Notes under the pieces: generated by a model
What the model saw: only the letters and a program-made list of their open reading frames with translations
What the model was told of the DNA's origin: nothing
Database searches by the model: none
From: Armatimonadota bacterium
GTDB lineage: Bacteria > Armatimonadota > Fimbriimonadia > Fimbriimonadales > GBS-DC
DNA: 64,000 nt
Assembly (NCBI GenBank): GCA_037445735.1
Contig: JBBIJY010000001.1
Span: 96,001 to 160,000 of the forward strand
Direction of reading: 5' to 3'
Made by a program: the position numbers and the translations under genes
Shown: piece after piece, positions 1 through 64,000 of the stretch
How positions within the stretch are numbered: the stretch's first letter is position 1
Layout of the letters: every line of letters starts with the position of its first letter

Positions 1-27
1 CCTCTTTTCAGGGCGAAACGAGGGGGT

Positions 28-3000
28 ATGCGGTGGGTTCGTAGAGGCTGGCTGGTTGGATGGCTGGTTGGTGTGATTGCTGGCGGGTACGCGCAGGCGG
101 TGGTGAAGTTCGCGCGGTATCCTGCGCCATCGCCCGACGGCACACAACTGGTCTTCTCCTATCAGGGCGATTTATGGCTGGCGCCCCTCACAGGCGGACA
201 GGCACAACGGCTCACCGTACACGAGGGTTATGATTTCGCGCCCGTGTGGTCGCCCGACGGTAAAAAGATTGCCTTCACCTCCGATCGCTACGGCAACGAC
301 GATCTGTTCGTGCTGTATCTGGACACGGGGCGCATTCAGCGGCTGACATGGTATTCGGGCACCGATCGCACGCTGGGCTGGACGCCCGACAGTCAGGCGG
401 TGATTTTCGAATCTCAGCGCGACTGGGAGCCGTATGGGGTGCGCTCGGTATCCTATGTGGCGCCGTTGAGTGGCGGCACGCCGTATCGCCTGCACGATGT
501 GGAGGGCACGCCCGCCGCGCTCGCGCCCGACGGCAAGCAAGTCGCCTTCGTGCGTCGCCATAGCGCATGGTGGCGCAAGGGCTATCGGGGCAGCGCGACG
601 GGCGACCTGTGGCTCCATCAGCTCGACAGCGACCGCTTCGTTCGCCTGACCGACACCGACACGCCCGATACCTTCCCGATGTGGGCGCCCGACGGACGCA
701 CGCTCTACTTCGTTTCCGAGCGCGATGGAACCTATAACCTCTACGCGATGGAGGTCGCCACACGGCGGGTGCGCCCGCTCACACGCTTCAAAGAGGACGG
801 CGTGCGCTTCCCGCAAATCAGTGCGAACGGGCGCGTGATCGTCTTCGAGCAGGGCATGGATATCTGGCGGCTGGAGCTGCCGTCGGGCAATCTGCAGCCC
901 ATCGCGCTCACCATCCCTGCCGACGATGAACGCGGCATGCCAGAGGTCGTGCGCACTTTCACGGGCAACATCTCCGAGTATGCCGTTGCGCCCAGCGGCA
1001 AGGAGGTCGCTTTCGTGGTGCGTGGCGAAATCTTCGCGACGCGCTTCCCCGACGGCGGCATCACGCGCAATCTCACAGAGACCGTCGAACCCGAATCGGG
1101 ACTCACATGGTCGCCCGACAGCAAGGTGCTGATTTTCGCTGCAGAGCGGGAGGGTCAGAGCGACCTCTATCGGCTCACTTCGGATGACCCCGAAGAACCG
1201 CGCCTGCGCCGCGCTCGCAAGCTCAGGCTCGAACCGCTCACTCAAACGCCCGACAGCGAGACCTCCCCACGCCTCTCGCCAGACGGCAAAAAGCTTGCCT
1301 TCCGTCGCGGCGCGGGCGATCTGGTGGTGATGGACATCGAGACGCGGCAGGAGCGCGTGCTGGTCAAAGGCTGGAACCTGGGCGATTTCCTCTGGTCGCC
1401 CGACAGTCGCTGGCTGGCGTATGAGCAGGCGGACGAGAACTACAACAGCGACATCTGGATTGTATCGGCGGAGGGCGGCGAGCCAGTGAACCTGACGCGC
1501 CATCCGCGCAACGACAGCTCGCCCTCATGGTCGGCGGATGGGCGTGCGCTGGTGTTCCTCTCTGAACGCGACACCGACACGCCCAATATCTACTTCGTCT
1601 ATCTGCGCAAAGAGGACGACGAGAAGACCCGCGCCGACCGCGAGGACGAGGAAGACGCCCGCCACGACGCGCCCAGCAAAGAGGGGAAAACGGAGCAGAA
1701 ACCGCCACAGGTGCAGATCGACTTTGAGGACATTCACCTGCGCATTCGCGCCGTCACGCGCTATGCGGACGGCGTACAGGAGGCAGTCGTCTCACCCGAT
1801 GCGGAGCGCATCGCCTACCGCACCGCCTATCAGGGTCAGTCGGACCTCTATACTATCAGGTGGGATGGCACGGACGAAAAGCGGCTCACCACGGGCGGGA
1901 TGAACCCGACACAAATCGTCTGGAGCAGCGACGGCAAAACGCTCTACTTTCTGAGCCGGGGGCGCCTACAGCGCGTCGCGGCGACGGGCGGCACGCCGCA
2001 GGCGACCAGCACCGAAGTGCAGATTCGCATCCGTCCCGATGCCGAGCGCGCCTACCTGCTCGATGCCGTCTGGCGCACGCTGAACGAAACCTTCTATGAT
2101 CCCAACTTTCACGGCGTCAACTGGAGCGCGATGCGCATAAAGTATCGCCCCTATCTGCCCTACGCGCGGGCGGAGCGCGACTTCACTGCGCTGGTCTATC
2201 TGATGCTGGGCGAGCTGCGCTCGTCGCATGTGAGCTTCAGCCCCGCGCAGGGCGATTCAGAAGAGGGCGGTCAGCCAACTGGCATGCTGGGCGTGGTGTG
2301 GAGTAATCGGCGCGATGGGGAAGGCTTGCTGATTGAGCGTGTTCTGCCGAACACGCCCGCCGCCCGCCGCGAGGTCAACCTCCAGCCAGGCGAGCGCGTG
2401 CTAACAATCGACGGACAGCGCATCACGCCCACCACCAGTGTGTGGCGGCTGTTAGAGGGCAAGGTGGATAAGCGGGTTGAACTGCTGGTGCGTCAGCCTG
2501 ATGGCAAGGAGCGCAGAGTGTACTTGCGCCCCATCTCAATCAGCGAATATAACCACGCCCGCTATCGCGACTGGGTGCAGCGCAATCGGCGCTATGTGGA
2601 GCAGAAGAGTGGGGGCAGGCTGGGCTATGTGCATATTCAGGCGATGGGCGAACAGAGCCTGCGCGAGTTCATTCGCGACCTCTATGCCGCCGCCTACGGC
2701 AAGCAGGGGCTGATCATCGATGTGCGCTTCAACGGTGGCGGGCGCACCGCCGATTACCTGCTCGCGATTCTGCATGTGCCGCGCCATGCCTACACCGTCG
2801 GGCGTGGCGGCAAGCCCGGCTACCCGCACGACCGCCTGCCCGTGCCCGAATGGACGAAACCCATCGCCGTGCTGTGCAACTACGCCAGTTTCAGCAACGC
2901 CGAGATTTTCGCGCACGCTATCAAGACGCTCCGACGCGGACCGCTCATCGGCACACCCACCGCAGGCGGGGTCATCAGCACAGGACAGCGCACCCTGATG

Positions 3001-3189
3001 GACGGCAGCCGCGTCAGCACGCCCGGACGCGGCTGGTACACCATCGATAAGGGTATCAACCTGGAGGGCAACGGCGCCCAGCCCGACCACCTTGTGGAAG
3101 ACATGCCCGATGACCTGACAGCAGGGCGCGACCGCCAGCTCGATAAAGCCATCGAAGCGCTGCTGGAGCGCCTGCGCCAAGGCGGCTGA
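28..3189 (+). CDS. Tricorn-like S41 family peptidase (PD40 beta-propellers, PDZ, tail-specific protease domain), secreted
   Basis: 1053 aa ORF; signal peptide, repeated WSPDG motifs, GYVHIQAM, IDVRFNGGG, SFSNAE catalytic region. Confidence 0.9.
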   Translation: MRWVRRGWLVGWLVGVIAGGYAQAVVKFARYPAPSPDGTQLVFSYQGDLWLAPLTGGQAQRLTVHEGYDFAPVWSPDGKKIAFTSDRYGNDDLFVLYLDTGRIQRLTWYSGTDRTLGWTPDSQAVIFESQRDWEPYGVRSVSYVAPLSGGTPYRLHDVEGTPAALAPDGKQVAFVRRHSAWWRKGYRGSATGDLWLHQLDSDRFVRLTDTDTPDTFPMWAPDGRTLYFVSERDGTYNLYAMEVATRRVRPLTRFKEDGVRFPQISANGRVIVFEQGMDIWRLELPSGNLQPIALTIPADDERGMPEVVRTFTGNISEYAVAPSGKEVAFVVRGEIFATRFPDGGITRNLTETVEPESGLTWSPDSKVLIFAAEREGQSDLYRLTSDDPEEPRLRRARKLRLEPLTQTPDSETSPRLSPDGKKLAFRRGAGDLVVMDIETRQERVLVKGWNLGDFLWSPDSRWLAYEQADENYNSDIWIVSAEGGEPVNLTRHPRNDSSPSWSADGRALVFLSERDTDTPNIYFVYLRKEDDEKTRADREDEEDARHDAPSKEGKTEQKPPQVQIDFEDIHLRIRAVTRYADGVQEAVVSPDAERIAYRTAYQGQSDLYTIRWDGTDEKRLTTGGMNPTQIVWSSDGKTLYFLSRGRLQRVAATGGTPQATSTEVQIRIRPDAERAYLLDAVWRTLNETFYDPNFHGVNWSAMRIKYRPYLPYARAERDFTALVYLMLGELRSSHVSFSPAQGDSEEGGQPTGMLGVVWSNRRDGEGLLIERVLPNTPAARREVNLQPGERVLTIDGQRITPTTSVWRLLEGKVDKRVELLVRQPDGKERRVYLRPISISEYNHARYRDWVQRNRRYVEQKSGGRLGYVHIQAMGEQSLREFIRDLYAAAYGKQGLIIDVRFNGGGRTADYLLAILHVPRHAYTVGRGGKPGYPHDRLPVPEWTKPIAVLCNYASFSNAEIFAHAIKTLRRGPLIGTPTAGGVISTGQRTLMDGSRVSTPGRGWYTIDKGINLEGNGAQPDHLVEDMPDDLTAGRDRQLDKAIEALLERLRQGG

Positions 3190-3201
3190 TTCGCCGTTCG
3201 G

Positions 3202-4485
3202 CTACCGATAGCCTATCAGCACGGGGTTCTCCAGCACGCGCTTCAGCTCCTGTAAGAATCGGGCGCCCGTCGCACCGTCCAGCACGCGATGGTCGCACGA
3301 GAGCGTGACCTTCATGCGGGAGCGAGGCTGAATGGAGCCGTCGTCCATCACCACAGGCACCTTCTTCACCGCGCCAACCGCCAGAATCGCGCTCGCGGGC
3401 GGGTTGATAATCGCCGCGAACTCGTCAATATCGAACATGCCCAGATTCGACACGGTAAAGGTGTTGCCCGTCATCTCATCAGGTAACAGTTTGCCCTCGC
3501 GCGCCTTCTGGATGAGCGCCTGCGCCTCCTGCGCAATGCGCAGCAGCGGCTTGCTCTCGCAGTGGCGCACAACGGCGACCAGCAGACCCTCGTCCACCGC
3601 AACGGCGATCCCGATATGGATGCCGTCGGCATAGACCAGCGTCCCGTCGCGATAGGAGGCGTTGACAAGGGGGTGCTTCTCAATCGCGACGGCACACGCC
3701 TTGAGAACCAGATCGTTCACGCTGACGCGCACGCCCTCCTCGAGGCGATTGAGCGTTTCGCGCAGGGCGAGCGCTTCCTCCATGTCGATTTCGATGGTGA
3801 GGTAGAAGTGGGGGATGGTCTGCTTGGCTTCGGTGGTGCGCTGAGCGGTGATCTGGCGCAGGCGGTTCAACGACTCCGTGCGGGCGGCGATGGGCGCAGG
3901 TGCAGGCGCGACGGCAGCGGGTTGCGCCGCGCGCTGCTGGAGATACGCCAGCACATCGCGCTCCACGATGCGCCCCTGCGGTCCCGTGCCTTTCAGCAGG
4001 CGCAGGTCGATGCCATGCTCCCGCGCGATTTTGCGAGCGAGCGGGGAGGCGAGGATGCGTTCAGCCCTCACCCCCTGACCCTCTCCCCCGCTGGGGGCGA
4101 GGGGAGTTTCAGCCCTCTCCCCCACTGGGGGAGAGGGTACGGGTGAGGGGGCAATCGTGGGCGGGACGCCCACGCTACTCGGTGGTACGGGTGAGGGGGC
4201 TTCGGCAGGTTTGCCGTCCCGATCAAGTTCGGCGGGCAGCGATTCGCCTTCGGCTAAGATATACGCCAGCGGGGTGTTGATGGGCACGGTCGCGCCCTCC
4301 TGAACACGAATGCCGCGCAGGATACCCGATGCGGGCGCCTCCAGCTCAATCGTTGCCTTGTCGGTCGCGATTTCAGCAATCGGCTCGCCCGCTTTGACCA
4401 TCTCGCCCTCCTGCTTGAGCCAGCGGACGAGCGTGCCCTCCTCCATCGCGTCGCCCATCTTCGGCATTATCACGGTCTGCATCAT
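3202..4485 (-). CDS. pdhC: Pyruvate dehydrogenase E2, dihydrolipoamide acetyltransferase
   Basis: Lipoyl domain (TDKA), subunit-binding domain (ASPLARK...GTGPQGRI), catalytic DHRVLDG. Confidence 0.93.
   Translation of the reverse strand: MMQTVIMPKMGDAMEEGTLVRWLKQEGEMVKAGEPIAEIATDKATIELEAPASGILRGIRVQEGATVPINTPLAYILAEGESLPAELDRDGKPAEAPSPVPPSSVGVPPTIAPSPVPSPPVGERAETPLAPSGGEGQGVRAERILASPLARKIAREHGIDLRLLKGTGPQGRIVERDVLAYLQQRAAQPAAVAPAPAPIAARTESLNRLRQITAQRTTEAKQTIPHFYLTIEIDMEEALALRETLNRLEEGVRVSVNDLVLKACAVAIEKHPLVNASYRDGTLVYADGIHIGIAVAVDEGLLVAVVRHCESKPLLRIAQEAQALIQKAREGKLLPDEMTGNTFTVSNLGMFDIDEFAAIINPPASAILAVGAVKKVPVVMDDGSIQPRSRMKVTLSCDHRVLDGATGARFLQELKRVLENPVLIGYR
4065..4151. repeat. BoxC-like double-hairpin palindromic repeat, in frame inside the pdhC linker
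   Basis: ccctcaccc..ccctctccccc-gct-gggggcgagggg..ccctctccccc-act-gggggagaggg-tac-gggtgagggg. Confidence 0.9.
4155..4178 (-). repeat. GTAG-type REP-like palindrome
   Basis: Minus strand reads GTAG-CGTGGGCG-TCC-CGCCCACG (perfect 8-bp stem). Confidence 0.6.
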
Positions 4486-4495
4486 TCCAGCCTCC

Positions 4496-5470
4496 CTATG
4501 TCAGCACCTGCCTGACCGCCGCGATCACATCGTCCACCTGCGGGTAGGCGGCGCGTTCCAGATATTTGTTGTAGGGCATCGGCACATCGGCGCCCGCCAC
4601 GCGCAGCACGGGCGCGTCCAGCCAGTCGAACGCCTGCTCCTGAATCTGGGCGGCAATCTCCGCGCCGAAGCCGCAGTAGCGCCAGTCATCGTGCAGGGCA
4701 ATCGCGCGGTGCGTCTTGCGCACCGAGTTGAACACCGTCTCCCAGTCGCAGGGCATGAGCGTGCGCAGGTCGACAATCTCCACCTCGATACCCTCCTGCT
4801 GGAGGCGTTCGGCAGCCTGCTGGGCGAGCAGCACCCCGCGCGAATAGGTGATGATCGACACATCGCGCCCGACGCGCTTGATGTCCGCCACGCCGAACGG
4901 GATGGTGTATTCACCATCGGGCACCTCACCCCGCGTCAGGTACAGCTGCGGATGCTCAATAAACATCACGGGGTTATTGTCGCGGATGGCGGTCTTCAGC
5001 AGCCCTTTGGCGTCGGCAGGTGTGGAGGGCAGCACCACCTTCAAGCCCGGCGAATGCGCCACCCACAGCTCGAAACTGTGCGAATGCTGGGCTGCCAGCT
5101 GCTTGCCCGGTCCAGCAGGACCGCGAATCACGAGCGGCACAGGGCATGCCCCGCCCGATTTGTAGAGAATCTTCGCCGCATGGTTCACAATCTGATCCAT
5201 CGCCAGGAAGGCGAAGCTCCAGGTCATCACCTCCACGACGGGTCGCAGTCCCTCCATCGCCGCCCCGATCGCAATCGCGATAAAGCCCGGCTCGGAGATG
5301 GGCGTGTCCCACACCCGATTCGGTCCATACTTCTGGAACAGCCCCTCCGTGACGCGAAAAGTGCCCTGATAGCGTCCGATGTCTTCGCCAATCAGGAACA
5401 CCGTTTCGTCTCTGTCCATCTCCTCGATCAGCGCTTCGCGAATGGCTTCGCGGAACAGTCTGGTTGCCAT
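4496..5470 (-). CDS. pdhB: Pyruvate dehydrogenase E1 beta subunit
   Basis: GEDIG, DTPISE, AAQHS motifs; SD ggagg upstream. Confidence 0.93.
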   Translation of the reverse strand: MATRLFREAIREALIEEMDRDETVFLIGEDIGRYQGTFRVTEGLFQKYGPNRVWDTPISEPGFIAIAIGAAMEGLRPVVEVMTWSFAFLAMDQIVNHAAKILYKSGGACPVPLVIRGPAGPGKQLAAQHSHSFELWVAHSPGLKVVLPSTPADAKGLLKTAIRDNNPVMFIEHPQLYLTRGEVPDGEYTIPFGVADIKRVGRDVSIITYSRGVLLAQQAAERLQQEGIEVEIVDLRTLMPCDWETVFNSVRKTHRAIALHDDWRYCGFGAEIAAQIQEQAFDWLDAPVLRVAGADVPMPYNKYLERAAYPQVDDVIAAVRQVLT

Positions 5471-5485
5471 GCTGGAAACCTCCGT

Positions 5486-6493
5486 TCAGTCGGCGAACAC
5501 ATGCTGCCAGAGCTCGTCCAGCGGTGGGTCAGCGCTCTCATCGGCGTAGCGGGCAGCTTCTTCGACGATGCGCTGCGCCTGCTGGTCAATCGCTTCCAGC
5601 TCCTGCTCGGTGCAGATGCCGTTCTGCAGCAGGTAGTGTTGCAGGTTCGGGATGGGGTCGCGCTTGCGCCACTCTTCGATCTCCTCGCGCGTGCGATACG
5701 AGCCAGGATCGGTGATGTCGGCGGCGCCGTGCCCCACGAAGCGATAGGTGATTGCCTCCACGAAGTAGGGTTCCTGGCGCGTGCGCACATGGTGGATGAT
5801 CTCGCGCGCCGCCTCGCGCACCTTCAGCACATCCATGCCGTCGATCTGGCAGCTGGGAAAGCCGTACACGGAGGCGCGCTCCGCCAGGTTCGTCACCGCC
5901 GAGTGCAGTTCGACGGGCGTGCCCATCGCGTACTTATTGTTCTCCACGATGTAGACGATGGGCAGCTTCCACAGCCCTGCCATATTGAGGCATTCGTGCA
6001 GCAGTCCGGCGTTCATCGCGCCGTCGCCGAAGAAGCAGAGCGTGATGCCGTCGCTCTGCCGATACTTCTGGCTGAAGGCGACGCCCGTCGCGATGCCGAT
6101 CACGCCGCCCACAATCGCGTAGCCACCCAGAAAGTTATGCGCCTTATCATAAAAGTGCATCGAGCCGCCCTTGCCGCGGCACAGCCCGGTGACCTTGCCG
6201 TACAGTTCCGCCATCACGCGGCGCGGGTCGCTGCCCAGCGCCAGCACATAGCCGTGATCGCGATAGTGCCCCAGCACGCGGTCGTTCGGCTGCAACTGCG
6301 AGATGAAGCCAACTGCCAGCGCCTCCTCACCGATATACAGGTGAAGATAGCCACCAATCTTGTCCTGGCGATACGCCCGATCGCAGTGCTGCTCGAAGTG
6401 CCGAATCAGCACCATCTGGCGATAGAGTTCCAGCAGCTCCTCGCGCTCCTCTTTGGAGAGCGCCGCCTTTTTCGTTCGGGTACGGGTACTCAT
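5486..6493 (-). CDS. pdhA: Pyruvate dehydrogenase E1 alpha subunit
   Basis: GYLHLYIGEEA, TPP-binding GDGA..NN; start set at MSTRTR after SD aaggagg. Confidence 0.93.
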   Translation of the reverse strand: MSTRTRTKKAALSKEEREELLELYRQMVLIRHFEQHCDRAYRQDKIGGYLHLYIGEEALAVGFISQLQPNDRVLGHYRDHGYVLALGSDPRRVMAELYGKVTGLCRGKGGSMHFYDKAHNFLGGYAIVGGVIGIATGVAFSQKYRQSDGITLCFFGDGAMNAGLLHECLNMAGLWKLPIVYIVENNKYAMGTPVELHSAVTNLAERASVYGFPSCQIDGMDVLKVREAAREIIHHVRTRQEPYFVEAITYRFVGHGAADITDPGSYRTREEIEEWRKRDPIPNLQHYLLQNGICTEQELEAIDQQAQRIVEEAARYADESADPPLDELWQHVFAD

Positions 6494-6605
6494 AGCAACC
6501 TCCTTCTGTGCGCGGAGTGCCTGCCGCCCCATCGCGTGCAACGCCGACGCATCATAAGTGTACCCGACTGACAGGCGGGAATGCCGTTTCGGGGCGCGAA
6601 TCACC

Positions 6606-7904
6606 ATGCTGGCGATGGCGAACTATCTGTTGCGGCACGGGCGCGTGATAGACCCCGCTCAGGGGCTGGATAGTCGAGCCGATGTGCGCATTCGGGACGG
6701 GCGAATCGCCGAGATTGCACCCCAGCTCACGCCTGAAGCGGGCGAAACGCTCATCGACTGCGCCGACTGCTGGGTCGCGCCCGGGCTGGTGGACATCCAT
6801 GTGCATCTGCGCGAGCCAGGTCAGAGCTATAAGGAGACTCTTCAGTCGGGCGGTGAGGCGGCGGTCGCGGGTGGGTTCACCTCCATCTGCTGTATGCCGA
6901 ACACGGAGCCGCCGCTCGATAGCCCTGCGCTGGTGCGCGAGCTGCTGTGGCGGGCGGAGCGCGAATCGCCCTGCAGGGTCTATGTGGTGGCGGCGCTCAC
7001 GCAGGCGATGCGCGGCGAGCAGCTCTGCGACTATGCGGCGCTCAGGCAGGCGGGCGCGGTCGCTGTCAGCGACGATGCGTTCCCCATCCAGTCGGCAGCG
7101 GTCATGCGACGGGCGATGCGCGCCTGCGCCGCAATCGGGCTGCCCGTGCTGACCCACTGCGAGGATCAGAGCCTGACCACTGGCGCGTCGATGCATGAGG
7201 GCGAGGTGAGCGCACGGCTGGGGCTGCGCGGAATGCCTGCCTCCGCCGAAACAATAATGATTGCCCGCAACGCCCTGCTCGCGCTCGAAACGGGCTGCCA
7301 CCTCCACATCCAGCACCTGTCAACGGCTGTCGGACTGGAGCTGGTTCGGCTCTTTCGGCGGCTGGGCGCGTCGCTCACGACGGAAGTCACGCCCCACCAT
7401 CTGCTGCTGACCCATCATGCCTGCGACGGTTTCAACACCGACGCGAAGATGAACCCGCCGTTGCGCACGCAGGCGGACTGCGACGCGCTCAGCGAAGGGC
7501 TGATTGCAGGCGACATCGACTGCATAGCGACCGACCACGCGCCTCACGCCGCCTTTGAGAAGGAGCAGCCGTTCGGTCAGGCGCCGTTCGGGATTGTGGG
7601 GCTGGAGACCGCACTGGGCTGCATTCTGCACTGGAACGCGGCGCGAGGCGAGCCGCTCAGTCCGCTGGAGCTGCTTTATCGACTCAGCACGCGCCCCGCG
7701 CAGATACTGGGCTTGCCCGCAGGCACTTTGCAGGTGGGCGCGCCCGCCGATGTGGTGGTGATCGACCCCAGCGCCCGCTGGACGGTGGACCCTGCCGGGT
7801 TCCGTTCGCTGGGCAAAAGCACGCCCTTCGCCCGCTGGGAACTGCCGGGCAGGGTACGCTACACCTTTGTTGGCGGCGAGCGCGTGTATCCACCCTCTCC
7901 CTGA
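6606..7904 (+). CDS. pyrC: Dihydroorotase (multifunctional complex type)
   Basis: DIHVHLREPG, MPNT, KMNPPLR, ATDHAPH; start could instead be 6615. Confidence 0.9.
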   Translation: MLAMANYLLRHGRVIDPAQGLDSRADVRIRDGRIAEIAPQLTPEAGETLIDCADCWVAPGLVDIHVHLREPGQSYKETLQSGGEAAVAGGFTSICCMPNTEPPLDSPALVRELLWRAERESPCRVYVVAALTQAMRGEQLCDYAALRQAGAVAVSDDAFPIQSAAVMRRAMRACAAIGLPVLTHCEDQSLTTGASMHEGEVSARLGLRGMPASAETIMIARNALLALETGCHLHIQHLSTAVGLELVRLFRRLGASLTTEVTPHHLLLTHHACDGFNTDAKMNPPLRTQADCDALSEGLIAGDIDCIATDHAPHAAFEKEQPFGQAPFGIVGLETALGCILHWNAARGEPLSPLELLYRLSTRPAQILGLPAGTLQVGAPADVVVIDPSARWTVDPAGFRSLGKSTPFARWELPGRVRYTFVGGERVYPPSP

Positions 7905-7964
7905 AGAAAGGGAAGGATTACAAATCCCCCGCGCTCCAGAATGGGGGAAGATACGGGTGAGGGG
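7893..7964. repeat. Degenerate BoxC-like repeat over the pyrC stop, between convergent genes
   Basis: ccctctccc..agggaagg..ccccc..ggggg..tacgggtgagggg. Confidence 0.65.
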
Positions 7965-7965
7965 T

Positions 7966-8787
7966 TCATTTTCCCGCCTGCAGGGTGACCCGATGCGCGT
8001 AATCGTTGCCCGCCTCATCTCGCCGCCGATGAACCACCACCTGCACGGGCAATTTGATTTTATCGATAGCCACCGCCTTGCCTTTGAGCGTGAAAACGGT
8101 CTTCTCGTCATATCGAAACTGGCGTACATCGCCTGCCTGCGTGCGCACCTTCAGCATCTGGGCGTTTTTATCGATGGCTTGCAATGTGCCCCGAACGGTT
8201 GGCAGGGTGCGCTCGCGCCCGATTGCCGCCTGCTGCTCGCTATCGCTCACCACCAGCGCCATCGTGTCCAGATTCGAGAGCAGGCGCGGTGCCAGATAGA
8301 TTTTCTCGCCCGCCTGAAATGCTTCCGGCGTCGCAGGTTGACCTTTTTTCACAAAGCGCGTGCTGGGATTGATTTTATACACGAAGCGCGTGCGGTCGGC
8401 AAACTCCACAATCAGGTACTCCTCCTCAATTCCCATCAGCGTGCCCTGCACAACGCCGCGTCGCACCCGCTCCAGCCACTTCCATGTGTCGGGGTCCGCC
8501 ATCTCGCGGAGAATAGGGCGCGTGGCGGTGCCCACGCTCAGTCGAACCATCACGGGCTTGCCCACCATCTCCCGAAACGACTCCAGCGAAGCGGGCTGCC
8601 TGTTGAGCCACAGGCGCGCTTTTTTGTGCAGGCTCACACTCAGCTCGGCTCTGCCAGCACGCTTGAGAACAACCGAATCCCCTTCAGGTTCAAACTTTAC
8701 AAGATGCGCCTGAAAAATTTCGGTCTCGGCATATAGGGTCAGCATCAGCCCGCTCACGATGAGCAGAACCAGTCCCTTCGCCCACAT
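7966..8787 (-). CDS. Secreted hypothetical protein with repeated small beta-barrel (DUF5666-like) units
   Basis: Signal peptide MWAKGLVLLI..; repeated 'V.GTL..I...L.V' and 'T.F...G' units; SD ggagg. Confidence 0.6.
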   Translation of the reverse strand: MWAKGLVLLIVSGLMLTLYAETEIFQAHLVKFEPEGDSVVLKRAGRAELSVSLHKKARLWLNRQPASLESFREMVGKPVMVRLSVGTATRPILREMADPDTWKWLERVRRGVVQGTLMGIEEEYLIVEFADRTRFVYKINPSTRFVKKGQPATPEAFQAGEKIYLAPRLLSNLDTMALVVSDSEQQAAIGRERTLPTVRGTLQAIDKNAQMLKVRTQAGDVRQFRYDEKTVFTLKGKAVAIDKIKLPVQVVVHRRRDEAGNDYAHRVTLQAGK

Positions 8788-8903
8788 CACACGAACCTCC
8801 TGCACCCACCCCGATTCGGGAAGCCCTGCCCCACTCCTGCTGGATAGCCGATCCGGGAGCTGACCACTCACGATGGGTATAATCGCTGGCGAGGGAGGCA
8901 GCA

Positions 8904-10298
8904 ATGGCGCAGAGAATCGAAAAGGATGCGCTGGGCGAGCGGGCGATACCCGCCGAAGTCTACTGGGGGTTGCAGACCCTGCGAGCGCAGGAGAACTTCC
9001 CCATCAGCGGCATCACCGAGCCGCCCCTGATGATCGACGCCTATGTGCTGCTCAAAAAAGCGTGCGCACAGGCGAATATGGAACTGGGGCTGATCCCTGA
9101 ACCCATCGGCAAAGCCATCATGCAGGCTGCCGACGAGGTGCTATCAGGCAAACTGCGCGACCAGTTCCCCACTGACATCTTCCATCAGGGCGCCGGCACC
9201 TCGTTCCACATGAATGTGAATGAGGTGCTGGCAAATCGCGCTATTGAGATCCTGGGCGGACAAAAGGGCGATTACACCATCGTTCACCCGAACGACCATG
9301 TGAACTTCGGGCAGTCGACGAACGACACCTTCCCGACGGCGATGCGCATCGCGGTGCGGATAGCGCTGGAGCAACTGTTCCCCGCGCTGGACCAGCTAAC
9401 GGAGGGGTTCACGCTCAAGGGGCGCGAGTTCGACCATGTGTTGAAGTCGGGGCGCACCCACCTGCAGGACGCCGTGCCCATCCGACTGGGACAGGAATTC
9501 ACCGCCTACGCCGTCACGGTGCGCAAGTGCCGGCGCCTGCTGGAGACTGCCGCGCATGAGGTGGAGGAGCTGGGCATTGGTGGCAGCGCGGTCGGCACCG
9601 GACTGAACACGCACCCGCAATACCGCTTCCGCGTGGTGGAACTGGTGCGCCAGTGGACAGGACTGCCCTTCCGACCCGCCGATGACCTGCGCGAGGCGAT
9701 GCAGAGCCAGATGCCCATCGCCTGCGTTGGCGCCGCCCTTCGCATCCTCGCGCTGGAAATCACCCGCATCGCTAATGACCTGCGCCTGCTGGCTTCCGGA
9801 CCCCTGACAGGCTTCGCCGAAATCGTGCTGCCCGCCGTGCAACCAGGCAGCAGCATCATGCCCGGCAAGGTCAACCCCAGCATCCCCGAAATGGTCAATA
9901 TGGTCTGCTTCCAGGTGATCGGTTGCGCCACCACCATCGATTACGCGGTGCAGGCAGGTCAGCTGGAGCTGAATGTAATGATGCCCGTGATGGCGTATAA
10001 TGCGCTCTTCGCGCTGCAGATTATCACAAACGCCCTGCGCATGTTCGACGAGCGGTGCGTGCGGGGCATCGTGGCGAACGAGGAAAAGTGCCGCTGGTAC
10101 GCCGAGACCAGCCCCAGCCTCGCCACCGCGCTCAACCCCTATGTGGGCTATGCAACGGCAGCAGAAATCGTGAAACAGGCTCTGCGTGAGAACCGCAGCA
10201 TCATCGATGTGGTGCGCGAGCGCGGACTGCTCACCGAAGAGCAGATTCGAGAACTGCTCGACCCCTACAAAATGACCGAACCCAACCTGGGAGATTAG
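8904..10298 (+). CDS. aspA: Aspartate ammonia-lyase (class II fumarase/aspartase superfamily)
   Basis: HPNDHVN, GRTHLQDA, GSSIMPGKVNP; TATAAT and SD upstream; fumC not excluded. Confidence 0.75.
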   Translation: MAQRIEKDALGERAIPAEVYWGLQTLRAQENFPISGITEPPLMIDAYVLLKKACAQANMELGLIPEPIGKAIMQAADEVLSGKLRDQFPTDIFHQGAGTSFHMNVNEVLANRAIEILGGQKGDYTIVHPNDHVNFGQSTNDTFPTAMRIAVRIALEQLFPALDQLTEGFTLKGREFDHVLKSGRTHLQDAVPIRLGQEFTAYAVTVRKCRRLLETAAHEVEELGIGGSAVGTGLNTHPQYRFRVVELVRQWTGLPFRPADDLREAMQSQMPIACVGAALRILALEITRIANDLRLLASGPLTGFAEIVLPAVQPGSSIMPGKVNPSIPEMVNMVCFQVIGCATTIDYAVQAGQLELNVMMPVMAYNALFALQIITNALRMFDERCVRGIVANEEKCRWYAETSPSLATALNPYVGYATAAEIVKQALRENRSIIDVVRERGLLTEEQIRELLDPYKMTEPNLGD

Positions 10299-11164
10299 AG
10301 CGCTCCGCGCGCGAGCTGTTGCAGCACGGGGTCGTCGGGGAAGTAAGTTAGCCCACGCCGCGCCCATTCGCGCTGCTCACTGAGCCGCTGCTCGCGATGC
10401 TTCAGGATTGCCAGCCAGCGATAGGCGTCGCGCCAGCCCTCACGCTCAAACGGGTTCTGCAGAATCATCGAAGCGTTGCCCGCCTGCACCCACCGATCGC
10501 CGTTTGCAACCGCTTGCCGAAAGTAGCGCTCCGCCTGCGCATCATCGCCCAGCTGCACCAGCGTGTGGCGCCCCAGCTCGGTGAAGAGGGCAATACTGCG
10601 CGGGTTGTGGCGCGCGCCCTCCTTCAAAAACGCCATCGCCTCGCGCAGGTTGCGCTTATTATCGAACAGAATCATCTGCGCCCCGACCAGATAGCCCTGC
10701 ACGAAGGTCGGGTCGACCCATGTCATGAAGCGATAGAGGGGCAGCACCTCGCGCACAGGGCGATGGAAGTGATGGCGCACATCGAAAAAGGGCTTCACCT
10801 GCCGCTCGATATCGCCCCAGAGCCAGCGCGGGTCGCGCTCCGGTTCGGGGATGACGCTGGTCTCATCTTCATGATGGTGAACCTCGTCCGCGCTGGAGGC
10901 TTCCCGCGCGGTGCCCAGCCGCTTCTCCCGTTCGGTCATCGGGCGCAGTTGCACGCCGCCATGCGTGTATTCGTCCGTTTTGACCCAGAGATAGCCTGCC
11001 AGGCTGGAGCGCAGCTCGCCTATCACCGAGACCATCGCATGGCGGTCATAAAGCGTCTGCGCAGCCAGCGTGTCGGCACGCTGGACCTGCACAGGCAACG
11101 CGAGCCGCACCGCGACACCCCCAACCAGACCCAGCGGAACCAGCACCAGCGCTATTGATCGCAT
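10295..11164 (-). CDS. Membrane-anchored TPR-like protein (PilG/XapA-like)
   Basis: N-terminal TM; DPTFVQGY..EAMAFLKEGARHNP helical-repeat pattern; third gene of the ABC operon. Confidence 0.6.
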   Translation of the reverse strand: MRSIALVLVPLGLVGGVAVRLALPVQVQRADTLAAQTLYDRHAMVSVIGELRSSLAGYLWVKTDEYTHGGVQLRPMTEREKRLGTAREASSADEVHHHEDETSVIPEPERDPRWLWGDIERQVKPFFDVRHHFHRPVREVLPLYRFMTWVDPTFVQGYLVGAQMILFDNKRNLREAMAFLKEGARHNPRSIALFTELGRHTLVQLGDDAQAERYFRQAVANGDRWVQAGNASMILQNPFEREGWRDAYRWLAILKHREQRLSEQREWARRGLTYFPDDPVLQQLARGAL

Positions 11165-11167
11165 CGC

Positions 11168-11950
11168 TCACCCCAGCACCTGCCTGCGAAACCGCAGCCA
11201 GCCCAGCAACAGATAAGCGCCGCCGCTACCGAGCGCGTAGACCGCCATCGCGCCTATCACCCACCAGGCAATCGGGTCCCAGTCGTACACCACCTTCTGG
11301 CTCATGTCGAAAAGGTCATAATGGGGCAAAACGCCGTAGAGCCAGTTGAGCCAGAGGGCATCCAGCCCGCGCTCCCAGTGCGCCATCAGCAGGAGCCGAT
11401 TGAACAGACCCGACCCGAACGCCAGTATCAGGCTGAGAGTCACATTCGCCGCGGGCGTCAGATAGACCGAGAGCGCGACCCCCAGCGCGCACAGCCAGCC
11501 GATGCCGATCAGCTTCAGCAGCAGATACTGCCCGAAGATGGGCTTGAGCGGGACGCCCAGCATCAGAAGCAGCAGCCATGCCGCTCCCGCCAGGATCAGA
11601 AAGCATGCGCCCGCCGTGATGAACGCGGTCAACCACTTGCCCATCAGCAGCTGCCCGCGCGTGATGGGGCGCGCCAGCAGCGGATAAATCGTGCGCCGCT
11701 GAACCTCGTCGGGCAACTGACGCGCCGCTATCAGCACCGTCAGCACCGTGCTGAATATCCCCATCGCCAGAAAGGTGGTATCTTTGATAAAAATCTCCAG
11801 CCCGCGCACGCCGAACACGCGAAAGGTCGACGCGCCCAGCACCATCAGCGCCATCAGCATCAGCACCACATAGAGGTCTTTGCGCCGCAGGGTCTCCAGC
11901 AGTCCCGCGACGGTCAGCGCACGACAGACCTGAATCAGCGAGACACTCAT
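11168..11950 (-). CDS. ABC-2 type permease (PilI/XapB-like)
   Basis: About 6 TM; EVQRRTIYPLLARPITRGQLLMGK; ATG overlaps the ATPase stop. Confidence 0.8.
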   Translation of the reverse strand: MSVSLIQVCRALTVAGLLETLRRKDLYVVLMLMALMVLGASTFRVFGVRGLEIFIKDTTFLAMGIFSTVLTVLIAARQLPDEVQRRTIYPLLARPITRGQLLMGKWLTAFITAGACFLILAGAAWLLLLMLGVPLKPIFGQYLLLKLIGIGWLCALGVALSVYLTPAANVTLSLILAFGSGLFNRLLLMAHWERGLDALWLNWLYGVLPHYDLFDMSQKVVYDWDPIAWWVIGAMAVYALGSGGAYLLLGWLRFRRQVLG

Positions 11951-12708
11951 GCTGCCACCTCCTGCGCCAGCGCGTCTGCGCCCTGCTGCACCGTGCGGAT
12001 GAAGTAGTCCTCCAGCGATTCGAATCGTCCGCTCAGCTCGCTGAGCGTATGCTCGGCGATGAGGCGTCCGCGATGGATAACCAGAATGCGGTCGCACAGG
12101 CTGGCGACCTCGCCCAGCTCGTGCGAGGAGAAGAAGATGGTGGCGCCCCGCTCGCGCTGAAGACGCAGTAAATCGCGCAGCTCGCGCCTGCCAACGGGAT
12201 CAAGCCCTGACGAGACCTCATCCAGAATCAGCAGTTTCGGGTTGCCCAGCAGCGCCTGCGCGATACCGAGCCGCTGGAGCATGCCTTTGGACAGGTGGCG
12301 ATTGAGTGTGTGCATTTTAGGGGCGATGCCGACCGCCGCCAGCAGTGCTTCGATCTGGGCATTCAGGCTGTGCCCCGTTAGCCCCTGCAGGGCGCCGTAG
12401 AGGCGCATGGTCTCGTAAGGGGTCAGGTAGGGCGAGTAGAGCGCGGTTTCGGGCAGGAAGCCGACCAGCTGGCGGGCGCGCGCGTCGGTCGCTGGCTGCC
12501 CGAACAGGCGCACCTCGCCTGCCGTCGGCGGCTGGAAGCCCATCAGCACCTTGATAGTTGAACTCTTGCCGGCGCCGTTGACGCCCAGAAAGCCCACAAT
12601 CTCGCCCTCGCGCACCCCGAACGAGAGGCGATCCACCGCGCGCACAGGCGGTCGGAACGCCTGCCGATACTCCACCACCAGCTCGCGCACCTCAATCGCC
12701 CACATCAC
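11947..12708 (-). CDS. ABC transporter ATP-binding protein (PilH/XapD-like)
   Basis: Walker A GVNGAGKS, signature LSKGM, Walker B LILDE. Confidence 0.9.
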   Translation of the reverse strand: MMWAIEVRELVVEYRQAFRPPVRAVDRLSFGVREGEIVGFLGVNGAGKSSTIKVLMGFQPPTAGEVRLFGQPATDARARQLVGFLPETALYSPYLTPYETMRLYGALQGLTGHSLNAQIEALLAAVGIAPKMHTLNRHLSKGMLQRLGIAQALLGNPKLLILDEVSSGLDPVGRRELRDLLRLQRERGATIFFSSHELGEVASLCDRILVIHRGRLIAEHTLSELSGRFESLEDYFIRTVQQGADALAQEVAA

Positions 12709-12713
12709 CGCCT

Positions 12714-12746
12714 ATTATCGGCAACCGTTCGATGCCTGATTAGCCC
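12714..12746 (-). promoter_or_regulatory. Sigma28-like bipartite promoter GGGCTAATC-N12-GTTGCCGATAAT
   Basis: GCCGATAA is the sigma28 -10 consensus; same motif and spacing at 41095-41127. Confidence 0.6.
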
Positions 12747-12801
12747 GAAAGTTGCCTGGTCTCCACTCGCGCAGGTATAATCGCTGCACTTCAGGTGAAC
12801 G

Positions 12802-13617
12802 ATGGATAGGGCGGCGCGGGTTCTGCTCATCTGCAACGCAGCCATCGTGCTGCTCAGCATCGCGGGCTTCTGGGCGTTTACCAGCGGTCTGCCTGTGCCC
12901 GCGTGGAACTACTACGCGCTCACAAAGTGGCTGACCATCGCGAATGTAGTAACGGGTGTGTTGTGTGCGCTGTTCGCGATGGCTCACGAGCAGGGCTGGC
13001 GCCCGACGCTTGTTCTGCTCGCGCTCGCCACCATTCTGGCAGGTACCATGGAGCTGATAGGCACCACCACCGGCTTCCCCTTCGGGCGGTATCAATACAC
13101 CGATTTGCTGGGCTATAAACTGCTTGGGCATGTGCCGCTGCTGATTCCGCCCAGCTGGTTCATGATGCTCTATCCCGCGTTGCAGCTGGCATCGCTGCGG
13201 CTGGATGGCTGGCTGGCGCGCGCGGGCGTGGCGGCGGTGATTCTGACCCTCTGGGATGTCGCACTGGATCCCGCCGCGACAACCGGCTTCGCGCAGTGGC
13301 ACTGGCACCAGCAGGGTTCGTTCTGGGGACGGGTGCCAGGGGTGCATTTTTATTCGATGCCACTGGAGAACTGGCTGGGCTGGCTGCTAACAGGTGGGCT
13401 GATCAGCGCACTCTATTTGCGCCTGCAACCGCAATGGAGACCCGTTCGCCACAGCGTGAGCCTCTGGCTCTATCTGGTGCAGTGTGGGTTTGTGGCGGTC
13501 ATGGCGGTGCTGCTGGAACGCTGGTGGGCAGCCATTTGCTGGCTGATGGGATTTGGGGCAGTGCTGACGGGACTGCGTTTCTGGTCGGCTTCGGTCAGGG
13601 TTCGCGCAGAGTGTTAG
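12802..13617 (+). CDS. Carotenoid biosynthesis membrane protein (CruF-like 1',2'-hydratase, DUF422)
   Basis: ELIGTTTGFPFGRYQY, VPLLIP, WDVALDP, PLENWLGW; crt gene context. Confidence 0.8.
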   Translation: MDRAARVLLICNAAIVLLSIAGFWAFTSGLPVPAWNYYALTKWLTIANVVTGVLCALFAMAHEQGWRPTLVLLALATILAGTMELIGTTTGFPFGRYQYTDLLGYKLLGHVPLLIPPSWFMMLYPALQLASLRLDGWLARAGVAAVILTLWDVALDPAATTGFAQWHWHQQGSFWGRVPGVHFYSMPLENWLGWLLTGGLISALYLRLQPQWRPVRHSVSLWLYLVQCGFVAVMAVLLERWWAAICWLMGFGAVLTGLRFWSASVRVRAEC

Positions 13618-14314
13618 CCTGGGAAGGCGACCAGCGCTCATGGTCCGAGAGCCGACCGCGCAATACCGTGCGGAACCGTTCAGGGCAGTCGCGCCGTGCC
13701 GCGCTGAGCTGCTGGAGCAGCGCCTGCACGCATGTTCGTGCCTCGTTCAGCCATTCGTCAGGGTTAGACCGACCGCTCTCAAATGGCTCGCCAACCAGAA
13801 CATACGCCTCCGGATACTGGTGTATCCCTGTAACGATTTCGATAGCCATCGGCAGCAGGCAGACGGCAGGCAGCTGGCGGTGCAGCCAGTGCAGCGCACG
13901 CTGGAACGCCCATACCTCTGGTGCAGGATGCAGCTCACCTTCAGGGAAAAGAAACAGCAGATTGCCAGGTTGCTGAAGCTGCCAGATTGTTCGGCGCACG
14001 GCGCGCATTCGTAGAGCAATATTATCGTTGGGGAAGGGCATCGCGCCCAGACTCCAGAAGGGGGGGAACCGACGCCATTCGCGCATCCAGACCATCGCCC
14101 GCACACCCCACACCCGACTCAGCCAGTAGCACAGATAGCCGTCCCACCAGTAGTGATGCGGGGCGAACAGAATCGCTGGCGTGCGCTCCGACGGCTGTGC
14201 CCGCTCCCACACATAGACCGCCCGAAAATGCTGGCGCAGAGCGCGTTCAATCAGCCAGCCCGTGAACAGACCCAGAGGGCGCTGAATCAGCCCGGATAAA
14301 AGCGACCTTTCCAC
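13595..14314 (-). CDS. PlsC-family acyltransferase (carotenoid glycoside acyltransferase-like)
   Basis: PHHYWWDG and LFPEG motifs; start uncertain (GTG 14314 overlapping the GT2 end). Confidence 0.75.
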   Translation of the reverse strand: MERSLLSGLIQRPLGLFTGWLIERALRQHFRAVYVWERAQPSERTPAILFAPHHYWWDGYLCYWLSRVWGVRAMVWMREWRRFPPFWSLGAMPFPNDNIALRMRAVRRTIWQLQQPGNLLFLFPEGELHPAPEVWAFQRALHWLHRQLPAVCLLPMAIEIVTGIHQYPEAYVLVGEPFESGRSNPDEWLNEARTCVQALLQQLSAARRDCPERFRTVLRGRLSDHERWSPSQANTLREP

Positions 14315-15417
14315 CGAATCGTCCCCCGCAGGTTCCAGATGAGTGAGCGTATCAACACGCCCAGCGCCAGCGCGACCGAGAGCGGATAGAACAGTCCATA
14401 CCAGAAGGGCAGCCCGACGCAACGCCCTGATACACCGAACAAAAGCACCGCCAACCCGATACAGCCGATTCGCCACAACACCGGACCCCACACCAGTGGC
14501 AGCCAGTAAAGCATCACCATCGCCAGACCAATCGCTATGGCGGGCCATACACCCCGACAGAGCGCGACCGCGTTCTTGGAATAGCCATCCACTGCCTCTG
14601 CCAATCGGCGATACATGTGGGTGGATAGAAAACGCGAACCATGCAGAATCTGAATCTGGCTGGCGCCGCTTCGTTGCTGACGGCAGCGTTTGACCAGCTG
14701 GGCAATGCTTACATCGTCCAGCATGCAGCCCGCCACCGCTTGATGCGGCTGATCCTGCGCGTAGGCGTCCGCACGATAGGCAAGACACTGCCCGTTCGCG
14801 AAGCCGAACGCAGGGTTCGGATGCGACTCGGCAAGCGGTAGCGGCAGAAGGGTGAACAGCGATGCCATCACCACCTGATGCAGGAGCGCATCGCCCAGCC
14901 CTGCGGGCACGATGCGCGGAATGACCGTGATCAGCACCGCTTCAGGCGAGCGCGCGATTGCCTGACCGAGCCACAGCAGGAAATCGCGCTCCGGCTCCAC
15001 ATCGGCATCCAGAAACACCAGCGCCTGTGCGCCAAACCGAAGCGCCGCGTTGCCCAGCTGATAGCACGCCCACGCCTTGCCAGTCCAGCCGTTGGGCTTC
15101 GGCTGGGTTGGAACCAGCTGGAAGCCATACCGTTCCGCGTTCCGCTGGAGCCACTGCGTGCTGCCATCGCTGGATTCGTCGTCGTAGATCAGAACGGCGC
15201 ACGGCGCCCACGATTGCGACTGCAAAGCCCATAGCAGGTGGGGTAGATTGTGTCGCTCGTTACGCACAGGGATCAGCACCACCAGGCGGGGCAGGCTCAG
15301 CGCGTCTGCTAAAGCGTCCCGCTGTACACGCCGTCGCCGATGAAATAGATTAATCACCAGCACGACACCCTGCGTCAGGAGCATCAGCCCAATCGCCACC
15401 TGCACAACCGTTGCCAT
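14287..15417 (-). CDS. GT2 glycosyltransferase (carotenoid glycosyltransferase-like)
   Basis: IPVRNE, DDESSD, GWTGK, FLDAD, C-terminal WKGR. Confidence 0.82.
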   Translation of the reverse strand: MATVVQVAIGLMLLTQGVVLVINLFHRRRRVQRDALADALSLPRLVVLIPVRNERHNLPHLLWALQSQSWAPCAVLIYDDESSDGSTQWLQRNAERYGFQLVPTQPKPNGWTGKAWACYQLGNAALRFGAQALVFLDADVEPERDFLLWLGQAIARSPEAVLITVIPRIVPAGLGDALLHQVVMASLFTLLPLPLAESHPNPAFGFANGQCLAYRADAYAQDQPHQAVAGCMLDDVSIAQLVKRCRQQRSGASQIQILHGSRFLSTHMYRRLAEAVDGYSKNAVALCRGVWPAIAIGLAMVMLYWLPLVWGPVLWRIGCIGLAVLLFGVSGRCVGLPFWYGLFYPLSVALALGVLIRSLIWNLRGTIRWKGRFYPG

Positions 15418-15510
15418 CGCCCTTGCAGCGCATTCGGAATCTTACCTGTTCACAGCGTGCAATCGGGTATCCTTCAGGGCAGGCGCGTTTACAGGGAGGG
15501 CTGGATAGTT

Positions 15511-16467
15511 GTGGCGCTGGACGATGCGTTAGGGCAGTGGCGCGCATGGGAAGCGGAGCTGGTGAATCGGGCAACCAGCGTCTCAGAGGAGTATCTGGAA
15601 CCCTATCCTGTCGATCCTGCGGAGCTGCGATCAGCATATGCGCGTTGCGAGCAGATTACACGCACGCACAGTCGAACCTTCTATTTAGCGTCGGCGTTTA
15701 TGCCGCGTCCGAAGCGGCGGGCGATCCGCGCCCTGTATGCCTTCTGCCGCGTGAGCGACGATATGGTGGACCGAAGCGAGGGCAATTCGGCAGCCAGGCT
15801 GTCAGCATGGCGGCGTGCGGTGCTGGATGAGAAGGTCAGCGACCCCGTGCTGACCGCCTGGCGCGACACGCTCGCCCGCTATCGCATCCCCATCGGCTAT
15901 ATGTTCCAGCTGCTGGACACGCTGGAGACCGACCTCACAACGGCTCGCTACGCCACCTTCAAACAGCTGGCACACTACTGCTACGGGGTGGCGTCCACCG
16001 TCGGGCTGATGTCGATGCACATTATCGGTTATACCGATCGGCGAGCCGTCGAGTATGCGGTGCGTCTGGGCGTCGCGCTACAGCTGACCAACATTCTGCG
16101 TGATGTGGGCGAAGACTGGCGTCGAGGTCGGCTCTATCTGCCGCTGAGCGAGCTGGATGCCTTCGAGTTGAGTGAGCGCGACATCGCAGCGGGACGCCTC
16201 TCATCGCAGTGGTGCGACTTCATGCGATTCCAGATTGCACGGGCAAGACGGCTGTATGCCGCTGCTCTGCCGGGCATCGCATGGCTCCACCGCGATGGGC
16301 GGTTCGCCGTTACCGCCGCGGCAGAACTGTATCGCGCTATTCTGGACGATATCGAAAAACACGGCTACGATGTATTTCGCCGACGCGCCCATGTCAGCGG
16401 TTGGCGCAAACTCATCGCCCTCCCTGCCATCGCATGGCGCACCTGCACCCTGCACTCCGTCCAGTAG
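15511..16467 (+). CDS. crtB: Phytoene synthase
   Basis: [39 protein letters not shown] start after gggagg. Confidence 0.92.
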
Positions 16468-16469
16468 CC

Positions 16470-17966
16470 ATGAGTCAGCCGCGCACAGTGGTGATTGGAG
16501 CCGGGTTTGGTGGATTGGCGATTGCCGCCCGCCTCTGCGCACGCGGGCATCAGGTGGAGCTGTTCGAAAAGCTCGACAAACCTGGCGGGCGCGCCTACAC
16601 CTTCATACAGGACGGCTTCACCTTCGACGGCGGTCCAACCGTCATCACCGCACCGTTCCTGTTCGACGAGCTGTTCGCAATAGCAGGACGCAGACGCAGC
16701 GACTATGTGGAGTTCATTCCCATCAATCCCTTCTACCGAATCTTTGACCATCAGGGCAACTACTTTGAGTATAACGGCGACACCGACTATGTACTGACGC
16801 AGATTGAGCGGTGGAATCCCGCCGATAAGGAAGGCTATCGGCAACTGCTGGAACGAACGCGCACCCTCTTCCAGAAGGGCTTCATCGAGCTGGCAGATAA
16901 ACCCTTTCTGTCGTTCACAGACATGGTGCGCGTCGTGCCCGACCTGATCCGCCTGCAGTCGTACCGTTCTGTTTACAGCTATGTGGCACAATTTATCCAG
17001 CATGAGTTTCTGCGCCGCTGTTTCACTTTCCATCCGCTTTTGATAGGGGGCAACCCCTTCACCGCTTCTTCGATCTATGCGCTGATCCACTATCTGGAGC
17101 GTGAATGGGGTGTCTGGTACGCTCGTGGCGGCACAGGCGCGCTGGTGCAGGCGCTGGTGCGCCTGATTGAGGAACAGGGCGGACATATCCACCTCAACAC
17201 AGAAGTGGCGGAGATTGTAATTGAGGGTCGGCGAGCGAAGGGCGTGCGCCTCAACGATGGTCGATTCGTGCCCGGCGATTATGTGGTCTGTAATGCCGAT
17301 GTCCCCTATGCCTATATGAACCTGATTGCGCCCCAGCATCGCAGCTGGCGCAACTCCGATTTCCGCTATAAACGGCTGACCCGCTACAGCATGTCGCTGG
17401 TGGTCATCTACTTTGGCACCAATCGTCTTTACCGCGATACACCGCTGGCGCATCACAACATCATGCTGAGCGCGCATTATCGCGAGTTGATCGAGCAGAT
17501 TTTTGGCGCGCGCTCCCTGCCGCAGGAGTTTTCGCTCTATCTGCACATGCCGACACTGACCGATCCAGCGCTGGCGCCTGAGGGGTACGAGGCGTTCTAT
17601 GTGCTCGCACCTGTGCCCCATCTGGGCGCACCTATCGATTGGGAGCGTGAGGCGCGACCCTACCGCGATGCGATTATGCAGTTCCTGGAACAGCACTATC
17701 TGCCTGACCTGCGTCGGCATATCGTGACGGAACGAATGATCGACCCGCGCTACTTTCGCGATCGGCTCAACACCTATCTGGGCACTGGGTTCTCGATTCA
17801 GCCGCTGCTTCTGCAGTCGGCATGGTTTCGCCCGCACAACCGCTCCGAAGATGTGGACAATCTCTACTTTGTGGGCGCGGGCACGCATCCAGGCGCAGGC
17901 TTGCCAGGCGTGCTCTGCTCCGCCAAAGCGGTCGATTCGCTCATTTCTGGAGGTTCACTCAAATGA
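16470..17966 (+). CDS. crtI: Phytoene desaturase
   Basis: [11 protein letters not shown] motif, [22 protein letters not shown]. Confidence 0.92.
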
Positions 17967-18421
17967 TTTATGTGCTTCATCGGGAGCAGATTATCCCGGC
18001 ACCGCTTGAGCGTGTGTGGGACTACTTCGCAACGCCGCTGAATCTGAACGCGATTACACCGCCCGATCTGCACTTTGAGATTGTGCGCGGCGGCGAACAG
18101 CGCATGTACGCCGGGCAGGTGATTGAATATCGGGTGTCGATAGTGCCCGGCGTGCGGGTGCGCTGGCTTACCCAGATAACCCATGTGGAGCCGTTGCGCA
18201 TGTTTATCGATGAACAGCGCATCGGACCCTACCGACTCTGGATCCATGAGCATCGGTTCGTGCCAGAGGGCGACTCGGTGCGAATGATTGACCATGTGAC
18301 CTATGCGCTTCCGTTCGGCGTGATAGGGCGGCTGGCGCATGCACTGTTTGTGCGGCGTCGCCTGGACCACATTTTTGATTTTCGGCGGCGGAAGGTGGAG
18401 GAACTGTTCGGGGGTCAGTAA
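17963..18421 (+). CDS. SRPBCC/START-fold lipid-binding protein
   Basis: [34 protein letters not shown] overlap with crtI. Confidence 0.8.
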
Positions 18422-18437
18422 GGTAGACTTGCATGGG

Positions 18438-20654
<2,217 letters not shown>

Positions 20655-20679
20655 GCGCATGGAGTATCATAAAAGCGGG

Positions 20680-21072
20680 ATGAAACCGAACGAGTTGCTG
20701 GAACGGTTGCAAGCGCCGCCGATACCGCTGCGAATCGATGAGGACGGCGCGCTGCGTGTCGGTGAAACGCGGATCACGCTGGAAACCGTGCTGATTGGCT
20801 TCCAGAATGGCAGCAGCCCAGAAGAGCTGGTGCTGCAGTACCCCGTGCTGAAACTCGAAGATGTCTACACCCTGCTGGCATATTACCTGCATAATCGCGC
20901 CCTGTTTGACCAGTTTCTGGAATCCATTCGGCACGAGGCGGAAGCGAAGTTCGCCCATTATGAACGGCTCTACCCGACCGCCGATCTACGCAAACGCCTG
21001 CTGGTCAGCGGCGGGGCTGGGCATTATGCTCGCGCTGGAGCGCTTCAAAAATCTGCTCCACCTGCGCGTTGA
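20680..21072 (+). CDS. DUF433-family putative antitoxin
   Basis: RVGETRITLETVL..GSSPEEL..YPVLKLEDVY..AYYL pattern. Confidence 0.75.
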   Translation: MKPNELLERLQAPPIPLRIDEDGALRVGETRITLETVLIGFQNGSSPEELVLQYPVLKLEDVYTLLAYYLHNRALFDQFLESIRHEAEAKFAHYERLYPTADLRKRLLVSGGAGHYARAGALQKSAPPAR

Positions 21073-23131
21073 CCTCTTCATCGGTCAGCGTGCGTTCAGG
21101 ATGGCGGAACACCAGCGCGAAGGCGAGGCTGTGGCAGCCTTCGGGCACCGGCGCGCCCGTGTAGCGGTCAAAAAGTTGCACCGATTCGAGCCATTCGCCG
21201 CCCGCCTGCCAGATGGTGGCAAACAGGCGCGCGGCGGGCACGCTCTGCGCCACAATCACAGCAATATCACGCAGAACGGGCGGTTGCGTCGGCAGCGGGC
21301 GATAGCGCACCTCGTGCGTGGACAACTCGCGCAACGCCTCCAGATCGAACTCGGCAAGGTAAACCCGTCGGCGGAACCCGTACTGGCGCTGGAGTTCAGG
21401 ATGCAGCTCGCCCAGCCGCCCCAGCCACCTGCCACTCGCTTCCACATCCGCCACGCGCCCTGGATGGAAGCGCCGATCCGCCTGAACTCCCTTGCCCCCC
21501 TCACCCGTGGAAGACTCAGAAACCTCCTTGCCCTGCTGGGGCGCGGGATCAAGATATTCCGCCTGAATGCCCAGCATGGTCAATAGATGCTCCACCACGC
21601 CCTTGAGCGCGTAGAAGTCAGCCTCGCGCGGCTTGCCCGTCCAGTGCGGCGCGTGCAGGGCGCCCGTCATCACGATTCCCAGCGCGAGCCGCTCCTGATA
21701 GCCATCAGAACCCCTGCTGAACACACGCCCGATCTCGAACAGATGCAGGTCGGCAATCCCGTGTCGGCGGTTATGGTCCGCGGCAAACAGCAGCCCCGAT
21801 AGAATCGAAGTGCGCAGATAGCGCAGCTCATCGCTCATCGGGTTGAGCAGTTCGACAGGCGGCAGAAGCTGCAGGGGGTTCGCTGGCTCCAGCGTGTGGC
21901 TGACAATCTCCTGCAGACCTGCGCCGAGCAGAATGGTGCGCACGCGCTCGGCGAAGGCGCCTTCCGGGCTATCTTTGCCCTGCGTGGTCAGCCCTGCAGG
22001 CGGCGATTCGGGGATGCGCTCATAGCCCAGAATGCGCCCCAGCTCCTCAATTACATCCTCCTCGCGCTTGAGGTCTTCATAGCGATAGAACGGAACCTGC
22101 AGGGTGAAGACGCCCGCTTCGCGCCCGACAGGTCGCAGGTTCAGTCGGGTCAGAACCGCCTGCGCCTCAGCGGGGTCTATCGCGAAGCCCAGCAGCTTTT
22201 CAGCGCGCGTGATCCGCACAGTCAGCTCGCGCGACGGGTACGGCTTCGGATACACATCCAGCACACCCGCCACCGCCACGACACCCGTCCACTGCTCAAT
22301 CAGCTCGCACACGCGCACCTGCGCCGCAACCACCAGATTCGGGTCCACGAAACGCTCGAAGCGATAGGACGATTCGGTGCGCAGCCCCAGCTCGCGGGCG
22401 GTGCGCCGAATCGAAAGCGGATTAAAATGCGCCGATTCCATCAGGATATGGCGCGTTTGTGGGGTGACTTCCGTTTCTGCACCACCCATGATGCCTGCGA
22501 CGGCGACGGGGCGCACAGCATCGCAGATCATCAGCATCGGGGGCTTGATGGCGTGTTCGCGCCCATCCAGCGTCTGGATGCGCTCGCCCTCGCGCGCCTG
22601 CCGCACAACGATGCGCCTTTCCTGAAGCGTATCCAGGTCGAACGCATGCAGCGGCTGACCCAGCTCCAGCAGCACATAGTTGGTGGCGTCGACAATATTG
22701 TTGATGGGGCGCATGCCCGCCGCATGGAGACGCTGCTGAACCCTGACGGGCGAAGGCGCGATGCGCACATCCCTGATCACCCGCGCCGCATAGCGCGGAC
22801 ACAGGTCAGGGTCCAGAATCTCCACCGCTGCATACTGGGGCACCTCGCCAGGGTCGGGCGCAGGCGGGTTCAGAATCAGCGCGTTAAGCCGTTCAAACAG
22901 GGGTGTCGGCTGGCACAAGTCGCCCAGAATCGCGACCACCTCGCGAGCGATGCCAAAAATGCTCAAACAATCGCCCCGATTGGGCGTGATATAGAGCACC
23001 AGCACCTCACCATCGGGCGTGGTGTCGATCTCTTCCACTTCCAGCCCCGCCATCGTCAGCCGTTCGGCTAACGCCGACACGCTCAGGTCGAACTGCACGA
23101 ACTCCTTCAGCCACTCAATCGGGACGCGCAT
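21005..23131 (-). CDS. pheT: Phenylalanine-tRNA ligase beta subunit (short form lacking the B2 OB domain)
   Basis: ITPNRGDCLS, NNIVDATNY, EEDVIEE, C-terminal FDX domain (RTLTDEEV). Confidence 0.95.
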   Translation of the reverse strand: MRVPIEWLKEFVQFDLSVSALAERLTMAGLEVEEIDTTPDGEVLVLYITPNRGDCLSIFGIAREVVAILGDLCQPTPLFERLNALILNPPAPDPGEVPQYAAVEILDPDLCPRYAARVIRDVRIAPSPVRVQQRLHAAGMRPINNIVDATNYVLLELGQPLHAFDLDTLQERRIVVRQAREGERIQTLDGREHAIKPPMLMICDAVRPVAVAGIMGGAETEVTPQTRHILMESAHFNPLSIRRTARELGLRTESSYRFERFVDPNLVVAAQVRVCELIEQWTGVVAVAGVLDVYPKPYPSRELTVRITRAEKLLGFAIDPAEAQAVLTRLNLRPVGREAGVFTLQVPFYRYEDLKREEDVIEELGRILGYERIPESPPAGLTTQGKDSPEGAFAERVRTILLGAGLQEIVSHTLEPANPLQLLPPVELLNPMSDELRYLRTSILSGLLFAADHNRRHGIADLHLFEIGRVFSRGSDGYQERLALGIVMTGALHAPHWTGKPREADFYALKGVVEHLLTMLGIQAEYLDPAPQQGKEVSESSTGEGGKGVQADRRFHPGRVADVEASGRWLGRLGELHPELQRQYGFRRRVYLAEFDLEALRELSTHEVRYRPLPTQPPVLRDIAVIVAQSVPAARLFATIWQAGGEWLESVQLFDRYTGAPVPEGCHSLAFALVFRHPERTLTDEEVNAQVEQIFEALQREHNAQPRR

Positions 23132-23143
23132 GGCAGGCTCCTC

Positions 23144-24151
23144 TCAGCCCAGAAGCGGGAACTGCGTCAGGAAGCGCAGGTCGTTCTCCAGGAACAGGCG
23201 CAGGTCGTCGATGCCGTACTGCAGCATCGGGATGCGCTCGATGCCCAGCCCGAAGGCGAAGCCCGAATAGCGTTCCGGGTCGATGCCATACTGCTCCAGA
23301 ATGCTGGGATGGATCAGCCCTGCGCCGCCCAGCTCCAGCCAGCCACCTTTCCACGAAATGGCGAAATCGACGCCCGGCTCCACGAAGGGGAAATAGTCGG
23401 GTCGGAATCGCACGCGCACATCCTGTCCGAACATCGTGCGGGCGAACTGGGTGAGCGTGCCCTTCAGATGCGCCATGCTCACGCCCTCGTCCACCATGAA
23501 GGCGTCCACCTGATGGAAGGTGTGGGAGTGGGTGGCGTCCACATTTTCGTAGCGGAAGCAGCGCCCGATGATGGCGATTCGCAGGGGCAGGGCGCGCTCC
23601 CCGCGCTGCACCTGTTCGAAGATGCGTCCCTGGATGGCGGTGGTCTGCGTGCGCAGCAGCCAGCCATCGCCCACATGGAAGGAGTTCTGCTCATCCATCG
23701 CGGGGTGGTCTTCGGGGTAGTTGAGTGCGCCGAAGTTGTAGCGGAAATGCTCCAGTTCGGGACCCTCGACGAACTCGAAGCCCAGCCCAATGAGGGCGGC
23801 TTTGACGCGGCGCATGGTGAGCGTGAGCGGGTGCAGGCGCGCGGGGCGGATGGGGATGCCGGGCAGGGTGATGTCGATGCGCTCGGCTTGCAGGCGTTGC
23901 TCCAGTTCGGTTCGGGTCAGCACGGCTCGCCGCGCATCAAGCCACTGTTCGATCTGCTCGCGGGCGCGATTGACTGCCTGTCCGAAGGCGGGGCGCTGGT
24001 CGGGTGGCAGGCTTCCGATCTGGCGCAGGAGCGTGCCGAGCGCGCCTTTTTTGCCGAGATAGCGCAACTCCACCGCGTCCAGTTCAGCGGTGGAGCTGCA
24101 TCGCTCGATCTCTGCCTGCGCCTGAGCCAGAAGCTGCTGGATGGTGTCCAT
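23144..24151 (-). CDS. pheS: Phenylalanine-tRNA ligase alpha subunit
   Basis: HPA, LLRTQT, FPFVEP, GFAFGLGIER. Confidence 0.96.
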   Translation of the reverse strand: MDTIQQLLAQAQAEIERCSSTAELDAVELRYLGKKGALGTLLRQIGSLPPDQRPAFGQAVNRAREQIEQWLDARRAVLTRTELEQRLQAERIDITLPGIPIRPARLHPLTLTMRRVKAALIGLGFEFVEGPELEHFRYNFGALNYPEDHPAMDEQNSFHVGDGWLLRTQTTAIQGRIFEQVQRGERALPLRIAIIGRCFRYENVDATHSHTFHQVDAFMVDEGVSMAHLKGTLTQFARTMFGQDVRVRFRPDYFPFVEPGVDFAISWKGGWLELGGAGLIHPSILEQYGIDPERYSGFAFGLGIERIPMLQYGIDDLRLFLENDLRFLTQFPLLG

Positions 24152-24172
24152 AAAGCGTCGGGAGGCGGGGCT

Positions 24173-24523
24173 TCAGGATGAGCCCCGCACGCTTTGCACC
24201 AGCATGGTGAAGGCGTCGGGGTCGCGCACCGCCATCTCCGCCAGCATCTTGCGGTTGACCGCGACGCCGCGCTCCGCCAGCGCGTGGATGAACTCGTGAT
24301 AGCGGATGCCCTGCGCACGGCAGGCAGCACTGATTCGCGTGATCCATAGCCGCCGCAGGTCACGCTTGCGCTGACGGCGGTCGCGATACGCATAGAGCAG
24401 CGACTTCATCACCTGCTCATGCGCCTTGCGGAACAGCTTCCGCTTCGCGCTGTAGTAGCCTTTCGCCAGTCGCAGTATCTTTTTATGTCTTCGCCGGGTG
24501 ACGGTTCCACCTTTGACACGCAT
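24173..24523 (-). CDS. rplT: 50S ribosomal protein L20
   Basis: [24 protein letters not shown] gaggagg. Confidence 0.96.
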
Positions 24524-24578
24524 CGTGATAGCCTCCTCAGGCGTGGAGCTCGGGCGCAGGATGCGCCCGCTCCTGCGT

Positions 24579-24776
24579 TCAGCGTCCTGCCAGCAAGCGG
24601 TTAACGCGCCGATACTCGCCCTTGAAGAGTTCATCTTCGAGGTCGAGTCGGCGTTTGCGCGCGGGCGATTTACTGAGGAACAGGTGACTGTTCCCGGCTT
24701 TCTTGTGCATCAGTTTGCCCGTCGCTGTGCGTTTGAACCGCTTGGCGGCGGTCTTGCTCGTCTTCATCTTTGGCAT
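24579..24776 (-). CDS. rpmI: 50S ribosomal protein L35
   Basis: [17 protein letters not shown]. Confidence 0.96.
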
Positions 24777-25338
24777 GCTGGGTATCTCCTCCTGCTTGCA
24801 CGGTTGGGACGGTTTCGGTGCGGGCAGGTTTCCTGTGCGGTGCCAGCACCATCACCATCTGGCGTCCCTCCATCGTCGGCGGTCGCTCGATGAAGCCATC
24901 GTCCCGCAGGGCATCGGCGACCTTTTTGAGCAGCGTTTCGCCCATCTGCGGTCGCCCGATCTCCCGACTGCGGAAGATGACAATAAATTTTACCTTATCG
25001 CCATCCTGCAGGAACTCGCGCGCGTTGCGCGTTTTGGTTTCGATGTCGTGTGCGCCCGTGCTGGGACGCAGGCGAATGGTCTTGACATCCGCCTGTTTGT
25101 GCTTGCGCTTCGACTCTTTGGCGAGTTTTTCCTGCTCGTAGCGATAGCGCCCGTAGTCGAGGATTCGGCACACGGGCGGGTTCGCGTTCGGCGCAACTTC
25201 CACCAGGTCGAGACCGCGCTCCTGCGCGATTTTGAGGGCGCGGCGAATGTGCATCACTCCGATCTGCTTCCCGTTCTCGTCAATAACGCGCACCTCTCTG
25301 GCGCGGATCCGATTGTTGACCCTCAGTTCCTTCTGGAT
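24670..25338 (-). CDS. infC: Translation initiation factor IF-3, inferred ATC start
   Basis: [36 protein letters not shown] at 25338 follows SD-like gagggtga with an in-frame TAA 7 codons upstream. Confidence 0.92.
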
Positions 25339-25382
25339 AGCTGGCTCACCCTCGCTTTATGTCTGGTTTGCATGTGCCCTGC

Positions 25383-25411
25383 ATTATACCATGCCTGACC
25401 TGCTTTGTCAA
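25383..25411 (-). promoter_or_regulatory. Consensus sigma70 promoter of the infC-rpmI-rplT-pheST operon
   Basis: TTGACA-17 bp-TATAAT with extended TG. Confidence 0.85.
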
Positions 25412-26676
25412 GTGGGTGGTTGCATGGTTGCCTGCCATGCATGCAACGCGCGCAGGGTGGCAGGAGGCAGGGCGTTCGCCGAGACCTGCACGCCCACCAC
25501 GAACGGCTTGCTCATGGCGAGCGTGGACACCTGCTGCAGCCACTCCAGCAGCGGTTGCTCACCACTGGACGCCCGCCAGAAGGGATTCGCAGCAGCGGGC
25601 AGATTCAGCGTCAGATGCAGCGGCTTGCCCAGATCACCGTAATGCTCCAGCAGGCTGTCCAGATCGAGCAGGTCGAAGTCGTGCTCGTAGAGATGGAGAT
25701 GGACACCCTCAAACGGCACGCCCCACTCCACACAGGCATGCAGCAGCTGGAACGCCGTGTGGCGATGATGCAGACTGTAGTGGGCGCCGAGCAGGCGCAC
25801 GATGCCGAAATCGACCGCTCGCGCCGCCTCACACAGCACGCCAATCAACCTGACCTGCTCGCGCTCATTGCTCCCGATAGGGTTCAGGCTAAACGGCAGG
25901 TCGGACAGAACCTCCCAGTAGCGGATTCGCCCGCGATAGAGTCGGATGGCGTCGCAGAGACGCTGGAGGAGCGTGTCATGCAGGGGCTGGGGCAGCTGGG
26001 CTGCCTGCCGGATGAAGGCGGCGTCCAGCACCGATTCGCCGCGCACGAGCCGTCGCTCCTGCTGGGCTTGCTGAACCAGTGGTTCCCAGCGTTCGAGCGC
26101 AGGCTGGGTCATGCGGAGGCTGAGCTGGTTGAAGGGCGGATGAAGCGCCTGCATTATGGACAGGTCTGGCTCGTTGATGGCGGTGCCCCACACGAACAGT
26201 TCGCGCCCGCCCATGCGCTGGAGGCGCGTGCGTGCCACCGCAAGCGCAGCCTGCTCGCCTGCCTGCAGGCTCTTCTGCAGGCTCTGCAATAACGGCTCGC
26301 GTCCCGAATCGTCAGGCAGGAGCATCTGTGCCTGAATGCTCTCCAGCGGCACACCCTTGCGCTGATACTGTCTGATGAAGCTCAGACTGCGTTGGTAGCG
26401 GCTGCGAGCCAGCTCGCGCTCCAGCACAATCTCGCGCGTCTGCGAGCCGTAGCCCCTGCCGTTCGACCAGAGATAGAGGCAGCCGTAATTGGGCACCTCG
26501 AGCGGATAGGCAACGCCGAACGGCTCGCCCGGATAGGGAAGGCAAACCGCTCCCGTACAGAACTCACCCGCCTGAATGGGGAGCGGCTCGCGCCGAATGT
26601 CGGTCAGCCGCAGGAGCGAGGCGTCCAGCGCTGCGTCCATCAATCGGATACGAATCGGTTCCGCCACAGCCCTCAC
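25408..26676 (-). CDS. GH10-like TIM-barrel hypothetical protein, catalytic residues apparently absent
   Basis: YRGRIRYWEV, GVPFEGVHL, GKPLHLT resemble GH10 strands; start uncertain. Confidence 0.55.
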   Translation of the reverse strand: MRAVAEPIRIRLMDAALDASLLRLTDIRREPLPIQAGEFCTGAVCLPYPGEPFGVAYPLEVPNYGCLYLWSNGRGYGSQTREIVLERELARSRYQRSLSFIRQYQRKGVPLESIQAQMLLPDDSGREPLLQSLQKSLQAGEQAALAVARTRLQRMGGRELFVWGTAINEPDLSIMQALHPPFNQLSLRMTQPALERWEPLVQQAQQERRLVRGESVLDAAFIRQAAQLPQPLHDTLLQRLCDAIRLYRGRIRYWEVLSDLPFSLNPIGSNEREQVRLIGVLCEAARAVDFGIVRLLGAHYSLHHRHTAFQLLHACVEWGVPFEGVHLHLYEHDFDLLDLDSLLEHYGDLGKPLHLTLNLPAAANPFWRASSGEQPLLEWLQQVSTLAMSKPFVVGVQVSANALPPATLRALHAWQATMQPPT

Positions 26677-26717
26677 CAGATATTATCGGTATCGGTGCAA
26701 CCGATTTTGAGGACTTT

Positions 26718-29525
26718 TTATGTAAGCTGCTGGAGCCGCGTGGCAATTCGCTGATGGCGTTCCATCAGCTCCTGCTCCTGGGCGCGGGTCTCCTGCACCA
26801 CTTCGGGGCGGGCGCGCTCCAGAAATTGGGGGTTGCGCAGGCGTGCCTGCACGCGCCGCAGCTCCTCCTCCACCCTGTTGAGTTCGCGCTGCAGGCGTTC
26901 ACGCTCGCGCCCGATGTCGATGACGCCTTCGACGGGCAGGTAGACCTCCGCGCCGTCGGTGGGGTTCATCAGCGCGCGCTCCGTCGGCGTGCCCCAGCGA
27001 ATCTCGCGGCACCAGGCGAGGTACTCCATCAGCGGCTGATGGCGCTGCAAGCGCATGCGACCGAGATTGTCCGTCGGATTCAACCACACCAGCGGGATTT
27101 CGACGCCGGGCGTGATATTGACCTCCGCGCGCAGGTTGCGAATGGCGCGAATGGTTTCGAACACCTGTGCGATTTCGGCTTCCGCCTCAGGGTCGATAAG
27201 CGCGGGGTTCGCCTGCGGGAAGGGCGCACGGATCAGCGCAGGACAATCGGGCGTCGCGCCAATCGCCTGCCACAGCTCCTCGCTGATGTGCGGCATGTAG
27301 GGATGCAGCAGGCGCAGAATCTGGTCAAACAGGTAGACGAGCATCGCCTGCGTCCGGGCGCGGCGGGCGGTGTCCTGCAGGCGCGGCTTGCACGCCTCGA
27401 TATACCAGTCGCACACCTCGCTCCAGATGAACTCATAGAGGGCGTTCGCGCCGTCATCGAAGCAGTAGTTCGTGAGCGCGGTCTGAACCGCGTCGATGGT
27501 GCGCTGCAGGCGGCTCAGCACCCAGCGATCCAGCACATCAGCAGGCTGTGCCCCCATCTGGCGCAGGGTCGCTAAATCGGCATCGCTCAGGTTCAGCAGC
27601 ACGAACCGCGTGGCGTTCCACACCTTGTTCGCGAAGTTGCGGGCGTTCACCACGCGCTCCTCATAGAAGCGGATCGACTGCTGCATGCCCGCCTGCTGAA
27701 GCAGCGACCAGCGCAGGGCGTCCGTGCCATACTTGTCGATCATCTCCAGCGGGTCGATGCCCGTGCCGAGCGATTTGGACATCCGCCTGCCCTCTTTGTT
27801 CAGCACGGTCGCGTGGATGTACACCTCGTGGAAGGGCACATCGCCCACGAAATAAAGCCCCGTCATAATCATGCGGGCAACCCACAGGTAAAGAATCTCC
27901 TGCGCCGTAATCAGCACATTGGTGGGATAAAAAAGACGCAGCTCGTCCGAGGCGCGGGGCCAGCCCAACACGGTCTGGGGCCAGATGGCGGAGGAGAACC
28001 ATGTGTCCAGCACATCGGGGTCGCGCACGAGGCGCGTGCTGCCACAACGCGGGCATCGGTCAGGCGCGCTCTTTTGCACAATGGGGCTTTCCCGCCGCTT
28101 GAGGCGGTATCGCACCCCCTCACCCGTACCCTCTCCCCCTGATGGGAGAGAGGGACTTTGAACCCCCGCTCCCCTCTGGGGTGAGGGGTCAGTCAACAGC
28201 TCAAAGTTTTCGGGATGGCAATCGATGCAGTACCATGCGGGAATCTGGTGTCCCCACCAGAGCTGGCGGGAGATGCACCAGTCGCGAATGTTCTCCATCC
28301 AGTTCAGGTACATTTCGGTGTAGCGTTCGGGAATGAAGCGCACCTTGCCCTGCTTCACGACCTCGATGGCGGGTCTGGCGATTGGCTCCATGCGGCAGAA
28401 CCACTGCTCGCTCAGGAGCGGCTCGATGACCGTGTGGCAGCGTTCACAGCGCGAGAGCGGCACCGTGTGGTCTTCCACTTTCACCAGATAGCCCGCCTGC
28501 TGAAGGTCCTCCACGATCAGCCGGCGCACCTCGTAGCGGTCTTTGCCATGATACTTTTGCAGGTAGGGGTTGGCGTGAGCGTTGAGTTCCTCGCGCAGGC
28601 GCTCGGTGTTGATGGTGGCGTCCTCGTTAATCACGATGGGGCGAGGCAGGTTGTGCCGCTGCCCCATTTCGAAGTCGTTCGGGTCGTGGGCGGGCGTCAC
28701 CTTGACCGCGCCTGTGCCGAAGGCGGGATCGGGGTAGGGATCGGCAATCAGCGGGATGAGCCGGTTCACCAGTGGCAGGCGCAGGGTGCGTCCGATCAGC
28801 CCCTGATAGCGTCCATCGGCAGGGTTGACCGCCACCGCCACATCGCCCAGCATCGTTTCGGGGCGTGTGGTCGCAACCACCACGCCGCCCTCGCCCTCCG
28901 CGAACGGATAGAGGATGTGATAGAGCTTGCCCGCCTCTTCCGTGCGCTCCAGCTCAATGTCGGAGAGGGCGGTTCGGCACCGGGGACACCAGTTGATGAC
29001 GCGCTCGCCAATATAGAGATGCCCATCCTGCCACCAGCGCACAAACACCTCCAGCACGGCGTCGGCATATTCGGGGTCGAGCGTGAAGCGGGTATAGCGC
29101 CAGTCGTAGGAGCAGCCGAGCCGACGGAACTGCATCAGGATCGTGTTGCCATACTGCTCGCGCCACTGCCACACGCGCTCCAGGAACTTCTCACGCCCCA
29201 GTTGCTGGCGGGTCAGTCCCTCCTTGAGCAGTTCACGCTCCACCACATTCTGGGTGGCGATGCCCGCATGGTCGGTGCCCGGCACGCACAGCACATTGTA
29301 GCCCTGCATGCGCTTCCAGCGCAGCAGCACATCGTGGATGGTGTTGTTCAGCGCGTGCCCCATGTGGAGTGAACCCGTGATGTTGGGCGGCGGGATAGTG
29401 ATGCAGTAGCGCGGGCGACCGTCATCGGCGATGACCGCCTCAAAATCGCCCCGCTCCAGCCACCACTGATACCGCCGCTGCTCCACCTGATGCGGGTCAT
29501 AAGTTTTCGGCAACTCCTGCGCCAT
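26718..29525 (-). CDS. valS: Valine-tRNA ligase
   Basis: PPPNITGSLHMGH, DWCISRQLWWGH, RMSKS, C-terminal coiled coil. Confidence 0.97.
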   Translation of the reverse strand: MAQELPKTYDPHQVEQRRYQWWLERGDFEAVIADDGRPRYCITIPPPNITGSLHMGHALNNTIHDVLLRWKRMQGYNVLCVPGTDHAGIATQNVVERELLKEGLTRQQLGREKFLERVWQWREQYGNTILMQFRRLGCSYDWRYTRFTLDPEYADAVLEVFVRWWQDGHLYIGERVINWCPRCRTALSDIELERTEEAGKLYHILYPFAEGEGGVVVATTRPETMLGDVAVAVNPADGRYQGLIGRTLRLPLVNRLIPLIADPYPDPAFGTGAVKVTPAHDPNDFEMGQRHNLPRPIVINEDATINTERLREELNAHANPYLQKYHGKDRYEVRRLIVEDLQQAGYLVKVEDHTVPLSRCERCHTVIEPLLSEQWFCRMEPIARPAIEVVKQGKVRFIPERYTEMYLNWMENIRDWCISRQLWWGHQIPAWYCIDCHPENFELLTDPSPQRGAGVQSPSLPSGGEGTGEGVRYRLKRRESPIVQKSAPDRCPRCGSTRLVRDPDVLDTWFSSAIWPQTVLGWPRASDELRLFYPTNVLITAQEILYLWVARMIMTGLYFVGDVPFHEVYIHATVLNKEGRRMSKSLGTGIDPLEMIDKYGTDALRWSLLQQAGMQQSIRFYEERVVNARNFANKVWNATRFVLLNLSDADLATLRQMGAQPADVLDRWVLSRLQRTIDAVQTALTNYCFDDGANALYEFIWSEVCDWYIEACKPRLQDTARRARTQAMLVYLFDQILRLLHPYMPHISEELWQAIGATPDCPALIRAPFPQANPALIDPEAEAEIAQVFETIRAIRNLRAEVNITPGVEIPLVWLNPTDNLGRMRLQRHQPLMEYLAWCREIRWGTPTERALMNPTDGAEVYLPVEGVIDIGRERERLQRELNRVEEELRRVQARLRNPQFLERARPEVVQETRAQEQELMERHQRIATRLQQLT
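28115..28188. repeat. BoxC-like repeat, in frame inside valS
   Basis: ccccctcaccc-gta-ccctctccccc-tgat-gggagagaggg...ggggtgagggg. Confidence 0.88.
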
Positions 29526-29591
29526 AGCGGAGAATATTGTACCTTTCACCATCGCCGCAGCGATTCAGGTATAATGGAGAGGTGGTGGCAG

Positions 29592-30591
29592 ATGGTGGAG
29601 CCACTATTCGAGAAGGGGCTGGGCACGGAACTGGAGGCGATGGTGTTTCGAGCGCCGCCTGGTGCCGAAATCCGCCTGAAAGCGGGTATCTATCGTCTTG
29701 AACGCCCCCTATTCATCACCAAGCCTCTCTCACTAATCGGCGATGGCATTCAGAAGACACGTATCGTCTGCAGCACGGAGGAGTGCGTGTTGAAGTTTCT
29801 GGGGAAAGGACGGTTTCGCGCGGAGGGTGTCGCGTTCTATCATCTTGGCAGGAAGTGGGGCGATGTGGTCGTGGTCGAGAACGGAGAGGTGGACTTTAAG
29901 CGTTGTCGCTTTGTTGGGGGGGCGATGGAGCCGCTGGTATCGGCTCGGCGGTACAGGTGTGTGGTTGCGCGGTACAGTGCGTGGAACCATCCTTGAATGT
30001 GAGGCGGAAATGAACGAAAACGCAGGCATCCGTGTATCGGACAAAGCCCAGCCCCTTCTGCAAGCCAATCGCTGCTGCGAAAATTATACTGGCATTCTGT
30101 ATGACGGTGATTCAGCAGGCACTGCCAGGCGCAATGTGTGCAACACAAACCGAGCCGGAATCGTGCTGGATGGACGCGCCCGTCCGCTACTGGAGGGAAA
30201 TGTGTGCAGCTTCAACCGCCACGGCGGGATTATCTATCTTGGCGGTGCGGCAGGTATCGCTCGCAGGAACATCTGTAACCAGAATCGGGTGAGGGGGATC
30301 GAGATCGCAGAGCAAGCCAGACCGGTACTGGAAGCCAATCAATGCATCCAGAATGAGGACGGCATCGTCTACTTCCATACGGCGGCAGGTGTTGCCCGAC
30401 GCAACATTTGCCGTCTCAATATCTGTGGGATCGGGGTCACCGATCAGGCACAACCTCTCCTCGAATCGAACACCTGCGAGGCTAATCACCTGTTTGGCTT
30501 GCGCATTTTCAGCACGGCGCGTCCTGTGCTGAAAAACAATCGCTGTGTCAAAAACGGTCGGCAAGATATACAGGACGAGCGCCGTCGATAG
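29592..30591 (+). pseudogene. Right-handed beta-helix (pectin lyase/NosD-like) protein, frameshifted at a G7 run
   Basis: N-terminal part in one frame and N.C..N...GI repeats in another; removing one G at 29916-29922 joins them. Confidence 0.75.
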
Positions 30592-30621
30592 CGACAGTTA
30601 AAATAGCCGTGTTCCGCAAGC

Positions 30622-31995
30622 TCATTTTAGCAACGCTGAGCCGAAAGTGTATTCATAGCGCATCGGGTTGTAGCGCTGATAGCCTCGTGGGGGAAACATC
30701 ATCTGGGAGAGAGGATTATCCGCGTACAGACTGCGCCCGTGCTGAATAAAATATTCGAACTCCTCACGGAAGTTTTTGATGAAGGCGCGGATGGGCCAGG
30801 CGGCGGCGTCGCCCAATGCGCAGAAGCTACGCCCATCGATCTGGTCGCAGATGTCCAGCAGAAGGTCGATATCCGCCATGCGCCCCTTGCCCTGCAGGAT
30901 GCGCTCCAGGATTTGCACCATCCAGCGGGTGCCCTCGCGGCATGGCGTGCATTTACCGCACGATTCGTGCGCGTAGAACTCCGCCGTGCGCCACGCGAAA
31001 TGTACGATACAGGTGTGTTCGTTCAGCACGATGCAGCCACCGGAACCGACCATACTGCCCTTTTCCATCAGCTCCTCATAGCCGATGATCGCGTCCTCAC
31101 ATTTATCGGCGGGCAGGATGGGCATCGAGGAGCCGCCCGGTATGATGCCCTTGAGCTTGCCGCCCGCCATGCCACCCGCCAGCTCGATGAGCTCCATCAG
31201 CGGCGTGCCAAACTCAATTTCATAGTTGCCTGGTCGGTTCACATGCCCGCTGACGGAAAAAATCTTGGTGCCGCGGCTGTTTCGAGTGCTGGCGCCGTAC
31301 TGGGCGTACCACTCACCGCCGTTGAGGATGATGTGCGGCACGCAGGAGAGCGTCTCGCAGTTGTTGATGAGCGTGGGGCAGTCCCATAAGCCGGCGACGG
31401 TGGGCAGGGGCGCGTGCGGGAACTTCAGGCGCGGCATGCCCCGCTCGCCCATCAGGCTCGACATCATCGCCGACTCCTCGCCACACTCATAGGAGCCTGC
31501 GCCCATGTGAATGTAGATGTCGTGATCGAACCCGCTGCCGAGAATGTTTTTGCCGAGGTAGCCTGCGCGATAGGCTTGATCGATGGCTTTGCGCACCTTG
31601 CGGGCGCACTCCACATACTCGCCCCGAATGTAGATGTAGCCGATGCGGGCGCGCACTGCATAGCCTGCGATTATCATGCCTTCAATCAGCTGGTGAGGGG
31701 CGCGATACATCAGCTCGAAATCTTTGAAGGTGCCCGGTTCGCCCTCATCGGAGTTGCACAGCACATAGTGGAGCTTATCGTCATCTTTGGGAATGCCGTT
31801 CCATTTGATCCATGCGGGGAAGCCTGCGCCACCGCGCCCGCGCAGACCCGACTTCTTAATTTCGTCGATGACCGCCTGGCGCTCCATCTGCAGCGCCTTG
31901 CGCAGCGCCTGATAGCCGCCGTTCGCCTCGTAGACCTCCAGCTCGTCGTAGTTGGGGATGTCCCGACAGCGGAGCAGGATTCGTACCTCGCCCAT
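30622..31995 (-). CDS. nuoF: NADH-quinone oxidoreductase subunit F
   Basis: SGLRGRGGAGF, NSDEGEPG, YECGEE, ESCGKCTPCREG, CALG. Confidence 0.9.
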   Translation of the reverse strand: MGEVRILLRCRDIPNYDELEVYEANGGYQALRKALQMERQAVIDEIKKSGLRGRGGAGFPAWIKWNGIPKDDDKLHYVLCNSDEGEPGTFKDFELMYRAPHQLIEGMIIAGYAVRARIGYIYIRGEYVECARKVRKAIDQAYRAGYLGKNILGSGFDHDIYIHMGAGSYECGEESAMMSSLMGERGMPRLKFPHAPLPTVAGLWDCPTLINNCETLSCVPHIILNGGEWYAQYGASTRNSRGTKIFSVSGHVNRPGNYEIEFGTPLMELIELAGGMAGGKLKGIIPGGSSMPILPADKCEDAIIGYEELMEKGSMVGSGGCIVLNEHTCIVHFAWRTAEFYAHESCGKCTPCREGTRWMVQILERILQGKGRMADIDLLLDICDQIDGRSFCALGDAAAWPIRAFIKNFREEFEYFIQHGRSLYADNPLSQMMFPPRGYQRYNPMRYEYTFGSALLK

Positions 31996-32013
31996 TCGCG
32001 TGCCTCCACCCTA

Positions 32014-32976
32014 TTATACCTGTCGTGCCTTGCTGGGGTCATAGGGGTCTACATGGATGACCACCTGCGCGGGGGCAAGTTCGCGCTCCAGCCGTTTCTC
32101 CAGCTCATCGGCGACGGCGTGCGCCTGCTGGAGGCTCCAGTCGGCGGGCACAACGATATGCAGGTCAATATAACGCATCGCGCCAGAGCGGCGCGTGCGC
32201 AAATTGTGGTAGCTGATCACGCGCGGGTCGGAACGGATGACCGAATCGATGTGCGCGATTTCCTCATCGGGCAGCCGCTGGTCGATCAGCTCGTGGAACG
32301 CCTGCGTGGAGAGCCGCCACGCGCCGCGCAGCAGCCAGAGCGCGATGGCAATCGCCAGCAGCGGGTCGATCAGAGTCCAGCCAGTGAACCGAATGATGAC
32401 GAGCGCGACTAGCACGCCTGCACTCGTCCAGTGGTCGACCATCAGGTGCTGCCCGTTGGAGAGCAGGGCGAGCGAGCGGGTGCGCCGCCCCACGCGCAAC
32501 ACATATTGACCCACCAGCAGGCTGGTGAGGGTGGAAAGCAGCATCACGCCCAGCCCCAGCTCAAGGCTCTCCAGCCGCACGCCGCGCACCAGCCGATGGA
32601 TGCCCTCCCCGATCAGATACAGCACCATCAGAAAGAGCAGGATCGATTCGCCGAAGCCCGCGAGCGTTTCGATTTTGCCGTGTCCGTAGGGATGGCGTTC
32701 GTCGGGCGGGGCGGAGGCAGCACGAATGCCCACATAAGCCAGCGTGGACGCCACAATATCGGTGGCGGAGTGAAGCGCTTCAGAAAGCAGGCTCATCGAC
32801 CCCGTGAGCAACGCGGCGACAAGCTTGGCAGCGGTGAACAGCACATTGTAGGTGAGCGAGAGGGCAGAAGCGAGCCGTTTCGCCCGCTCCTGCCTGTCCC
32901 TCGGTGCATCCGCCCCGTTGAACGACGCCGATGCAGCCGATTGAGGCTCTACTTCGGCACGCGCTTGATGGTGCAT
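32014..32976 (-). CDS. Cation diffusion facilitator (FieF-like)
   Basis: HSATD, HPYGHGK, HLMVD, C-terminal dimerisation domain IHVDP. Confidence 0.9.
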   Translation of the reverse strand: MHHQARAEVEPQSAASASFNGADAPRDRQERAKRLASALSLTYNVLFTAAKLVAALLTGSMSLLSEALHSATDIVASTLAYVGIRAASAPPDERHPYGHGKIETLAGFGESILLFLMVLYLIGEGIHRLVRGVRLESLELGLGVMLLSTLTSLLVGQYVLRVGRRTRSLALLSNGQHLMVDHWTSAGVLVALVIIRFTGWTLIDPLLAIAIALWLLRGAWRLSTQAFHELIDQRLPDEEIAHIDSVIRSDPRVISYHNLRTRRSGAMRYIDLHIVVPADWSLQQAHAVADELEKRLERELAPAQVVIHVDPYDPSKARQV

Positions 32977-34046
32977 CCGAAGGCGCGAGTTTCCGTAACA
33001 GGCGGCTCCTTACCTGCCAGCAGGGCATCCAGCGCCGCCTGCAGGTCACGCTGGGTCACACGCTCAGGGTTCTGGCTGTTATCGATGCGACCACGATAGC
33101 GCAGCACAAAGTTCGAATCCAGCACATAGACCTCGGGCGTCACCTGTGCCTGATAGAGATCGGCGACGCGGTTGCCCTCGTCTTTCAGCACGGGGAACGG
33201 GAAGCCATTCTTCCTGGCATGATCGATCACCTCGTCGGTTGGCTCGATGCTGTTGGAGTTGATGCCCAGAAACTGAACACCTTTCGGCGTGTAGGTCTTC
33301 GCCAGTTTGACCATACGGGCGTTGTAGTTGTTGGAGATCGGGCAGCGCGTGGCGATGAAGATAATCACGATGAGCTTTTTATCGCGGATGTCGTACAGGT
33401 GCACTGTGCGCTCGGAGTCCTTGGTCGCCATCACATTGGGCAGGGTGAAATCGGGCGCCTTCTTGCCAATCGCAATCGTGGGGGGTTCATCATCAGCGCC
33501 GCTGCCGCTGGATGCACTCTTGAGGCTCCGGAAGAAGGCGAGCAGCTCCTCACCGTGATTGCTGGTGCCCGCTTTCTCGAACACCTTCACGATTTTGCCA
33601 TCAGGTCCGACGATGAAGGTGGTTCGGCTGGCGAAGTTAGCGTTGGTCAGCACGCCGTAGGCGCGGGACACCTCGCCCTTCTCATCGGCGAGCAGAGTCT
33701 GTTTGAGCTTATATTCGGAGGCGAACTTCGCCTGCGTGTCGACGCTATCGACGCTGATGCCCAGCACGACCGCATACTGGCTGAGCTGGTCATAGGCATC
33801 GCGCACCGCGCAGTTTTGCGCCGTGCAACCAGGAGTAAACGACTTCGGGTAGAACATCAGCACCACATATTTGCCGCGATAGTCGCTGAGGCGGTGCTGT
33901 TTGCCGTTAGCGTCGGTCAACACAAAATCGGGCGCGAGCGTGCCCTCTTTGAGTGGGGTTGAGGAGAACATCACTGTCCAGACGCTCCACAGCAGCACTC
34001 CGATCACGAACGGAACAACCCACCAGAAACGGCTCCGTCTTTGCAT
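32949..34046 (-). CDS. Membrane-anchored tandem redoxin (BCP peroxiredoxin plus AhpC/TSA-like domain)
   Basis: N-terminal TM; FYPKSFTPGCTAQNC; second domain TRCP..TPEVY..YRGRID..GCTIK. Confidence 0.8.
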   Translation of the reverse strand: MQRRSRFWWVVPFVIGVLLWSVWTVMFSSTPLKEGTLAPDFVLTDANGKQHRLSDYRGKYVVLMFYPKSFTPGCTAQNCAVRDAYDQLSQYAVVLGISVDSVDTQAKFASEYKLKQTLLADEKGEVSRAYGVLTNANFASRTTFIVGPDGKIVKVFEKAGTSNHGEELLAFFRSLKSASSGSGADDEPPTIAIGKKAPDFTLPNVMATKDSERTVHLYDIRDKKLIVIIFIATRCPISNNYNARMVKLAKTYTPKGVQFLGINSNSIEPTDEVIDHARKNGFPFPVLKDEGNRVADLYQAQVTPEVYVLDSNFVLRYRGRIDNSQNPERVTQRDLQAALDALLAGKEPPVTETRAFGCTIKRVPK

Positions 34047-34116
34047 CGTTTTTAACCTCCCTGCGTAGCATGGACGACGAATCGTCGCCCTGGTTCCCCC
34101 AGTATACCCGCTCGAT

Positions 34117-35634
34117 TCAGCGATTTGCCCTGCGCTCCACCTTGAGGAGCCGCACGAAGTCCGATTCAAACAGCGTTCGGACAGTCGGTGGCATCCGCGC
34201 GCTCAGCCAGTCTTTGTAAGGGTAGCTGGGGTCGATAATCAGATAGTCGGCTTTATTCAGGTCGAGGTCGTCGATGTTTTTGAGTTTCGACTCTGGCTCG
34301 ACAGAGTGCATCACCCGTCGAGTGGTGTAGTAGGCGAGCAGGGTTCGGTAGATGCTGGTGGGCACGAGATCAGTGCGGTTGGCGTTCAGCACAGCAGCGG
34401 TGTAGGTCCAGCGGGTCGGTGCACCTGGAAACACATAGCAAACGGCGCGTTGGGGTAAGCCCTGCAGCAGGTTCTGCACAGCTATCTGCTCCCGATTCGG
34501 CAGGTAAACGGGTAGAAAGCACTGCCAGCCGTACGGTCGGCTGGCTCGACAGGCTCTGTAGCCCCAGTACAGGGGCTGGATAAGCAGAGCACTGGTGAGC
34601 GTGGCAGCTGCCAGCCATCGGCTTCGGCGAGCCATCCACGCCAGCCCGCCCCCCGCAAACGCCAACAGCGGAACGATCAGCGGCACAAAGAAGCGCGGGT
34701 AGGGATCTATCGGACCGAAAAGCACCGAATAGCTGAGTGCCAGTCCCAGCGGCAGCAATAGCCACGCGATAATCGCTCTGACTCGCCTGTCCGCCACACC
34801 GATGCCCGCAACCACCATCAGGAACGCGAACAGGGAAGGCGTGAACAGTAGCTCGCGCATGGCGGCTATCCTGTCCGTCAGGCTGTACTCGATGCCTGCC
34901 AGCTGACGCACAATCAGCGCGTTCTCCGACGCGGCGCGTGCATCCGCCAGCACATCCCCGCGCAACCAGTAGTTCTCCAGCGCGATATAAAGCATCCCGA
35001 GACAGCCCGCAACCAGATAGATTTTGCTATGAGAGACCGATTTTCTGACAAGCAGATAGAGCGCGCTCCCGATAAAGATCAGGCGAGCCTCGATACGGGT
35101 CAGCATCAGCAGCAGCATAAGCAGCGCGAGCAGGATATTATCGGCGAGCGCCCATTTGCCTTCTGATTCGCTCGTGACAAATGCCAGAACGAACGCGCTG
35201 ATGAGCAGAATATAGAACGGCTCTATCAGGTTGGTGCTGGTGAAGGCAATATGCGTCCAGAAGGTGGCAGCCATCAGCATCGAGCAGGTAGCGGCGAGGC
35301 GATCAGGTGTTATCTGCATGGCGAGATAATAGATAATCGGCAATGTGATCAGGCTGAACAGGTAGTTCAGCGCGTGAGCGCACCCGATGGGGTTCAGCCC
35401 CCAGCGGATGAGTAGACCCTCAATGTAAATCAGCAGGGGCGGCCACTGACCGCTCAGCCCCCACCACTGCGGCTGGAATGCCCACTCGACCGCCAGATAG
35501 AGCCGCCGTGCGCCATCACCCGACGGCAACGGAAAAAAGAGCGGTATCAGGCGCAGGAGCGCACCTGCAGTGAACACAAGCCAGAAGAGCCTGCCCGAAC
35601 CGATTCGAGCAGAACCGCTCTCAATGGATGCCAT
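34117..35634 (-). CDS. Polytopic membrane protein, probable GT-C (ArnT/PMT-like) glycosyltransferase
   Basis: About 11 TM; early loop GD..R..WPPL; SD ggaggg. Confidence 0.6.
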   Translation of the reverse strand: MASIESGSARIGSGRLFWLVFTAGALLRLIPLFFPLPSGDGARRLYLAVEWAFQPQWWGLSGQWPPLLIYIEGLLIRWGLNPIGCAHALNYLFSLITLPIIYYLAMQITPDRLAATCSMLMAATFWTHIAFTSTNLIEPFYILLISAFVLAFVTSESEGKWALADNILLALLMLLLMLTRIEARLIFIGSALYLLVRKSVSHSKIYLVAGCLGMLYIALENYWLRGDVLADARAASENALIVRQLAGIEYSLTDRIAAMRELLFTPSLFAFLMVVAGIGVADRRVRAIIAWLLLPLGLALSYSVLFGPIDPYPRFFVPLIVPLLAFAGGGLAWMARRSRWLAAATLTSALLIQPLYWGYRACRASRPYGWQCFLPVYLPNREQIAVQNLLQGLPQRAVCYVFPGAPTRWTYTAAVLNANRTDLVPTSIYRTLLAYYTTRRVMHSVEPESKLKNIDDLDLNKADYLIIDPSYPYKDWLSARMPPTVRTLFESDFVRLLKVERRANR

Positions 35635-35692
35635 CGATGCCCTCCAGCATGGAGTGAATATACCTGCTACGGTGTCAGGTATCCTCATAGCG

Positions 35693-36820
35693 ATGGACGC
35701 GCTCGGTCTCTATGTGCATATCCCGTTCTGCCACCATAAGTGCGGGTACTGCGATTTCAACTCCTATGCGGGGCTGGGGGAGCTGGCGCCCGCCTTTGTG
35801 GACGCGCTGCTTCTGGAGATCGAGCGCTGCCCTTACGCAGGCGCGCGAGCCAGCACGGTCTTCTTCGGCGGCGGCACGCCCACCTTTCTGGACGGCGCCA
35901 CCCTCGCCCGCATTCTGGAGCATCTGCATCACCGATTCAACATCGACCCCGACGCCGAAATCACCGTCGAGGCGAACCCCGGCAGCGTCGATCGGGTGCA
36001 GCTGCAGATTCTGCGGCGGGCAGGCTTCAATCGGCTCAGCTTCGGCGTGCAGTCGTTCGATGAAGCCGAGCTGAAGCGCATGGAGCGCATTCACAGCCCG
36101 CAAGAAGTGTGCGAGAGCTATGAGTGGGCGCGTGAAGCAGGCTTCGAAAACATCAATCTGGATTTGATCTTCGCCCTGCCTGACCAGACGCTGGAGCGAT
36201 GGGAGTCGAACCTCCAGCAGGCGATTGCCCTGCGCCCCGAACATCTATCGCTGTACGCGCTGATGCTGGAGCCAAACACCCGCTTCTACCACCTCTATCA
36301 AAAGGGGCAGCTGAGCCTGCCCGATGAGGAGGTGCAGGTGGCGATGTATCGGCTGGCGCAACGCCTCACGCGCGAGGCGGGCTATCGCCAGTATGAGATA
36401 TCCAACTACGCCCTGCCCGGCTATGAGTGTCGCCATAACCTGATTTACTGGCACAATTTATCGTATCTGGGCTTTGGCCCGGGCGCTGTGTCGTACTATG
36501 AGGGTCGCCGCTGGATGAATATCAAGCATCCGCGCGAATATGTGCGGCGCGTGCTGAATGGTGAGCCGCTGGAGGTGGAGAGCGAACAGCTCACAGGCTG
36601 GGATTCGGTCGCGGAGACGCTCATGCTGGGCTTGCGCATGGTGGAGGGTATCGATCTGGCGTGGTTAGAGGCGCGTTATGGTTTGCCCGTGCGGGCGCAT
36701 TATCGCCCTGTGCTGGAGCGGCTGACACGGCGGGGCTGGCTGATTCAGGATGGCTCGTGCATTCGCCTCACCGACGAGGGTCTACTCTGGCATAGCGAGG
36801 TCGCCCTGGCGTTTTTGTAG
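35693..36820 (+). CDS. hemW: Radical SAM heme chaperone (HemN-like)
   Basis: LYVHIPFC..KCGYCDF, FGGGTP, EANP, YEISN, HN..YW. Confidence 0.9.
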   Translation: MDALGLYVHIPFCHHKCGYCDFNSYAGLGELAPAFVDALLLEIERCPYAGARASTVFFGGGTPTFLDGATLARILEHLHHRFNIDPDAEITVEANPGSVDRVQLQILRRAGFNRLSFGVQSFDEAELKRMERIHSPQEVCESYEWAREAGFENINLDLIFALPDQTLERWESNLQQAIALRPEHLSLYALMLEPNTRFYHLYQKGQLSLPDEEVQVAMYRLAQRLTREAGYRQYEISNYALPGYECRHNLIYWHNLSYLGFGPGAVSYYEGRRWMNIKHPREYVRRVLNGEPLEVESEQLTGWDSVAETLMLGLRMVEGIDLAWLEARYGLPVRAHYRPVLERLTRRGWLIQDGSCIRLTDEGLLWHSEVALAFL

Positions 36821-36825
36821 CGCGA

Positions 36826-37416
36826 TCAGCTTTGCCGACTGAGCGTGATGGTGCGACTTTCATCAGGTTGGGGCTGGATGGTGATATGCCAGTGGTGGCG
36901 GGGTGTGTAGTCGAAGCCGAGCGCGGGCAGGGTTTCGCCCCACTCGATGAGGGTGATACCGCCGCGCTCCAGCAGTTCGTCCAGCCCCAGCGTGTGCAGT
37001 TGCGCCGCGCTCTCGATGCGATAAAGGTCGAGGTGGAACAGGGGCAATCCCGCGAGCGCGGGCGGCTGGCGAATGGTGTATTCGTTCACGAGGGTGAAGG
37101 TGGGGCTGCGAATCGGCTCGGTGATGCCGAGCGCGCGGCACAGCCCACGAATGAGCGTGGTCTTGCCTGCGCCCAGTGCGCCGCTCACTGAGATCAGCGT
37201 GTCGGGACGGAGCAGGCGGGCAATCTCCGCGCCCACCGCTTCGGTCTGTTCAGGGGAGCGCGTGTGCCAGCCGGTTGCCCCCTCACCCGTACCCTCTCCC
37301 CCGCTGGGGGAGAGGGGTTTGGATTCTCCCTCGCCCCCGCTGAGGGAGAGGGGTTTGGATTCTCCCTTGCCCCCGCTGGGGGAGAGGGGTTTTGAGCTAT
37401 TCGGCTTCCGACTCAT
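36826..37416 (-). CDS. tsaE: t6A biosynthesis ATPase with a repeat-derived N-terminal extension
   Basis: GALGAGKT, SPTFTL, HLDLYR, IEW. Confidence 0.9.
   Translation of the reverse strand: MSRKPNSSKPLSPSGGKGESKPLSLSGGEGESKPLSPSGGEGTGEGATGWHTRSPEQTEAVGAEIARLLRPDTLISVSGALGAGKTTLIRGLCRALGITEPIRSPTFTLVNEYTIRQPPALAGLPLFHLDLYRIESAAQLHTLGLDELLERGGITLIEWGETLPALGFDYTPRHHWHITIQPQPDESRTITLSRQS
37278..37389. repeat. BoxC-like repeat amplified as three 36-bp tandem hairpin units at the tsaE 5' end
   Basis: Units at 37292, 37328, 37364: ccctctcccccgctgggggagaggggtttggattct. Confidence 0.92.
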
Positions 37417-37789
37417 AGCGTTCAAAGCGGATCAGAAACTGGTCGGGGTCGACAGGCAGGTTATGTTCCAGAATGAGCTGACGGATGCGCGCGTTCATCA
37501 GCTCGACCAGCTGCTCCATTTCCTGGTTCATGCGTTCCATGCGGTCTAACAGGCGCAGGATGACTTCGACGCCGGCGAGGTTGACGCCGAGATGCTGGGT
37601 GAGGTGCTGGATGCGGCGCAGGCGGGCGATGTCGGCTTCCGAGTAGAGGCGTTTGCTGTTGCCGACACGGTGAGGCTGGATCAGCCCCAGTCGCTCGTAG
37701 AGGCGCAGGGTTTGCGGGTGCAGTCCGCACATGCGCGCCGCGACGCCAATCAGATACACAGGCTCATCCGAGAGGGGTGGTTTTCTCAT
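37397..37789 (-). CDS. hspR: MerR-family heat-shock repressor
   Basis: [28 protein letters not shown]; downstream of dnaK-dnaJ. Confidence 0.85.
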
Positions 37790-38862
37790 GAGCGTCTCAC
37801 CTCCGAGCGCAGGTTTCGAATCTGCTCCAGCAGTTCGCGTTCGCGCGGGCTGAGGTGCCTGGGCACCGTGATGCGGACACGGGCATAGAGGTCGCCGCGC
37901 TGACCACCTGCGACCGGGATGCCCTTGCCTGCCAGTCGGAAGCGGGTGCCGCTCTGGGTACCGGGCGGGATTTTCATTGTGACGGTGCCGGTGGGCGTGG
38001 GCACGCTCACCTCGCCGCCGAGCGCGGCAGTGAGATAGTCCACATCGACTTCGGTGTAGAGGTCGTTGCCCTGCCGTTCGAAGCGCGGGTCGGGCGCGAT
38101 TTTGATGCGCAGGTAGAGGTCGCCACGCTGTCCATCGCTGCCGGGGGCGCCTTCACCCTGCAGGCGCAACCGTTGCCCTTCGGCGACGCCCGGCGGCACC
38201 GTGACGGTCAGCTGGCGCGTGCGCTGGACGATGCCTCTGCCGCGGCACTGACCGCAGGGTGCACCGATGCGCCCGGTGCCGTTGCACTCATCGCAGGGCA
38301 TCTCCACGCCGAGCAGGCTGAACCGTCGGCGTCCGCGCCCACCGCAGGCGGGGCAGCTCTGGCGATGCTCTGCGCTCTCGCCCGTGCCACCACAGCGCGA
38401 GCAAAGCTCTTCTGTGTTCAGACGAATGGTGCGGGTTGTGCCCCGAATGGCTTCGTCGAGGCTGATTTCGAGCGTGTGTTCGATGTCGCGGGGAGCGGTG
38501 CGCACGCCGAAGGTGGCGCCGCCACCACCGCGTAGCAGCTGTTCGATGAACTCGGCGAAGCTGGTGAAGGGCATCTCGGTGCCCCAGGGCGCGCCGTCGA
38601 AGCCCTCGCCGTACTGCTCGCGCATGCGCTGATAGGCTTGCCACTGCTCGCCATAGCGGTCGTAGGCGGCGCGCTTTTCAGGGTCGGACAGCACCTGATA
38701 GGCTTCGTTGATCTCCTTGAACTTCTCTTCGGCTTCTTTGTCGCCGGGGTTGACATCGGGGTGATACTGGCGTGCGAGTCGGCGATACGCCGCCTTGATC
38801 TCCTTCTCGGTGGCGTTGCGCGGCACCCCAAGAATCGCATAATAATCTTTGAACCCTCGCAT
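37786..38862 (-). CDS. dnaJ: Chaperone DnaJ
   Basis: J-domain HPD; four CxxCxGxG repeats. Confidence 0.92.
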
Positions 38863-38893
38863 CGCTCGTTCACCCCGATACGGGCTGCTGTGG

Positions 38894-38935
38894 CCCCCTC
38901 ACCCCTGTACCCTCTCCCCCGCGCGGGGGAGAGGG
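38894..38935. repeat. BoxC-like single-hairpin repeat, dnaK-dnaJ intergenic
   Basis: ccccctcacccc-tgta-ccctctccccc-gcgc-gggggagaggg. Confidence 0.9.
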
Positions 38936-38941
38936 TCGCTT

Positions 38942-40840
38942 TTACGACTCGCGATACTCGGCGTCGATCACATCATCGCCGCTGGAGCGGGTGCTCCCGT
39001 CGGTGCTGCTGCCTGTGCCGCCCGACGGCTCCGCCGCGACGCGCTGATACATCTGCTCGGTGATTCGGTAGCTGAGCTGTTCCAGCTCGCTCATCAGCGA
39101 CTGCACGCGCTCGTGGTCCTGCGTCTGAATGGCGCTGCGCAGGTCGCGGATAAGCGTTTCGGCGCGTTCGCGGTCGCCCGCTGCGACCTTATCGCCGTGC
39201 TCGCGCAGGAGGCGCTCCACATCGTAGGTGAGTCGGTCAGCGCGGTTGAGCAGTTCGGCGCGTTCGCGCGCCTGGCGGTCGCGCTCGGCGTTCGCCTCCG
39301 CCTCTTTGATCATCCGCTCCACCTCCTCGCGCGAGAGGTTGGTGGAACCTGTGATGCGGATGCTCTGCTGGCGCCCCGTGCCGAGGTCCTTGGCGGTGAC
39401 ATTCAGGATGCCGTTGGCGTCGATGTCGAAGGTGACCTCGATCTGGGGCACGCCTGCAGGCGCAGGCGGGATGCCGTCCAGATGGAACACGCCGAGCAGG
39501 CGGTTATCGCGCGCCATCGGTCGCTCGCCCTGATAGACGCGCACCTCCACGCTGGTCTGCCCGTCGGCAGCAGTGGTGAAGATTTCCGACTTGCGCGTCG
39601 GGATGGTGGTGTTGCGGGGCACCAGCACGGTGAAGATGCCGCCTTTGGTCTCGATACCGAGCGAGAGGGGCGTTACATCCAGCAGCACGATATCTTTCAC
39701 CTCGCCCGACAGCACGCCCGCCTGAATCGCGGCGCCAATAGCGACCACCTCGTCGGGGTTCACGCCCTTGTGCGGCTCCTTGCCTGTGATCTGGCGCACC
39801 ATCTCCTGCACTCTGGGGATGCGCGTGGAGCCGCCCACCAGGATCACCTCGTCCACATCGGTCGGCTTCAGCCCCGCGTCCTCCAGCGCACGGAACATCG
39901 GACCCTTGAGGCGTTCAAACAGGTCGGCGCACAGCTCCTCGAACTTGGCGCGGGTGAGCGTCATATCGAGATGCTTCGGACCGCTGGCGTCCGCCGTGAT
40001 GAACGGCAGGTTAATCGTGGTGGTGGTGACGCTGGAGAGCTCGATTTTGGCGCGTTCGGCGGCTTCCTTGAGGCGCTGCAGCGCTTGCCGATCCTGGCGC
40101 AGGTCGATCCCATGCTCGCGCTTGAACTCATCGGCAAGGTAATCGACGATGCGCTGGTCGAAGTCGTCGCCACCGAGGTGGGTGTCGCCCGCCGTTGCTT
40201 TCACCTCGAACACGCCGTCGCCGACCTCCAGAATCGACACATCGAAGGTGCCGCCGCCCAGATCGAACACCAGAATGGTCTCGTTGCTCTTTTTATCGAG
40301 TCCGTAGGCGAGCGCGGCGGCGGTCGGCTCGTTGATGATGCGCAGCACTTTCAGCCCCGCGATTTCGCCCGCGTTCTTGGTGGCGGTGCGCTGGGCGTCG
40401 TTGAAGTAGGCGGGCACGGTAATGACCGCTGCCGTCACTGGCTCGCCCAGATAGGCTTCGGCGTCCGCCTTGAGCTTTTGCAAAATCATCGCCGAAATCT
40501 CTTCGGGGCGATAGGTTTTGTCCACCGCGGGGATGTAGACCGCCGCATCACCTTTGGAATCGGCGACCACCTTGTAGGGCACGCGCTTGCGCTCCTCCTC
40601 CACCTCGTCATAGCGCCGCCCCATAAAGCGCTTGATAGAGAAGATGGTATTTTCGGGGTTGACGATTGCCTGGCGCTTGGCAGGTGCGCCGATGAGTCGT
40701 TCACCCGTTTTGGTGAAGCCGACAACCGAGGGGCAGAGCCGTCCGCCCTCCGCCGTCGGAATGACCACCGGCTCGCCACCTTCCAGCACGGCAACCACCG
40801 AGTTCGTTGTGCCCAGATCAATACCCACAACTTTTGCCAT
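38942..40840 (-). CDS. dnaK: Chaperone DnaK
   Basis: [25 protein letters not shown] ggaggg. Confidence 0.97.
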
Positions 40841-40906
40841 CGCTGTCTCCCTCCGTCTGTTATCTATTCTGGCTATACGGCAACTGCTGGTCAGCAGGTT
40901 CCCGTT

Positions 40907-40951
40907 TTTGAGTGGCTCCATTATACCTGACTTGAGGGCACTATTGTCAAG
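40907..40951 (-). promoter_or_regulatory. dnaK promoter with HAIR-like HspR operator
   Basis: TTGACA-19 bp-TATAAT; CTTGAGG-N7-TGTCAAG at 40931-40951; half site TTTGAGT at 40907-40913. Confidence 0.7.
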
Positions 40952-41000
40952 AGGAAAGGTGGGTGTTCGAAAATTCGCGGGCATCATATCCGTCTGTGTG

Positions 41001-41075
41001 AAGCCCCTCACCTGCACGCGGGGGCGAGGGGCTTCGTTTCTCCCTCTCCCCTCTGGGAGAGGGTCGGGTGAGGGG
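41001..41075. repeat. BoxC-like double-hairpin repeat, dnaK/pilB intergenic
   Basis: aagcccctc..gaggggctt; ccctctccc-ctct-gggagaggg-tc-gggtgagggg. Confidence 0.85.
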
Positions 41076-41094
41076 TTGAGCTGGCGGAGTGGCT

Positions 41095-41127
41095 GGGCTA
41101 CTCTTTGGTGCGCGCGTTGCCGATAAT
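41095..41127 (+). promoter_or_regulatory. Sigma28-like bipartite promoter GGGCTACTC-N12-GTTGCCGATAAT
   Basis: Ends 8 nt before the pilB ATG; matches 12714-12746. Confidence 0.6.
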
Positions 41128-41135
41128 CTTTGCCG

Positions 41136-42800
41136 ATGGTTCGGCGATTCACCGATGTGCTGATCGAGGAGGGCATTCTGGACGCGCAACGGCTGGGCGA
41201 GCTGATAGCGTCCCGCACCGACCTGCAGGAGCCGATTGAAGATTATCTGGTGCGCATCGGCGCGATTGATGAGCGCACGCGCGCACGGGCGTTGAGCCTG
41301 ATGTACGGTGTGCCCCTGCTCGATTTCCAGACGCTCACTATTCAGCCCGAAGCAGTGGCGCTGGTGCCGCGCGAGGTCGCCCTGCGCTGCAAGGCGATGC
41401 CGATCGCCCTCAACGGCACGCAGCTGGTCGTCGCGATGGCGGACCCCGCCGATATTGTGGCGGTGGACGACCTGCGTGCCGCCACCGGGCGCGACATCAC
41501 GATTGCTGTCGCCTCCCGACCCCAGATTCAGGACGCGCTCATGCGCTACTACGGGCTGGACGAGGATGTGCGCAGCGTCGTGCAGCGCATCCGCACCGCC
41601 GAAGAAGAGGACATCTCTGTCATCCGTCTGGTGGAAGCCGTCATCAACCGTGCGATTGCCGACCGCGCCAGTGACCTGCACATCGAGCCGCTGGAGAACC
41701 ACACGCGCGTGCGCGAGCGAATCGATGGCGTGCTGCGCGAAACCTCCGAAATCCCCCAGGAGCTGCATGACGCCGTCGTCGCCCGAATCAAAATCATGTC
41801 GAATCTCGACATCGCTGAGAAGCGTGTGCCGCAGGATGGGCGCATCGCCTATCGCATCGGCGGGCAAGCCTACGACCTGCGCGTCTCCACCTACCCCTCC
41901 ATCTACGGCGAGAAAGTGGTGCTGCGTATCCTGGAGAAATCGACCGAGCGGTTCGATTTAGAGAAGCTGGGGCTCGATCCCCAGCAGAAAATACGCCTCA
42001 AACGCATCATCGAGCGTCCGTACGGCATGCTGATTGTGTGCGGTCCGACGGGTTCGGGCAAGACGACCACGCTCTATGCCGCGCTCAGCCATCTCAACAC
42101 GCCCGAACGCAACATCATCACGATTGAAGACCCGGTGGAATATCAGTTGCCGGGCATCGTGCAGGCGAACATTAACCCGCGTGCGGGGCTGACCTTCGCC
42201 ACCGGGTTGCGGGCGATCCTGCGTCAGGACCCCGATGTGGTGCTGGTGGGCGAGATTCGCGACCGGGAGACGGCGGTTATCGCGGTGGAAGCGGCGCTTA
42301 CAGGGCACATGGTGTTCTCCACGCTGCACGCGAACGAGGCGGCGGGCGCGCCAGGGCGACTGATCGAGATGGGGGTGGAACCGTTCCTGCTGGCGTCCGC
42401 GCTGGTGGGCGTGCTGTCGCAGCGACTGGTGCGCCTGCTCTGTTCCGAGTGCCGCGAGCCGACCGAACCCGATGCGGAGCTGCTGGCCCGCCTGCGCCTG
42501 ACGCCCGACATGCTGAAGGGCTGTACCGTGTACACCGCGCGCGGCTGCCATCGCTGCCAGTTCACCGGCTTTCGCGGGCGCAGCGCGATTATGGAGCTGA
42601 TGGAGGTGGACGACGCCATCCGGCACGGCATCATGCACCATCAGCCGTCAGCGACCCTGCGCGAGGCTGCCATCCGCAACGGCATGGTGCCCCTCTATCA
42701 GGACGCCCTCCGCCTGGTCAAAGCGGGGCGCACCAGCCTCGAAGAGGTGCTGCGCGTGGTCGCCAACGATATCGACGAACCCATACCCCAGGCGGCTTAG
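41136..42800 (+). CDS. pilB: Type IV pilus / T2SS assembly ATPase (PilB/GspE)
   Basis: [29 protein letters not shown], tetracysteine motif. Confidence 0.88.
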
Positions 42801-42809
42801 CGAATCGCC

Positions 42810-44018
42810 ATGCCCATCTATGAGTGTCGTATTCGCACCAGGAGTGGGGAGCCGCGCCAGCTGACACTGGAGGCGCCCAGCCTGCAGGTGGCGGTCGAAC
42901 GCCTGCACCGCGAGGGGCATTTTGTGCTGGCGGTGCGCGAGCAGCAGCGTCCGACCGAGCGACGTGGGATCACCCTCTTCAAACGCGCACGGCTGGACGA
43001 GCTGGTCGCCTTCAGCCGCGAGTTCGCCGTGATGATCCGCGCGGGCGTGCCCATCATGGAAGCCCTGCAGACGCTGATTGAGCATATGAAGCCGGGCGTG
43101 CTGCGCGAGGCGCTCATGAAGGTGCGCGATGAGGTGGAAGGCGGCATCCCCCTCTCCGAATCGATGCGCCGCCAGCCGCACGCCTTCCCCGACCTGTATG
43201 TGAACCTGGTTCAATCAGCAGAGGTGAGCGGTAGCCTCGAAACGGTGCTGAAACGCGCCGCCGACTACCTGAGCAACGCGCTCGCGCTCCAGCGGCGCGT
43301 CAAGTCCGCCATGATCTACCCCGCAGTGGTGCTGACCGCCACGCTGTTCGTGATGGCATATATGGTGGTGTTCATCATGCCGAAGTTCTCCGAGATGTTT
43401 CGGCAGATGAATGTGAATTTGCCGCTCACGACGCAGGCGATGGTGTGGCTGGGCGATCTGGGTCAGCGGCACAAGTTGCTCGTGCTGGCATCGCCGATTT
43501 TCGTTCTGGGCGGGCTGTGGGGCGCGTGGCAGGTGCCACGCATCCGCGAGCCGCTCAGCTACTGGATTGCCCGCATGCCGCTCGTGGGCGACCTGACACG
43601 CAAAGTGGTGCTGACCCGCACGCTGGCGGCATTACAGACGCTGATCAGCACGGGCGTCGCGTTGCCCCGCGCACTGGAGCTGTCCGCCGCCACTTCCGGC
43701 GACCACCGCATGCGCCGCGCGTTAGCCACCGTGCGTGCCGAAGTGGAAGCGGGCATCCCGCTCGCCGTCGCCATGCGTGAGACGGGCGCGTTCCCCAACC
43801 TGGTCATCCAGCTGGTGGCAGCAGGCGAGAAGACAGGTGCACTCCCCGAAATGCTGGGCGAAATCGTCGAGTTCTACGACGACGAGGTACAGCAGAAACT
43901 GAAGGGGCTGACCTCCACGCTGGAACCGCTGCTGATGCTCTTTCTGGGGCTGATTATCGGCATCTTCGCCTTCTCGGTCATCTCACCCATCTACGACCTG
44001 ATGGACACCATCAAGTAG
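42810..44018 (+). CDS. pilC: Type IV pilus / T2SS platform protein (PilC/GspF)
   Basis: Two T2SSF domains, AMIYP, GEKTG, LEP. Confidence 0.88.
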   Translation: MPIYECRIRTRSGEPRQLTLEAPSLQVAVERLHREGHFVLAVREQQRPTERRGITLFKRARLDELVAFSREFAVMIRAGVPIMEALQTLIEHMKPGVLREALMKVRDEVEGGIPLSESMRRQPHAFPDLYVNLVQSAEVSGSLETVLKRAADYLSNALALQRRVKSAMIYPAVVLTATLFVMAYMVVFIMPKFSEMFRQMNVNLPLTTQAMVWLGDLGQRHKLLVLASPIFVLGGLWGAWQVPRIREPLSYWIARMPLVGDLTRKVVLTRTLAALQTLISTGVALPRALELSAATSGDHRMRRALATVRAEVEAGIPLAVAMRETGAFPNLVIQLVAAGEKTGALPEMLGEIVEFYDDEVQQKLKGLTSTLEPLLMLFLGLIIGIFAFSVISPIYDLMDTIK

Positions 44019-44703
44019 CGTCCCGCCAGATTCGCTCGAAGACCCACGCGGCGCCAGCGGACATCATCAGCGCGTAGCCCAGCACGCCCTGTAAGGCGCT
44101 CCACACGCTCTGATTGAGCAGGGCAGCCTTTGTGCCCGCAATCAGCATCAGCAGCAGCGGCAACAGCAGCGGGAAGGTCAGCACCGCCAGCAAGGCGCCC
44201 CGTACCGCCGTGCGCGCCACCAGCGCGCCACACAGGGTCAGCACGCTCACCAGGCAGAACCCGCCCAGCAGCCACAGCAGCAGGATGCCCGGCAGGTTGC
44301 CCGCAGGCGGCGCAATCATGATGGCGTAAAGGGGCAGCAGCACGAGGCTGATAATCAGATAGAGCGTGGCGTGAAAGAGCCACTTGCCCCAGAAGACCGC
44401 GCTGGGGCGTGCGCCCACACGCAACAGGTCCGCCGTGCCCGTTTCCTCCTCGGTGATGAAGCCGCGCGCCAGCGCGGGGAACAGCCCGAACAGCAGCGCG
44501 AGCCAGAACAGACCCGCCTGAACCCCACTCTCCAGCCGCTCGCCCAGCACCGCGAAGCCGATGCCCACCACCGTCACGACGCCCATCAGCAGCGAGGCGA
44601 CTATCCCCTGACGCAGGCGCCACTCCTGAAGCAAATCTTTGCGCCAGATCGCCACGCTCTCATGCACCCATCGCCAGACAGAGGTCGCCCCAGCGCTCTC
44701 CAT
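44011..44703 (-). CDS. ccmB: Heme exporter permease
   Basis: KDLLQEWR, F..EEETGT..L, LL.VLTFPLLLP; follows ccmA. Confidence 0.8.
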   Translation of the reverse strand: MESAGATSVWRWVHESVAIWRKDLLQEWRLRQGIVASLLMGVVTVVGIGFAVLGERLESGVQAGLFWLALLFGLFPALARGFITEEETGTADLLRVGARPSAVFWGKWLFHATLYLIISLVLLPLYAIMIAPPAGNLPGILLLWLLGGFCLVSVLTLCGALVARTAVRGALLAVLTFPLLLPLLLMLIAGTKAALLNQSVWSALQGVLGYALMMSAGAAWVFERIWRDAT

Positions 44704-45271
44704 CCGCGCGATTGGTGGCGAAGACCGCGATTCCACGCGCTCGCTGTTCATCGAGTACCCGCTCAATTAGCCGCAGACCCGCTGCATCGAGACCCGCGTC
44801 GGGTTCGTCCAGCAGCAGCAGTGGCGGCTCGCCCAGCGTCGCGATAGCCAGGCGCAGCCGCTGGCGCATGCCTGTCGAATAGGCACGCACCCGCTCATGG
44901 GCACGCTCTGCCAGCTCGAACCGCTCCAGATGGGACAGCAGCTGCTCCCGCGTTGCAGAAAGACCCCGCACCGTCGCCCACCAGTGCAAATGCTCACAGG
45001 CGGTCAGCTCGCGATAGAGCGCACCGTCGGTAGCGCACCAGCCCAGCCAGCGCGTGCGCTCCGTTAGCACCCGACCACCATAGAGCAGCTCGATCTGACC
45101 CTCGGTGGGCGCCAGCAGCCCCGCAATCAGACGAATGAAGGTGGTTTTGCCCGAACCGTTCGCGCCACGCACGACCAGCACCGTGCCCTGCGCCACCGTC
45201 AGGCTCAGCCCGCGAAACACCCATCGCTCGCCGAACCGCTTGCCCACCGCCTGACAGCGCAACTCCCACAC
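44660..45271 (-). CDS. ccmA: Heme exporter ATPase
   Basis: GANGSGKT, YSTGMRQR, LLDEP. Confidence 0.8.
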   Translation of the reverse strand: MWELRCQAVGKRFGERWVFRGLSLTVAQGTVLVVRGANGSGKTTFIRLIAGLLAPTEGQIELLYGGRVLTERTRWLGWCATDGALYRELTACEHLHWWATVRGLSATREQLLSHLERFELAERAHERVRAYSTGMRQRLRLAIATLGEPPLLLLDEPDAGLDAAGLRLIERVLDEQRARGIAVFATNRADGERWGDLCLAMGA

Positions 45272-45365
45272 ACTTTAGCATACCTGCTCGTTGCCTATCC
45301 CAAAAGAAGGATTTTCGCTCCGTCTGGGGTATTATAAGGTCAGTCAACTGAATGAGGTGAATGGG

Positions 45366-45821
45366 ATGATACGACTGCTCGATTTTGGGGCGCGCACAGA
45401 GTACGCGATCCGCGCGCTGGCACAGTTAGCGCAGCGCGGCGAGGGCGCGATTGTTACCGTCAAGGAACTGGCGGAAGAGACGGGGATCTCAGTCCACTTC
45501 CTCTACACGATATTTGACATGCTAACGCGGGCAGGACTGGTACAGTTGCATCGGGGTGCCCAGCGCGGCTTCTCACTGACCCGCCCTGCCGACCAGATCA
45601 GCTTCTACGACATCCTGCTGGCAATTGAGGGACCCATCGAGAAACACCACTGCCTGCTGGATCATCGGGCGCCGTGTCGGGCAGATACCCCATGCGCCGC
45701 GCACCACCTGTGGCAGAACCTGCGCGAGAGCGCAGAGCTGGCACTGCGTACCGTCACTCTCGACCGAATCGCTGCGCAAAACCCGCCCTGGCAGCGTCTG
45801 AAGGAGCTGGTTCACCCCTGA
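45366..45821 (+). CDS. Rrf2-family Fe-S transcriptional regulator
   Basis: EYAIRAL, RGAQRGF.L, AIEG, three C-terminal Cys. Confidence 0.88.
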   Translation: MIRLLDFGARTEYAIRALAQLAQRGEGAIVTVKELAEETGISVHFLYTIFDMLTRAGLVQLHRGAQRGFSLTRPADQISFYDILLAIEGPIEKHHCLLDHRAPCRADTPCAAHHLWQNLRESAELALRTVTLDRIAAQNPPWQRLKELVHP

Positions 45822-45982
45822 AAAACGCTCCCTCCGGCACAAAAGTTGCTGCATGCTCTATCGGAAGCAGATGCCTTCATGAAAGGAGAAGGCTGGCTAT
45901 CCAGAAAACCAGCGAAAGGGAGCGAAGCCGTTGTCTGGGGGTGATTCAGCCCCTGGGTGAAAGGGGTCTGGAGTGTGGTGAT

Positions 45983-46017
45983 GGGCGGGGTGCGAATGCG
46001 CCCCGCCCTTCATGTTT
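45983..46017 (+). terminator. GC-rich hairpin, possible terminator or REP-like element
   Basis: gggcggggtgc-gaat-gcgccccgccc followed by ttcatgttt, between convergent genes. Confidence 0.45.
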
Positions 46018-46107
46018 AGCCGCCCGCACCGAAGTTGAACAACACAATCAGCCTTAACCTGCCCCGTCGTGCGCTCAATCACGAGGAAGCGGTTGGGATT
46101 ATCGGGA

Positions 46108-47277
46108 TTATAGCCCATTTTTCGCGATGATGGTTGCGCTTTTGGCTTCGGCGATGGTGCGGCAGCCGATGAGACCGAGCGTCAGGTCGAGTTCGGCGAG
46201 GAAGTTGCGCAGATAGGTCTGCACGCCCTCCGCGCCGCCGATAGCCAGCGCCCACATCACGGGTCGCGACAGCAGCACCGCTTCCGCGCCGAGCGCAACC
46301 GCCTTCAGCACATCGGCACCGCGCCGAACGCCGCCATCGAACAGCACAGGGATGCGTCCCTCCACCGCCTTTGCCACCGTCGGCAGGGCATCCAGCGCGG
46401 CAATCGCGCCGTCCACCTGCCGCCCACCATGATTGGACACGATAATCCCATCCACACCGCGTCGCACCGCCTCCCGCGCATCGTCGGGATGCAGAATGCC
46501 CTTGAGCAGGATCGGCAGGCGCGTCTGCTGGCGCAAGAACCCGAGATCGTCCCATGTGAGCGCAGGGTTGCCGAAAATCTGCGCGAAGTGCAGCACTGCG
46601 CTGCCAGGGTCCTCCTCTGGCGGCTGGGCGAGTGCAGCGCGAAAGGCAGGATCGGTGAAGTAGTTCGCCAGCCCCTCACCGTGCATAAAGGGCAGATAGG
46701 CATGGCTCAGGTCGCGGTCGCGCCACGCCAGCAGGTAAGTGTCCACCGTGACCACGATTGCCTGATAGCCTGCGGCTTCGGCGCGACGCACGAAGCTCGC
46801 CGCCACATTCGGGTCACGGCTCCAGTAGAGCTGGAACCAGCGCGGGGCGTCACCTGCCACCTGCGCCACCTGCTCGATGGGATACGAAGAGACCGTACTC
46901 AAGATGAAGGGGATACCCAGCGCGGCAGCTGCCCGCGCGACCGCCAGCTCGCCGTCAGGATGGAGAATCTTCTGCACACCCACAGGAGCAATCAGCAGGG
47001 GCGCAGGGTAGCGAGCGCCGAACAACTCGATGCTCAAATCGCGCCGGGACACATCGCGCAGGAGGCGCGGCACCAGCCGATACCGCTCGAACGCTTCCCG
47101 ATTCGCCCGCACCGTCGATTCGGAACCAGCCCCACCCGCCACATAGTCATACGCCTCTGGCTTCAGCACGGCGCGGGCAGCCTCCTCCAGCGCCTCCGGC
47201 GAGATCGGAAACGCCTCCCGCTGCCCCATCAGCCCCTTCTGAAATATCTCCAGCTGCCTCTGCATGCCATCTTGCAT
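46108..47277 (-). CDS. FMN-dependent alpha-hydroxy acid oxidase (lactate 2-monooxygenase-like)
   Basis: YVAGGAG, WFQLY, LKGI, SNHGGRQ, DGGVR. Confidence 0.88.
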   Translation of the reverse strand: MQDGMQRQLEIFQKGLMGQREAFPISPEALEEAARAVLKPEAYDYVAGGAGSESTVRANREAFERYRLVPRLLRDVSRRDLSIELFGARYPAPLLIAPVGVQKILHPDGELAVARAAAALGIPFILSTVSSYPIEQVAQVAGDAPRWFQLYWSRDPNVAASFVRRAEAAGYQAIVVTVDTYLLAWRDRDLSHAYLPFMHGEGLANYFTDPAFRAALAQPPEEDPGSAVLHFAQIFGNPALTWDDLGFLRQQTRLPILLKGILHPDDAREAVRRGVDGIIVSNHGGRQVDGAIAALDALPTVAKAVEGRIPVLFDGGVRRGADVLKAVALGAEAVLLSRPVMWALAIGGAEGVQTYLRNFLAELDLTLGLIGCRTIAEAKSATIIAKNGL

Positions 47278-47298
47278 ATATGGGTCACCTCCGATTGT

Positions 47299-48570
47299 TC
47301 AAATGCGTTTCAGGACTATGTCATTTTGAGAAACAGCATAGCCCAAAGTGATTACGGGTTCAACCTGAACCTGCAGTGGATGCTCATACGGGATCTGGAA
47401 TCGATATTGTGAAGAATAGGTTAAGTGACGAGCTTTTCTAAATCCAATCACGACAGGGGTAATAATAAATGGATTTGCAACTCTTGTTATTTGTGATGTA
47501 ACTAATTGTGCAATCCAATACGAGTATTTAGTTATTTGGCTAATTGAATTCTGATCAATTAAATCCTTTTTCAGCTCAATAACTATTGCGCGACAGCGAG
47601 TGCCTTCTTCATTCTGTGTGAGAATCAAAATGTCTGATTTTTCTCCACCTATACCAAACAAAACCTGATTAGAAAACCATTCAATTATTTCTTTTTTATT
47701 TAATTCCAATAAATGAAATAAAGTTTGTGAATTTTTTAATAATTTATACATCATCCAGAACTCTAAAATAGTTTCATATATTACTCTGCCATGACTATCA
47801 TGTAAATACCCCTGAACGCATAGATTGCTGCGCTTAATAGGGTACTTTTGAGAAAAATCTAAATAAAATGAAATTGATTTTATATTGCTTAAAGATGGGA
47901 AACATGGCGCTGTACATGGCACTGGAACAAGTTCGTTTTGCTTTTGGTCCTGTACACGCTGTAATAAGCGCCGGAGTTTGGTTGTCTCTTCTGGAAGAAT
48001 GGGATTAACGCTTCGTTCTCGCCCGGCTCCATAAATCTTCCTGAATATCAGGGTACTCAGGCGACCGTTGTCAGTTATATCAACATATGCAGTATTATCA
48101 TCTAAATAATTTGAATAAATGTGAACCTGTTGAAGCTGAGATCTTAGAGGCAGAATATGACCTTGCAGATACTGCTTACAAGCTGCGCAGACAGGTTTCC
48201 CTTCACTAAGCGAGGACTTTGGACAGCCACACTGTGGACAGCGTGCGTGAATTACGCATCCATCACCATATAAATCATTTGATAAATCTTCGTATGCGAC
48301 TGTTTCGGTATCTGGTAAAGGTATTGCTTCCCATTCACCCATAAAACCGCGCTCATCGGGAGGTTCATCAATACGCCGCTTATAGAAAAAGACGCGAGTG
48401 CCTTTTCTAATATTTGCTAAGTCGACGAGTATACTATAAAATTCCTTAGTATAATAAACATTCCTTGATTTTCTGCTATAATCGGCAGGATACTTAACAC
48501 CTGCTGTTAGTCTGGCAAGGTGTGCACCGATAGAATACTTATCCACAACCATCACCACAGCGTTTTCCAT
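47299..48570 (-). CDS. AT-rich putative nuclease: EVE/PUA-like N-terminus, Zn ribbon, C-terminal PD-(D/E)xK domain
   Basis: DLANIRKGTRVFFY..GFMG; CPQC..CAAC; SDILIL..IVIELKK..QITKY; abuts the MTase. Confidence 0.65.
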   Translation of the reverse strand: MENAVVMVVDKYSIGAHLARLTAGVKYPADYSRKSRNVYYTKEFYSILVDLANIRKGTRVFFYKRRIDEPPDERGFMGEWEAIPLPDTETVAYEDLSNDLYGDGCVIHARCPQCGCPKSSLSEGKPVCAACKQYLQGHILPLRSQLQQVHIYSNYLDDNTAYVDITDNGRLSTLIFRKIYGAGRERSVNPILPEETTKLRRLLQRVQDQKQNELVPVPCTAPCFPSLSNIKSISFYLDFSQKYPIKRSNLCVQGYLHDSHGRVIYETILEFWMMYKLLKNSQTLFHLLELNKKEIIEWFSNQVLFGIGGEKSDILILTQNEEGTRCRAIVIELKKDLIDQNSISQITKYSYWIAQLVTSQITRVANPFIITPVVIGFRKARHLTYSSQYRFQIPYEHPLQVQVEPVITLGYAVSQNDIVLKRI

Positions 48571-49419
48571 TTATGTAGCTCCATTCATTTTCTGAAGTTT
48601 CTCTATCAATCGCTGGCGATAGCGGACAGGGCGGTTCTTAACCAGCTCACTTCGCGGTGTGCGTGGCTTAAAGAACACCAGTACGTACGAATGCACATTC
48701 ATTGCCTGATATGGTTTGGCGCCGAAGGGACGGAAACCTCCCGATCGATAGTAGCGCCAGACATAGAGGTCAAATAGCTCAAAGCCGCGCTCCTGCATGA
48801 GCATAATCACATCCGCATGGAGCGGCAAGATAAGGCGGCTACGAGCAATCCGATAATCTGCCACAAAGATTGCTACATACCGCTCAGGCTTCAACACCCG
48901 TTTTATTTCATCGAAGGCGTTCCCCAGCTCCACAAGAAACTTACTGTAATCCGCTATTGTGCTGAGGTCATTCGTTAAATCTGAATAGCGTATCATGTCC
49001 GCGTAGGGAATATCGGTGATGATAGCGTCTGCACACTCCGATTTGAGCGGGAGAGACCTTGCATCAGCTTGAATGAGCACCTGAGAATCTATGTCAGGTG
49101 GTTCGCTGAAGAGCGAACCGACCATCGCGTTTAATTTTTTCCGAGCGACGCAAAGTGCCTGCGGGTTGATATCGATACTGATTGAGCGACGATGCTGAAG
49201 AGCGCACTCAACAGCAACAGTACCTCCGCCTGCGAAGGGATCAACAATCAGCTCGTGAGGCTGGCTGAGGCGTTCCACAAATGCCCCCATCACCTGGGGC
49301 AAGATTTTGGTGGGGTAGTCAGCGACATTGTGTGGAAAGGGCACGCTTGCCTCGCGCCCCAGGTCAATCACCGACTTATAGCCCACAGTACCGATCTCCA
49401 GTTCGTGCGCTTTCAACAT
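48571..49419 (-). CDS. SAM-dependent N4C/N6A-type DNA methyltransferase
   Basis: Motif I DPFAGGGT, then motif IV variant TDIPY, RVLKP. Confidence 0.85.
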   Translation of the reverse strand: MLKAHELEIGTVGYKSVIDLGREASVPFPHNVADYPTKILPQVMGAFVERLSQPHELIVDPFAGGGTVAVECALQHRRSISIDINPQALCVARKKLNAMVGSLFSEPPDIDSQVLIQADARSLPLKSECADAIITDIPYADMIRYSDLTNDLSTIADYSKFLVELGNAFDEIKRVLKPERYVAIFVADYRIARSRLILPLHADVIMLMQERGFELFDLYVWRYYRSGGFRPFGAKPYQAMNVHSYVLVFFKPRTPRSELVKNRPVRYRQRLIEKLQKMNGAT

Positions 49420-49443
49420 ATCTTTATAGAGGATACCCGATGG

Positions 49444-51558
49444 CTACTCTTCTACCACTTTTGTGAAGTCCGCCAGTGCGAGGTAGAGGCGGTTGGCACA
49501 GGCGAGCAGATTGAGGCGATTGCGACGCAACGCCTCGTCCTCCGCCATCACCAGCACATGGTCAAACAGCTTGTTCACCGGCTCGTCCAGCTGCTCCTGC
49601 AGAAGGGCGTAGAGCGTGCCGTAGTCATGTCGGTAGGCGAGCGCCTCAAACTGCGGGGTCAGCGACTGCAGCACGGCGTAGAGGCGCGATTCGACCTCAT
49701 GCTCAAACAGGGCGGGGTCCACCTCGTTCAGGCTGGCAACCGCGTTGATGTTTTTCTTGCGGGCGGCGGCGATGATATTGGCAGGGCGCGTCGCGGTCAG
49801 CACCAGCGCGCGGAAGCCCGGCTCATCCTGATGCGCTTGAAGCAGTCGCGCTCGCTGAACGAAGCCGTACACCGAATCGTCCCAGCCGCCGCCCAGCGCC
49901 GCGCGAATCAAATCGTACCGAACGCCCTGCTCCTCTAACAGCGCCTCCAGTCGGCTATAGAACAGGGTGCGCAGGTCGGCCTGCACGGCGGGCAGCGGCT
50001 TGAGCGCGACGCCGCCCGCGCGGTACTCATCGTGCGCCACCTGCACCAGCTCCGACAGCGTGGGGTAATCGGGTTCCTCCGCGAGGATTTCCACCACACC
50101 TGCCGCCGCGCGGCGCAGTCCGAACGGGTCCGAGGAGCCTTTGGGCAGGTAGCCCAGCCCCACATAGCCGACCAGTGTATCGATGCGATCCAGCACGGCG
50201 AGCGCGCGTCCAGCGGGCGTGCGAGGCGGTTCGTCGTCGGCGGTGCGCGGCTGATAATGCTCGGCGATGGCTCGCGCCACGCACAGCGGCTCGCCCGACC
50301 GAACCGCGTACTCCTCGCCGATAATCCCCTGCAGGTCAGGAAACTCCATCACCATCTGGGTGGCGAGGTCGGCTTTGCACAGGAAAGCGGCTCGCAGCAG
50401 GCATTCGCGCGTCGGCTGATCCCAGTCGAGTGCGCGCGCCAGCCGCTCCGCCAGTCGCTGGAGACGGCGCGTCTTATCCGCCAGCGTGCCCAGCTTCTGC
50501 TGGAACAGCATCCGCTCCAGCCCCTGCACGAACGCCTCCAGCGGCTGCTTCAAATCCTCCTCAAAGAAGAAGCTCGCATCGTTGAAGCGGGCAATCAGCA
50601 CCCACTCGTTGCCCTCGCGCACATGGTCTGGCTTGCCGTTGTTATAAACTGAGACGAAGCCGGGCAACAGGTTGCCCTCGGCGTTCACCAGCGGGAAAAA
50701 CTTCTCGTGCTTCTTCATCGCGGAAATCAGCACGGGCGCGGGCAGGCGCAAAAAGGTTTCGGGAAAGGCGCCACGCAGAAGATGGGGATACTCCACCAGG
50801 AAGGTGTTCTCTTCCAGCAGGTCATCACTGAGGAGCGGCTGGGCGTCCACCTCACGGGCAAGCCGAACGGCTTCCTCCTGGATGAAAGCTCTGCGCTCCT
50901 CCGGGTCTGCCATCACCCACGCCTCGCGCAGCTGCTGGAGAAAGGTTTCGGGCGAGCGCACTTCGAACGGTTCTGGCGCCCTGAATCGATGCCCGCGGCT
51001 GAATCGTCCCGATGGGATACCGTCCAGCTCGAACTCGATCGCCTGCTCGCCCAGCAGGGCGACGATCCAGCGGATGGGTCGCCCGAAGCGCAGTTTGTGC
51101 GTGCCCCAGCGCAGGGTTTTGGGGAAGCTCATCTCGCGGATGAGCGCGGGCAGGGCGTTCGCCAGCACCGTAACGGCGGGCTGACCCTCGTCGCGCTTGT
51201 GCACGACGGCGTATTCGCCCTGTGGCGTCTCCACAAACTGCACCTGATCAGGCTCCACACCCTGCGAGCGGGCGAAGCCGAGCAGCGCCTGCGTGGGTTT
51301 GCCCTCCGCATCGAAGCATGCTCGCCTGGCGGGGCCGCGCACTACGCGCTCTTCAGGCGTCTGATGGGTTGCCACCGAATCGGCGAGTGCGATCAGGCGG
51401 CGGGGCGTGCCATAAACGCGCACGGTTTCAAATGGCAGGCGCGAGTCGCGCAGGCTCTCTTCCAGCCGCGCTCTCAGCTGCTCCAGCGCACCGCGCATGA
51501 ACGCCGCGGGTATCTCCTCACAGCCAATCTCCAGCAACAGCGACGCAGTTGTACTCAT
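49444..51558 (-). CDS. glyS: Glycine-tRNA ligase beta subunit
   Basis: LLEIGCEEIP, TPRRL, F.RPIRW, SSDPFGLRR, NRLNLL. Confidence 0.95.
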   Translation of the reverse strand: MSTTASLLLEIGCEEIPAAFMRGALEQLRARLEESLRDSRLPFETVRVYGTPRRLIALADSVATHQTPEERVVRGPARRACFDAEGKPTQALLGFARSQGVEPDQVQFVETPQGEYAVVHKRDEGQPAVTVLANALPALIREMSFPKTLRWGTHKLRFGRPIRWIVALLGEQAIEFELDGIPSGRFSRGHRFRAPEPFEVRSPETFLQQLREAWVMADPEERRAFIQEEAVRLAREVDAQPLLSDDLLEENTFLVEYPHLLRGAFPETFLRLPAPVLISAMKKHEKFFPLVNAEGNLLPGFVSVYNNGKPDHVREGNEWVLIARFNDASFFFEEDLKQPLEAFVQGLERMLFQQKLGTLADKTRRLQRLAERLARALDWDQPTRECLLRAAFLCKADLATQMVMEFPDLQGIIGEEYAVRSGEPLCVARAIAEHYQPRTADDEPPRTPAGRALAVLDRIDTLVGYVGLGYLPKGSSDPFGLRRAAAGVVEILAEEPDYPTLSELVQVAHDEYRAGGVALKPLPAVQADLRTLFYSRLEALLEEQGVRYDLIRAALGGGWDDSVYGFVQRARLLQAHQDEPGFRALVLTATRPANIIAAARKKNINAVASLNEVDPALFEHEVESRLYAVLQSLTPQFEALAYRHDYGTLYALLQEQLDEPVNKLFDHVLVMAEDEALRRNRLNLLACANRLYLALADFTKVVEE

Positions 51559-51636
51559 CGCCCGCATTATACCCCTGCCGCCAGCAAGCAGGAAAGCACC
51601 CACCATGGGTGGTATCCTTATTTACAGGCGTCGCTT

Positions 51637-52161
51637 ATGGACACAGAGCAAAAGGTCAGCGAAGCGGTTGAGAGCGGCGAAGGTAGCAACCTGAAACCGC
51701 CGCAGCTGCCGATTGGTATAGAGCTACTGGGCGGTGCAATCCTTTTTCTCTGCTCGGTCGGGTTGCTGGATGTGCTGGGGCTGTGGCGCGGGCGATGGCT
51801 CGACGCGGTCCCTATCATGGCGCTGGGTGCCCTCTGGCTGATCGCGCTGCTCCAGCGCTATACCGAGCGCCCTTACCACCTCATGTATCCCCAGCTACTT
51901 AACCCGCCAGCAGAATGGCTTGGATATCCTGCCCCCGAATGGGTGCGATTGCCGCGTGGCACGCCGTCCATGCTGGCAGGCTGGCTGACTATCGGTGTCT
52001 GCACCTTCCTCTTCATAGTGGGTATTGGTGCGCTCTTCCATTGGGGCACGAATTACAAATTCCATGCGCTCATCATCTCGCTTCACACCCCGCTTGTCCA
52101 CTTCATGTTCGATCGCTGGATTACAAAGGGTTCCCTGCATGCTGAGGAAGTAAACGCTTGA
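51637..52161 (+). CDS. Hypothetical membrane protein (about 4 TM)
   Basis: Hydrophobic segments; TATCCT upstream. Confidence 0.55.
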   Translation: MDTEQKVSEAVESGEGSNLKPPQLPIGIELLGGAILFLCSVGLLDVLGLWRGRWLDAVPIMALGALWLIALLQRYTERPYHLMYPQLLNPPAEWLGYPAPEWVRLPRGTPSMLAGWLTIGVCTFLFIVGIGALFHWGTNYKFHALIISLHTPLVHFMFDRWITKGSLHAEEVNA

Positions 52162-52204
52162 GGTATAGTTCTATCGTAACCCTACTGTGCGGAGGGAGCG
52201 GGCA

Positions 52205-52828
52205 GTGAGTCTGAGTTTGGACAAGATTATGCGGGGGAACCCCTATCTGCGGGCGGTGGCACTCACTTTTGACGACGGTCCCCATCTGAACCGCACGCCA
52301 CGCCTGTTGCGCATTCTGGAGCAGCAGCGCGTGCAGGCAACTTTCTTCGTGGTGGGTAAGCAGGCGCTCAAGTTCCCCCATCTGGTGCGTGCCATCCATG
52401 ATGCAGGGCACACGCTGGGCAATCACAGCTTTACCCATCGTCGCCTGATTTCCTTGCCGCCTGCCATCGTGCGAGCGGAGTGGCGACTGTGCAACCGCGC
52501 AGTTGAGCTGATTACGGGCTACCGAATGCGTTTTTGTCGTCCGCCGGGCGGCGATTGCAATCGCAAGGTGATTGAGATGGCGCGGGCGGAAGGGCTAACG
52601 ACGGTGCTATGGACCGTTGCGCCCAAAGATTACCGCACGCCGCAGGGCGCGCTGATCGAGGCGCGCGTGCTGGAGCGCGTGGTCAACGGCGCGATTATCC
52701 TTTTGCACGATGGCATTCTGCCGATGCTGGAGGTATTACCCCGTATGCTGATCAAGCTGCGGGCACGCGGGTATGAGTTCTACACGATGGAACAGGTCGA
52801 AGCCAGCCTCTATCTGCTGTTGTTGTGA
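52205..52828 (+). CDS. CE4 polysaccharide deacetylase
   Basis: TFDDGP, HSFTH, RPPGG, ILLHD. Confidence 0.9.
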   Translation: MSLSLDKIMRGNPYLRAVALTFDDGPHLNRTPRLLRILEQQRVQATFFVVGKQALKFPHLVRAIHDAGHTLGNHSFTHRRLISLPPAIVRAEWRLCNRAVELITGYRMRFCRPPGGDCNRKVIEMARAEGLTTVLWTVAPKDYRTPQGALIEARVLERVVNGAIILLHDGILPMLEVLPRMLIKLRARGYEFYTMEQVEASLYLLLL

Positions 52829-52834
52829 GCGGTT

Positions 52835-55800
52835 TCAATCGAGAGCGGGTTTCTGGGTGGACGCGGGCGTGACGGTCACGGTGCCGTGCCGTCGCAATTT
52901 GCCCCAGCTCTGGCGTGTGCCCGCAATGGCAGCGGCAATCGCACGCCACATCACCAGATGCAGCAGCCATCGATACGCCAGTCGCTGCCAGAACAGCCAG
53001 ATCAGCAGGCGGCGTGGCTCCCGATCCAGCCCGAACGCCAGCCACGCCATCAGCAATTCCAGGCAGTAAAACAGGCTGTAGAACAGTCCGACGCGCCCCA
53101 GCGCCGCCATCCAGTCCGCTGGCGGCGCCCAGTGGTGCAGCACCAGCCCCGCCTGCAGCCAGCCAATAGACCCATAGCCCAGCAGCCAGAACAGCTTAAG
53201 GTCAATAAAGGGTGCCACCAGCTGAAACAGCACCTGAAACAGGATTACCGAAGGCAGCAGCCACCAGCCGAACCATGCATAGCGCCCCAGTGCCCGCCGA
53301 TGCTTCCACAGGCACTGCAGGGTTCCGAAGCTCCATCGGAACCGCTGGCGCAGGAAGGCGCGGAGCGTGGTCGGCGCTTCGGTATAGGCGTGTGCCAGCG
53401 GCTCATGCTCAATGCGCCAGCCCGCCATGCGCAGCCGCCAGGTCAGATCCATATCTTCAGCCAGCGTGTCGGTCTCATAGCCGCCTGCACCCTGCACTGC
53501 CTGACGCCGCCACGCGCCCAGCGCGCCCGGCACCACCAGCACCGCGTTCAGCAGGGCGCCAGCACGCCGCTCCGCGTTCTGGCTGGTGATATACTCGATG
53601 GCTTGCCAGATCGTGAGCAGATTCTGGCGGTTGCCCACCTTAATATTGCCCGCAACCGCACCCACCTGCGGGTCCGCAAAGTGTGCCACGAGGCGCCGAA
53701 TCGCATCGGGGGCAACCTGCGTGTCGGCATCGATGCAGACCACGATTTCGCCGTGCGCATGCTGAAGAGCGCGATTGAGCGCGGCGCCTTTACCCATGTT
53801 GGGCTGACCGATTAGCCTGACGCGCGGGTCGTCGCCAAACCGTTGCTGAACAACCTGCGCCGTGCCATCCTGCGAACCGTCGTCCACCACTACCACTTCC
53901 AGTGCAGGATAATCACTATGGAGTACGGTCTCGATGGTGCGGGCGATGACAGGCTCCTCATTGTAGGCAGCAATCAACACGCTTACGAGAGGCGGCTCGA
54001 CGGGCAGACCAGGCGCCGTCAGCACGCGCCGACGCGCCTCCCACACCGCCAGCGGCACCACCCACAGCAACCGCCCCACACCCAGAATCAGACTCACATA
54101 CAGCAGCACAATCAGCGCATTTTGCCACCAGAACATCAGGGTGAACACGAGGGCATCTGCGCCCGCCAGCACGCGCTCCTTACCCGTGAGCGGCGGCATC
54201 ACCTGCTCGCGGGAGACGCCCATCAACGCCGACACAGGCACAAACCGATAGCCCCGCCGCTGCAACTCGGGAATGAGAATCTGCAGCGCTTCCACTGTTG
54301 CCGAACGGTCGCCACCACCATCATGCAGCAGGATCACATTGCCCTGACGACTGTCAAGCTGGTTCAGCACATCCTGCGCTATGTCCGCCCCAGTGCGCCG
54401 ATGCAGATGTCCCGCACCGTCCGCCCATTCCGTTTGCCAGTCGATGGGGTCGATCAGTTCGCCGATGGTGAGATAGCCCATGCGGGTGGCGATAAGAATA
54501 GGACGCACTTCGGCAGCGGTGCTGGGTTCTGCATCGGCATCATAGGGTGGTCGGAACAGGCGCGTGGCGCGTCCCAGCAGGCTCTGCAGGAGGCGTTGCG
54601 TCGCGTTCAATTCCAGCTCCGCCCGCCACTCCGATATTGCGCTCATGTTCGGATGGCTGAAGGTATGATTGCCGATTTCGTGCCCCTGCTGCCACATGCG
54701 GCGAATCAGCTCAGGATACCGCTCCGCGTTCAGTCCGATCACGAAGAAGGTCGCAGGCACATGATAGCGGCGCAGCAGATTCAGGATCAGGGGCGTGTAG
54801 CGCGGGTCAGGTCCGTCATCAAAGGTGAGCGCCACCGTGTGCGGATGGTAGCCCCATCGCTCTATCAGGTAAGGCGAGGGATAGCGCTGATAGACCACAT
54901 CGGTGCAGAGCTGCGTGCGCGCATCGATCTCCAGCGTGCGTTCACCTTTCGCCGGTGCAGAACGCAGCTGCAATATCTCCCCTTCACCATCGAACTCAAT
55001 ATCAAACGGGTAATGAATTTCGCGCAGGGTGCGGGCGTCAGGAGTCATCAAGTGCTGGCGATCCAGCAGGTTCCACACGGTGGGGTCTTCCAGCCCCAGC
55101 ACCCACAGGCTCACGCCGCGCACGCCGTAGCGCCGCGCAACCTGCCACTGATTGTAAAAGGAGATGGCATCCAGCAGCCACACCTCATGTTCGTGTCCCG
55201 CTTCATCGAGGTACTCAAAGGTGGTGTTGAGCGCGACAGGGTCGAAGTCGACCACTTTCTGGGGTGGTTCATCAGGGCGGTTGTCGCGGGCCCGCGAGAG
55301 TGCCTGCGTGAAGGACAACACTTCGGCGTCGCGCCGACCACGCTGCCAGTCATAGGCATAGTTCGCGAATCCGGCCACCACCTTCTGCGCAGGCACCTGC
55401 GTGAGCACCTGCCGCAGCAACCGATCTGTCCAGCCAATCGACGCGATGGCACCTGGCTCGCCTGACTGGTAATGCTCGTCATAGAGCATCAGCACGATGA
55501 AGTCGCTGCTTTCTGCCAGCGCACGCACAACAGAAACGGGCATCTGCGCCTCCACATCGACGCTGACCTGCAGGTGCGCCGGCGCCAGCACGCGACGCAG
55601 TCGGCGCACGAATGCCACCAGGTGCGGGTAGTCGGCAGGCGACAGCGACTCAAAATCCACATTCACGCCCTGAAAACGATTGGCAAGCAGCCAGTGGCAC
55701 AGCGATTGAGCGATGCGCCACTGGGAAGCAGGCGATTGCAGCAGTCGATGGGCACGCTGCGCGTCGAAGCCATTCGTGCCCGCGTTGCTGAACACAGGAT

Positions 55801-56359
55801 GAATCTGCAAGCCGGCGCGGTGGGCAATCGCCAGCACCTGCTGGTTGAGGGGCGCCAGCTTGATCGATGCGGGGCGCGTGTCCAGCTGTTGACCGTCAGG
55901 GGTCAGATTCAGCCACACCGGGAACAGATGGGTCAGATGGCTGGCGTTCGCCCGCAGCGTATGCAAGCCCACCTCCTGCCAGGGCGCGTAGAAGGCTGCC
56001 ACAATCGGCGCTGCAGAGGCTGACGAACGATGAGGGCGGTCACCATCCTCATGTTGACCCTGCTGGTTGCCCTGCTGTTCGACCTGAATAGCTTGCCGCT
56101 CGTGCTGAATGGCGCGGAGCAGCTGGGCGCGAGCGCGACGATAGAGGTAACGCCGTAGCGCCACACTGCGTGCCACTGGGCGCGGCAACAACGAACGGTC
56201 GCTCCAGCCCTGCCGCCATTGCGGAATGAGCGCGGGCAGCAGCAAACTCAGCACGAAAGCCGTGCCCAGCACGCCCATCAGCGCAAGCAGCACACCGCTC
56301 GCCATCTGCACCCGGCGGCGACGCCTGCCCGATGGGTCAACAAAAATCGCGCGCTGCAT
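52835..56359 (-). CDS. GH18-like + CE4 deacetylase + GT2 synthase fusion protein
   Basis: GVNVDFE; TFDDGP/HTFSH/RPPY/LLHD; DDGS, IDAD, AEDMD, QRFRW. Confidence 0.9.
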   Translation of the reverse strand: MQRAIFVDPSGRRRRRVQMASGVLLALMGVLGTAFVLSLLLPALIPQWRQGWSDRSLLPRPVARSVALRRYLYRRARAQLLRAIQHERQAIQVEQQGNQQGQHEDGDRPHRSSASAAPIVAAFYAPWQEVGLHTLRANASHLTHLFPVWLNLTPDGQQLDTRPASIKLAPLNQQVLAIAHRAGLQIHPVFSNAGTNGFDAQRAHRLLQSPASQWRIAQSLCHWLLANRFQGVNVDFESLSPADYPHLVAFVRRLRRVLAPAHLQVSVDVEAQMPVSVVRALAESSDFIVLMLYDEHYQSGEPGAIASIGWTDRLLRQVLTQVPAQKVVAGFANYAYDWQRGRRDAEVLSFTQALSRARDNRPDEPPQKVVDFDPVALNTTFEYLDEAGHEHEVWLLDAISFYNQWQVARRYGVRGVSLWVLGLEDPTVWNLLDRQHLMTPDARTLREIHYPFDIEFDGEGEILQLRSAPAKGERTLEIDARTQLCTDVVYQRYPSPYLIERWGYHPHTVALTFDDGPDPRYTPLILNLLRRYHVPATFFVIGLNAERYPELIRRMWQQGHEIGNHTFSHPNMSAISEWRAELELNATQRLLQSLLGRATRLFRPPYDADAEPSTAAEVRPILIATRMGYLTIGELIDPIDWQTEWADGAGHLHRRTGADIAQDVLNQLDSRQGNVILLHDGGGDRSATVEALQILIPELQRRGYRFVPVSALMGVSREQVMPPLTGKERVLAGADALVFTLMFWWQNALIVLLYVSLILGVGRLLWVVPLAVWEARRRVLTAPGLPVEPPLVSVLIAAYNEEPVIARTIETVLHSDYPALEVVVVDDGSQDGTAQVVQQRFGDDPRVRLIGQPNMGKGAALNRALQHAHGEIVVCIDADTQVAPDAIRRLVAHFADPQVGAVAGNIKVGNRQNLLTIWQAIEYITSQNAERRAGALLNAVLVVPGALGAWRRQAVQGAGGYETDTLAEDMDLTWRLRMAGWRIEHEPLAHAYTEAPTTLRAFLRQRFRWSFGTLQCLWKHRRALGRYAWFGWWLLPSVILFQVLFQLVAPFIDLKLFWLLGYGSIGWLQAGLVLHHWAPPADWMAALGRVGLFYSLFYCLELLMAWLAFGLDREPRRLLIWLFWQRLAYRWLLHLVMWRAIAAAIAGTRQSWGKLRRHGTVTVTPASTQKPALD

Positions 56360-56373
56360 CTGCCTGAAGGATA

Positions 56374-57531
56374 TTACTCCCCTTCAGCCCGCGCCAGTTC
56401 CTGCGGGTTCAGACCCTGCAGTTCAGGCAGCACGAACAGCCCATCCTTGCGCACCAGTCGCCCATCGAAATAGATTTCGCCGCCGCCATATTCGGCACGC
56501 TGAATCACCACCAGGTCCCAGTGCACCGACGAACGGTTGCCGTTGTCCGCTTCCTGATAGGCGTTGCCCGGTGTGAAGTGGAACGAACCCGCAATCTTTT
56601 CATCGAAGAGGGTGTCGTTCATCGGGTAGAGGATGTAGGGGTTGAAGCCGAGCGACCATTCGCCGATGTAGCGGGCGCCCTCGTCGGTGTCCAGAATGGC
56701 GTTCAGCTTGCGCGGGTTGCCCGCGCCGGGGCGGTCGCCATCATCGGCGCAGGTCGCCTCCACAATCCTGCCCTGCCGCAGGCGGAACCGAATATCGCGG
56801 TAGAGGTTGCCCTCGTACACGCTGCTGGTGTTGATGGTGATCTCGCCCTCCACCGAGTCGCGCACGGGACAGGTAAAGCATTCGCCATCGGGGATGTTGC
56901 GCAAGCCGAAGCACGGCACGACGCCGATGCCCTCGATGGAGAAACGCAGATCGGTGCCCGGTCCCTTGATGTGAACCTCGCGCGTGCGCTCCATCAGCTC
57001 CACCAGCGGCTGAACTGCCCGCTCCATACGGGCATAGTCCAGCGTGCAGACCCGAAAGTAGAACTCCTCGAAGGCTTCGGTGCTCATGTTCGCCGCCTGT
57101 GCCATGCCGACAGTGGGCCAGCGCAGCACGACCCATTTCGTTCGGGGCACGCGCACCTCCTGATGGACAGGTGTCCACCACAGCTGGCGCACCAGTTTCA
57201 TCTTATCGGCGGGCACATCGGACATCTCAGCGAAGTTAGGCGTGCCGCGCAAGCCGATATAGCCCTGTACCTGCTCCATGCGGGCGCGCTCCAGCCCCGC
57301 GATGAAGCGAATCTGCTCCTCGCTGGCGTTCTGATAGAGCGCGCGCAGCACCGTGCTGCTCTTGAGCTCAACAATCGGCACGCCACCTGCCTGTGCGATG
57401 GTGCGGGCGAGCAGCGCGACGAACTCCGGCGGCATATCGAACGCTTCAATCAGCACGCGCTCACCTGGCTGAACCCGCACCGAATGGAACACCAGCACAT
57501 CCGCCAACCGTTGCCAGCGTGCGTCGATCAT
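56374..57531 (-). CDS. M29 aminopeptidase (AmpS/AmpT-like)
   Basis: NIPDGE.FT.P, DEGARYIGE, LFDEK, HWD. Confidence 0.88.
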   Translation of the reverse strand: MIDARWQRLADVLVFHSVRVQPGERVLIEAFDMPPEFVALLARTIAQAGGVPIVELKSSTVLRALYQNASEEQIRFIAGLERARMEQVQGYIGLRGTPNFAEMSDVPADKMKLVRQLWWTPVHQEVRVPRTKWVVLRWPTVGMAQAANMSTEAFEEFYFRVCTLDYARMERAVQPLVELMERTREVHIKGPGTDLRFSIEGIGVVPCFGLRNIPDGECFTCPVRDSVEGEITINTSSVYEGNLYRDIRFRLRQGRIVEATCADDGDRPGAGNPRKLNAILDTDEGARYIGEWSLGFNPYILYPMNDTLFDEKIAGSFHFTPGNAYQEADNGNRSSVHWDLVVIQRAEYGGGEIYFDGRLVRKDGLFVLPELQGLNPQELARAEGE

Positions 57532-58265
57532 AGCGTATACTCCGACACAATCTGGGTGAGTGTGGTGAAGCGGGCGTTATGCTTCTTGAGGAACAGAATG
57601 GTCTCGCGCAGTGTTTCGGTGCTGTCCTGATAGTCGTAGCCGCCGATACAGATTACAGGCGTCTGCGCCTCCAGATGATACTCCAGAATGGAGCGCACCA
57701 CATCCCAACCCTGATCCAGATAGGCAATCCTGCCGTTTGCGGTGGCTATCGGCACCATCAAAATCTTCGCTTCGCCGGGGCGGCGCAGGTCTTCGTAAGA
57801 GGGGTGATAGGGGCGCGAGGGCGCACCGCGCCAGTCCACAAACATCCTGTAGTCGGCGTCAGGCACTGCGGACGAATCGACCAGAATGCCCATATCCTCC
57901 AGATATTTCAGGTCGGGCGGGATCAGCGCGTAGCTGCCCGCGCGGAAGGCGGTCGGCTTCAGGTGCGCCTGCTTCAGCATATCCTTGCCCATCTGGATGA
58001 GTTCGCCACGCTCGCGCGGATCCTCCACATAGCGCCCATCCCTGTCCTCAAAATGCAGATGCAAACCGAACTCATGCCACGACGGGATCCGATGCAGATA
58101 CTCCCGATAATAGAGCTGCACATTGCCCATGGGGTCTTTGCCAGAGACCTGAATCATCCAGGTGATGGGGATGGTGAACTCTTCAGCCACTTTGATGTAG
58201 TCACGGGTGTAGCAGCGTGGGTAATCGGCTGCCTCACAATCCAGCGTTATCGCAACTGTCGGCAT
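57528..58265 (-). CDS. Polysaccharide deacetylase-like hypothetical protein
   Basis: ITLDCE, HEFGLHLH, FRAG, DSS. Confidence 0.6.
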   Translation of the reverse strand: MPTVAITLDCEAADYPRCYTRDYIKVAEEFTIPITWMIQVSGKDPMGNVQLYYREYLHRIPSWHEFGLHLHFEDRDGRYVEDPRERGELIQMGKDMLKQAHLKPTAFRAGSYALIPPDLKYLEDMGILVDSSAVPDADYRMFVDWRGAPSRPYHPSYEDLRRPGEAKILMVPIATANGRIAYLDQGWDVVRSILEYHLEAQTPVICIGGYDYQDSTETLRETILFLKKHNARFTTLTQIVSEYTL

Positions 58266-58352
58266 AGCGCATCACTCTCCTCCGTTTTGGTTTTTGCTCC
58301 AGATACAGGTTTCGCTCCTCGCCGATTCGATTCCTGCTTCCGCACTCAGAAT

Positions 58353-59597
58353 TCATGCGCCGAACTTCTGCTGGGCGCCCATCAGCTGGGTCAGGATGGG
58401 CACGAGGTCGCACCCGCGCAGGCGTCCCAGCCCACCCCGCATGCAGGCGCGCTCGTGGAACTGCTGCACCGTATCGCCGCGCAGGTCGGGTCCCCAGATC
58501 AGCAGTGGCACAGGGTCGCCCGAATGGTCGCGCACCGAGCAGGGCGTGGAGTGGTCAGCGGTCAGCGCGATATAGAGGTCGCGACCCGCAGAATCTAATA
58601 TAAGCCCCAGCATCGCGTCCATCCGCTCAATCACCTCCACCTTCTGGATGGGGTTGCCGTCGTGCCCGCAGATATCGGGCGCTTTAACATTGCACAGCAC
58701 AAAATCGTACGCCTGCAGCGCCTGCAGCAGCGTGCGCCCCATGCCTATCAGGTCGGAGTCGAGCCCGCCCGTGGTGCCGGGCGCGTGCAGGGTGTCCATG
58801 CCGACGAATCGGGCGATGCCGCGGATCAGCCCCGTTTCGACGACGGCGACGGCGCGAACGCCGTGCCGTTGGGGGAACGGCTCCAGATGGGGCGCGACGC
58901 CTGCCCCGCGCGGCAAAATGATGTTCGCGGGCAGCAAGCCCTGCGCCACCCGCTCCCGATTGACGGGATGGTCCTTGAGCCGCTCATAGGAGAGGCGCAC
59001 GAAGGCGTTCACCACGCGCGCCGTGCGCTGGGCGGCAGGGTCATCGGGGTCGATCGGGCGACACTCAGCGACGAACTCACCCTCGGCGTGCGGGTCCACA
59101 TCGGTGATGCGCGCGCTCAGTCCCTCGCCGCGCAGCACCAGCGCACCCCGATGCGCCACCGACTCCTTGAAAAAGCACTGCACGCCCTCGATCTCGACGC
59201 CGTTCAGCGCGGTCGCGAGCTGATCGGTGCCCTGTGTAATGCGTCCTGCACGGCGGTCAATCACGCGCCACTGCTCATCGACGGTGCTGAAGTTGCAGCG
59301 CAGGGCAATATCGCCCCCACGCACCTCCATGCCGATGCCCAGCGCCTCGAACGGACCGCGCCCTGTGTAAACTTTGTAGGGGTCGTAGCCTAAAATGGCG
59401 AGGTGCGCCGTGTCGGAGCCTGCGCGAATGCCAGGCGCAATCGGGTCCATCAGTCCGCACTCGCCCTCCCGCGCGAGGCGATCCATGCAGGGCGTATGCG
59501 CGGCTTCCAGTGGCGTGCGATGTCCCAGCTCAGCCACCGGACGATCGCCCATCCCGTCGCCGATAATCAGCAACGCTTTACGCGGCACACGGCTCAT
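58353..59597 (-). CDS. apgM: Cofactor-independent phosphoglycerate mutase, ApgM type
   Basis: GDGMGD, GSDTAH, YTGRG..EA.G, D.CGHDG, TADHSTP, HSGDPVP. Confidence 0.9.
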   Translation of the reverse strand: MSRVPRKALLIIGDGMGDRPVAELGHRTPLEAAHTPCMDRLAREGECGLMDPIAPGIRAGSDTAHLAILGYDPYKVYTGRGPFEALGIGMEVRGGDIALRCNFSTVDEQWRVIDRRAGRITQGTDQLATALNGVEIEGVQCFFKESVAHRGALVLRGEGLSARITDVDPHAEGEFVAECRPIDPDDPAAQRTARVVNAFVRLSYERLKDHPVNRERVAQGLLPANIILPRGAGVAPHLEPFPQRHGVRAVAVVETGLIRGIARFVGMDTLHAPGTTGGLDSDLIGMGRTLLQALQAYDFVLCNVKAPDICGHDGNPIQKVEVIERMDAMLGLILDSAGRDLYIALTADHSTPCSVRDHSGDPVPLLIWGPDLRGDTVQQFHERACMRGGLGRLRGCDLVPILTQLMGAQQKFGA

Positions 59598-59647
59598 GCG
59601 CGAAGTATACCTCGCATGACCTGGGCATCCTGCGCAGACACCTTCTC

Positions 59648-60529
59648 TTATGCCCGAATCACCCGCACGGGGCGCAGCAGCGGCGGCAACCAGCGGGCAA
59701 GGAGCGCGATCCGCTGCTCATCCTCCATCACCAGCACATAGCCGCCAGGCGTCCACAGCGGGTTTTCCGCCTGCACGAAGTTGCCGTTCAGCAGTCGCTC
59801 CAGATAGGGTGGCGAGGGCTTCCAGCGCGGCAGGTGCGGCAGGGCGTCCGCCGGCGGGATCAGATGCGCCGCCACCGAGTCGGCATCGGTGAACAGCTCC
59901 AGCGGCTGCGCCGCCTCCAGCGTGAAGTGCCCCACCGCGATGCGCGTGAGCTGCTTCAGGTGTGCACCTGTGCCCAGCGCGTCGCCTATATCAGATGCCA
60001 GCGTGCGTACATAGGTGCCCGCCGAACACTCTAAATAAAAAGTCGCCGTCGGGAACTCGCCTGGCTCGAAATCAAGAATCTCCAGCTGATAGATGGTGAC
60101 GGTGCGGGGCGGGCGCTCCACCTCTTTGCCCTCGCGCGCCAGCTGATAGAGCCGTTTGCCCTCGATTTTCACGGCGGAATACATCGGCGGTATCTGCTCG
60201 ATGCGCCCGATGAACCGCCGGGCAACCGCCTGCACCGCTTCGAGGGTGAGGTGCGGCGCAGGTATCTGTGAGAACACCTGCCCTTCGATGTCCTGTGTGG
60301 TGGTGCGGATGCCGAACTGAATGACGCCCCGATACTTTTTGGGCAGGGGCTGAATCACGGGGGTGAGGCGGGTGGCGCGTCCGAGGCAGAGAACCAGCAC
60401 ACCGTCCGCCATCGGGTCGAGCGTGCCCGTGTGCCCCACCTCCTTCTGGCGGGACAGTTCGCGGATGCGCTCCACCACATCGTGCGAGGTCATGCCGATG
60501 GGCTTGCAGAGGTTAAGCACGCCATCCAT
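59648..60529 (-). CDS. truB: tRNA pseudouridine-55 synthase
   Basis: GHTGTLDP, PPMYSA.K, GTYVR. Confidence 0.95.
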   Translation of the reverse strand: MDGVLNLCKPIGMTSHDVVERIRELSRQKEVGHTGTLDPMADGVLVLCLGRATRLTPVIQPLPKKYRGVIQFGIRTTTQDIEGQVFSQIPAPHLTLEAVQAVARRFIGRIEQIPPMYSAVKIEGKRLYQLAREGKEVERPPRTVTIYQLEILDFEPGEFPTATFYLECSAGTYVRTLASDIGDALGTGAHLKQLTRIAVGHFTLEAAQPLELFTDADSVAAHLIPPADALPHLPRWKPSPPYLERLLNGNFVQAENPLWTPGGYVLVMEDEQRIALLARWLPPLLRPVRVIRA

Positions 60530-61494
60530 TTCTGCACCTCCTGCAGCAGCGCCTGCTCGGCGTCAGCCAGGCTCATCTCCAGCGTGCAGCCGGCAGCGTT
60601 CTCGTGCCCGCCACCGCCGAACTGCTGGGCAATCTGTGCCACATTAATCGCGCCACGACTGCGCAGGCTCACCCGAATCTTGCGGTTAGGCGATTCGCGC
60701 AGCAGCATCGCCACCTGCACGCCGTGAATGGAGCGCACGAAGTTCACGATGCCCTCGGTCTCCTCCTCGCTGGCGCCCGCCTCTTCGAACGCGCTGCGCG
60801 GGATGACCGCCCACGCAATGCGCCCATCCGCCGTGCGCTTGAGTGTGGCGAGCGCCAGCCCCAGCAGCTTGACCGCCGAAAAGGAGCGCGTTTCGAACAC
60901 CTGCTCGTTGATCTCGCTGATGTTCGCGCCACAGCTTTGCAGATGCGCCGCGATGCGCAGGGTGCGCGGTGTGGTGTTCGGAAACTTGAAGGAGAAGGTG
61001 TCCGTCACGATGCCCGTGAGCAGGCAGGTCGCCATCTCCGGAGTGAGCGGGATGCGCAACGCCCGCAGCAGCCGATAGGCGATCTCGGCGGTGGCAGCCG
61101 CGCGCTCGTCCACCAGGCGCACATCGGCGAACGGCTCCTGCGCCACATGATGGTCAATCTGCAGGATGCGGCGGGCAGCGCGCACCAGCGGCTCGTGCCG
61201 CCCCGCCCGATTCAACTGGCTCATGTCGCACACCAGCGCGAGGTCATACACCGTGACGGGCTGCAGCTCGGTCGCCACCACCTCGCTGCCAGGCAGAAAG
61301 CGATAAATCTCAGGCACCGGGTCGTGGCACAGCAGGCGCACGGTGTGCTTGCGCAGAGCGCACAGCCCGTGATAGAGCGCCAGCCCACTGCCCAGTGTGT
61401 CGCCATCCGGGTTCAGATGGCACACCACCAGACAGGTCTCCGCCTCCATGATGAGCTGCACCGCCTGCCGCAACGGGCTAATCCGCCTCGCCAT
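60490..61494 (-). CDS. nrnA: DHH/DHHA1 phosphoesterase (oligoribonuclease/pAp phosphatase)
   Basis: HLNPDGD, IDHH, SLRS, GGGH..AAG. Confidence 0.88.
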   Translation of the reverse strand: MARRISPLRQAVQLIMEAETCLVVCHLNPDGDTLGSGLALYHGLCALRKHTVRLLCHDPVPEIYRFLPGSEVVATELQPVTVYDLALVCDMSQLNRAGRHEPLVRAARRILQIDHHVAQEPFADVRLVDERAAATAEIAYRLLRALRIPLTPEMATCLLTGIVTDTFSFKFPNTTPRTLRIAAHLQSCGANISEINEQVFETRSFSAVKLLGLALATLKRTADGRIAWAVIPRSAFEEAGASEEETEGIVNFVRSIHGVQVAMLLRESPNRKIRVSLRSRGAINVAQIAQQFGGGGHENAAGCTLEMSLADAEQALLQEVQKWMACLTSASPSA

Positions 61495-61520
61495 CACGCT
61501 TATTGTACCTGTGTTCCCGC

Positions 61521-61672
61521 TCACAACAGACCCTTATTCTGGCTGGACTCCACCACCCGCAGATTGCGCTCGAAGACCTCTAACGGGTCGAATTCCTCCA
61601 CATAGGGTGCAAAGAGGCTCAGGCAGGAACGGATATAGTCCTGTCAATCGCGGCAGTGTCCAGTGGGTTCAC
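61521..61672 (-). pseudogene. Probable internally deleted nucleotidyltransferase-like gene remnant
   Basis: GTG-NPLDTAA start joined out of frame to DYIRSCLSLFAPYVEEFDPLEVFERNL. Confidence 0.4.
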
Positions 61673-61970
61673 GCGACGGTGCCTCCAGATAGCGTCGAAA
61701 AACCGCCTGCACACGCGAAACCAGCGGTGAAGGCGTGGCGTAGCCAGACTGGTGATGGGCGCGTCCCCAGAGGGCATGATAGAGATGAAGCGGTTCCTGG
61801 GGGGTCAGCTGGCGCAACCAGTGTGCCTTCTCGCGCTCCAGCACTGCCTGCGCCTGACGGATACCTGTCAGCCAGGCACGAAACTGCTCCCCATCAACGA
61901 CAGGGCGGGGTTCCGCTTGCTCGCGCTGACGATTTGCCTCGTGTGAGTGTCGACTGGCGCCGCGCATCAC
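61644..61970 (-). CDS. Small helical hypothetical protein (possible antitoxin-like partner)
   Basis: ORF with TACAAT 7 nt before GTG; overlaps the start of the remnant. Confidence 0.5.
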   Translation of the reverse strand: MMRGASRHSHEANRQREQAEPRPVVDGEQFRAWLTGIRQAQAVLEREKAHWLRQLTPQEPLHLYHALWGRAHHQSGYATPSPLVSRVQAVFRRYLEAPSREPTGHCRD

Positions 61971-62060
61971 ATAAACGATTGTACCCCATGCGAAAAGCTT
62001 CCTCATGCACCTGCCAAACATCTGTCGAAACGGGTAAAATCTGATACGGAGGCTGTTGGA

Positions 62061-62297
62061 ATGGCACAACAGGAGCAAGAATGGCTGGTTCCCGACATGA
62101 GCTGCGAAGGGTGCGTGCGGGCAATCCAGCGGGCACTGAATGAGCTGGCAGGCGTGCAGCAGGTGACAGTTACCCTCGAAGGGAAGCGTGTGCGCGTGTT
62201 ATACGACCCGGCACAGGTGGATGACAGCGCGATTGTGAGCCGTCTGCGGCAAGCTGGGTTCAGTCCGCAACTCGCATCCCCCAGGCAAGGGGAGTGA
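62061..62297 (+). CDS. copZ: Heavy-metal chaperone (HMA domain)
   Basis: DMSCEGC motif; SD ggagg. Confidence 0.85.
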   Translation: MAQQEQEWLVPDMSCEGCVRAIQRALNELAGVQQVTVTLEGKRVRVLYDPAQVDDSAIVSRLRQAGFSPQLASPRQGE

Positions 62298-62303
62298 TGT
62301 GCA

Positions 62304-63518
62304 GTGGCAACCCAGCTCAAGCGTCAATATTGGCGGTTCCAGCGCGTCAATTTCAGCGTCTGGATGGTCGTGCTGGCATCGATCGGATGGGGCGTGTTGC
62401 GCCATCTGCAGGGCACGCTCGACCTCACCCTCGCCCAGCTGATTACGCTCATCGTGCTGGCGATTCTGTCCGCATCTGCCCGCACATGGGTTGGCTTGCG
62501 CGACCCGCACATCATGTACTCGTTCACCATCCCGTTAGCCACTTACGATGTCCTGCTCATCTCGGTTGCGGTGGCGATGACGGGTAAGTACGCCAGCGAG
62601 GTGTGGCTGCTCTACTTTATGCTGCTGGTGTCCGAAGCCGCGGTGATGACCACGCCGATGCTGTTCGTGATGATCGGGCTGGCGGGGCTGGGCTACGCGC
62701 TGGCGTGCTATCCCCTGCCATCAGGATTATGGATCGACTTCGGCTATCGGGTGGCGTCGCTGGGGCTGCTCTCGTGGCTGATTCATCAGGTGCATCGCAC
62801 CCACTTAGAATACAGGGCGGAGCTGGCGGAGCTGCGCGAGCGCGTGGAACTCGGTCGCGAGCGCGAACGCATCGCGCGTGAGTTCCACGACGGGCTGGGC
62901 AGCACCCTCGTGCAGGTAATCCTGGGACTGGAGCGCGTCCGCCATGAGACCCGTTCGAACGAATCTGCCAGCCAGCAAGCCTGTCCCATCCAGGAACAGA
63001 TCCAGCTGCTGCGAGCGGCGCTGGACGAGACCCGCCTGATTATTCAGCAACTGTACGCCGATGAGCACCTCGATCTGTGCCAGCGCATCCAGCAGATGGG
63101 CAACCATGTGGCAGCGCGCCTGAATATCGAGTTCCAGTTCGAATGCCCGCAGCCGCTACCAGCGCTAAGCCCTTCACGAACGCTGACCATCGCCCGCGTG
63201 GTGCAGGAAGCACTTAACAACATCATCAGACATGCCGCAGGCGTGCGCACCGTGCGAATCACACTCGCGCAGCAGGATAAGCAGCTCGTCGGGCGAATCG
63301 AAGATGACGGCGAGGGCTTCGATGTCTCCAGAGCGCTGCTGGGGTTCGGTCTGCGCTCGATGCAGGAGCGCATCGAAAGCCTCGGCGGGCAGTTCACCAT
63401 CCAGAGCACGCCCGGCAGGGGCACCTGCATCGAGTTCAGCGTGCCCATCGAACCTGATGAAGAGGTGTCTGATGATGGAAATGCAAGAAAAGGTGCGCCT
63501 GATTATCGCGGAGGATGA
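62304..63518 (+). CDS. Membrane sensor histidine kinase (HisKA_3)
   Basis: ERERIAREFHD, QEALNN..RHA, DDGEGF, GFGL. Confidence 0.92.
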   Translation: MATQLKRQYWRFQRVNFSVWMVVLASIGWGVLRHLQGTLDLTLAQLITLIVLAILSASARTWVGLRDPHIMYSFTIPLATYDVLLISVAVAMTGKYASEVWLLYFMLLVSEAAVMTTPMLFVMIGLAGLGYALACYPLPSGLWIDFGYRVASLGLLSWLIHQVHRTHLEYRAELAELRERVELGRERERIAREFHDGLGSTLVQVILGLERVRHETRSNESASQQACPIQEQIQLLRAALDETRLIIQQLYADEHLDLCQRIQQMGNHVAARLNIEFQFECPQPLPALSPSRTLTIARVVQEALNNIIRHAAGVRTVRITLAQQDKQLVGRIEDDGEGFDVSRALLGFGLRSMQERIESLGGQFTIQSTPGRGTCIEFSVPIEPDEEVSDDGNARKGAPDYRGG

Positions 63519-64000
63519 AACGCAGCTGCGGGAGCATCTGAAGGCTATTTTGATGCGCCACGATTCGCTCGACCTGCTCGGCTCCGCTGCCGATGGCGAG
63601 CAGGCAGTCCAGCTCGCGATGCAGTTCGAGCCGCAGGTGGCGTTGATGGACATCCGAATGCCCCGTATGGACGGTATCGAGGCGACACGCCGCATCAAAA
63701 GCGCCCTGCCAAGCGTGCAGGTGGTCATCTGGACCATCTTCGGCGATGACCAGAATGTGTTCGAGGCGATCAAGGCGGGCGCGATTGGCTACCTGCTCAA
63801 AGACAGCCCGCCTGACACGATCGTGCAGAGCATCCTCAGCGCGGCGCATGGCGAATCGATCCTGCATCCGACCGTCGCGGCGCGAATCATTACCGAGTTC
63901 CAGCGCCAGCATGCCCAGATGCCCCAGGCTGCCCACCTGTTCGCGGAGCTAACCGCCCGCGAGCTGCAAATCCTGAAGATGATTGCTGCAGGGAAACGCA
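63472..64000 (+). CDS. NarL/LuxR-family response regulator (runs off the window end)
   Basis: Translated by hand: IIAEDE..LMDIRMP.MDG..GAIGYLLK..LTARELQIL. Confidence 0.9.
   Translation, partial: MMEMQEKVRLIIAEDETQLREHLKAILMRHDSLDLLGSAADGEQAVQLAMQFEPQVALMDIRMPRMDGIEATRRIKSALPSVQVVIWTIFGDDQNVFEAIKAGAIGYLLKDSPPDTIVQSILSAAHGESILHPTVAARIITEFQRQHAQMPQAAHLFAELTARELQILKMIAAGKR

Follow-up and report, generated by a model that had tools for sequence, protein, structure and literature searches.

Expansion of a BoxC/TMECO-type palindromic repeat between and inside the genes of an Armatimonadota genome

BoxC/triplex-motif repeats have been known for decades, and to our knowledge no origin, mobiliser or function has been agreed for them. 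The published TMECO/BoxC pattern is CCCTCNCCC-N3-6-GGGNGAGGG-N3-GGGNGAGGG (Holder et al. 2015, PMC4666352). That paper reports the pattern from 262 proteobacterial genomes and the 23 copies of E. coli K-12 as always intergenic, and it describes uneven copy number among close relatives, unstable surroundings and no transposase found. Rickettsia RPEs and intragenic REPs, as presented by Di Nocera et al. (2013, PMC3733652), are palindromes lying in frame in known proteins, often as dimers encoding 20–30 residues, with DNA repair genes among their many hosts and inserts judged there to be tolerated rather than functional. For REP/REPIN–RAYT systems, the same source describes inverted doublets as the common unit, lineage bursts and a single-copy Y1 gene. 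The repeat described here, in a 2.78 Mb Armatimonadota MAG of 59 contigs (G000), resembles all of these systems in the features just listed, apart from host group and the strictly intergenic location, and it shares with BoxC/TMECO the inverted pairing of two subtypes, the kept stems with varying loops and the sequence pattern itself.

We found that the repeat unit is a hairpin, CCCTCTCCCC-loop-GGGGAGAGGG, followed by GGGTGAGGGG. Its canonical form is an inverted pair of about 87 bp, CCCCTCACCC-hairpin-hairpin-GGGTGAGGGG, which we write c-H-H-g and in which the two hairpins differ in stem and loop length. This is the commonest composite form (34 clusters, plus arrays); arrays are frequent, with spacers of about 25 nt. 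An earlier note on this DNA had remarked on a resemblance to BoxC. Consistent with this, the hairpin and third G-run match the TMECO/BoxC pattern: the genome has 74 exact matches (plus strand 30, minus strand 44) and the reversed control has 0; long-stem copies with 3-nt loops miss the strict loop limit of the pattern, although the same three blocks are present. Set beside the E. coli sequences of Table 1 in PMC4666352, the local copies diverge chiefly in their loops. A blastn search with one window copy against 5,426 E. coli genomes gave no match, for which the low-complexity filter is the likely cause, and the E. coli comparison therefore rests on the published pattern and table. We also considered a G-quadruplex reading of the G-runs and rejected it, as the NMR data on E. 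coli oligonucleotides in PMC4666352 favour a triplex and argue against a quadruplex. Unlike the E. coli elements, the repeat has a host in Armatimonadota, its stems are often 11–13 bp long, it forms arrays, and some copies lie inside a 170-bp inverted-repeat element. This separate element, which carries a core copy, has inverted ends and a 9–11 bp duplication.

The stems are near-invariant and the loops variable, as the earlier note had described, with 149 distinct loops among 506 hairpins (allowing up to two changes per arm). Its further claim of selection on structure stands only in part: 56 double changes are compensatory, 14 are non-pairing, six are G–T and 440 changes are one-sided, and shared descent inflates counts of this sort.

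In the window (the whole 64-kb stretch of DNA analysed), CCCTCTCCCCC occurs 21 times with at most one mismatch, always within 4065–41052, whereas shuffled sequences averaged 1.38 occurrences and none of 100 reached 21. Eight copies had been listed there; six are clear composites and two (7893 and ~21490) are degenerate:

4064–4198, composite copy c-H-H-g plus a further g, in the E2 acyltransferase gene (3202–4485, minus strand); from sequence and Pfam domains
7893–7965, degenerate copy overlapping the stop codon (7902–7904) of an amidohydrolase/dihydroorotase-like gene (6558–7904, plus strand); from sequence and Pfam
19730–19844, c-H-H-g copy in frame in the P-type ATPase gene CopA (18339–20654, plus strand), placed directly after the DKTGT motif
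21485–21525, remnant with GGGTGAGGGG on the coding strand of PheT (21005–23131, minus strand); from comparison of G000 with G002
28110–28200, c-H-H copy in frame in ValRS (26718–29552, minus strand); from sequence and orthologue comparison
37279–37389, c followed by three 36-nt hairpin units in tandem, within the N-terminal tail of TsaE and in frame (36826–37416, minus strand); from sequence, Pfam and relatives
38895–38935, intergenic c-H copy just downstream of the dnaK stop codon (38942); from sequence and Pfam
41001–41075, intergenic composite copy between dnaK (true start near 40828) and a divergent type II/IV secretion ATPase gene (41130–42800); from sequence, Pfam and gene calls

All four in-frame insertions claimed earlier (PdhC/E2, CopA, ValRS and TsaE) hold, PheT also carries a remnant, and core proteins read the repeat in frame from either strand. 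In E2, part of the linker that joins the lipoyl and E3-binding domains comes from the copy; this insert is common to the sister genome G002, and other relatives have ordinary Pro/Ala linkers in an alignment of 19. In CopA, about 40 extra residues follow DKTGT. This site is empty in 16 orthologues from other genera; among closer relatives, G002 is 15 residues shorter, G001 has a short remnant and G003 has a different insert. The PheT remnant lies within a 36-nt stretch absent from G002, giving 12 extra residues in G000. In TsaE, a conserved start, MSRK, precedes the repeat; the site is empty in G001, and the G002 version is shorter by 33 nt. At 7893, only the right flank was recovered in the part of G002 retrieved, and the copy at 38895 is present in G002 with 93% identity over 285 nt. 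The HSP70 match in the long dnaK open reading frame begins at residue 130.

The 28 residues added to ValRS sit in a zinc-knuckle-like loop, flanked by its two Cys pairs, at a place that falls between residues 424 and 434 in T. thermophilus ValRS (1GAX). In the AlphaFold model, residues 455–479 are coil with a pLDDT below 50; the insert is the lowest-confidence stretch of a model that averages 69.4 and is low in other parts too, which weakly suggests that it may be disordered. Contigs from two other runs of the same study skip 28110–28200, giving an empty ValRS form. We rejected polymorphism within this organism as the explanation, as these contigs match at about 94% likeness and represent a relative.

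Scanning the whole genome yielded 215 clusters with 420 hairpins, of which 147 clusters are intergenic, 49 lie deep in genes, eight lie near gene ends and 11 lie at gene edges. About a quarter (57 of the 215) are wholly inside genes, in 53 host genes, as are 21 of the 74 exact TMECO-pattern matches, whereas the E. coli K-12 copies are reported as always intergenic. These location counts depend on gene calls from a simple in-house caller, and about 400 solitary 10-mers (c-only or g-only, one mismatch) were left out because they have no shuffle control. A dispersed, structured and non-autonomous family, as first proposed, is borne out; the repeat has no coding capacity of its own.

Host proteins are mostly recognizable, with a Pfam family in 36 of the 39 scanned. 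In about 24 hosts, manual reading placed domains flanking or spanning the insert, for example in CarB, pyruvate kinase, MurC/D/E, Mfd, UvrD, MutL, SMC and GlnE. Length differences inside genes between G000 and its sister species were multiples of three in 19 of 19 cases. Inside genes, GGGTGAGGGG is read as GEG 54 times, as VRG four times and as a stop never, so that one reading frame (PSP...GEG) dominates; among 192 intergenic copies, the GEG frame is open in 121 and the VRG frame in 117. In part these data show, and in part they suggest, a filter on insertions in genes: the survivors are those that add a multiple of three bases, bring in no stop and fall within linkers or surface loops. The open frames suggest that the inserts are translated, and the resulting Pro/Ser/Gly/Glu-rich peptides are probably disordered. 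In-frame insertion into conserved proteins with empty orthologue sites, the behaviour of RPEs, was found here; in contrast to RPEs and intragenic REPs, the G000 repeat lacks a GTAG/CGTC tag, is unrelated in sequence and builds arrays of up to ~100 residues.

Comparison with relatives points to a recent expansion within this lineage. Exact hairpins number 242 in G000, 54 in G002, six in G003 and two in G001, a more than fourfold difference between sister species. Among the 57 other relatives searched, 56 have 0–2; the exception is G023, from another family, with 51. Across the phylum, 44 of 301 genomes hold the pattern, with counts of up to 212. By pattern and copy number, these comparisons show the burst in G000 to be that of a lineage-specific element of the BoxC/TMECO type ("intrastrand triplex motif"). 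Of 62 clusters comparable with G002, 46 are longer in G000, 14 are the same size and two are longer in G002; where G000 is longer, the G002 site is empty (19), holds a partial repeat (21) or has other sequence (6). Empty sites in relatives were found at ValRS, CopA, TsaE, CarB and pyruvate kinase, the last two being empty in G001, G011 and G012. Pyruvate kinase carries one module in G003, two in G002 and four in G000, and at the CarB site G002 has a single module where G000 has an array (no sequence was obtained from G003). Arrays grew stepwise and in place, and this growth, documented across four related genomes, is a further difference from RPEs and intragenic REPs. Hairpin pairs from one cluster have identical loops in 16.6% of cases, compared with 4.6% for pairs from different clusters, which points to local duplication. 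Fold-back (inverted) local duplication was tried and rejected, as reverse-complement loops make up 1.9% within clusters and 4.5% between them. Shared orthologous copies are 76% identical while their flanks are 94.4% identical, and shared in-gene copies range from 33% to 96%.

We consider it likely that three components together account for these observations: a TMECO-type burst, filtered survival inside genes and repair-based spread. The last component taken alone, spread through the replication and repair machinery of the host and not through a resident transposase, has in our judgement slightly less than an even chance. Structure-prone repeat DNA would stall or break, and repair would then copy from another repeat copy by ectopic conversion or template switching. 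Such copying would explain the ragged junctions without target duplication, the preferred stepwise growth at already occupied sites, the local tandem duplication and the fast change of orthologous copies. We infer this step from junctions and counts, and no intermediate was seen. Several observations argue against it. Sites empty in the sister need a first insertion, which homology-driven copying explains poorly; the patchy bursts across the phylum (44 of 301 genomes) look as if an enzyme were repeatedly gained and lost; and DUF559 genes are associated with the repeat in other genomes, as described below.

The main competitor holds that copies are moved in trans by an enzyme devoted to them, on the model of RAYT and REPs. 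Two proteins could fill this part: a DUF559 (Vsr-like) nuclease, recently lost or absent from the assembly, and the single Y1 transposase-HTH protein. We regard this as credible, if somewhat less probable than repair-based spread. Elsewhere in the phylum, DUF559 genes do keep company with the repeat. In G185, such a gene is bracketed by inverted copies 9 nt upstream and 22 nt downstream; in G092, it is bracketed by inverted copies at 21 and 39 nt that are the only two exact-pattern matches in that genome; and in G233, copies lie 112–269 nt away. Of the 18 DUF559 loci inspected, three had copies nearby. The family occurs in 38 of 44 genomes with the motif and in 145 of 257 without it (odds ratio 4.9, Fisher p 1e-4, ignoring kinship and genome size), and in E. 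coli K-12, TMECO no. 9 is 168 nt from ycjD, a DUF559 gene. The nuclease named as a candidate mobiliser in the earlier note could not, however, be found in this genome: searches with PF04480 gave no match in G000, G002 (with its 54 hairpins) or G003, and hence no repeat-bracketed copy there, whereas the repeat-poor G001 has two matches.

The other candidate named there, a tyrosine transposase, fared no better in G000. The sole PF01797 Y1 transposase-HTH gene (C1:174906–175553) is single-copy and without TnpB, as RAYT genes are, but its nearest repeat cluster is 4.4 kb away, and its protein scores 33 bits against the RAYT model, for which the cut-off is 80. The gene does not follow the distribution of the repeat: 26 of 28 family genomes retain it, among them all 17 genomes of genus g3 with zero exact hairpins, and the repeat-rich G023 gives no match. 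In these respects it differs from the Y1 genes of REP/REPIN–RAYT systems. The consensus of 30 canonical copies has GTA/TAC between its blocks and no terminal GTAG or CGTC, and junctions between the core repeat and empty sites show no target-site duplication, as a MITE would leave, and no fixed ends. G000 also has no multi-copy transposase and no TnpB. Repeats flank five genes on both sides. Sequence and coordinates identify one of them as DnaK, and the products of the other four, judged by eye without a family search, have no likeness to nucleases or transposases. With 59 contigs and 18 clusters at contig ends, a repeat-flanked gene could be missing from the assembly.

A less probable reading is that intergenic copies are kept as host RNA or DNA signals (terminators, mRNA stabilisers or structural sites) and that copies in genes are by-products. 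Gaps between convergent genes hold 35 of the 129 typed intergenic clusters while making up 12% of intergenic bases, and the conserved stems with variable loops would suit such a role. We nevertheless think it improbable, given the more than fourfold difference in copy number between sister species, the faster change of orthologous copies than of their flanks and the 27 clusters in divergent promoter regions; for the E. coli elements, the Discussion of PMC4666352 cites an earlier study in which neither promoter nor terminator activity was seen. On another view, selection would act on the Pro/Gly-rich peptides themselves, as repeats at the protein level with a function such as linker or binding motif, and the DNA palindromes would be secondary. 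The dominant frame and the location of inserts in linkers and loops would fit, but this view is very hard to credit when 147 of the 215 clusters lie between genes, unrelated hosts read the same DNA from either strand, sister orthologues have no inserts or other module numbers, shared in-gene copies can fall to 33% identity, and a search with one array region against 5.8 billion proteins found six, five of them from this genome and one from NCBI.

Repeats of this general kind are already known from Rickettsia RPEs and intragenic REPs. What is new is a triplex-motif element inside genes, in Armatimonadota and at such a scale, although the species lists of PMC4666352 may already include non-proteobacterial hosts. 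Our literature search on TMECO found only that paper, and none naming Armatimonadetes or Armatimonadota with such repeats. Because the burst is recent and a close sister species is available, sites of insertion, their junctions and the steps of growth can be traced directly by comparison. G000 is a test case against the idea that DUF559 is always needed, as none was found here, yet repeats bracket the gene elsewhere in the phylum. The in-frame colonisation of 53 genes, including those of aminoacyl-tRNA synthetases, Mur ligases and DNA repair proteins, amounts to a natural experiment in loop acquisition. A bolder reading, which we hold to be rather unlikely, is that the repeat spreads without a dedicated enzyme, its folded DNA causing breaks or stalled replication after which host repair copies it, and includes, in this lineage, a subfamily adapted to coding sequence, with units in multiples of three bases and one open frame. 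If this were true, the DUF559 association seen elsewhere would not be required for spread, and about 2% of the proteins of this organism would carry disordered loops that grow stepwise.

Allowing at most one mismatch, we counted 21 occurrences of the motif CCCTCTCCCCC in the window, all of them confined to positions 4065-41052; shuffled sequences gave a mean of 1.4 matches, and none of 100 shuffles reached 21. The element has three building blocks, which we call c (CCCCTCACCC), H (CCCTCTCCCC-loop-GGGGAGAGGG) and g (GGGTGAGGGG). The earlier note had listed about eight palindromic copies here. By direct reading of the sequence, we found clear composite copies at six of these eight sites, a degenerate copy overlapping a stop codon at 7893 and a remnant near 21490. 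Its observation of a dispersed repeat was confirmed, and its interpretation, a mobile element supplying new protein loops, was partly supported.

The genome that holds the window (G000; 2,782,722 bases in 59 contigs, 62% G+C) contains 420 hairpins in 215 clusters when one change per arm is allowed. The commonest composite form is c-H-H-g, of about 87 bp (34 clusters), and arrays are numerous besides. According to our own codon-usage gene caller, which predicted 2,370 genes occupying 88.6% of the sequence, 147 of the 215 clusters are intergenic, 11 straddle a gene edge and 57 lie fully inside genes, spread over 53 of them. Of the internal clusters, 49 are deep within genes, five are at most 50 codons from a start and three at most 30 codons from a stop. 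Cluster density per megabase is about 20-fold higher in intergenic than in coding DNA, which fits the removal of most in-gene insertions by purifying selection. Gaps between convergent genes are enriched in copies (35 of 129 typed intergenic clusters versus 12% of intergenic bases).

The caller left uncalled a 693-residue open reading frame (ORF) antisense to dnaK in the window (38849-40930, plus strand), which matches Pfam NAD-GH (PF10712, 2.5e-152), a family considered to be a spurious translation of the strand opposite dnaK. A lower-GC stretch of the window (47299-49419) includes the following gene:
Window 48571-49419, minus strand: DNA methylase (N6_N4_Mtase)
It adjoins a 423-residue ORF in which no Pfam family was found, and the two may be a restriction-modification pair amid housekeeping genes.

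As had been proposed, copies lie in frame in core proteins. Pfam identified the window hosts as E2 acyltransferase, CopA (nearest named relative, a MAG labelled 'Armatimonadota bacterium', 61% identical), ValRS, TsaE and PheT, the last with 12 extra residues bearing the g block. Among 39 further host proteins scanned, 36 have a Pfam family at E ≤ 1e-5, and in about 24, as read from the tables, matched domains flank the insert or one domain spans it (three of these rest on a second domain stretch counted without printed coordinates). Hosts include CarB, pyruvate kinase, MurC-Ddl, MurD, MurE, Mfd, UvrD, MutL, SMC (hit twice), GlnE, an M16 peptidase with three arrays and a class A penicillin-binding protein. 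Host proteins are long, at a median of 524 residues; the median over all genes is 301, and weighting by length predicts 418 (95% range 349-504).

Reading frames within genes are biased: GGGTGAGGGG is read in the GEG frame 54 times, in the VRG frame four times and never in the stop frame, and CCCCTCACCC in the PSP, PLT and PHP frames 32, 12 and two times, respectively, motifs of one array being non-independent in these counts. Because the frames of intergenic copies are about equally open (GEG 121, VRG 117 and PSP 122 of 192), stop codons alone fail to account for this bias, to which either tolerance at the peptide level or copying between arrays inside genes must also contribute.

Relatives have empty sites. 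The 28-residue ValRS insert is absent from the sister species (G002), at 93% identity across the full-length protein alignment, from the relative G001 and from 14 aligned orthologues of other genera, and the empty form also occurs on contigs from two further sequencing runs in the same study. The insertion point corresponds to the stretch from residue 424 to residue 434 in the T. thermophilus enzyme; another relative, G003, has a repeat copy there too, but a different one. In the AlphaFold model, which is only moderate as a whole, the insert is the lowest-confidence stretch and lacks secondary structure. The CopA site is empty in 16 of 16 orthologues from other genera, and CopA of G002 has one module fewer than that of G000. 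TsaE has a conserved start, MSRK, upstream of its insert, and its site is empty in G001. The E2 repeat makes up part of the flexible linker, and G002 has this repeat as well. CarB and pyruvate kinase are both empty in G001, G011 and G012. CarB has one module in G002 and an array in G000, no sequence having been obtained for this site from G003; pyruvate kinase has one module in G003, two in G002 and four in G000. These site comparisons show that arrays grew stepwise in place.

When the sequences flanking each of the 215 clusters were placed on the 1.2 Mb of G002 used, both sides of 64 clusters fell on a single contig. Fourteen of these were the same size in both species, 19 were empty in G002, 21 retained part of the repeat, six held other sequence, two were longer and two were unclear. 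All 19 in-gene length differences were multiples of three; outside predicted genes 17 of 29 were, versus about 10 expected, an excess over chance that may reflect either missed genes or unit lengths favouring threes. Shared orthologous copies are 76% identical, versus 94.4% for their flanks. Junctions of the core repeat are ragged, with no target duplication.

A longer element of 165-170 bp, with inverted ends GAGGSTGTTCGAAAA...TTTTCGAACASCCTC and a c-H-H-g core in its middle, has a 9-11 bp target duplication where the G002 site is empty. One copy sharing its ends has unrelated inner sequence, and we found no partner transposase for the element. Its sites lie outside the window:
G000 C20:39693-39862
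G000 C8:100656-100824
About 22 further sites in G000

H plus g fits the BoxC/TMECO intrastrand triplex pattern given by Holder et al. 2015 (PMC4666352), bearing out a suspected resemblance: G000 has 74 exact matches, versus none in a reversed control. That paper describes 3,610 copies across 262 proteobacterial genomes, two subtypes as inverted pairs, raised variability around copies and no associated mobility genes. It places the 23 copies of E. coli K-12 as 'always located intergenically', whereas 21 of the 74 matches in G000 are within genes. In-frame behaviour of this sort, for which Rickettsia palindromic elements (RPEs) had been invoked, is known from RPEs and intragenic REPs (PMC3733652). 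The element is of the known BoxC/TMECO type, and its behaviour of the known RPE/intragenic REP kind.

The pattern occurs in 44 of 301 sampled Armatimonadota genomes, with counts up to 212 and zero in all reversed controls. In a repeat-rich genome of another family (G023), the same three blocks are set in a different larger repeat; one locus there (C20:26295-27121, L277) has seven tandem units of about 133 nt, each with one triplex motif. In four other repeat-rich genomes of the phylum, none of 22 copies with enough context, taken as first-listed loci rather than a random draw, lay in a long open frame; the same rule gave 23 of 65 copies in G000 and three of eight in G002. One array region searched against 5.8 billion proteins returned six, five from G000 and one from NCBI.

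The repeat underwent a burst in this lineage, with stepwise growth in place, survival in frame and no target duplication. We tentatively favour spread by repair copying, in which structure-prone DNA would provoke repair that copies the repeat. The ragged junctions, the growth at sites already holding a copy and the 3.6-fold excess of identical loops within clusters over between clusters all point this way.

Spread by an unseen enzyme is possible but somewhat less likely. In G000 we found no TnpB and, among its predicted proteins, no multi-copy transposase, and none of five repeat-flanked products, judged by reading, was nuclease- or transposase-like. The few multi-copy families include several paralogue pairs in tandem, each protein being about 180-210 residues long:
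G000 C2:5647-6931
G000 C3:71458-72576
G000 C5:57356-58565
G000 C18:45623-46844

The DUF559/Vsr-like nuclease put forward in the earlier note had no match in G000, G002 or G003; the repeat-poor G001 has two. Elsewhere, copies bracket or lie near DUF559 in three of 18 loci examined, nearby in G233 and, in two genomes, as inverted triplex-motif copies within 9-39 nt on both sides:
G185 L318 1457-1875: DUF559 gene
G092 L321 1449-1882: DUF559 gene
The bracketing copies in G092 are its only exact-pattern matches, and the arrangement resembles that of RAYT transposase genes bracketed by REPs. DUF559 is present in 38 of 44 motif-positive versus 145 of 257 motif-negative genomes (uncorrected for kinship or genome size), and in E. 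coli the distance between TMECO no. 9 and the DUF559 gene ycjD is 168 nt. With DUF559 unmatched here and supported elsewhere, either G000 is a counter-example or its assembly is incomplete. The other proposed mobiliser, a tyrosine transposase, found no support in the single-copy gene located:
G000 C1:174906-175553, about 15 kb past the window end: Y1 (IS200-like) transposase
The protein joins this Y1 domain to a helix-turn-helix resembling sigma-70 region 4, no repeat lies within 4 kb, and the gene, kept in 26 of 28 family genomes and unmatched in G023, is present independently of the repeat and passed down vertically across the family.

Relative to the literature found, three things are new: a BoxC/TMECO-type element inside genes, Armatimonadota as its host phylum, and the scale of colonisation with documented stepwise growth.

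Follow-up and report, generated by a model that had tools for sequence, protein, structure and literature searches.

Type IV pili are supported in Geobacter by the Xap exporter, which is composed of an ABC ATPase, a permease and a third protein. As ABC transporters are present in many copies, PilGHI-like hits are described for almost all bacteria that were examined (PMC6060248). The published consensus of flagellar promoters consists of a -35 TCTAAAG and a -10 GCCGATAA ending at -8 (PMC12784957), and this -10 consensus is also quoted in PMC8325347. The latter source describes control of type IV pili by sigma factors of the sigma-28 family, namely the (RsiG)2-(c-di-GMP)2-WhiG switch of Rubrobacter and the zoospore sigmas of Actinoplanes missouriensis: a sigma of the flagellar clade with a TAAA / GCCGATAA consensus drives the pil transcription units, and in Actinoplanes both pili and flagella are controlled in this way (PMC8325347). 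A case of an alternative group-3 sigma dedicated to pilus gene expression and motility is described from Synechocystis, with SigF and the promoter of pilA1 (PMC2532724).

Here we analyzed a window of 64,000 nucleotides from an uncultured Armatimonadota bacterium, in which two closely matching pairs of boxes precede an ABC-2 exporter operon and the pilB-pilC genes (Table 1). From sequence comparison it is likely that both are promoters of the FliA/sigma-28 class, which would extend the flagellar regulon to pilus ATPases and an exporter. The analysis reveals neither a promoter type nor a sigma factor that would be new.

Table 1. Features of the window. Positions are those of the window; on the minus strand, promoter parts are given in reading direction.
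Feature	Position	Strand	Basis
Putative sigma-28 (FliA)-class promoter, ABC-2 operon	12714..12746	minus	sequence read and family conservation
Boxes GGGCTAATC-N12-GTTGCCGATAAT, then 8 nt, ATG at 12705	12746..12714	minus	
-35-register box CTAATC, ABC-2 operon	12743..12738	minus	
-10 GCCGATAA, ABC-2 operon	12722..12715	minus	
TGCCGATAAT, ABC-2 operon	12723..12714	minus	
ABC transporter ATPase, 252 aa, first operon gene	11947..12705	minus	Pfam ABC_tran E 3e-27
ABC-2 type permease, ~260 aa from ATG 11950	11168..11950	minus	Pfam ABC2_membrane_4 and ABC2_membrane_2
Third gene, 289 aa, N-terminal hydrophobic anchor	10295..11164	minus	weak Pfam TPR_14 E 3.2e-4, below cut-off
Putative promoter of the same class, CTCAAAAT-N13-ACCGATAA	26683..26711	minus	sequence read; PWM 15.7 bits
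422-aa ORF behind the third promoter	25408..26676	minus	no Pfam or NCBIfam match
Putative sigma-28-class promoter, pilB-pilC	41095..41127	plus	sequence read and genus conservation
Boxes GGGCTACTC-N12-GTTGCCGATAAT, then 8 nt, ATG at 41136	41095..41127	plus	
-35-register box CTACTC, pilB-pilC	41098..41103	plus	
-10 GCCGATAA, pilB-pilC	41119..41126	plus	
pilB, type IV pilus/T2SS-E assembly ATPase, MshEN N-terminal domain	41136..42800	plus	Pfam T2SSE E 8.5e-135, MshEN E 1.6e-21
pilC, T2SS-F platform protein	42810..44018	plus	Pfam T2SSF E 5.1e-63

The match between the two sites is exactly as the preliminary description had put it: the spacing is the same, 20 of the 21 box positions are equal, and the trailing T of GCCGATAAT lies 8 nt before an ATG in both cases. 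These ATG starts are favoured over an in-frame GTG (12708) and TTG (41130), since the orthologues keep the ATG and not the upstream codon. The combined pattern GGGCTA.TC-N12-GTTGCC is found at two places only in the 2.78-Mb assembly, which are the two sites themselves, and the 12-mer GTTGCCGATAAT occurs four times. By itself, the pairwise likeness is at chance level: when the window was simulated 40 times with a first-order Markov model (9-N12-12 mask, at most one mismatch), 1.15 pairs per window were obtained on average, and the real window holds five other isolated pairs plus a repeat family. The meaning of the boxes was therefore drawn from their context, as both are intergenic, located 8 nt before a start codon, similar to flagellar promoters and conserved in relatives.

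The similarity to flagellar promoters is most evident in the -10 element, which agrees with GCCGATAA at 8/8 positions at both sites. The same -10 (TGCCGATAAT), together with a CTAAAG-type -35 in equal register, is found upstream of fliC, flgM, fliD, fliM, flgA, flgB-like, flgF/G, flhA and flhB (flagellar genes confirmed with Pfam; -35 variants CTAAAG, CTGAAA and CTCCAG), and an SRP54-type flhF-like gene is preceded by the same -10/-35 class. The sigma-28-type -10 proposed earlier is thus borne out by a perfect match and by its presence before fliC and flgM. The -35, which had been called non-canonical, is probably better described as a weak version of the CTAAAG type: CTAATC (TAAT) and CTACTC (TACT) lack A residues that are conserved in the flagellar boxes, but are placed exactly in the register of the CTAAAG/CTGAAA boxes of this genome and partially match the published TCTAAAG. 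Compared with the published fliC promoter of P. aeruginosa (PMC12784957), the distance from TAAA to GCCGATAA is 1 nt longer in this genome.

A position weight matrix (PWM) was seeded with nine flagellar sites of the genome, with flhA left out as a seed. At 20 bits or more it yields 23 sites in the genome (against 0.33 in shuffles), and at 14 bits or more 144 hits (against ~30). With this flagellar-only matrix the ABC-2 and pilB-pilC sites obtain 14.0 and 13.8 bits, where left-out flagellar sites range from 14.4 to 31.5 bits, and neither site stands out by PWM score alone. Equally good hits are found inside genes, on the antisense strand of the coding sequence for pilin N-termini.

Conservation is strongest for the ABC-2 operon. 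Orthologues of the ATPase share 74-98% identity across the family; in NCBIfam its best matches are of the DrrA, RbbA and GldA types, all below cut-offs, and the permease and third protein have no match in the NCBIfam profile search. Preceded by GGAGG, the start codon of the permease shares an ATGA with the stop codon of the ATPase gene. The permease is located downstream of the ATPase in 22/24 related loci (the remaining two end too early), and the third gene follows in 12 related loci, with none seen in the loci of genus g3. The nearest ESM Atlas clusters of the third protein are ~290-aa TPR_14 proteins from Armatimonadota, Verrucomicrobiota and Elusimicrobiota, which we regard as a lead only. 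Neighbours of the operon are a fumarase and a carotenoid biosynthesis gene, and the pil loci are 28 kb away or on other contigs. Upstream of the operon, [GAT]CCGA[TCA]AAT is present within 100 nt in 20/20 family loci, which are non-independent samples (background expectation 0.0042 per 100 nt); in 19/20 the ATG follows 7-10 nt after its end. Most of these loci have a -35 of the TAAA/GAAAA type. Even a 98%-identical relative (G002) retains only the -10 and not the GGGCTAATC box, and in loci from other families the -10 element is seen 15-16 nt upstream in 3/4. Judged by these alignments, the putative sigma-28 promoter of the exporter shows stricter conservation than any other.

For pilB, the upstream DNA of the four species of the genus is otherwise unalignable, and the only invariant blocks are CTA-TC and TGCCGATAATC at fixed spacing; CTAATC is kept in 3/3 congeners. 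The leaderless geometry is found in two of the four species, the other two having 25-55-nt leaders with GGAGG. At the orthologous pilB of three other genera this promoter is lacking, and the gene comes directly after that of a secretin; this secretin is an orthologue (62%) of the C23 secretin of the present genome. As far as sequence can tell, the pilB-pilC promoter is genus-specific and the ABC-2 promoter is far older and family-wide; the two therefore did not co-evolve.

These observations also bear on the possibility that the resemblance of the two sites is fortuitous and that one or both are no promoter. Roughly one pair as good as this is expected in a window, the PWM scores are mediocre and antisense pilin sequence scores as well. 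Nonetheless, the element recurs at orthologous positions in all 20 ABC and all 4 pilB loci, in DNA that has otherwise diverged, and at a fixed distance to the start codon at both sites, which makes coincidence most improbable.

Other pilus loci carry the sigma-28 type as well. It is kept before the ExeA-like gene that heads pilM-N-O-secretin-pilB2 in 22/23 family loci, and before a PilB3 paralogue in the present genome and 17/20 relatives. The motif had been expected to be enriched upstream of pilus and motility genes: motility genes are indeed strongly associated, and the pilMNO cluster is linked to it, but among pilin genes it is found in 1/36 only. Accordingly, the dispersed pilus regulon of the preliminary description stands insofar as pilB-pilC, the ExeA-like-pilMNO-secretin-pilB2 locus and PilB3 are linked to the promoter class, but what emerges is probably a flagellar FliA regulon (at least nine flagellar operons plus flgM) and no dedicated pilus regulon.

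A third site in the window immediately follows the stop codon of valS, and a GTG start follows 6 nt after ACCGATAA (5 nt after the trailing T). The ORF behind it is found in 21/24 family genomes and in 0/16 genomes searched from other families, and a -10 of such type is kept at its start in 20/21 family loci. Sites of the sigma-28 type were also observed at glycosyltransferase and UDP-glucose dehydrogenase genes.

Leaderless transcription had been suggested for both operons, and the geometry agrees, with the -10 located 8 nt before the ATG at both sites. When the P. aeruginosa geometry is applied (last A of GCCGATAA at -8), transcription is predicted to start 0-2 nt before the ATG, so that the mRNAs of the ABC-2 operon and pilB-pilC would be leaderless or nearly so; the ABC ATPase mRNA is probably leaderless or has a 1-2-nt leader. 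Promoter class and conservation are read from the alignments themselves, and from these we infer the mRNA 5' end and the mode of translation. A similar geometry (7-11 nt) is observed for the flagellar sigma-28 sites of flgF/G, flhB, flhA and flgA. Across the genome, TATAAT boxes peak 6-9 nt before the starts of long ORFs, which suggests that leaderless mRNAs are common here.

The same distance could be taken to mean that both boxes are housekeeping promoters of leaderless mRNAs, read by the primary sigma, in which GATAAT (5/6 positions of TATAAT) is an ordinary -10 hexamer and GCCG is incidental. Yet a primary sigma would need neither the GCCGA/TCCGA that precedes TAAT in 20/20 ABC orthologues nor the TGCCGATAATC kept in 4/4 pilB promoters, and the identical element is found upstream of fliC and flgM. 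Moreover, a TTGACA-like -35 at 16-18 nt is absent from the gene strand at both sites, and no sigma-70-type site was found on that strand at either promoter. We consider the housekeeping reading improbable, and a flagellar sigma the better candidate.

Which sigma factor is available was addressed by a profile search. The present assembly contains no canonical fliA over cut-off, but 39/41 genomes of the order, including 3/3 congeners, encode canonical FliA (TIGR02479, ~240 bits with the cut-off at 189.6); the FliA/WhiG-like sigma sought after the preliminary description was thus absent from the assembly yet nearly universal among relatives. A 6035-nt contig from a possible source sample covers the fliA region of a congener at ~94% identity, without physical link to the assembly. 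The gene is probably present in the organism or source sample though missing from the assembly. The genome does encode FlgM (PF04316), with a c-di-GMP-I-type riboswitch in the flgM leader.

The only group-3 sigma in the assembly is a sigma-GGDEF fusion protein (C30:12947-14236), which scores 172 bits for SigB/F/G and 107 bits for FliA_WhiG, both below cut-off. SigB/F-type sigmas use different -10 elements. It is conceivable that this fusion, or another group-3 sigma, reads both boxes and further pilus-linked promoters and that FliA is confined to the flagellar promoters: the fusion gene adjoins T2SSE and T2SSF (PilT/PilC-like) genes, relatives contain open frames of comparable length (416-492 aa), and both boxes have a -35 CTAnTC that differs from the flagellar type. 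However, the -10 agrees exactly with the FliA consensus, the ABC orthologues of other genera have the canonical TAAA/GAAAA -35 of flagellar genes, and FliA is near-universal in the order and itself probably present. A separate pilus sigma therefore seems decidedly improbable.

Under the preferred reading, RNA polymerase with the flagellar sigma FliA (sigma-28) would recognize both boxes, making the ABC-2 operon and pilB-pilC members of the flagellar regulon in Fimbriimonadales (Armatimonadota). This regulon would comprise the flagellar genes, flgM, three type-IV-pilus ATPase loci, the ABC-2 exporter and the family-specific 422-aa gene, and its expression would track FliA activity as restrained by FlgM. 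Because flgM lies behind a c-di-GMP riboswitch, c-di-GMP may indirectly set flagella, pilus motors and exporter together. The ABC-2 promoter would be ancient in the family and the pilBC promoter would have arisen in one genus, after detachment of pilBC from the secretin operon. Tentatively, we suggest that in this family a single FliA-FlgM circuit, tuned by the riboswitch, co-activates three systems: the flagellar apparatus as a whole, the motor genes of type IV pili at three separate loci, and a dedicated ABC-2 exporter together with the TPR-like protein. Leaderless mRNAs would serve for much of this. Swimming and pilus functions might then be switched on together, not reciprocally, and the exporter might be an unrecognised component that the motility apparatus needs, for example for surface glycan export.

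If correct, a first view of how motility genes are controlled, consistent in itself, becomes available for a phylum in which experimental genetics is nearly absent; it includes a usable promoter consensus and a regulon that unites flagella and type IV pilus motors. The function of the ABC-2 exporter and its TPR-like partner, with their predicted leaderless promoter, can now be sought among motility and surface phenotypes. Control of pili by the sigma-28 family would be extended beyond Actinobacteria, and pilBC would offer a recent case of a unit gaining a sigma-28 promoter after rearrangement.

Compared with the FliA/sigma-28 (SigD) late flagellar promoters of E. coli, Salmonella, P. aeruginosa and B. 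subtilis, the present class has the identical -10 GCCGATAA, a -35 in the TCTAAAG position, a place upstream of fliC and flgM, a FlgM gene, and FliA in relatives. It differs from this late-gene class in that it also precedes early flagellar genes (flhA, flhB, fliM and rod genes) and, beyond the flagellum, the ATPase loci of pili as well as an ABC-2 exporter, in that the position of many members would suit leaderless mRNAs, and in the weak -35 of the two sites. With the Rubrobacter and Actinoplanes systems, as described in PMC8325347, it shares flagellar-consensus promoters before pil units (pilB-pilC, ExeA-like-pilMNO-secretin-pilB2 and PilB3) and a link to c-di-GMP. Here, however, the phylum is Armatimonadota, and the anti-sigma FlgM lies behind a c-di-GMP riboswitch whereas theirs is the c-di-GMP-binding RsiG; moreover, the targets are assembly ATPases and a platform cluster instead of pilins (1/36), a conserved ABC-2 exporter is included, and the regulon is one predicted from sequence. 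Synechocystis SigF, in the account of PMC2532724, differs in its promoter type, has the major pilin as its known target and does not involve flagella. Finally, the trio resembles PilG/PilH/PilI of Myxococcus xanthus (PMC6060248) in having an ABC ATPase, an ABC-2 permease and a third protein in one operon, here putatively co-regulated with pilus assembly genes; this likeness is drawn from gene content. Unlike PilGHI, described there as part of the pil cluster, the present trio is neither in nor beside a pil cluster, and its conserved regulatory partner would be the flagellar sigma.

Listing all genome occurrences of TGCCGATAA brings out a class of intergenic sites in which CTAAAG, CTGAAA or CTCCAG occupies the exact position of CTAATC/CTACTC in the two sites reported before the ABC-2 operon and before pilB-pilC. 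According to Pfam, the genes following sites of this class encode flagellin, the anti-sigma-28 factor FlgM, FliD and FliM, as well as a rod protein, FlgA, FlgF/G, FlhB, FlhA and an SRP54-type, FlhF-like GTPase. The relevant passages of PMC12784957 describe the classical flagellar promoter as a -35 TCTAAAG and a -10 GCCGATAA with its end at -8, and judged by its sequence the intergenic class is this promoter. Overall, the preliminary description is partly supported. Its sigma-28 promoter class holds for both sites, with which the flagellar genes share the -10 and the register, and so does the link of the motif to pili (pilB, an ExeA-like pilM-N-O-secretin-pilB2 cluster and a third PilB paralogue). 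The separate pilus regulon has to be abandoned, given that the site class is that of the flagellar regulon (flagellin, FlgM, FliD, FliM and others); likewise, the supposedly non-canonical -35 is better read as a weak canonical one (CTAATC/CTACTC at the CTAAAG position).

Coordinates of both boxes were confirmed on their respective strands, each with 8 bases to the ATG (see the table). The full two-box pattern is present at just these two places in the whole assembly (2.78 Mb in 59 contigs, 62% G+C). We evaluated the pair with a 9-N12-12 mask allowing 1 mismatch: 40 first-order Markov simulations of the window yielded a mean of 1.15 such pairs per window, and the real window holds five further isolated pairs of the same quality under the same mask. 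The likeness between the two boxes is thus at chance level and not significant by itself, so the case for the sites rests on their context.

Positions of the promoter sites, the ABC-2 operon and the sigma-GGDEF fusion (window positions unless a contig is given)
Feature	Position	Strand	Description
ABC-operon box	12746..12714	minus	GGGCTAATC-N12-GTTGCCGATAAT, 8 bases, then ATG 12705
ABC ATPase	11947-12705	minus	first gene after the box
ABC-2 permease	ATG 11950	minus	start overlaps ATPase stop
Third gene, 289 aa		minus	N-terminal anchor; TPR_14 match below threshold
Third sigma-28-type site	26683-26711	minus	before a family-restricted 422-aa ORF
pilB box	41095..41127	plus	GGGCTACTC-N12-GTTGCCGATAAT, 8 bases, then ATG 41136
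Sigma-GGDEF fusion, 429 aa	L046, G000:C30:12947-14236	minus	sigma-70 regions 2, 3 and 4; C-terminal GGDEF

At a threshold of 20 bits, a position weight matrix (PWM) made from nine flagellar promoter sites picks out 23 places in the genome, compared with 0.33 in shuffled sequence. The two reported sites score 14.0 and 13.8 bits, a level at which the genome gives 144 matches and the shuffles about 30; the matrix alone was therefore rejected as proof, as sites at 14 bits are not separable from background. Many of the false positives fall on the strand opposite the conserved N-terminal coding sequence of the pilins. The 36 ORFs of the assembly that have a prepilin-type N-terminus are mostly 250-340 aa long, with a near-identical helix (...FTLIELLVVIAIIAILAAILFPVFAQAR...), and the antisense of the sequence coding for this helix mimics the sigma-28 matrix. 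No sigma-70-type site was found on the gene strand at either reported place. The only one near the ABC-operon box (12752-12781, plus strand; TTGCCT-18-TATAAT, 10 of 12 positions) points in the other direction, towards a divergent gene of carotenoid biosynthesis (12802..13617); it and the sigma-28 promoter are arranged back to back.

The minus-strand box is followed by three tightly packed genes. In NCBIfam the ABC ATPase obtains generic DrrA, RbbA and GldA-like matches only, every one under cut-off, and neither the ABC-2 permease nor the 289-aa protein has any match. As a lead only, the ESM Atlas groups the latter with TPR_14 proteins of ~290 aa, most of which come from Armatimonadota and Verrucomicrobiota. 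Downstream of the plus-strand box lie pilB (T2SSE and MshEN) and pilC (T2SSF), divergent from dnaK. Antisense to dnaK (38942..about 40830, minus) runs a long ORF with a Pfam NAD-GH match (38849-40930, plus), which we take to be not a gene but the spurious shadow frame familiar from Hsp70 genes. A family of short, G+C-rich repeats of the ctccctctcccctctgggagagggtcgggtgagggg type occurs at 4111-4149, 19733-19767, 37280-37392 and 41018-41051; near 37300 it is in tandem (period 36 nt), and one copy is located directly upstream of the pilB promoter.

If the last A of GCCGATAA is placed at -8, transcription would start 0-2 nt before the ATG at both reported sites, so that the ABC-2 operon and pilB-pilC mRNAs would be leaderless or carry a 1-2-nt leader. 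This agrees with the leaderless geometry previously put forward, and the 8 bases between box and ATG fit it at both sites. The same geometry is seen at flgF/G, flhB, flhA and flgA, and it is common in this genome, as TATAAT is most frequent 6-9 nt ahead of ORF starts.

Four proteins served as queries against 40 related genomes of the same order. Every one of the 20 orthologous family loci has [GAT]CCGA[TCA]AAT within 100 nt upstream of the ABC ATPase, where 0.0042 per 100 nt would be expected genome-wide. In 19 of the 20, 7-10 nt separate the end of the -10 from the ATG, which has a G immediately 5' of it, and the majority have a canonical -35 of the CTGAAAAA/CTTGCAAA type; in three of four loci from other families the -10 is found at 15-16 nt upstream. 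The GGGCTAATC box itself is missing even from the congener G002, despite a 98% identical ABC ATPase protein. In the DNA upstream of pilB, which otherwise cannot be aligned, CTA-TC and TGCCGATAATC at a fixed spacing are all that the four species of the genus have in common; two of these species show leaderless geometry, and in the other two a leader of 25-55 nt contains GGAGG. The pilB orthologues of three other genera come straight after a secretin gene and lack such a promoter; this secretin is an orthologue (62%) of the one on contig C23 of our assembly. Consequently, pilBC is predicted to have split off in this genus and then to have gained its own sigma-28 promoter. After the C23 secretin, lower-G+C DNA without a recognisable gene (G000:C23:40591-43471) is consistent with an insertion or rearrangement separating pilBC from its cluster. 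The predicted ABC-operon and pilB promoters differ greatly in evolutionary age, a third point on which the preliminary description has to be amended.

Other sites are also conserved. The third site in the window is kept in 20 of 21 loci. In 22 of 23 family loci the promoter lies 60-88 nt ahead of an ExeA/MshM-like AAA gene, which heads pilM-N-O-secretin-pilB2, and the promoter of a third PilB paralogue is kept here and in 17 of 20 relatives (with two one-mismatch variants). Enrichment at pilin genes, as expected under a pilus regulon, was rejected: a -10-like 8-mer occurs in the 150 nt upstream of just 1 of the 36 pilin-like ORFs. Neither the C23 HlyD-MacB-pilMNO-secretin cluster nor the C6 pilB-pilT cluster has an upstream site of at least 11 bits.

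Further sigma-28-type sites precede a set of other genes (C32:11512, C6:23264, C13:55061, C34:7501, C20:49386, C6:66715 and C12:43286), namely those for two glycosyltransferases (one also with TPR repeats), a UDP-glucose 6-dehydrogenase, a 1556-aa WD40 protein, a CAP-domain protein, a MerR regulator and a hybrid response-regulator/histidine kinase. A strong site at C7:52955 (CCTGAAAAT-N-TGCCGATAAT, within G000:C7:52700-53400) is followed by ~110 nt without a convincing ORF and then by a hairpin with a T run; this region may encode a FliA-dependent small RNA, and its Rfam match is weak and sub-threshold (ar14, 32.4 bits against 58.8).

The search for a FliA/WhiG-like factor succeeded in the relatives but not in the assembly itself. 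Canonical FliA (~240 bits, cut-off 189.6) occurs in 39 of 41 genomes of the order, including all three congeners, whereas among the ~20 sigma-70-family genes of G000 none exceeds the NCBIfam cut-off for FliA and tblastn with the congener's FliA detects none. The ~6.5 kb surrounding fliA (L121:3891-4652) in G002 have no counterpart in G000. A 6035-nt contig from sequencing run X1 (of a possible source sample) covers this region (within L121, G002:C20:27000-35000) at ~94% identity, the same divergence as between G000 and G002 elsewhere; fliA was therefore probably omitted from the assembly rather than lost. The X1 contig has no physical link to the assembly. Gene order stops matching that of G002 at the start of contig C3, where tRNA genes and an integrase fragment lie. 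The sole group-3 sigma factor in G000 is an unusual sigma-GGDEF fusion, whose gene is preceded by those for a T2SSE ATPase and a T2SSF protein and followed by a CBS-GGDEF gene; comparable matches are found in relatives, in open frames of 416-492 aa. As to regulation, FlgM would gate FliA activity, and a c-di-GMP-I-GGC aptamer (L203:129-211, G000:C7:90378-90460; Rfam E 4.6e-13, 58 bits with a gathering score of 59) separates flgM from a double sigma-28 promoter.

The ABC trio, which had been proposed to resemble PilGHI/Xap, lies outside the pil clusters, and PilGHI-like matches are termed unspecific where PMC6060248 touches on them. Our literature search found no report of direct FliA promoters at pilB in proteobacteria. 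Type IV pilus genes under flagellar-clade sigma factors with the same consensus are already published: as far as the sections of PMC8325347 on this subject go, WhiG controls type IV pilus genes in Rubrobacter (with mapped starts) and FliA-family sigma factors drive both pili and flagella in Actinoplanes zoospores. What we describe is thus a known kind of control in another phylum, the Armatimonadota. In contrast to those systems, pilins are not among the predicted targets, which are instead pilus ATPases and the platform cluster, and the predicted regulon has features of its own: a strictly conserved ABC-2 exporter operon of leaderless geometry and, as anti-sigma factor, FlgM behind a c-di-GMP riboswitch.
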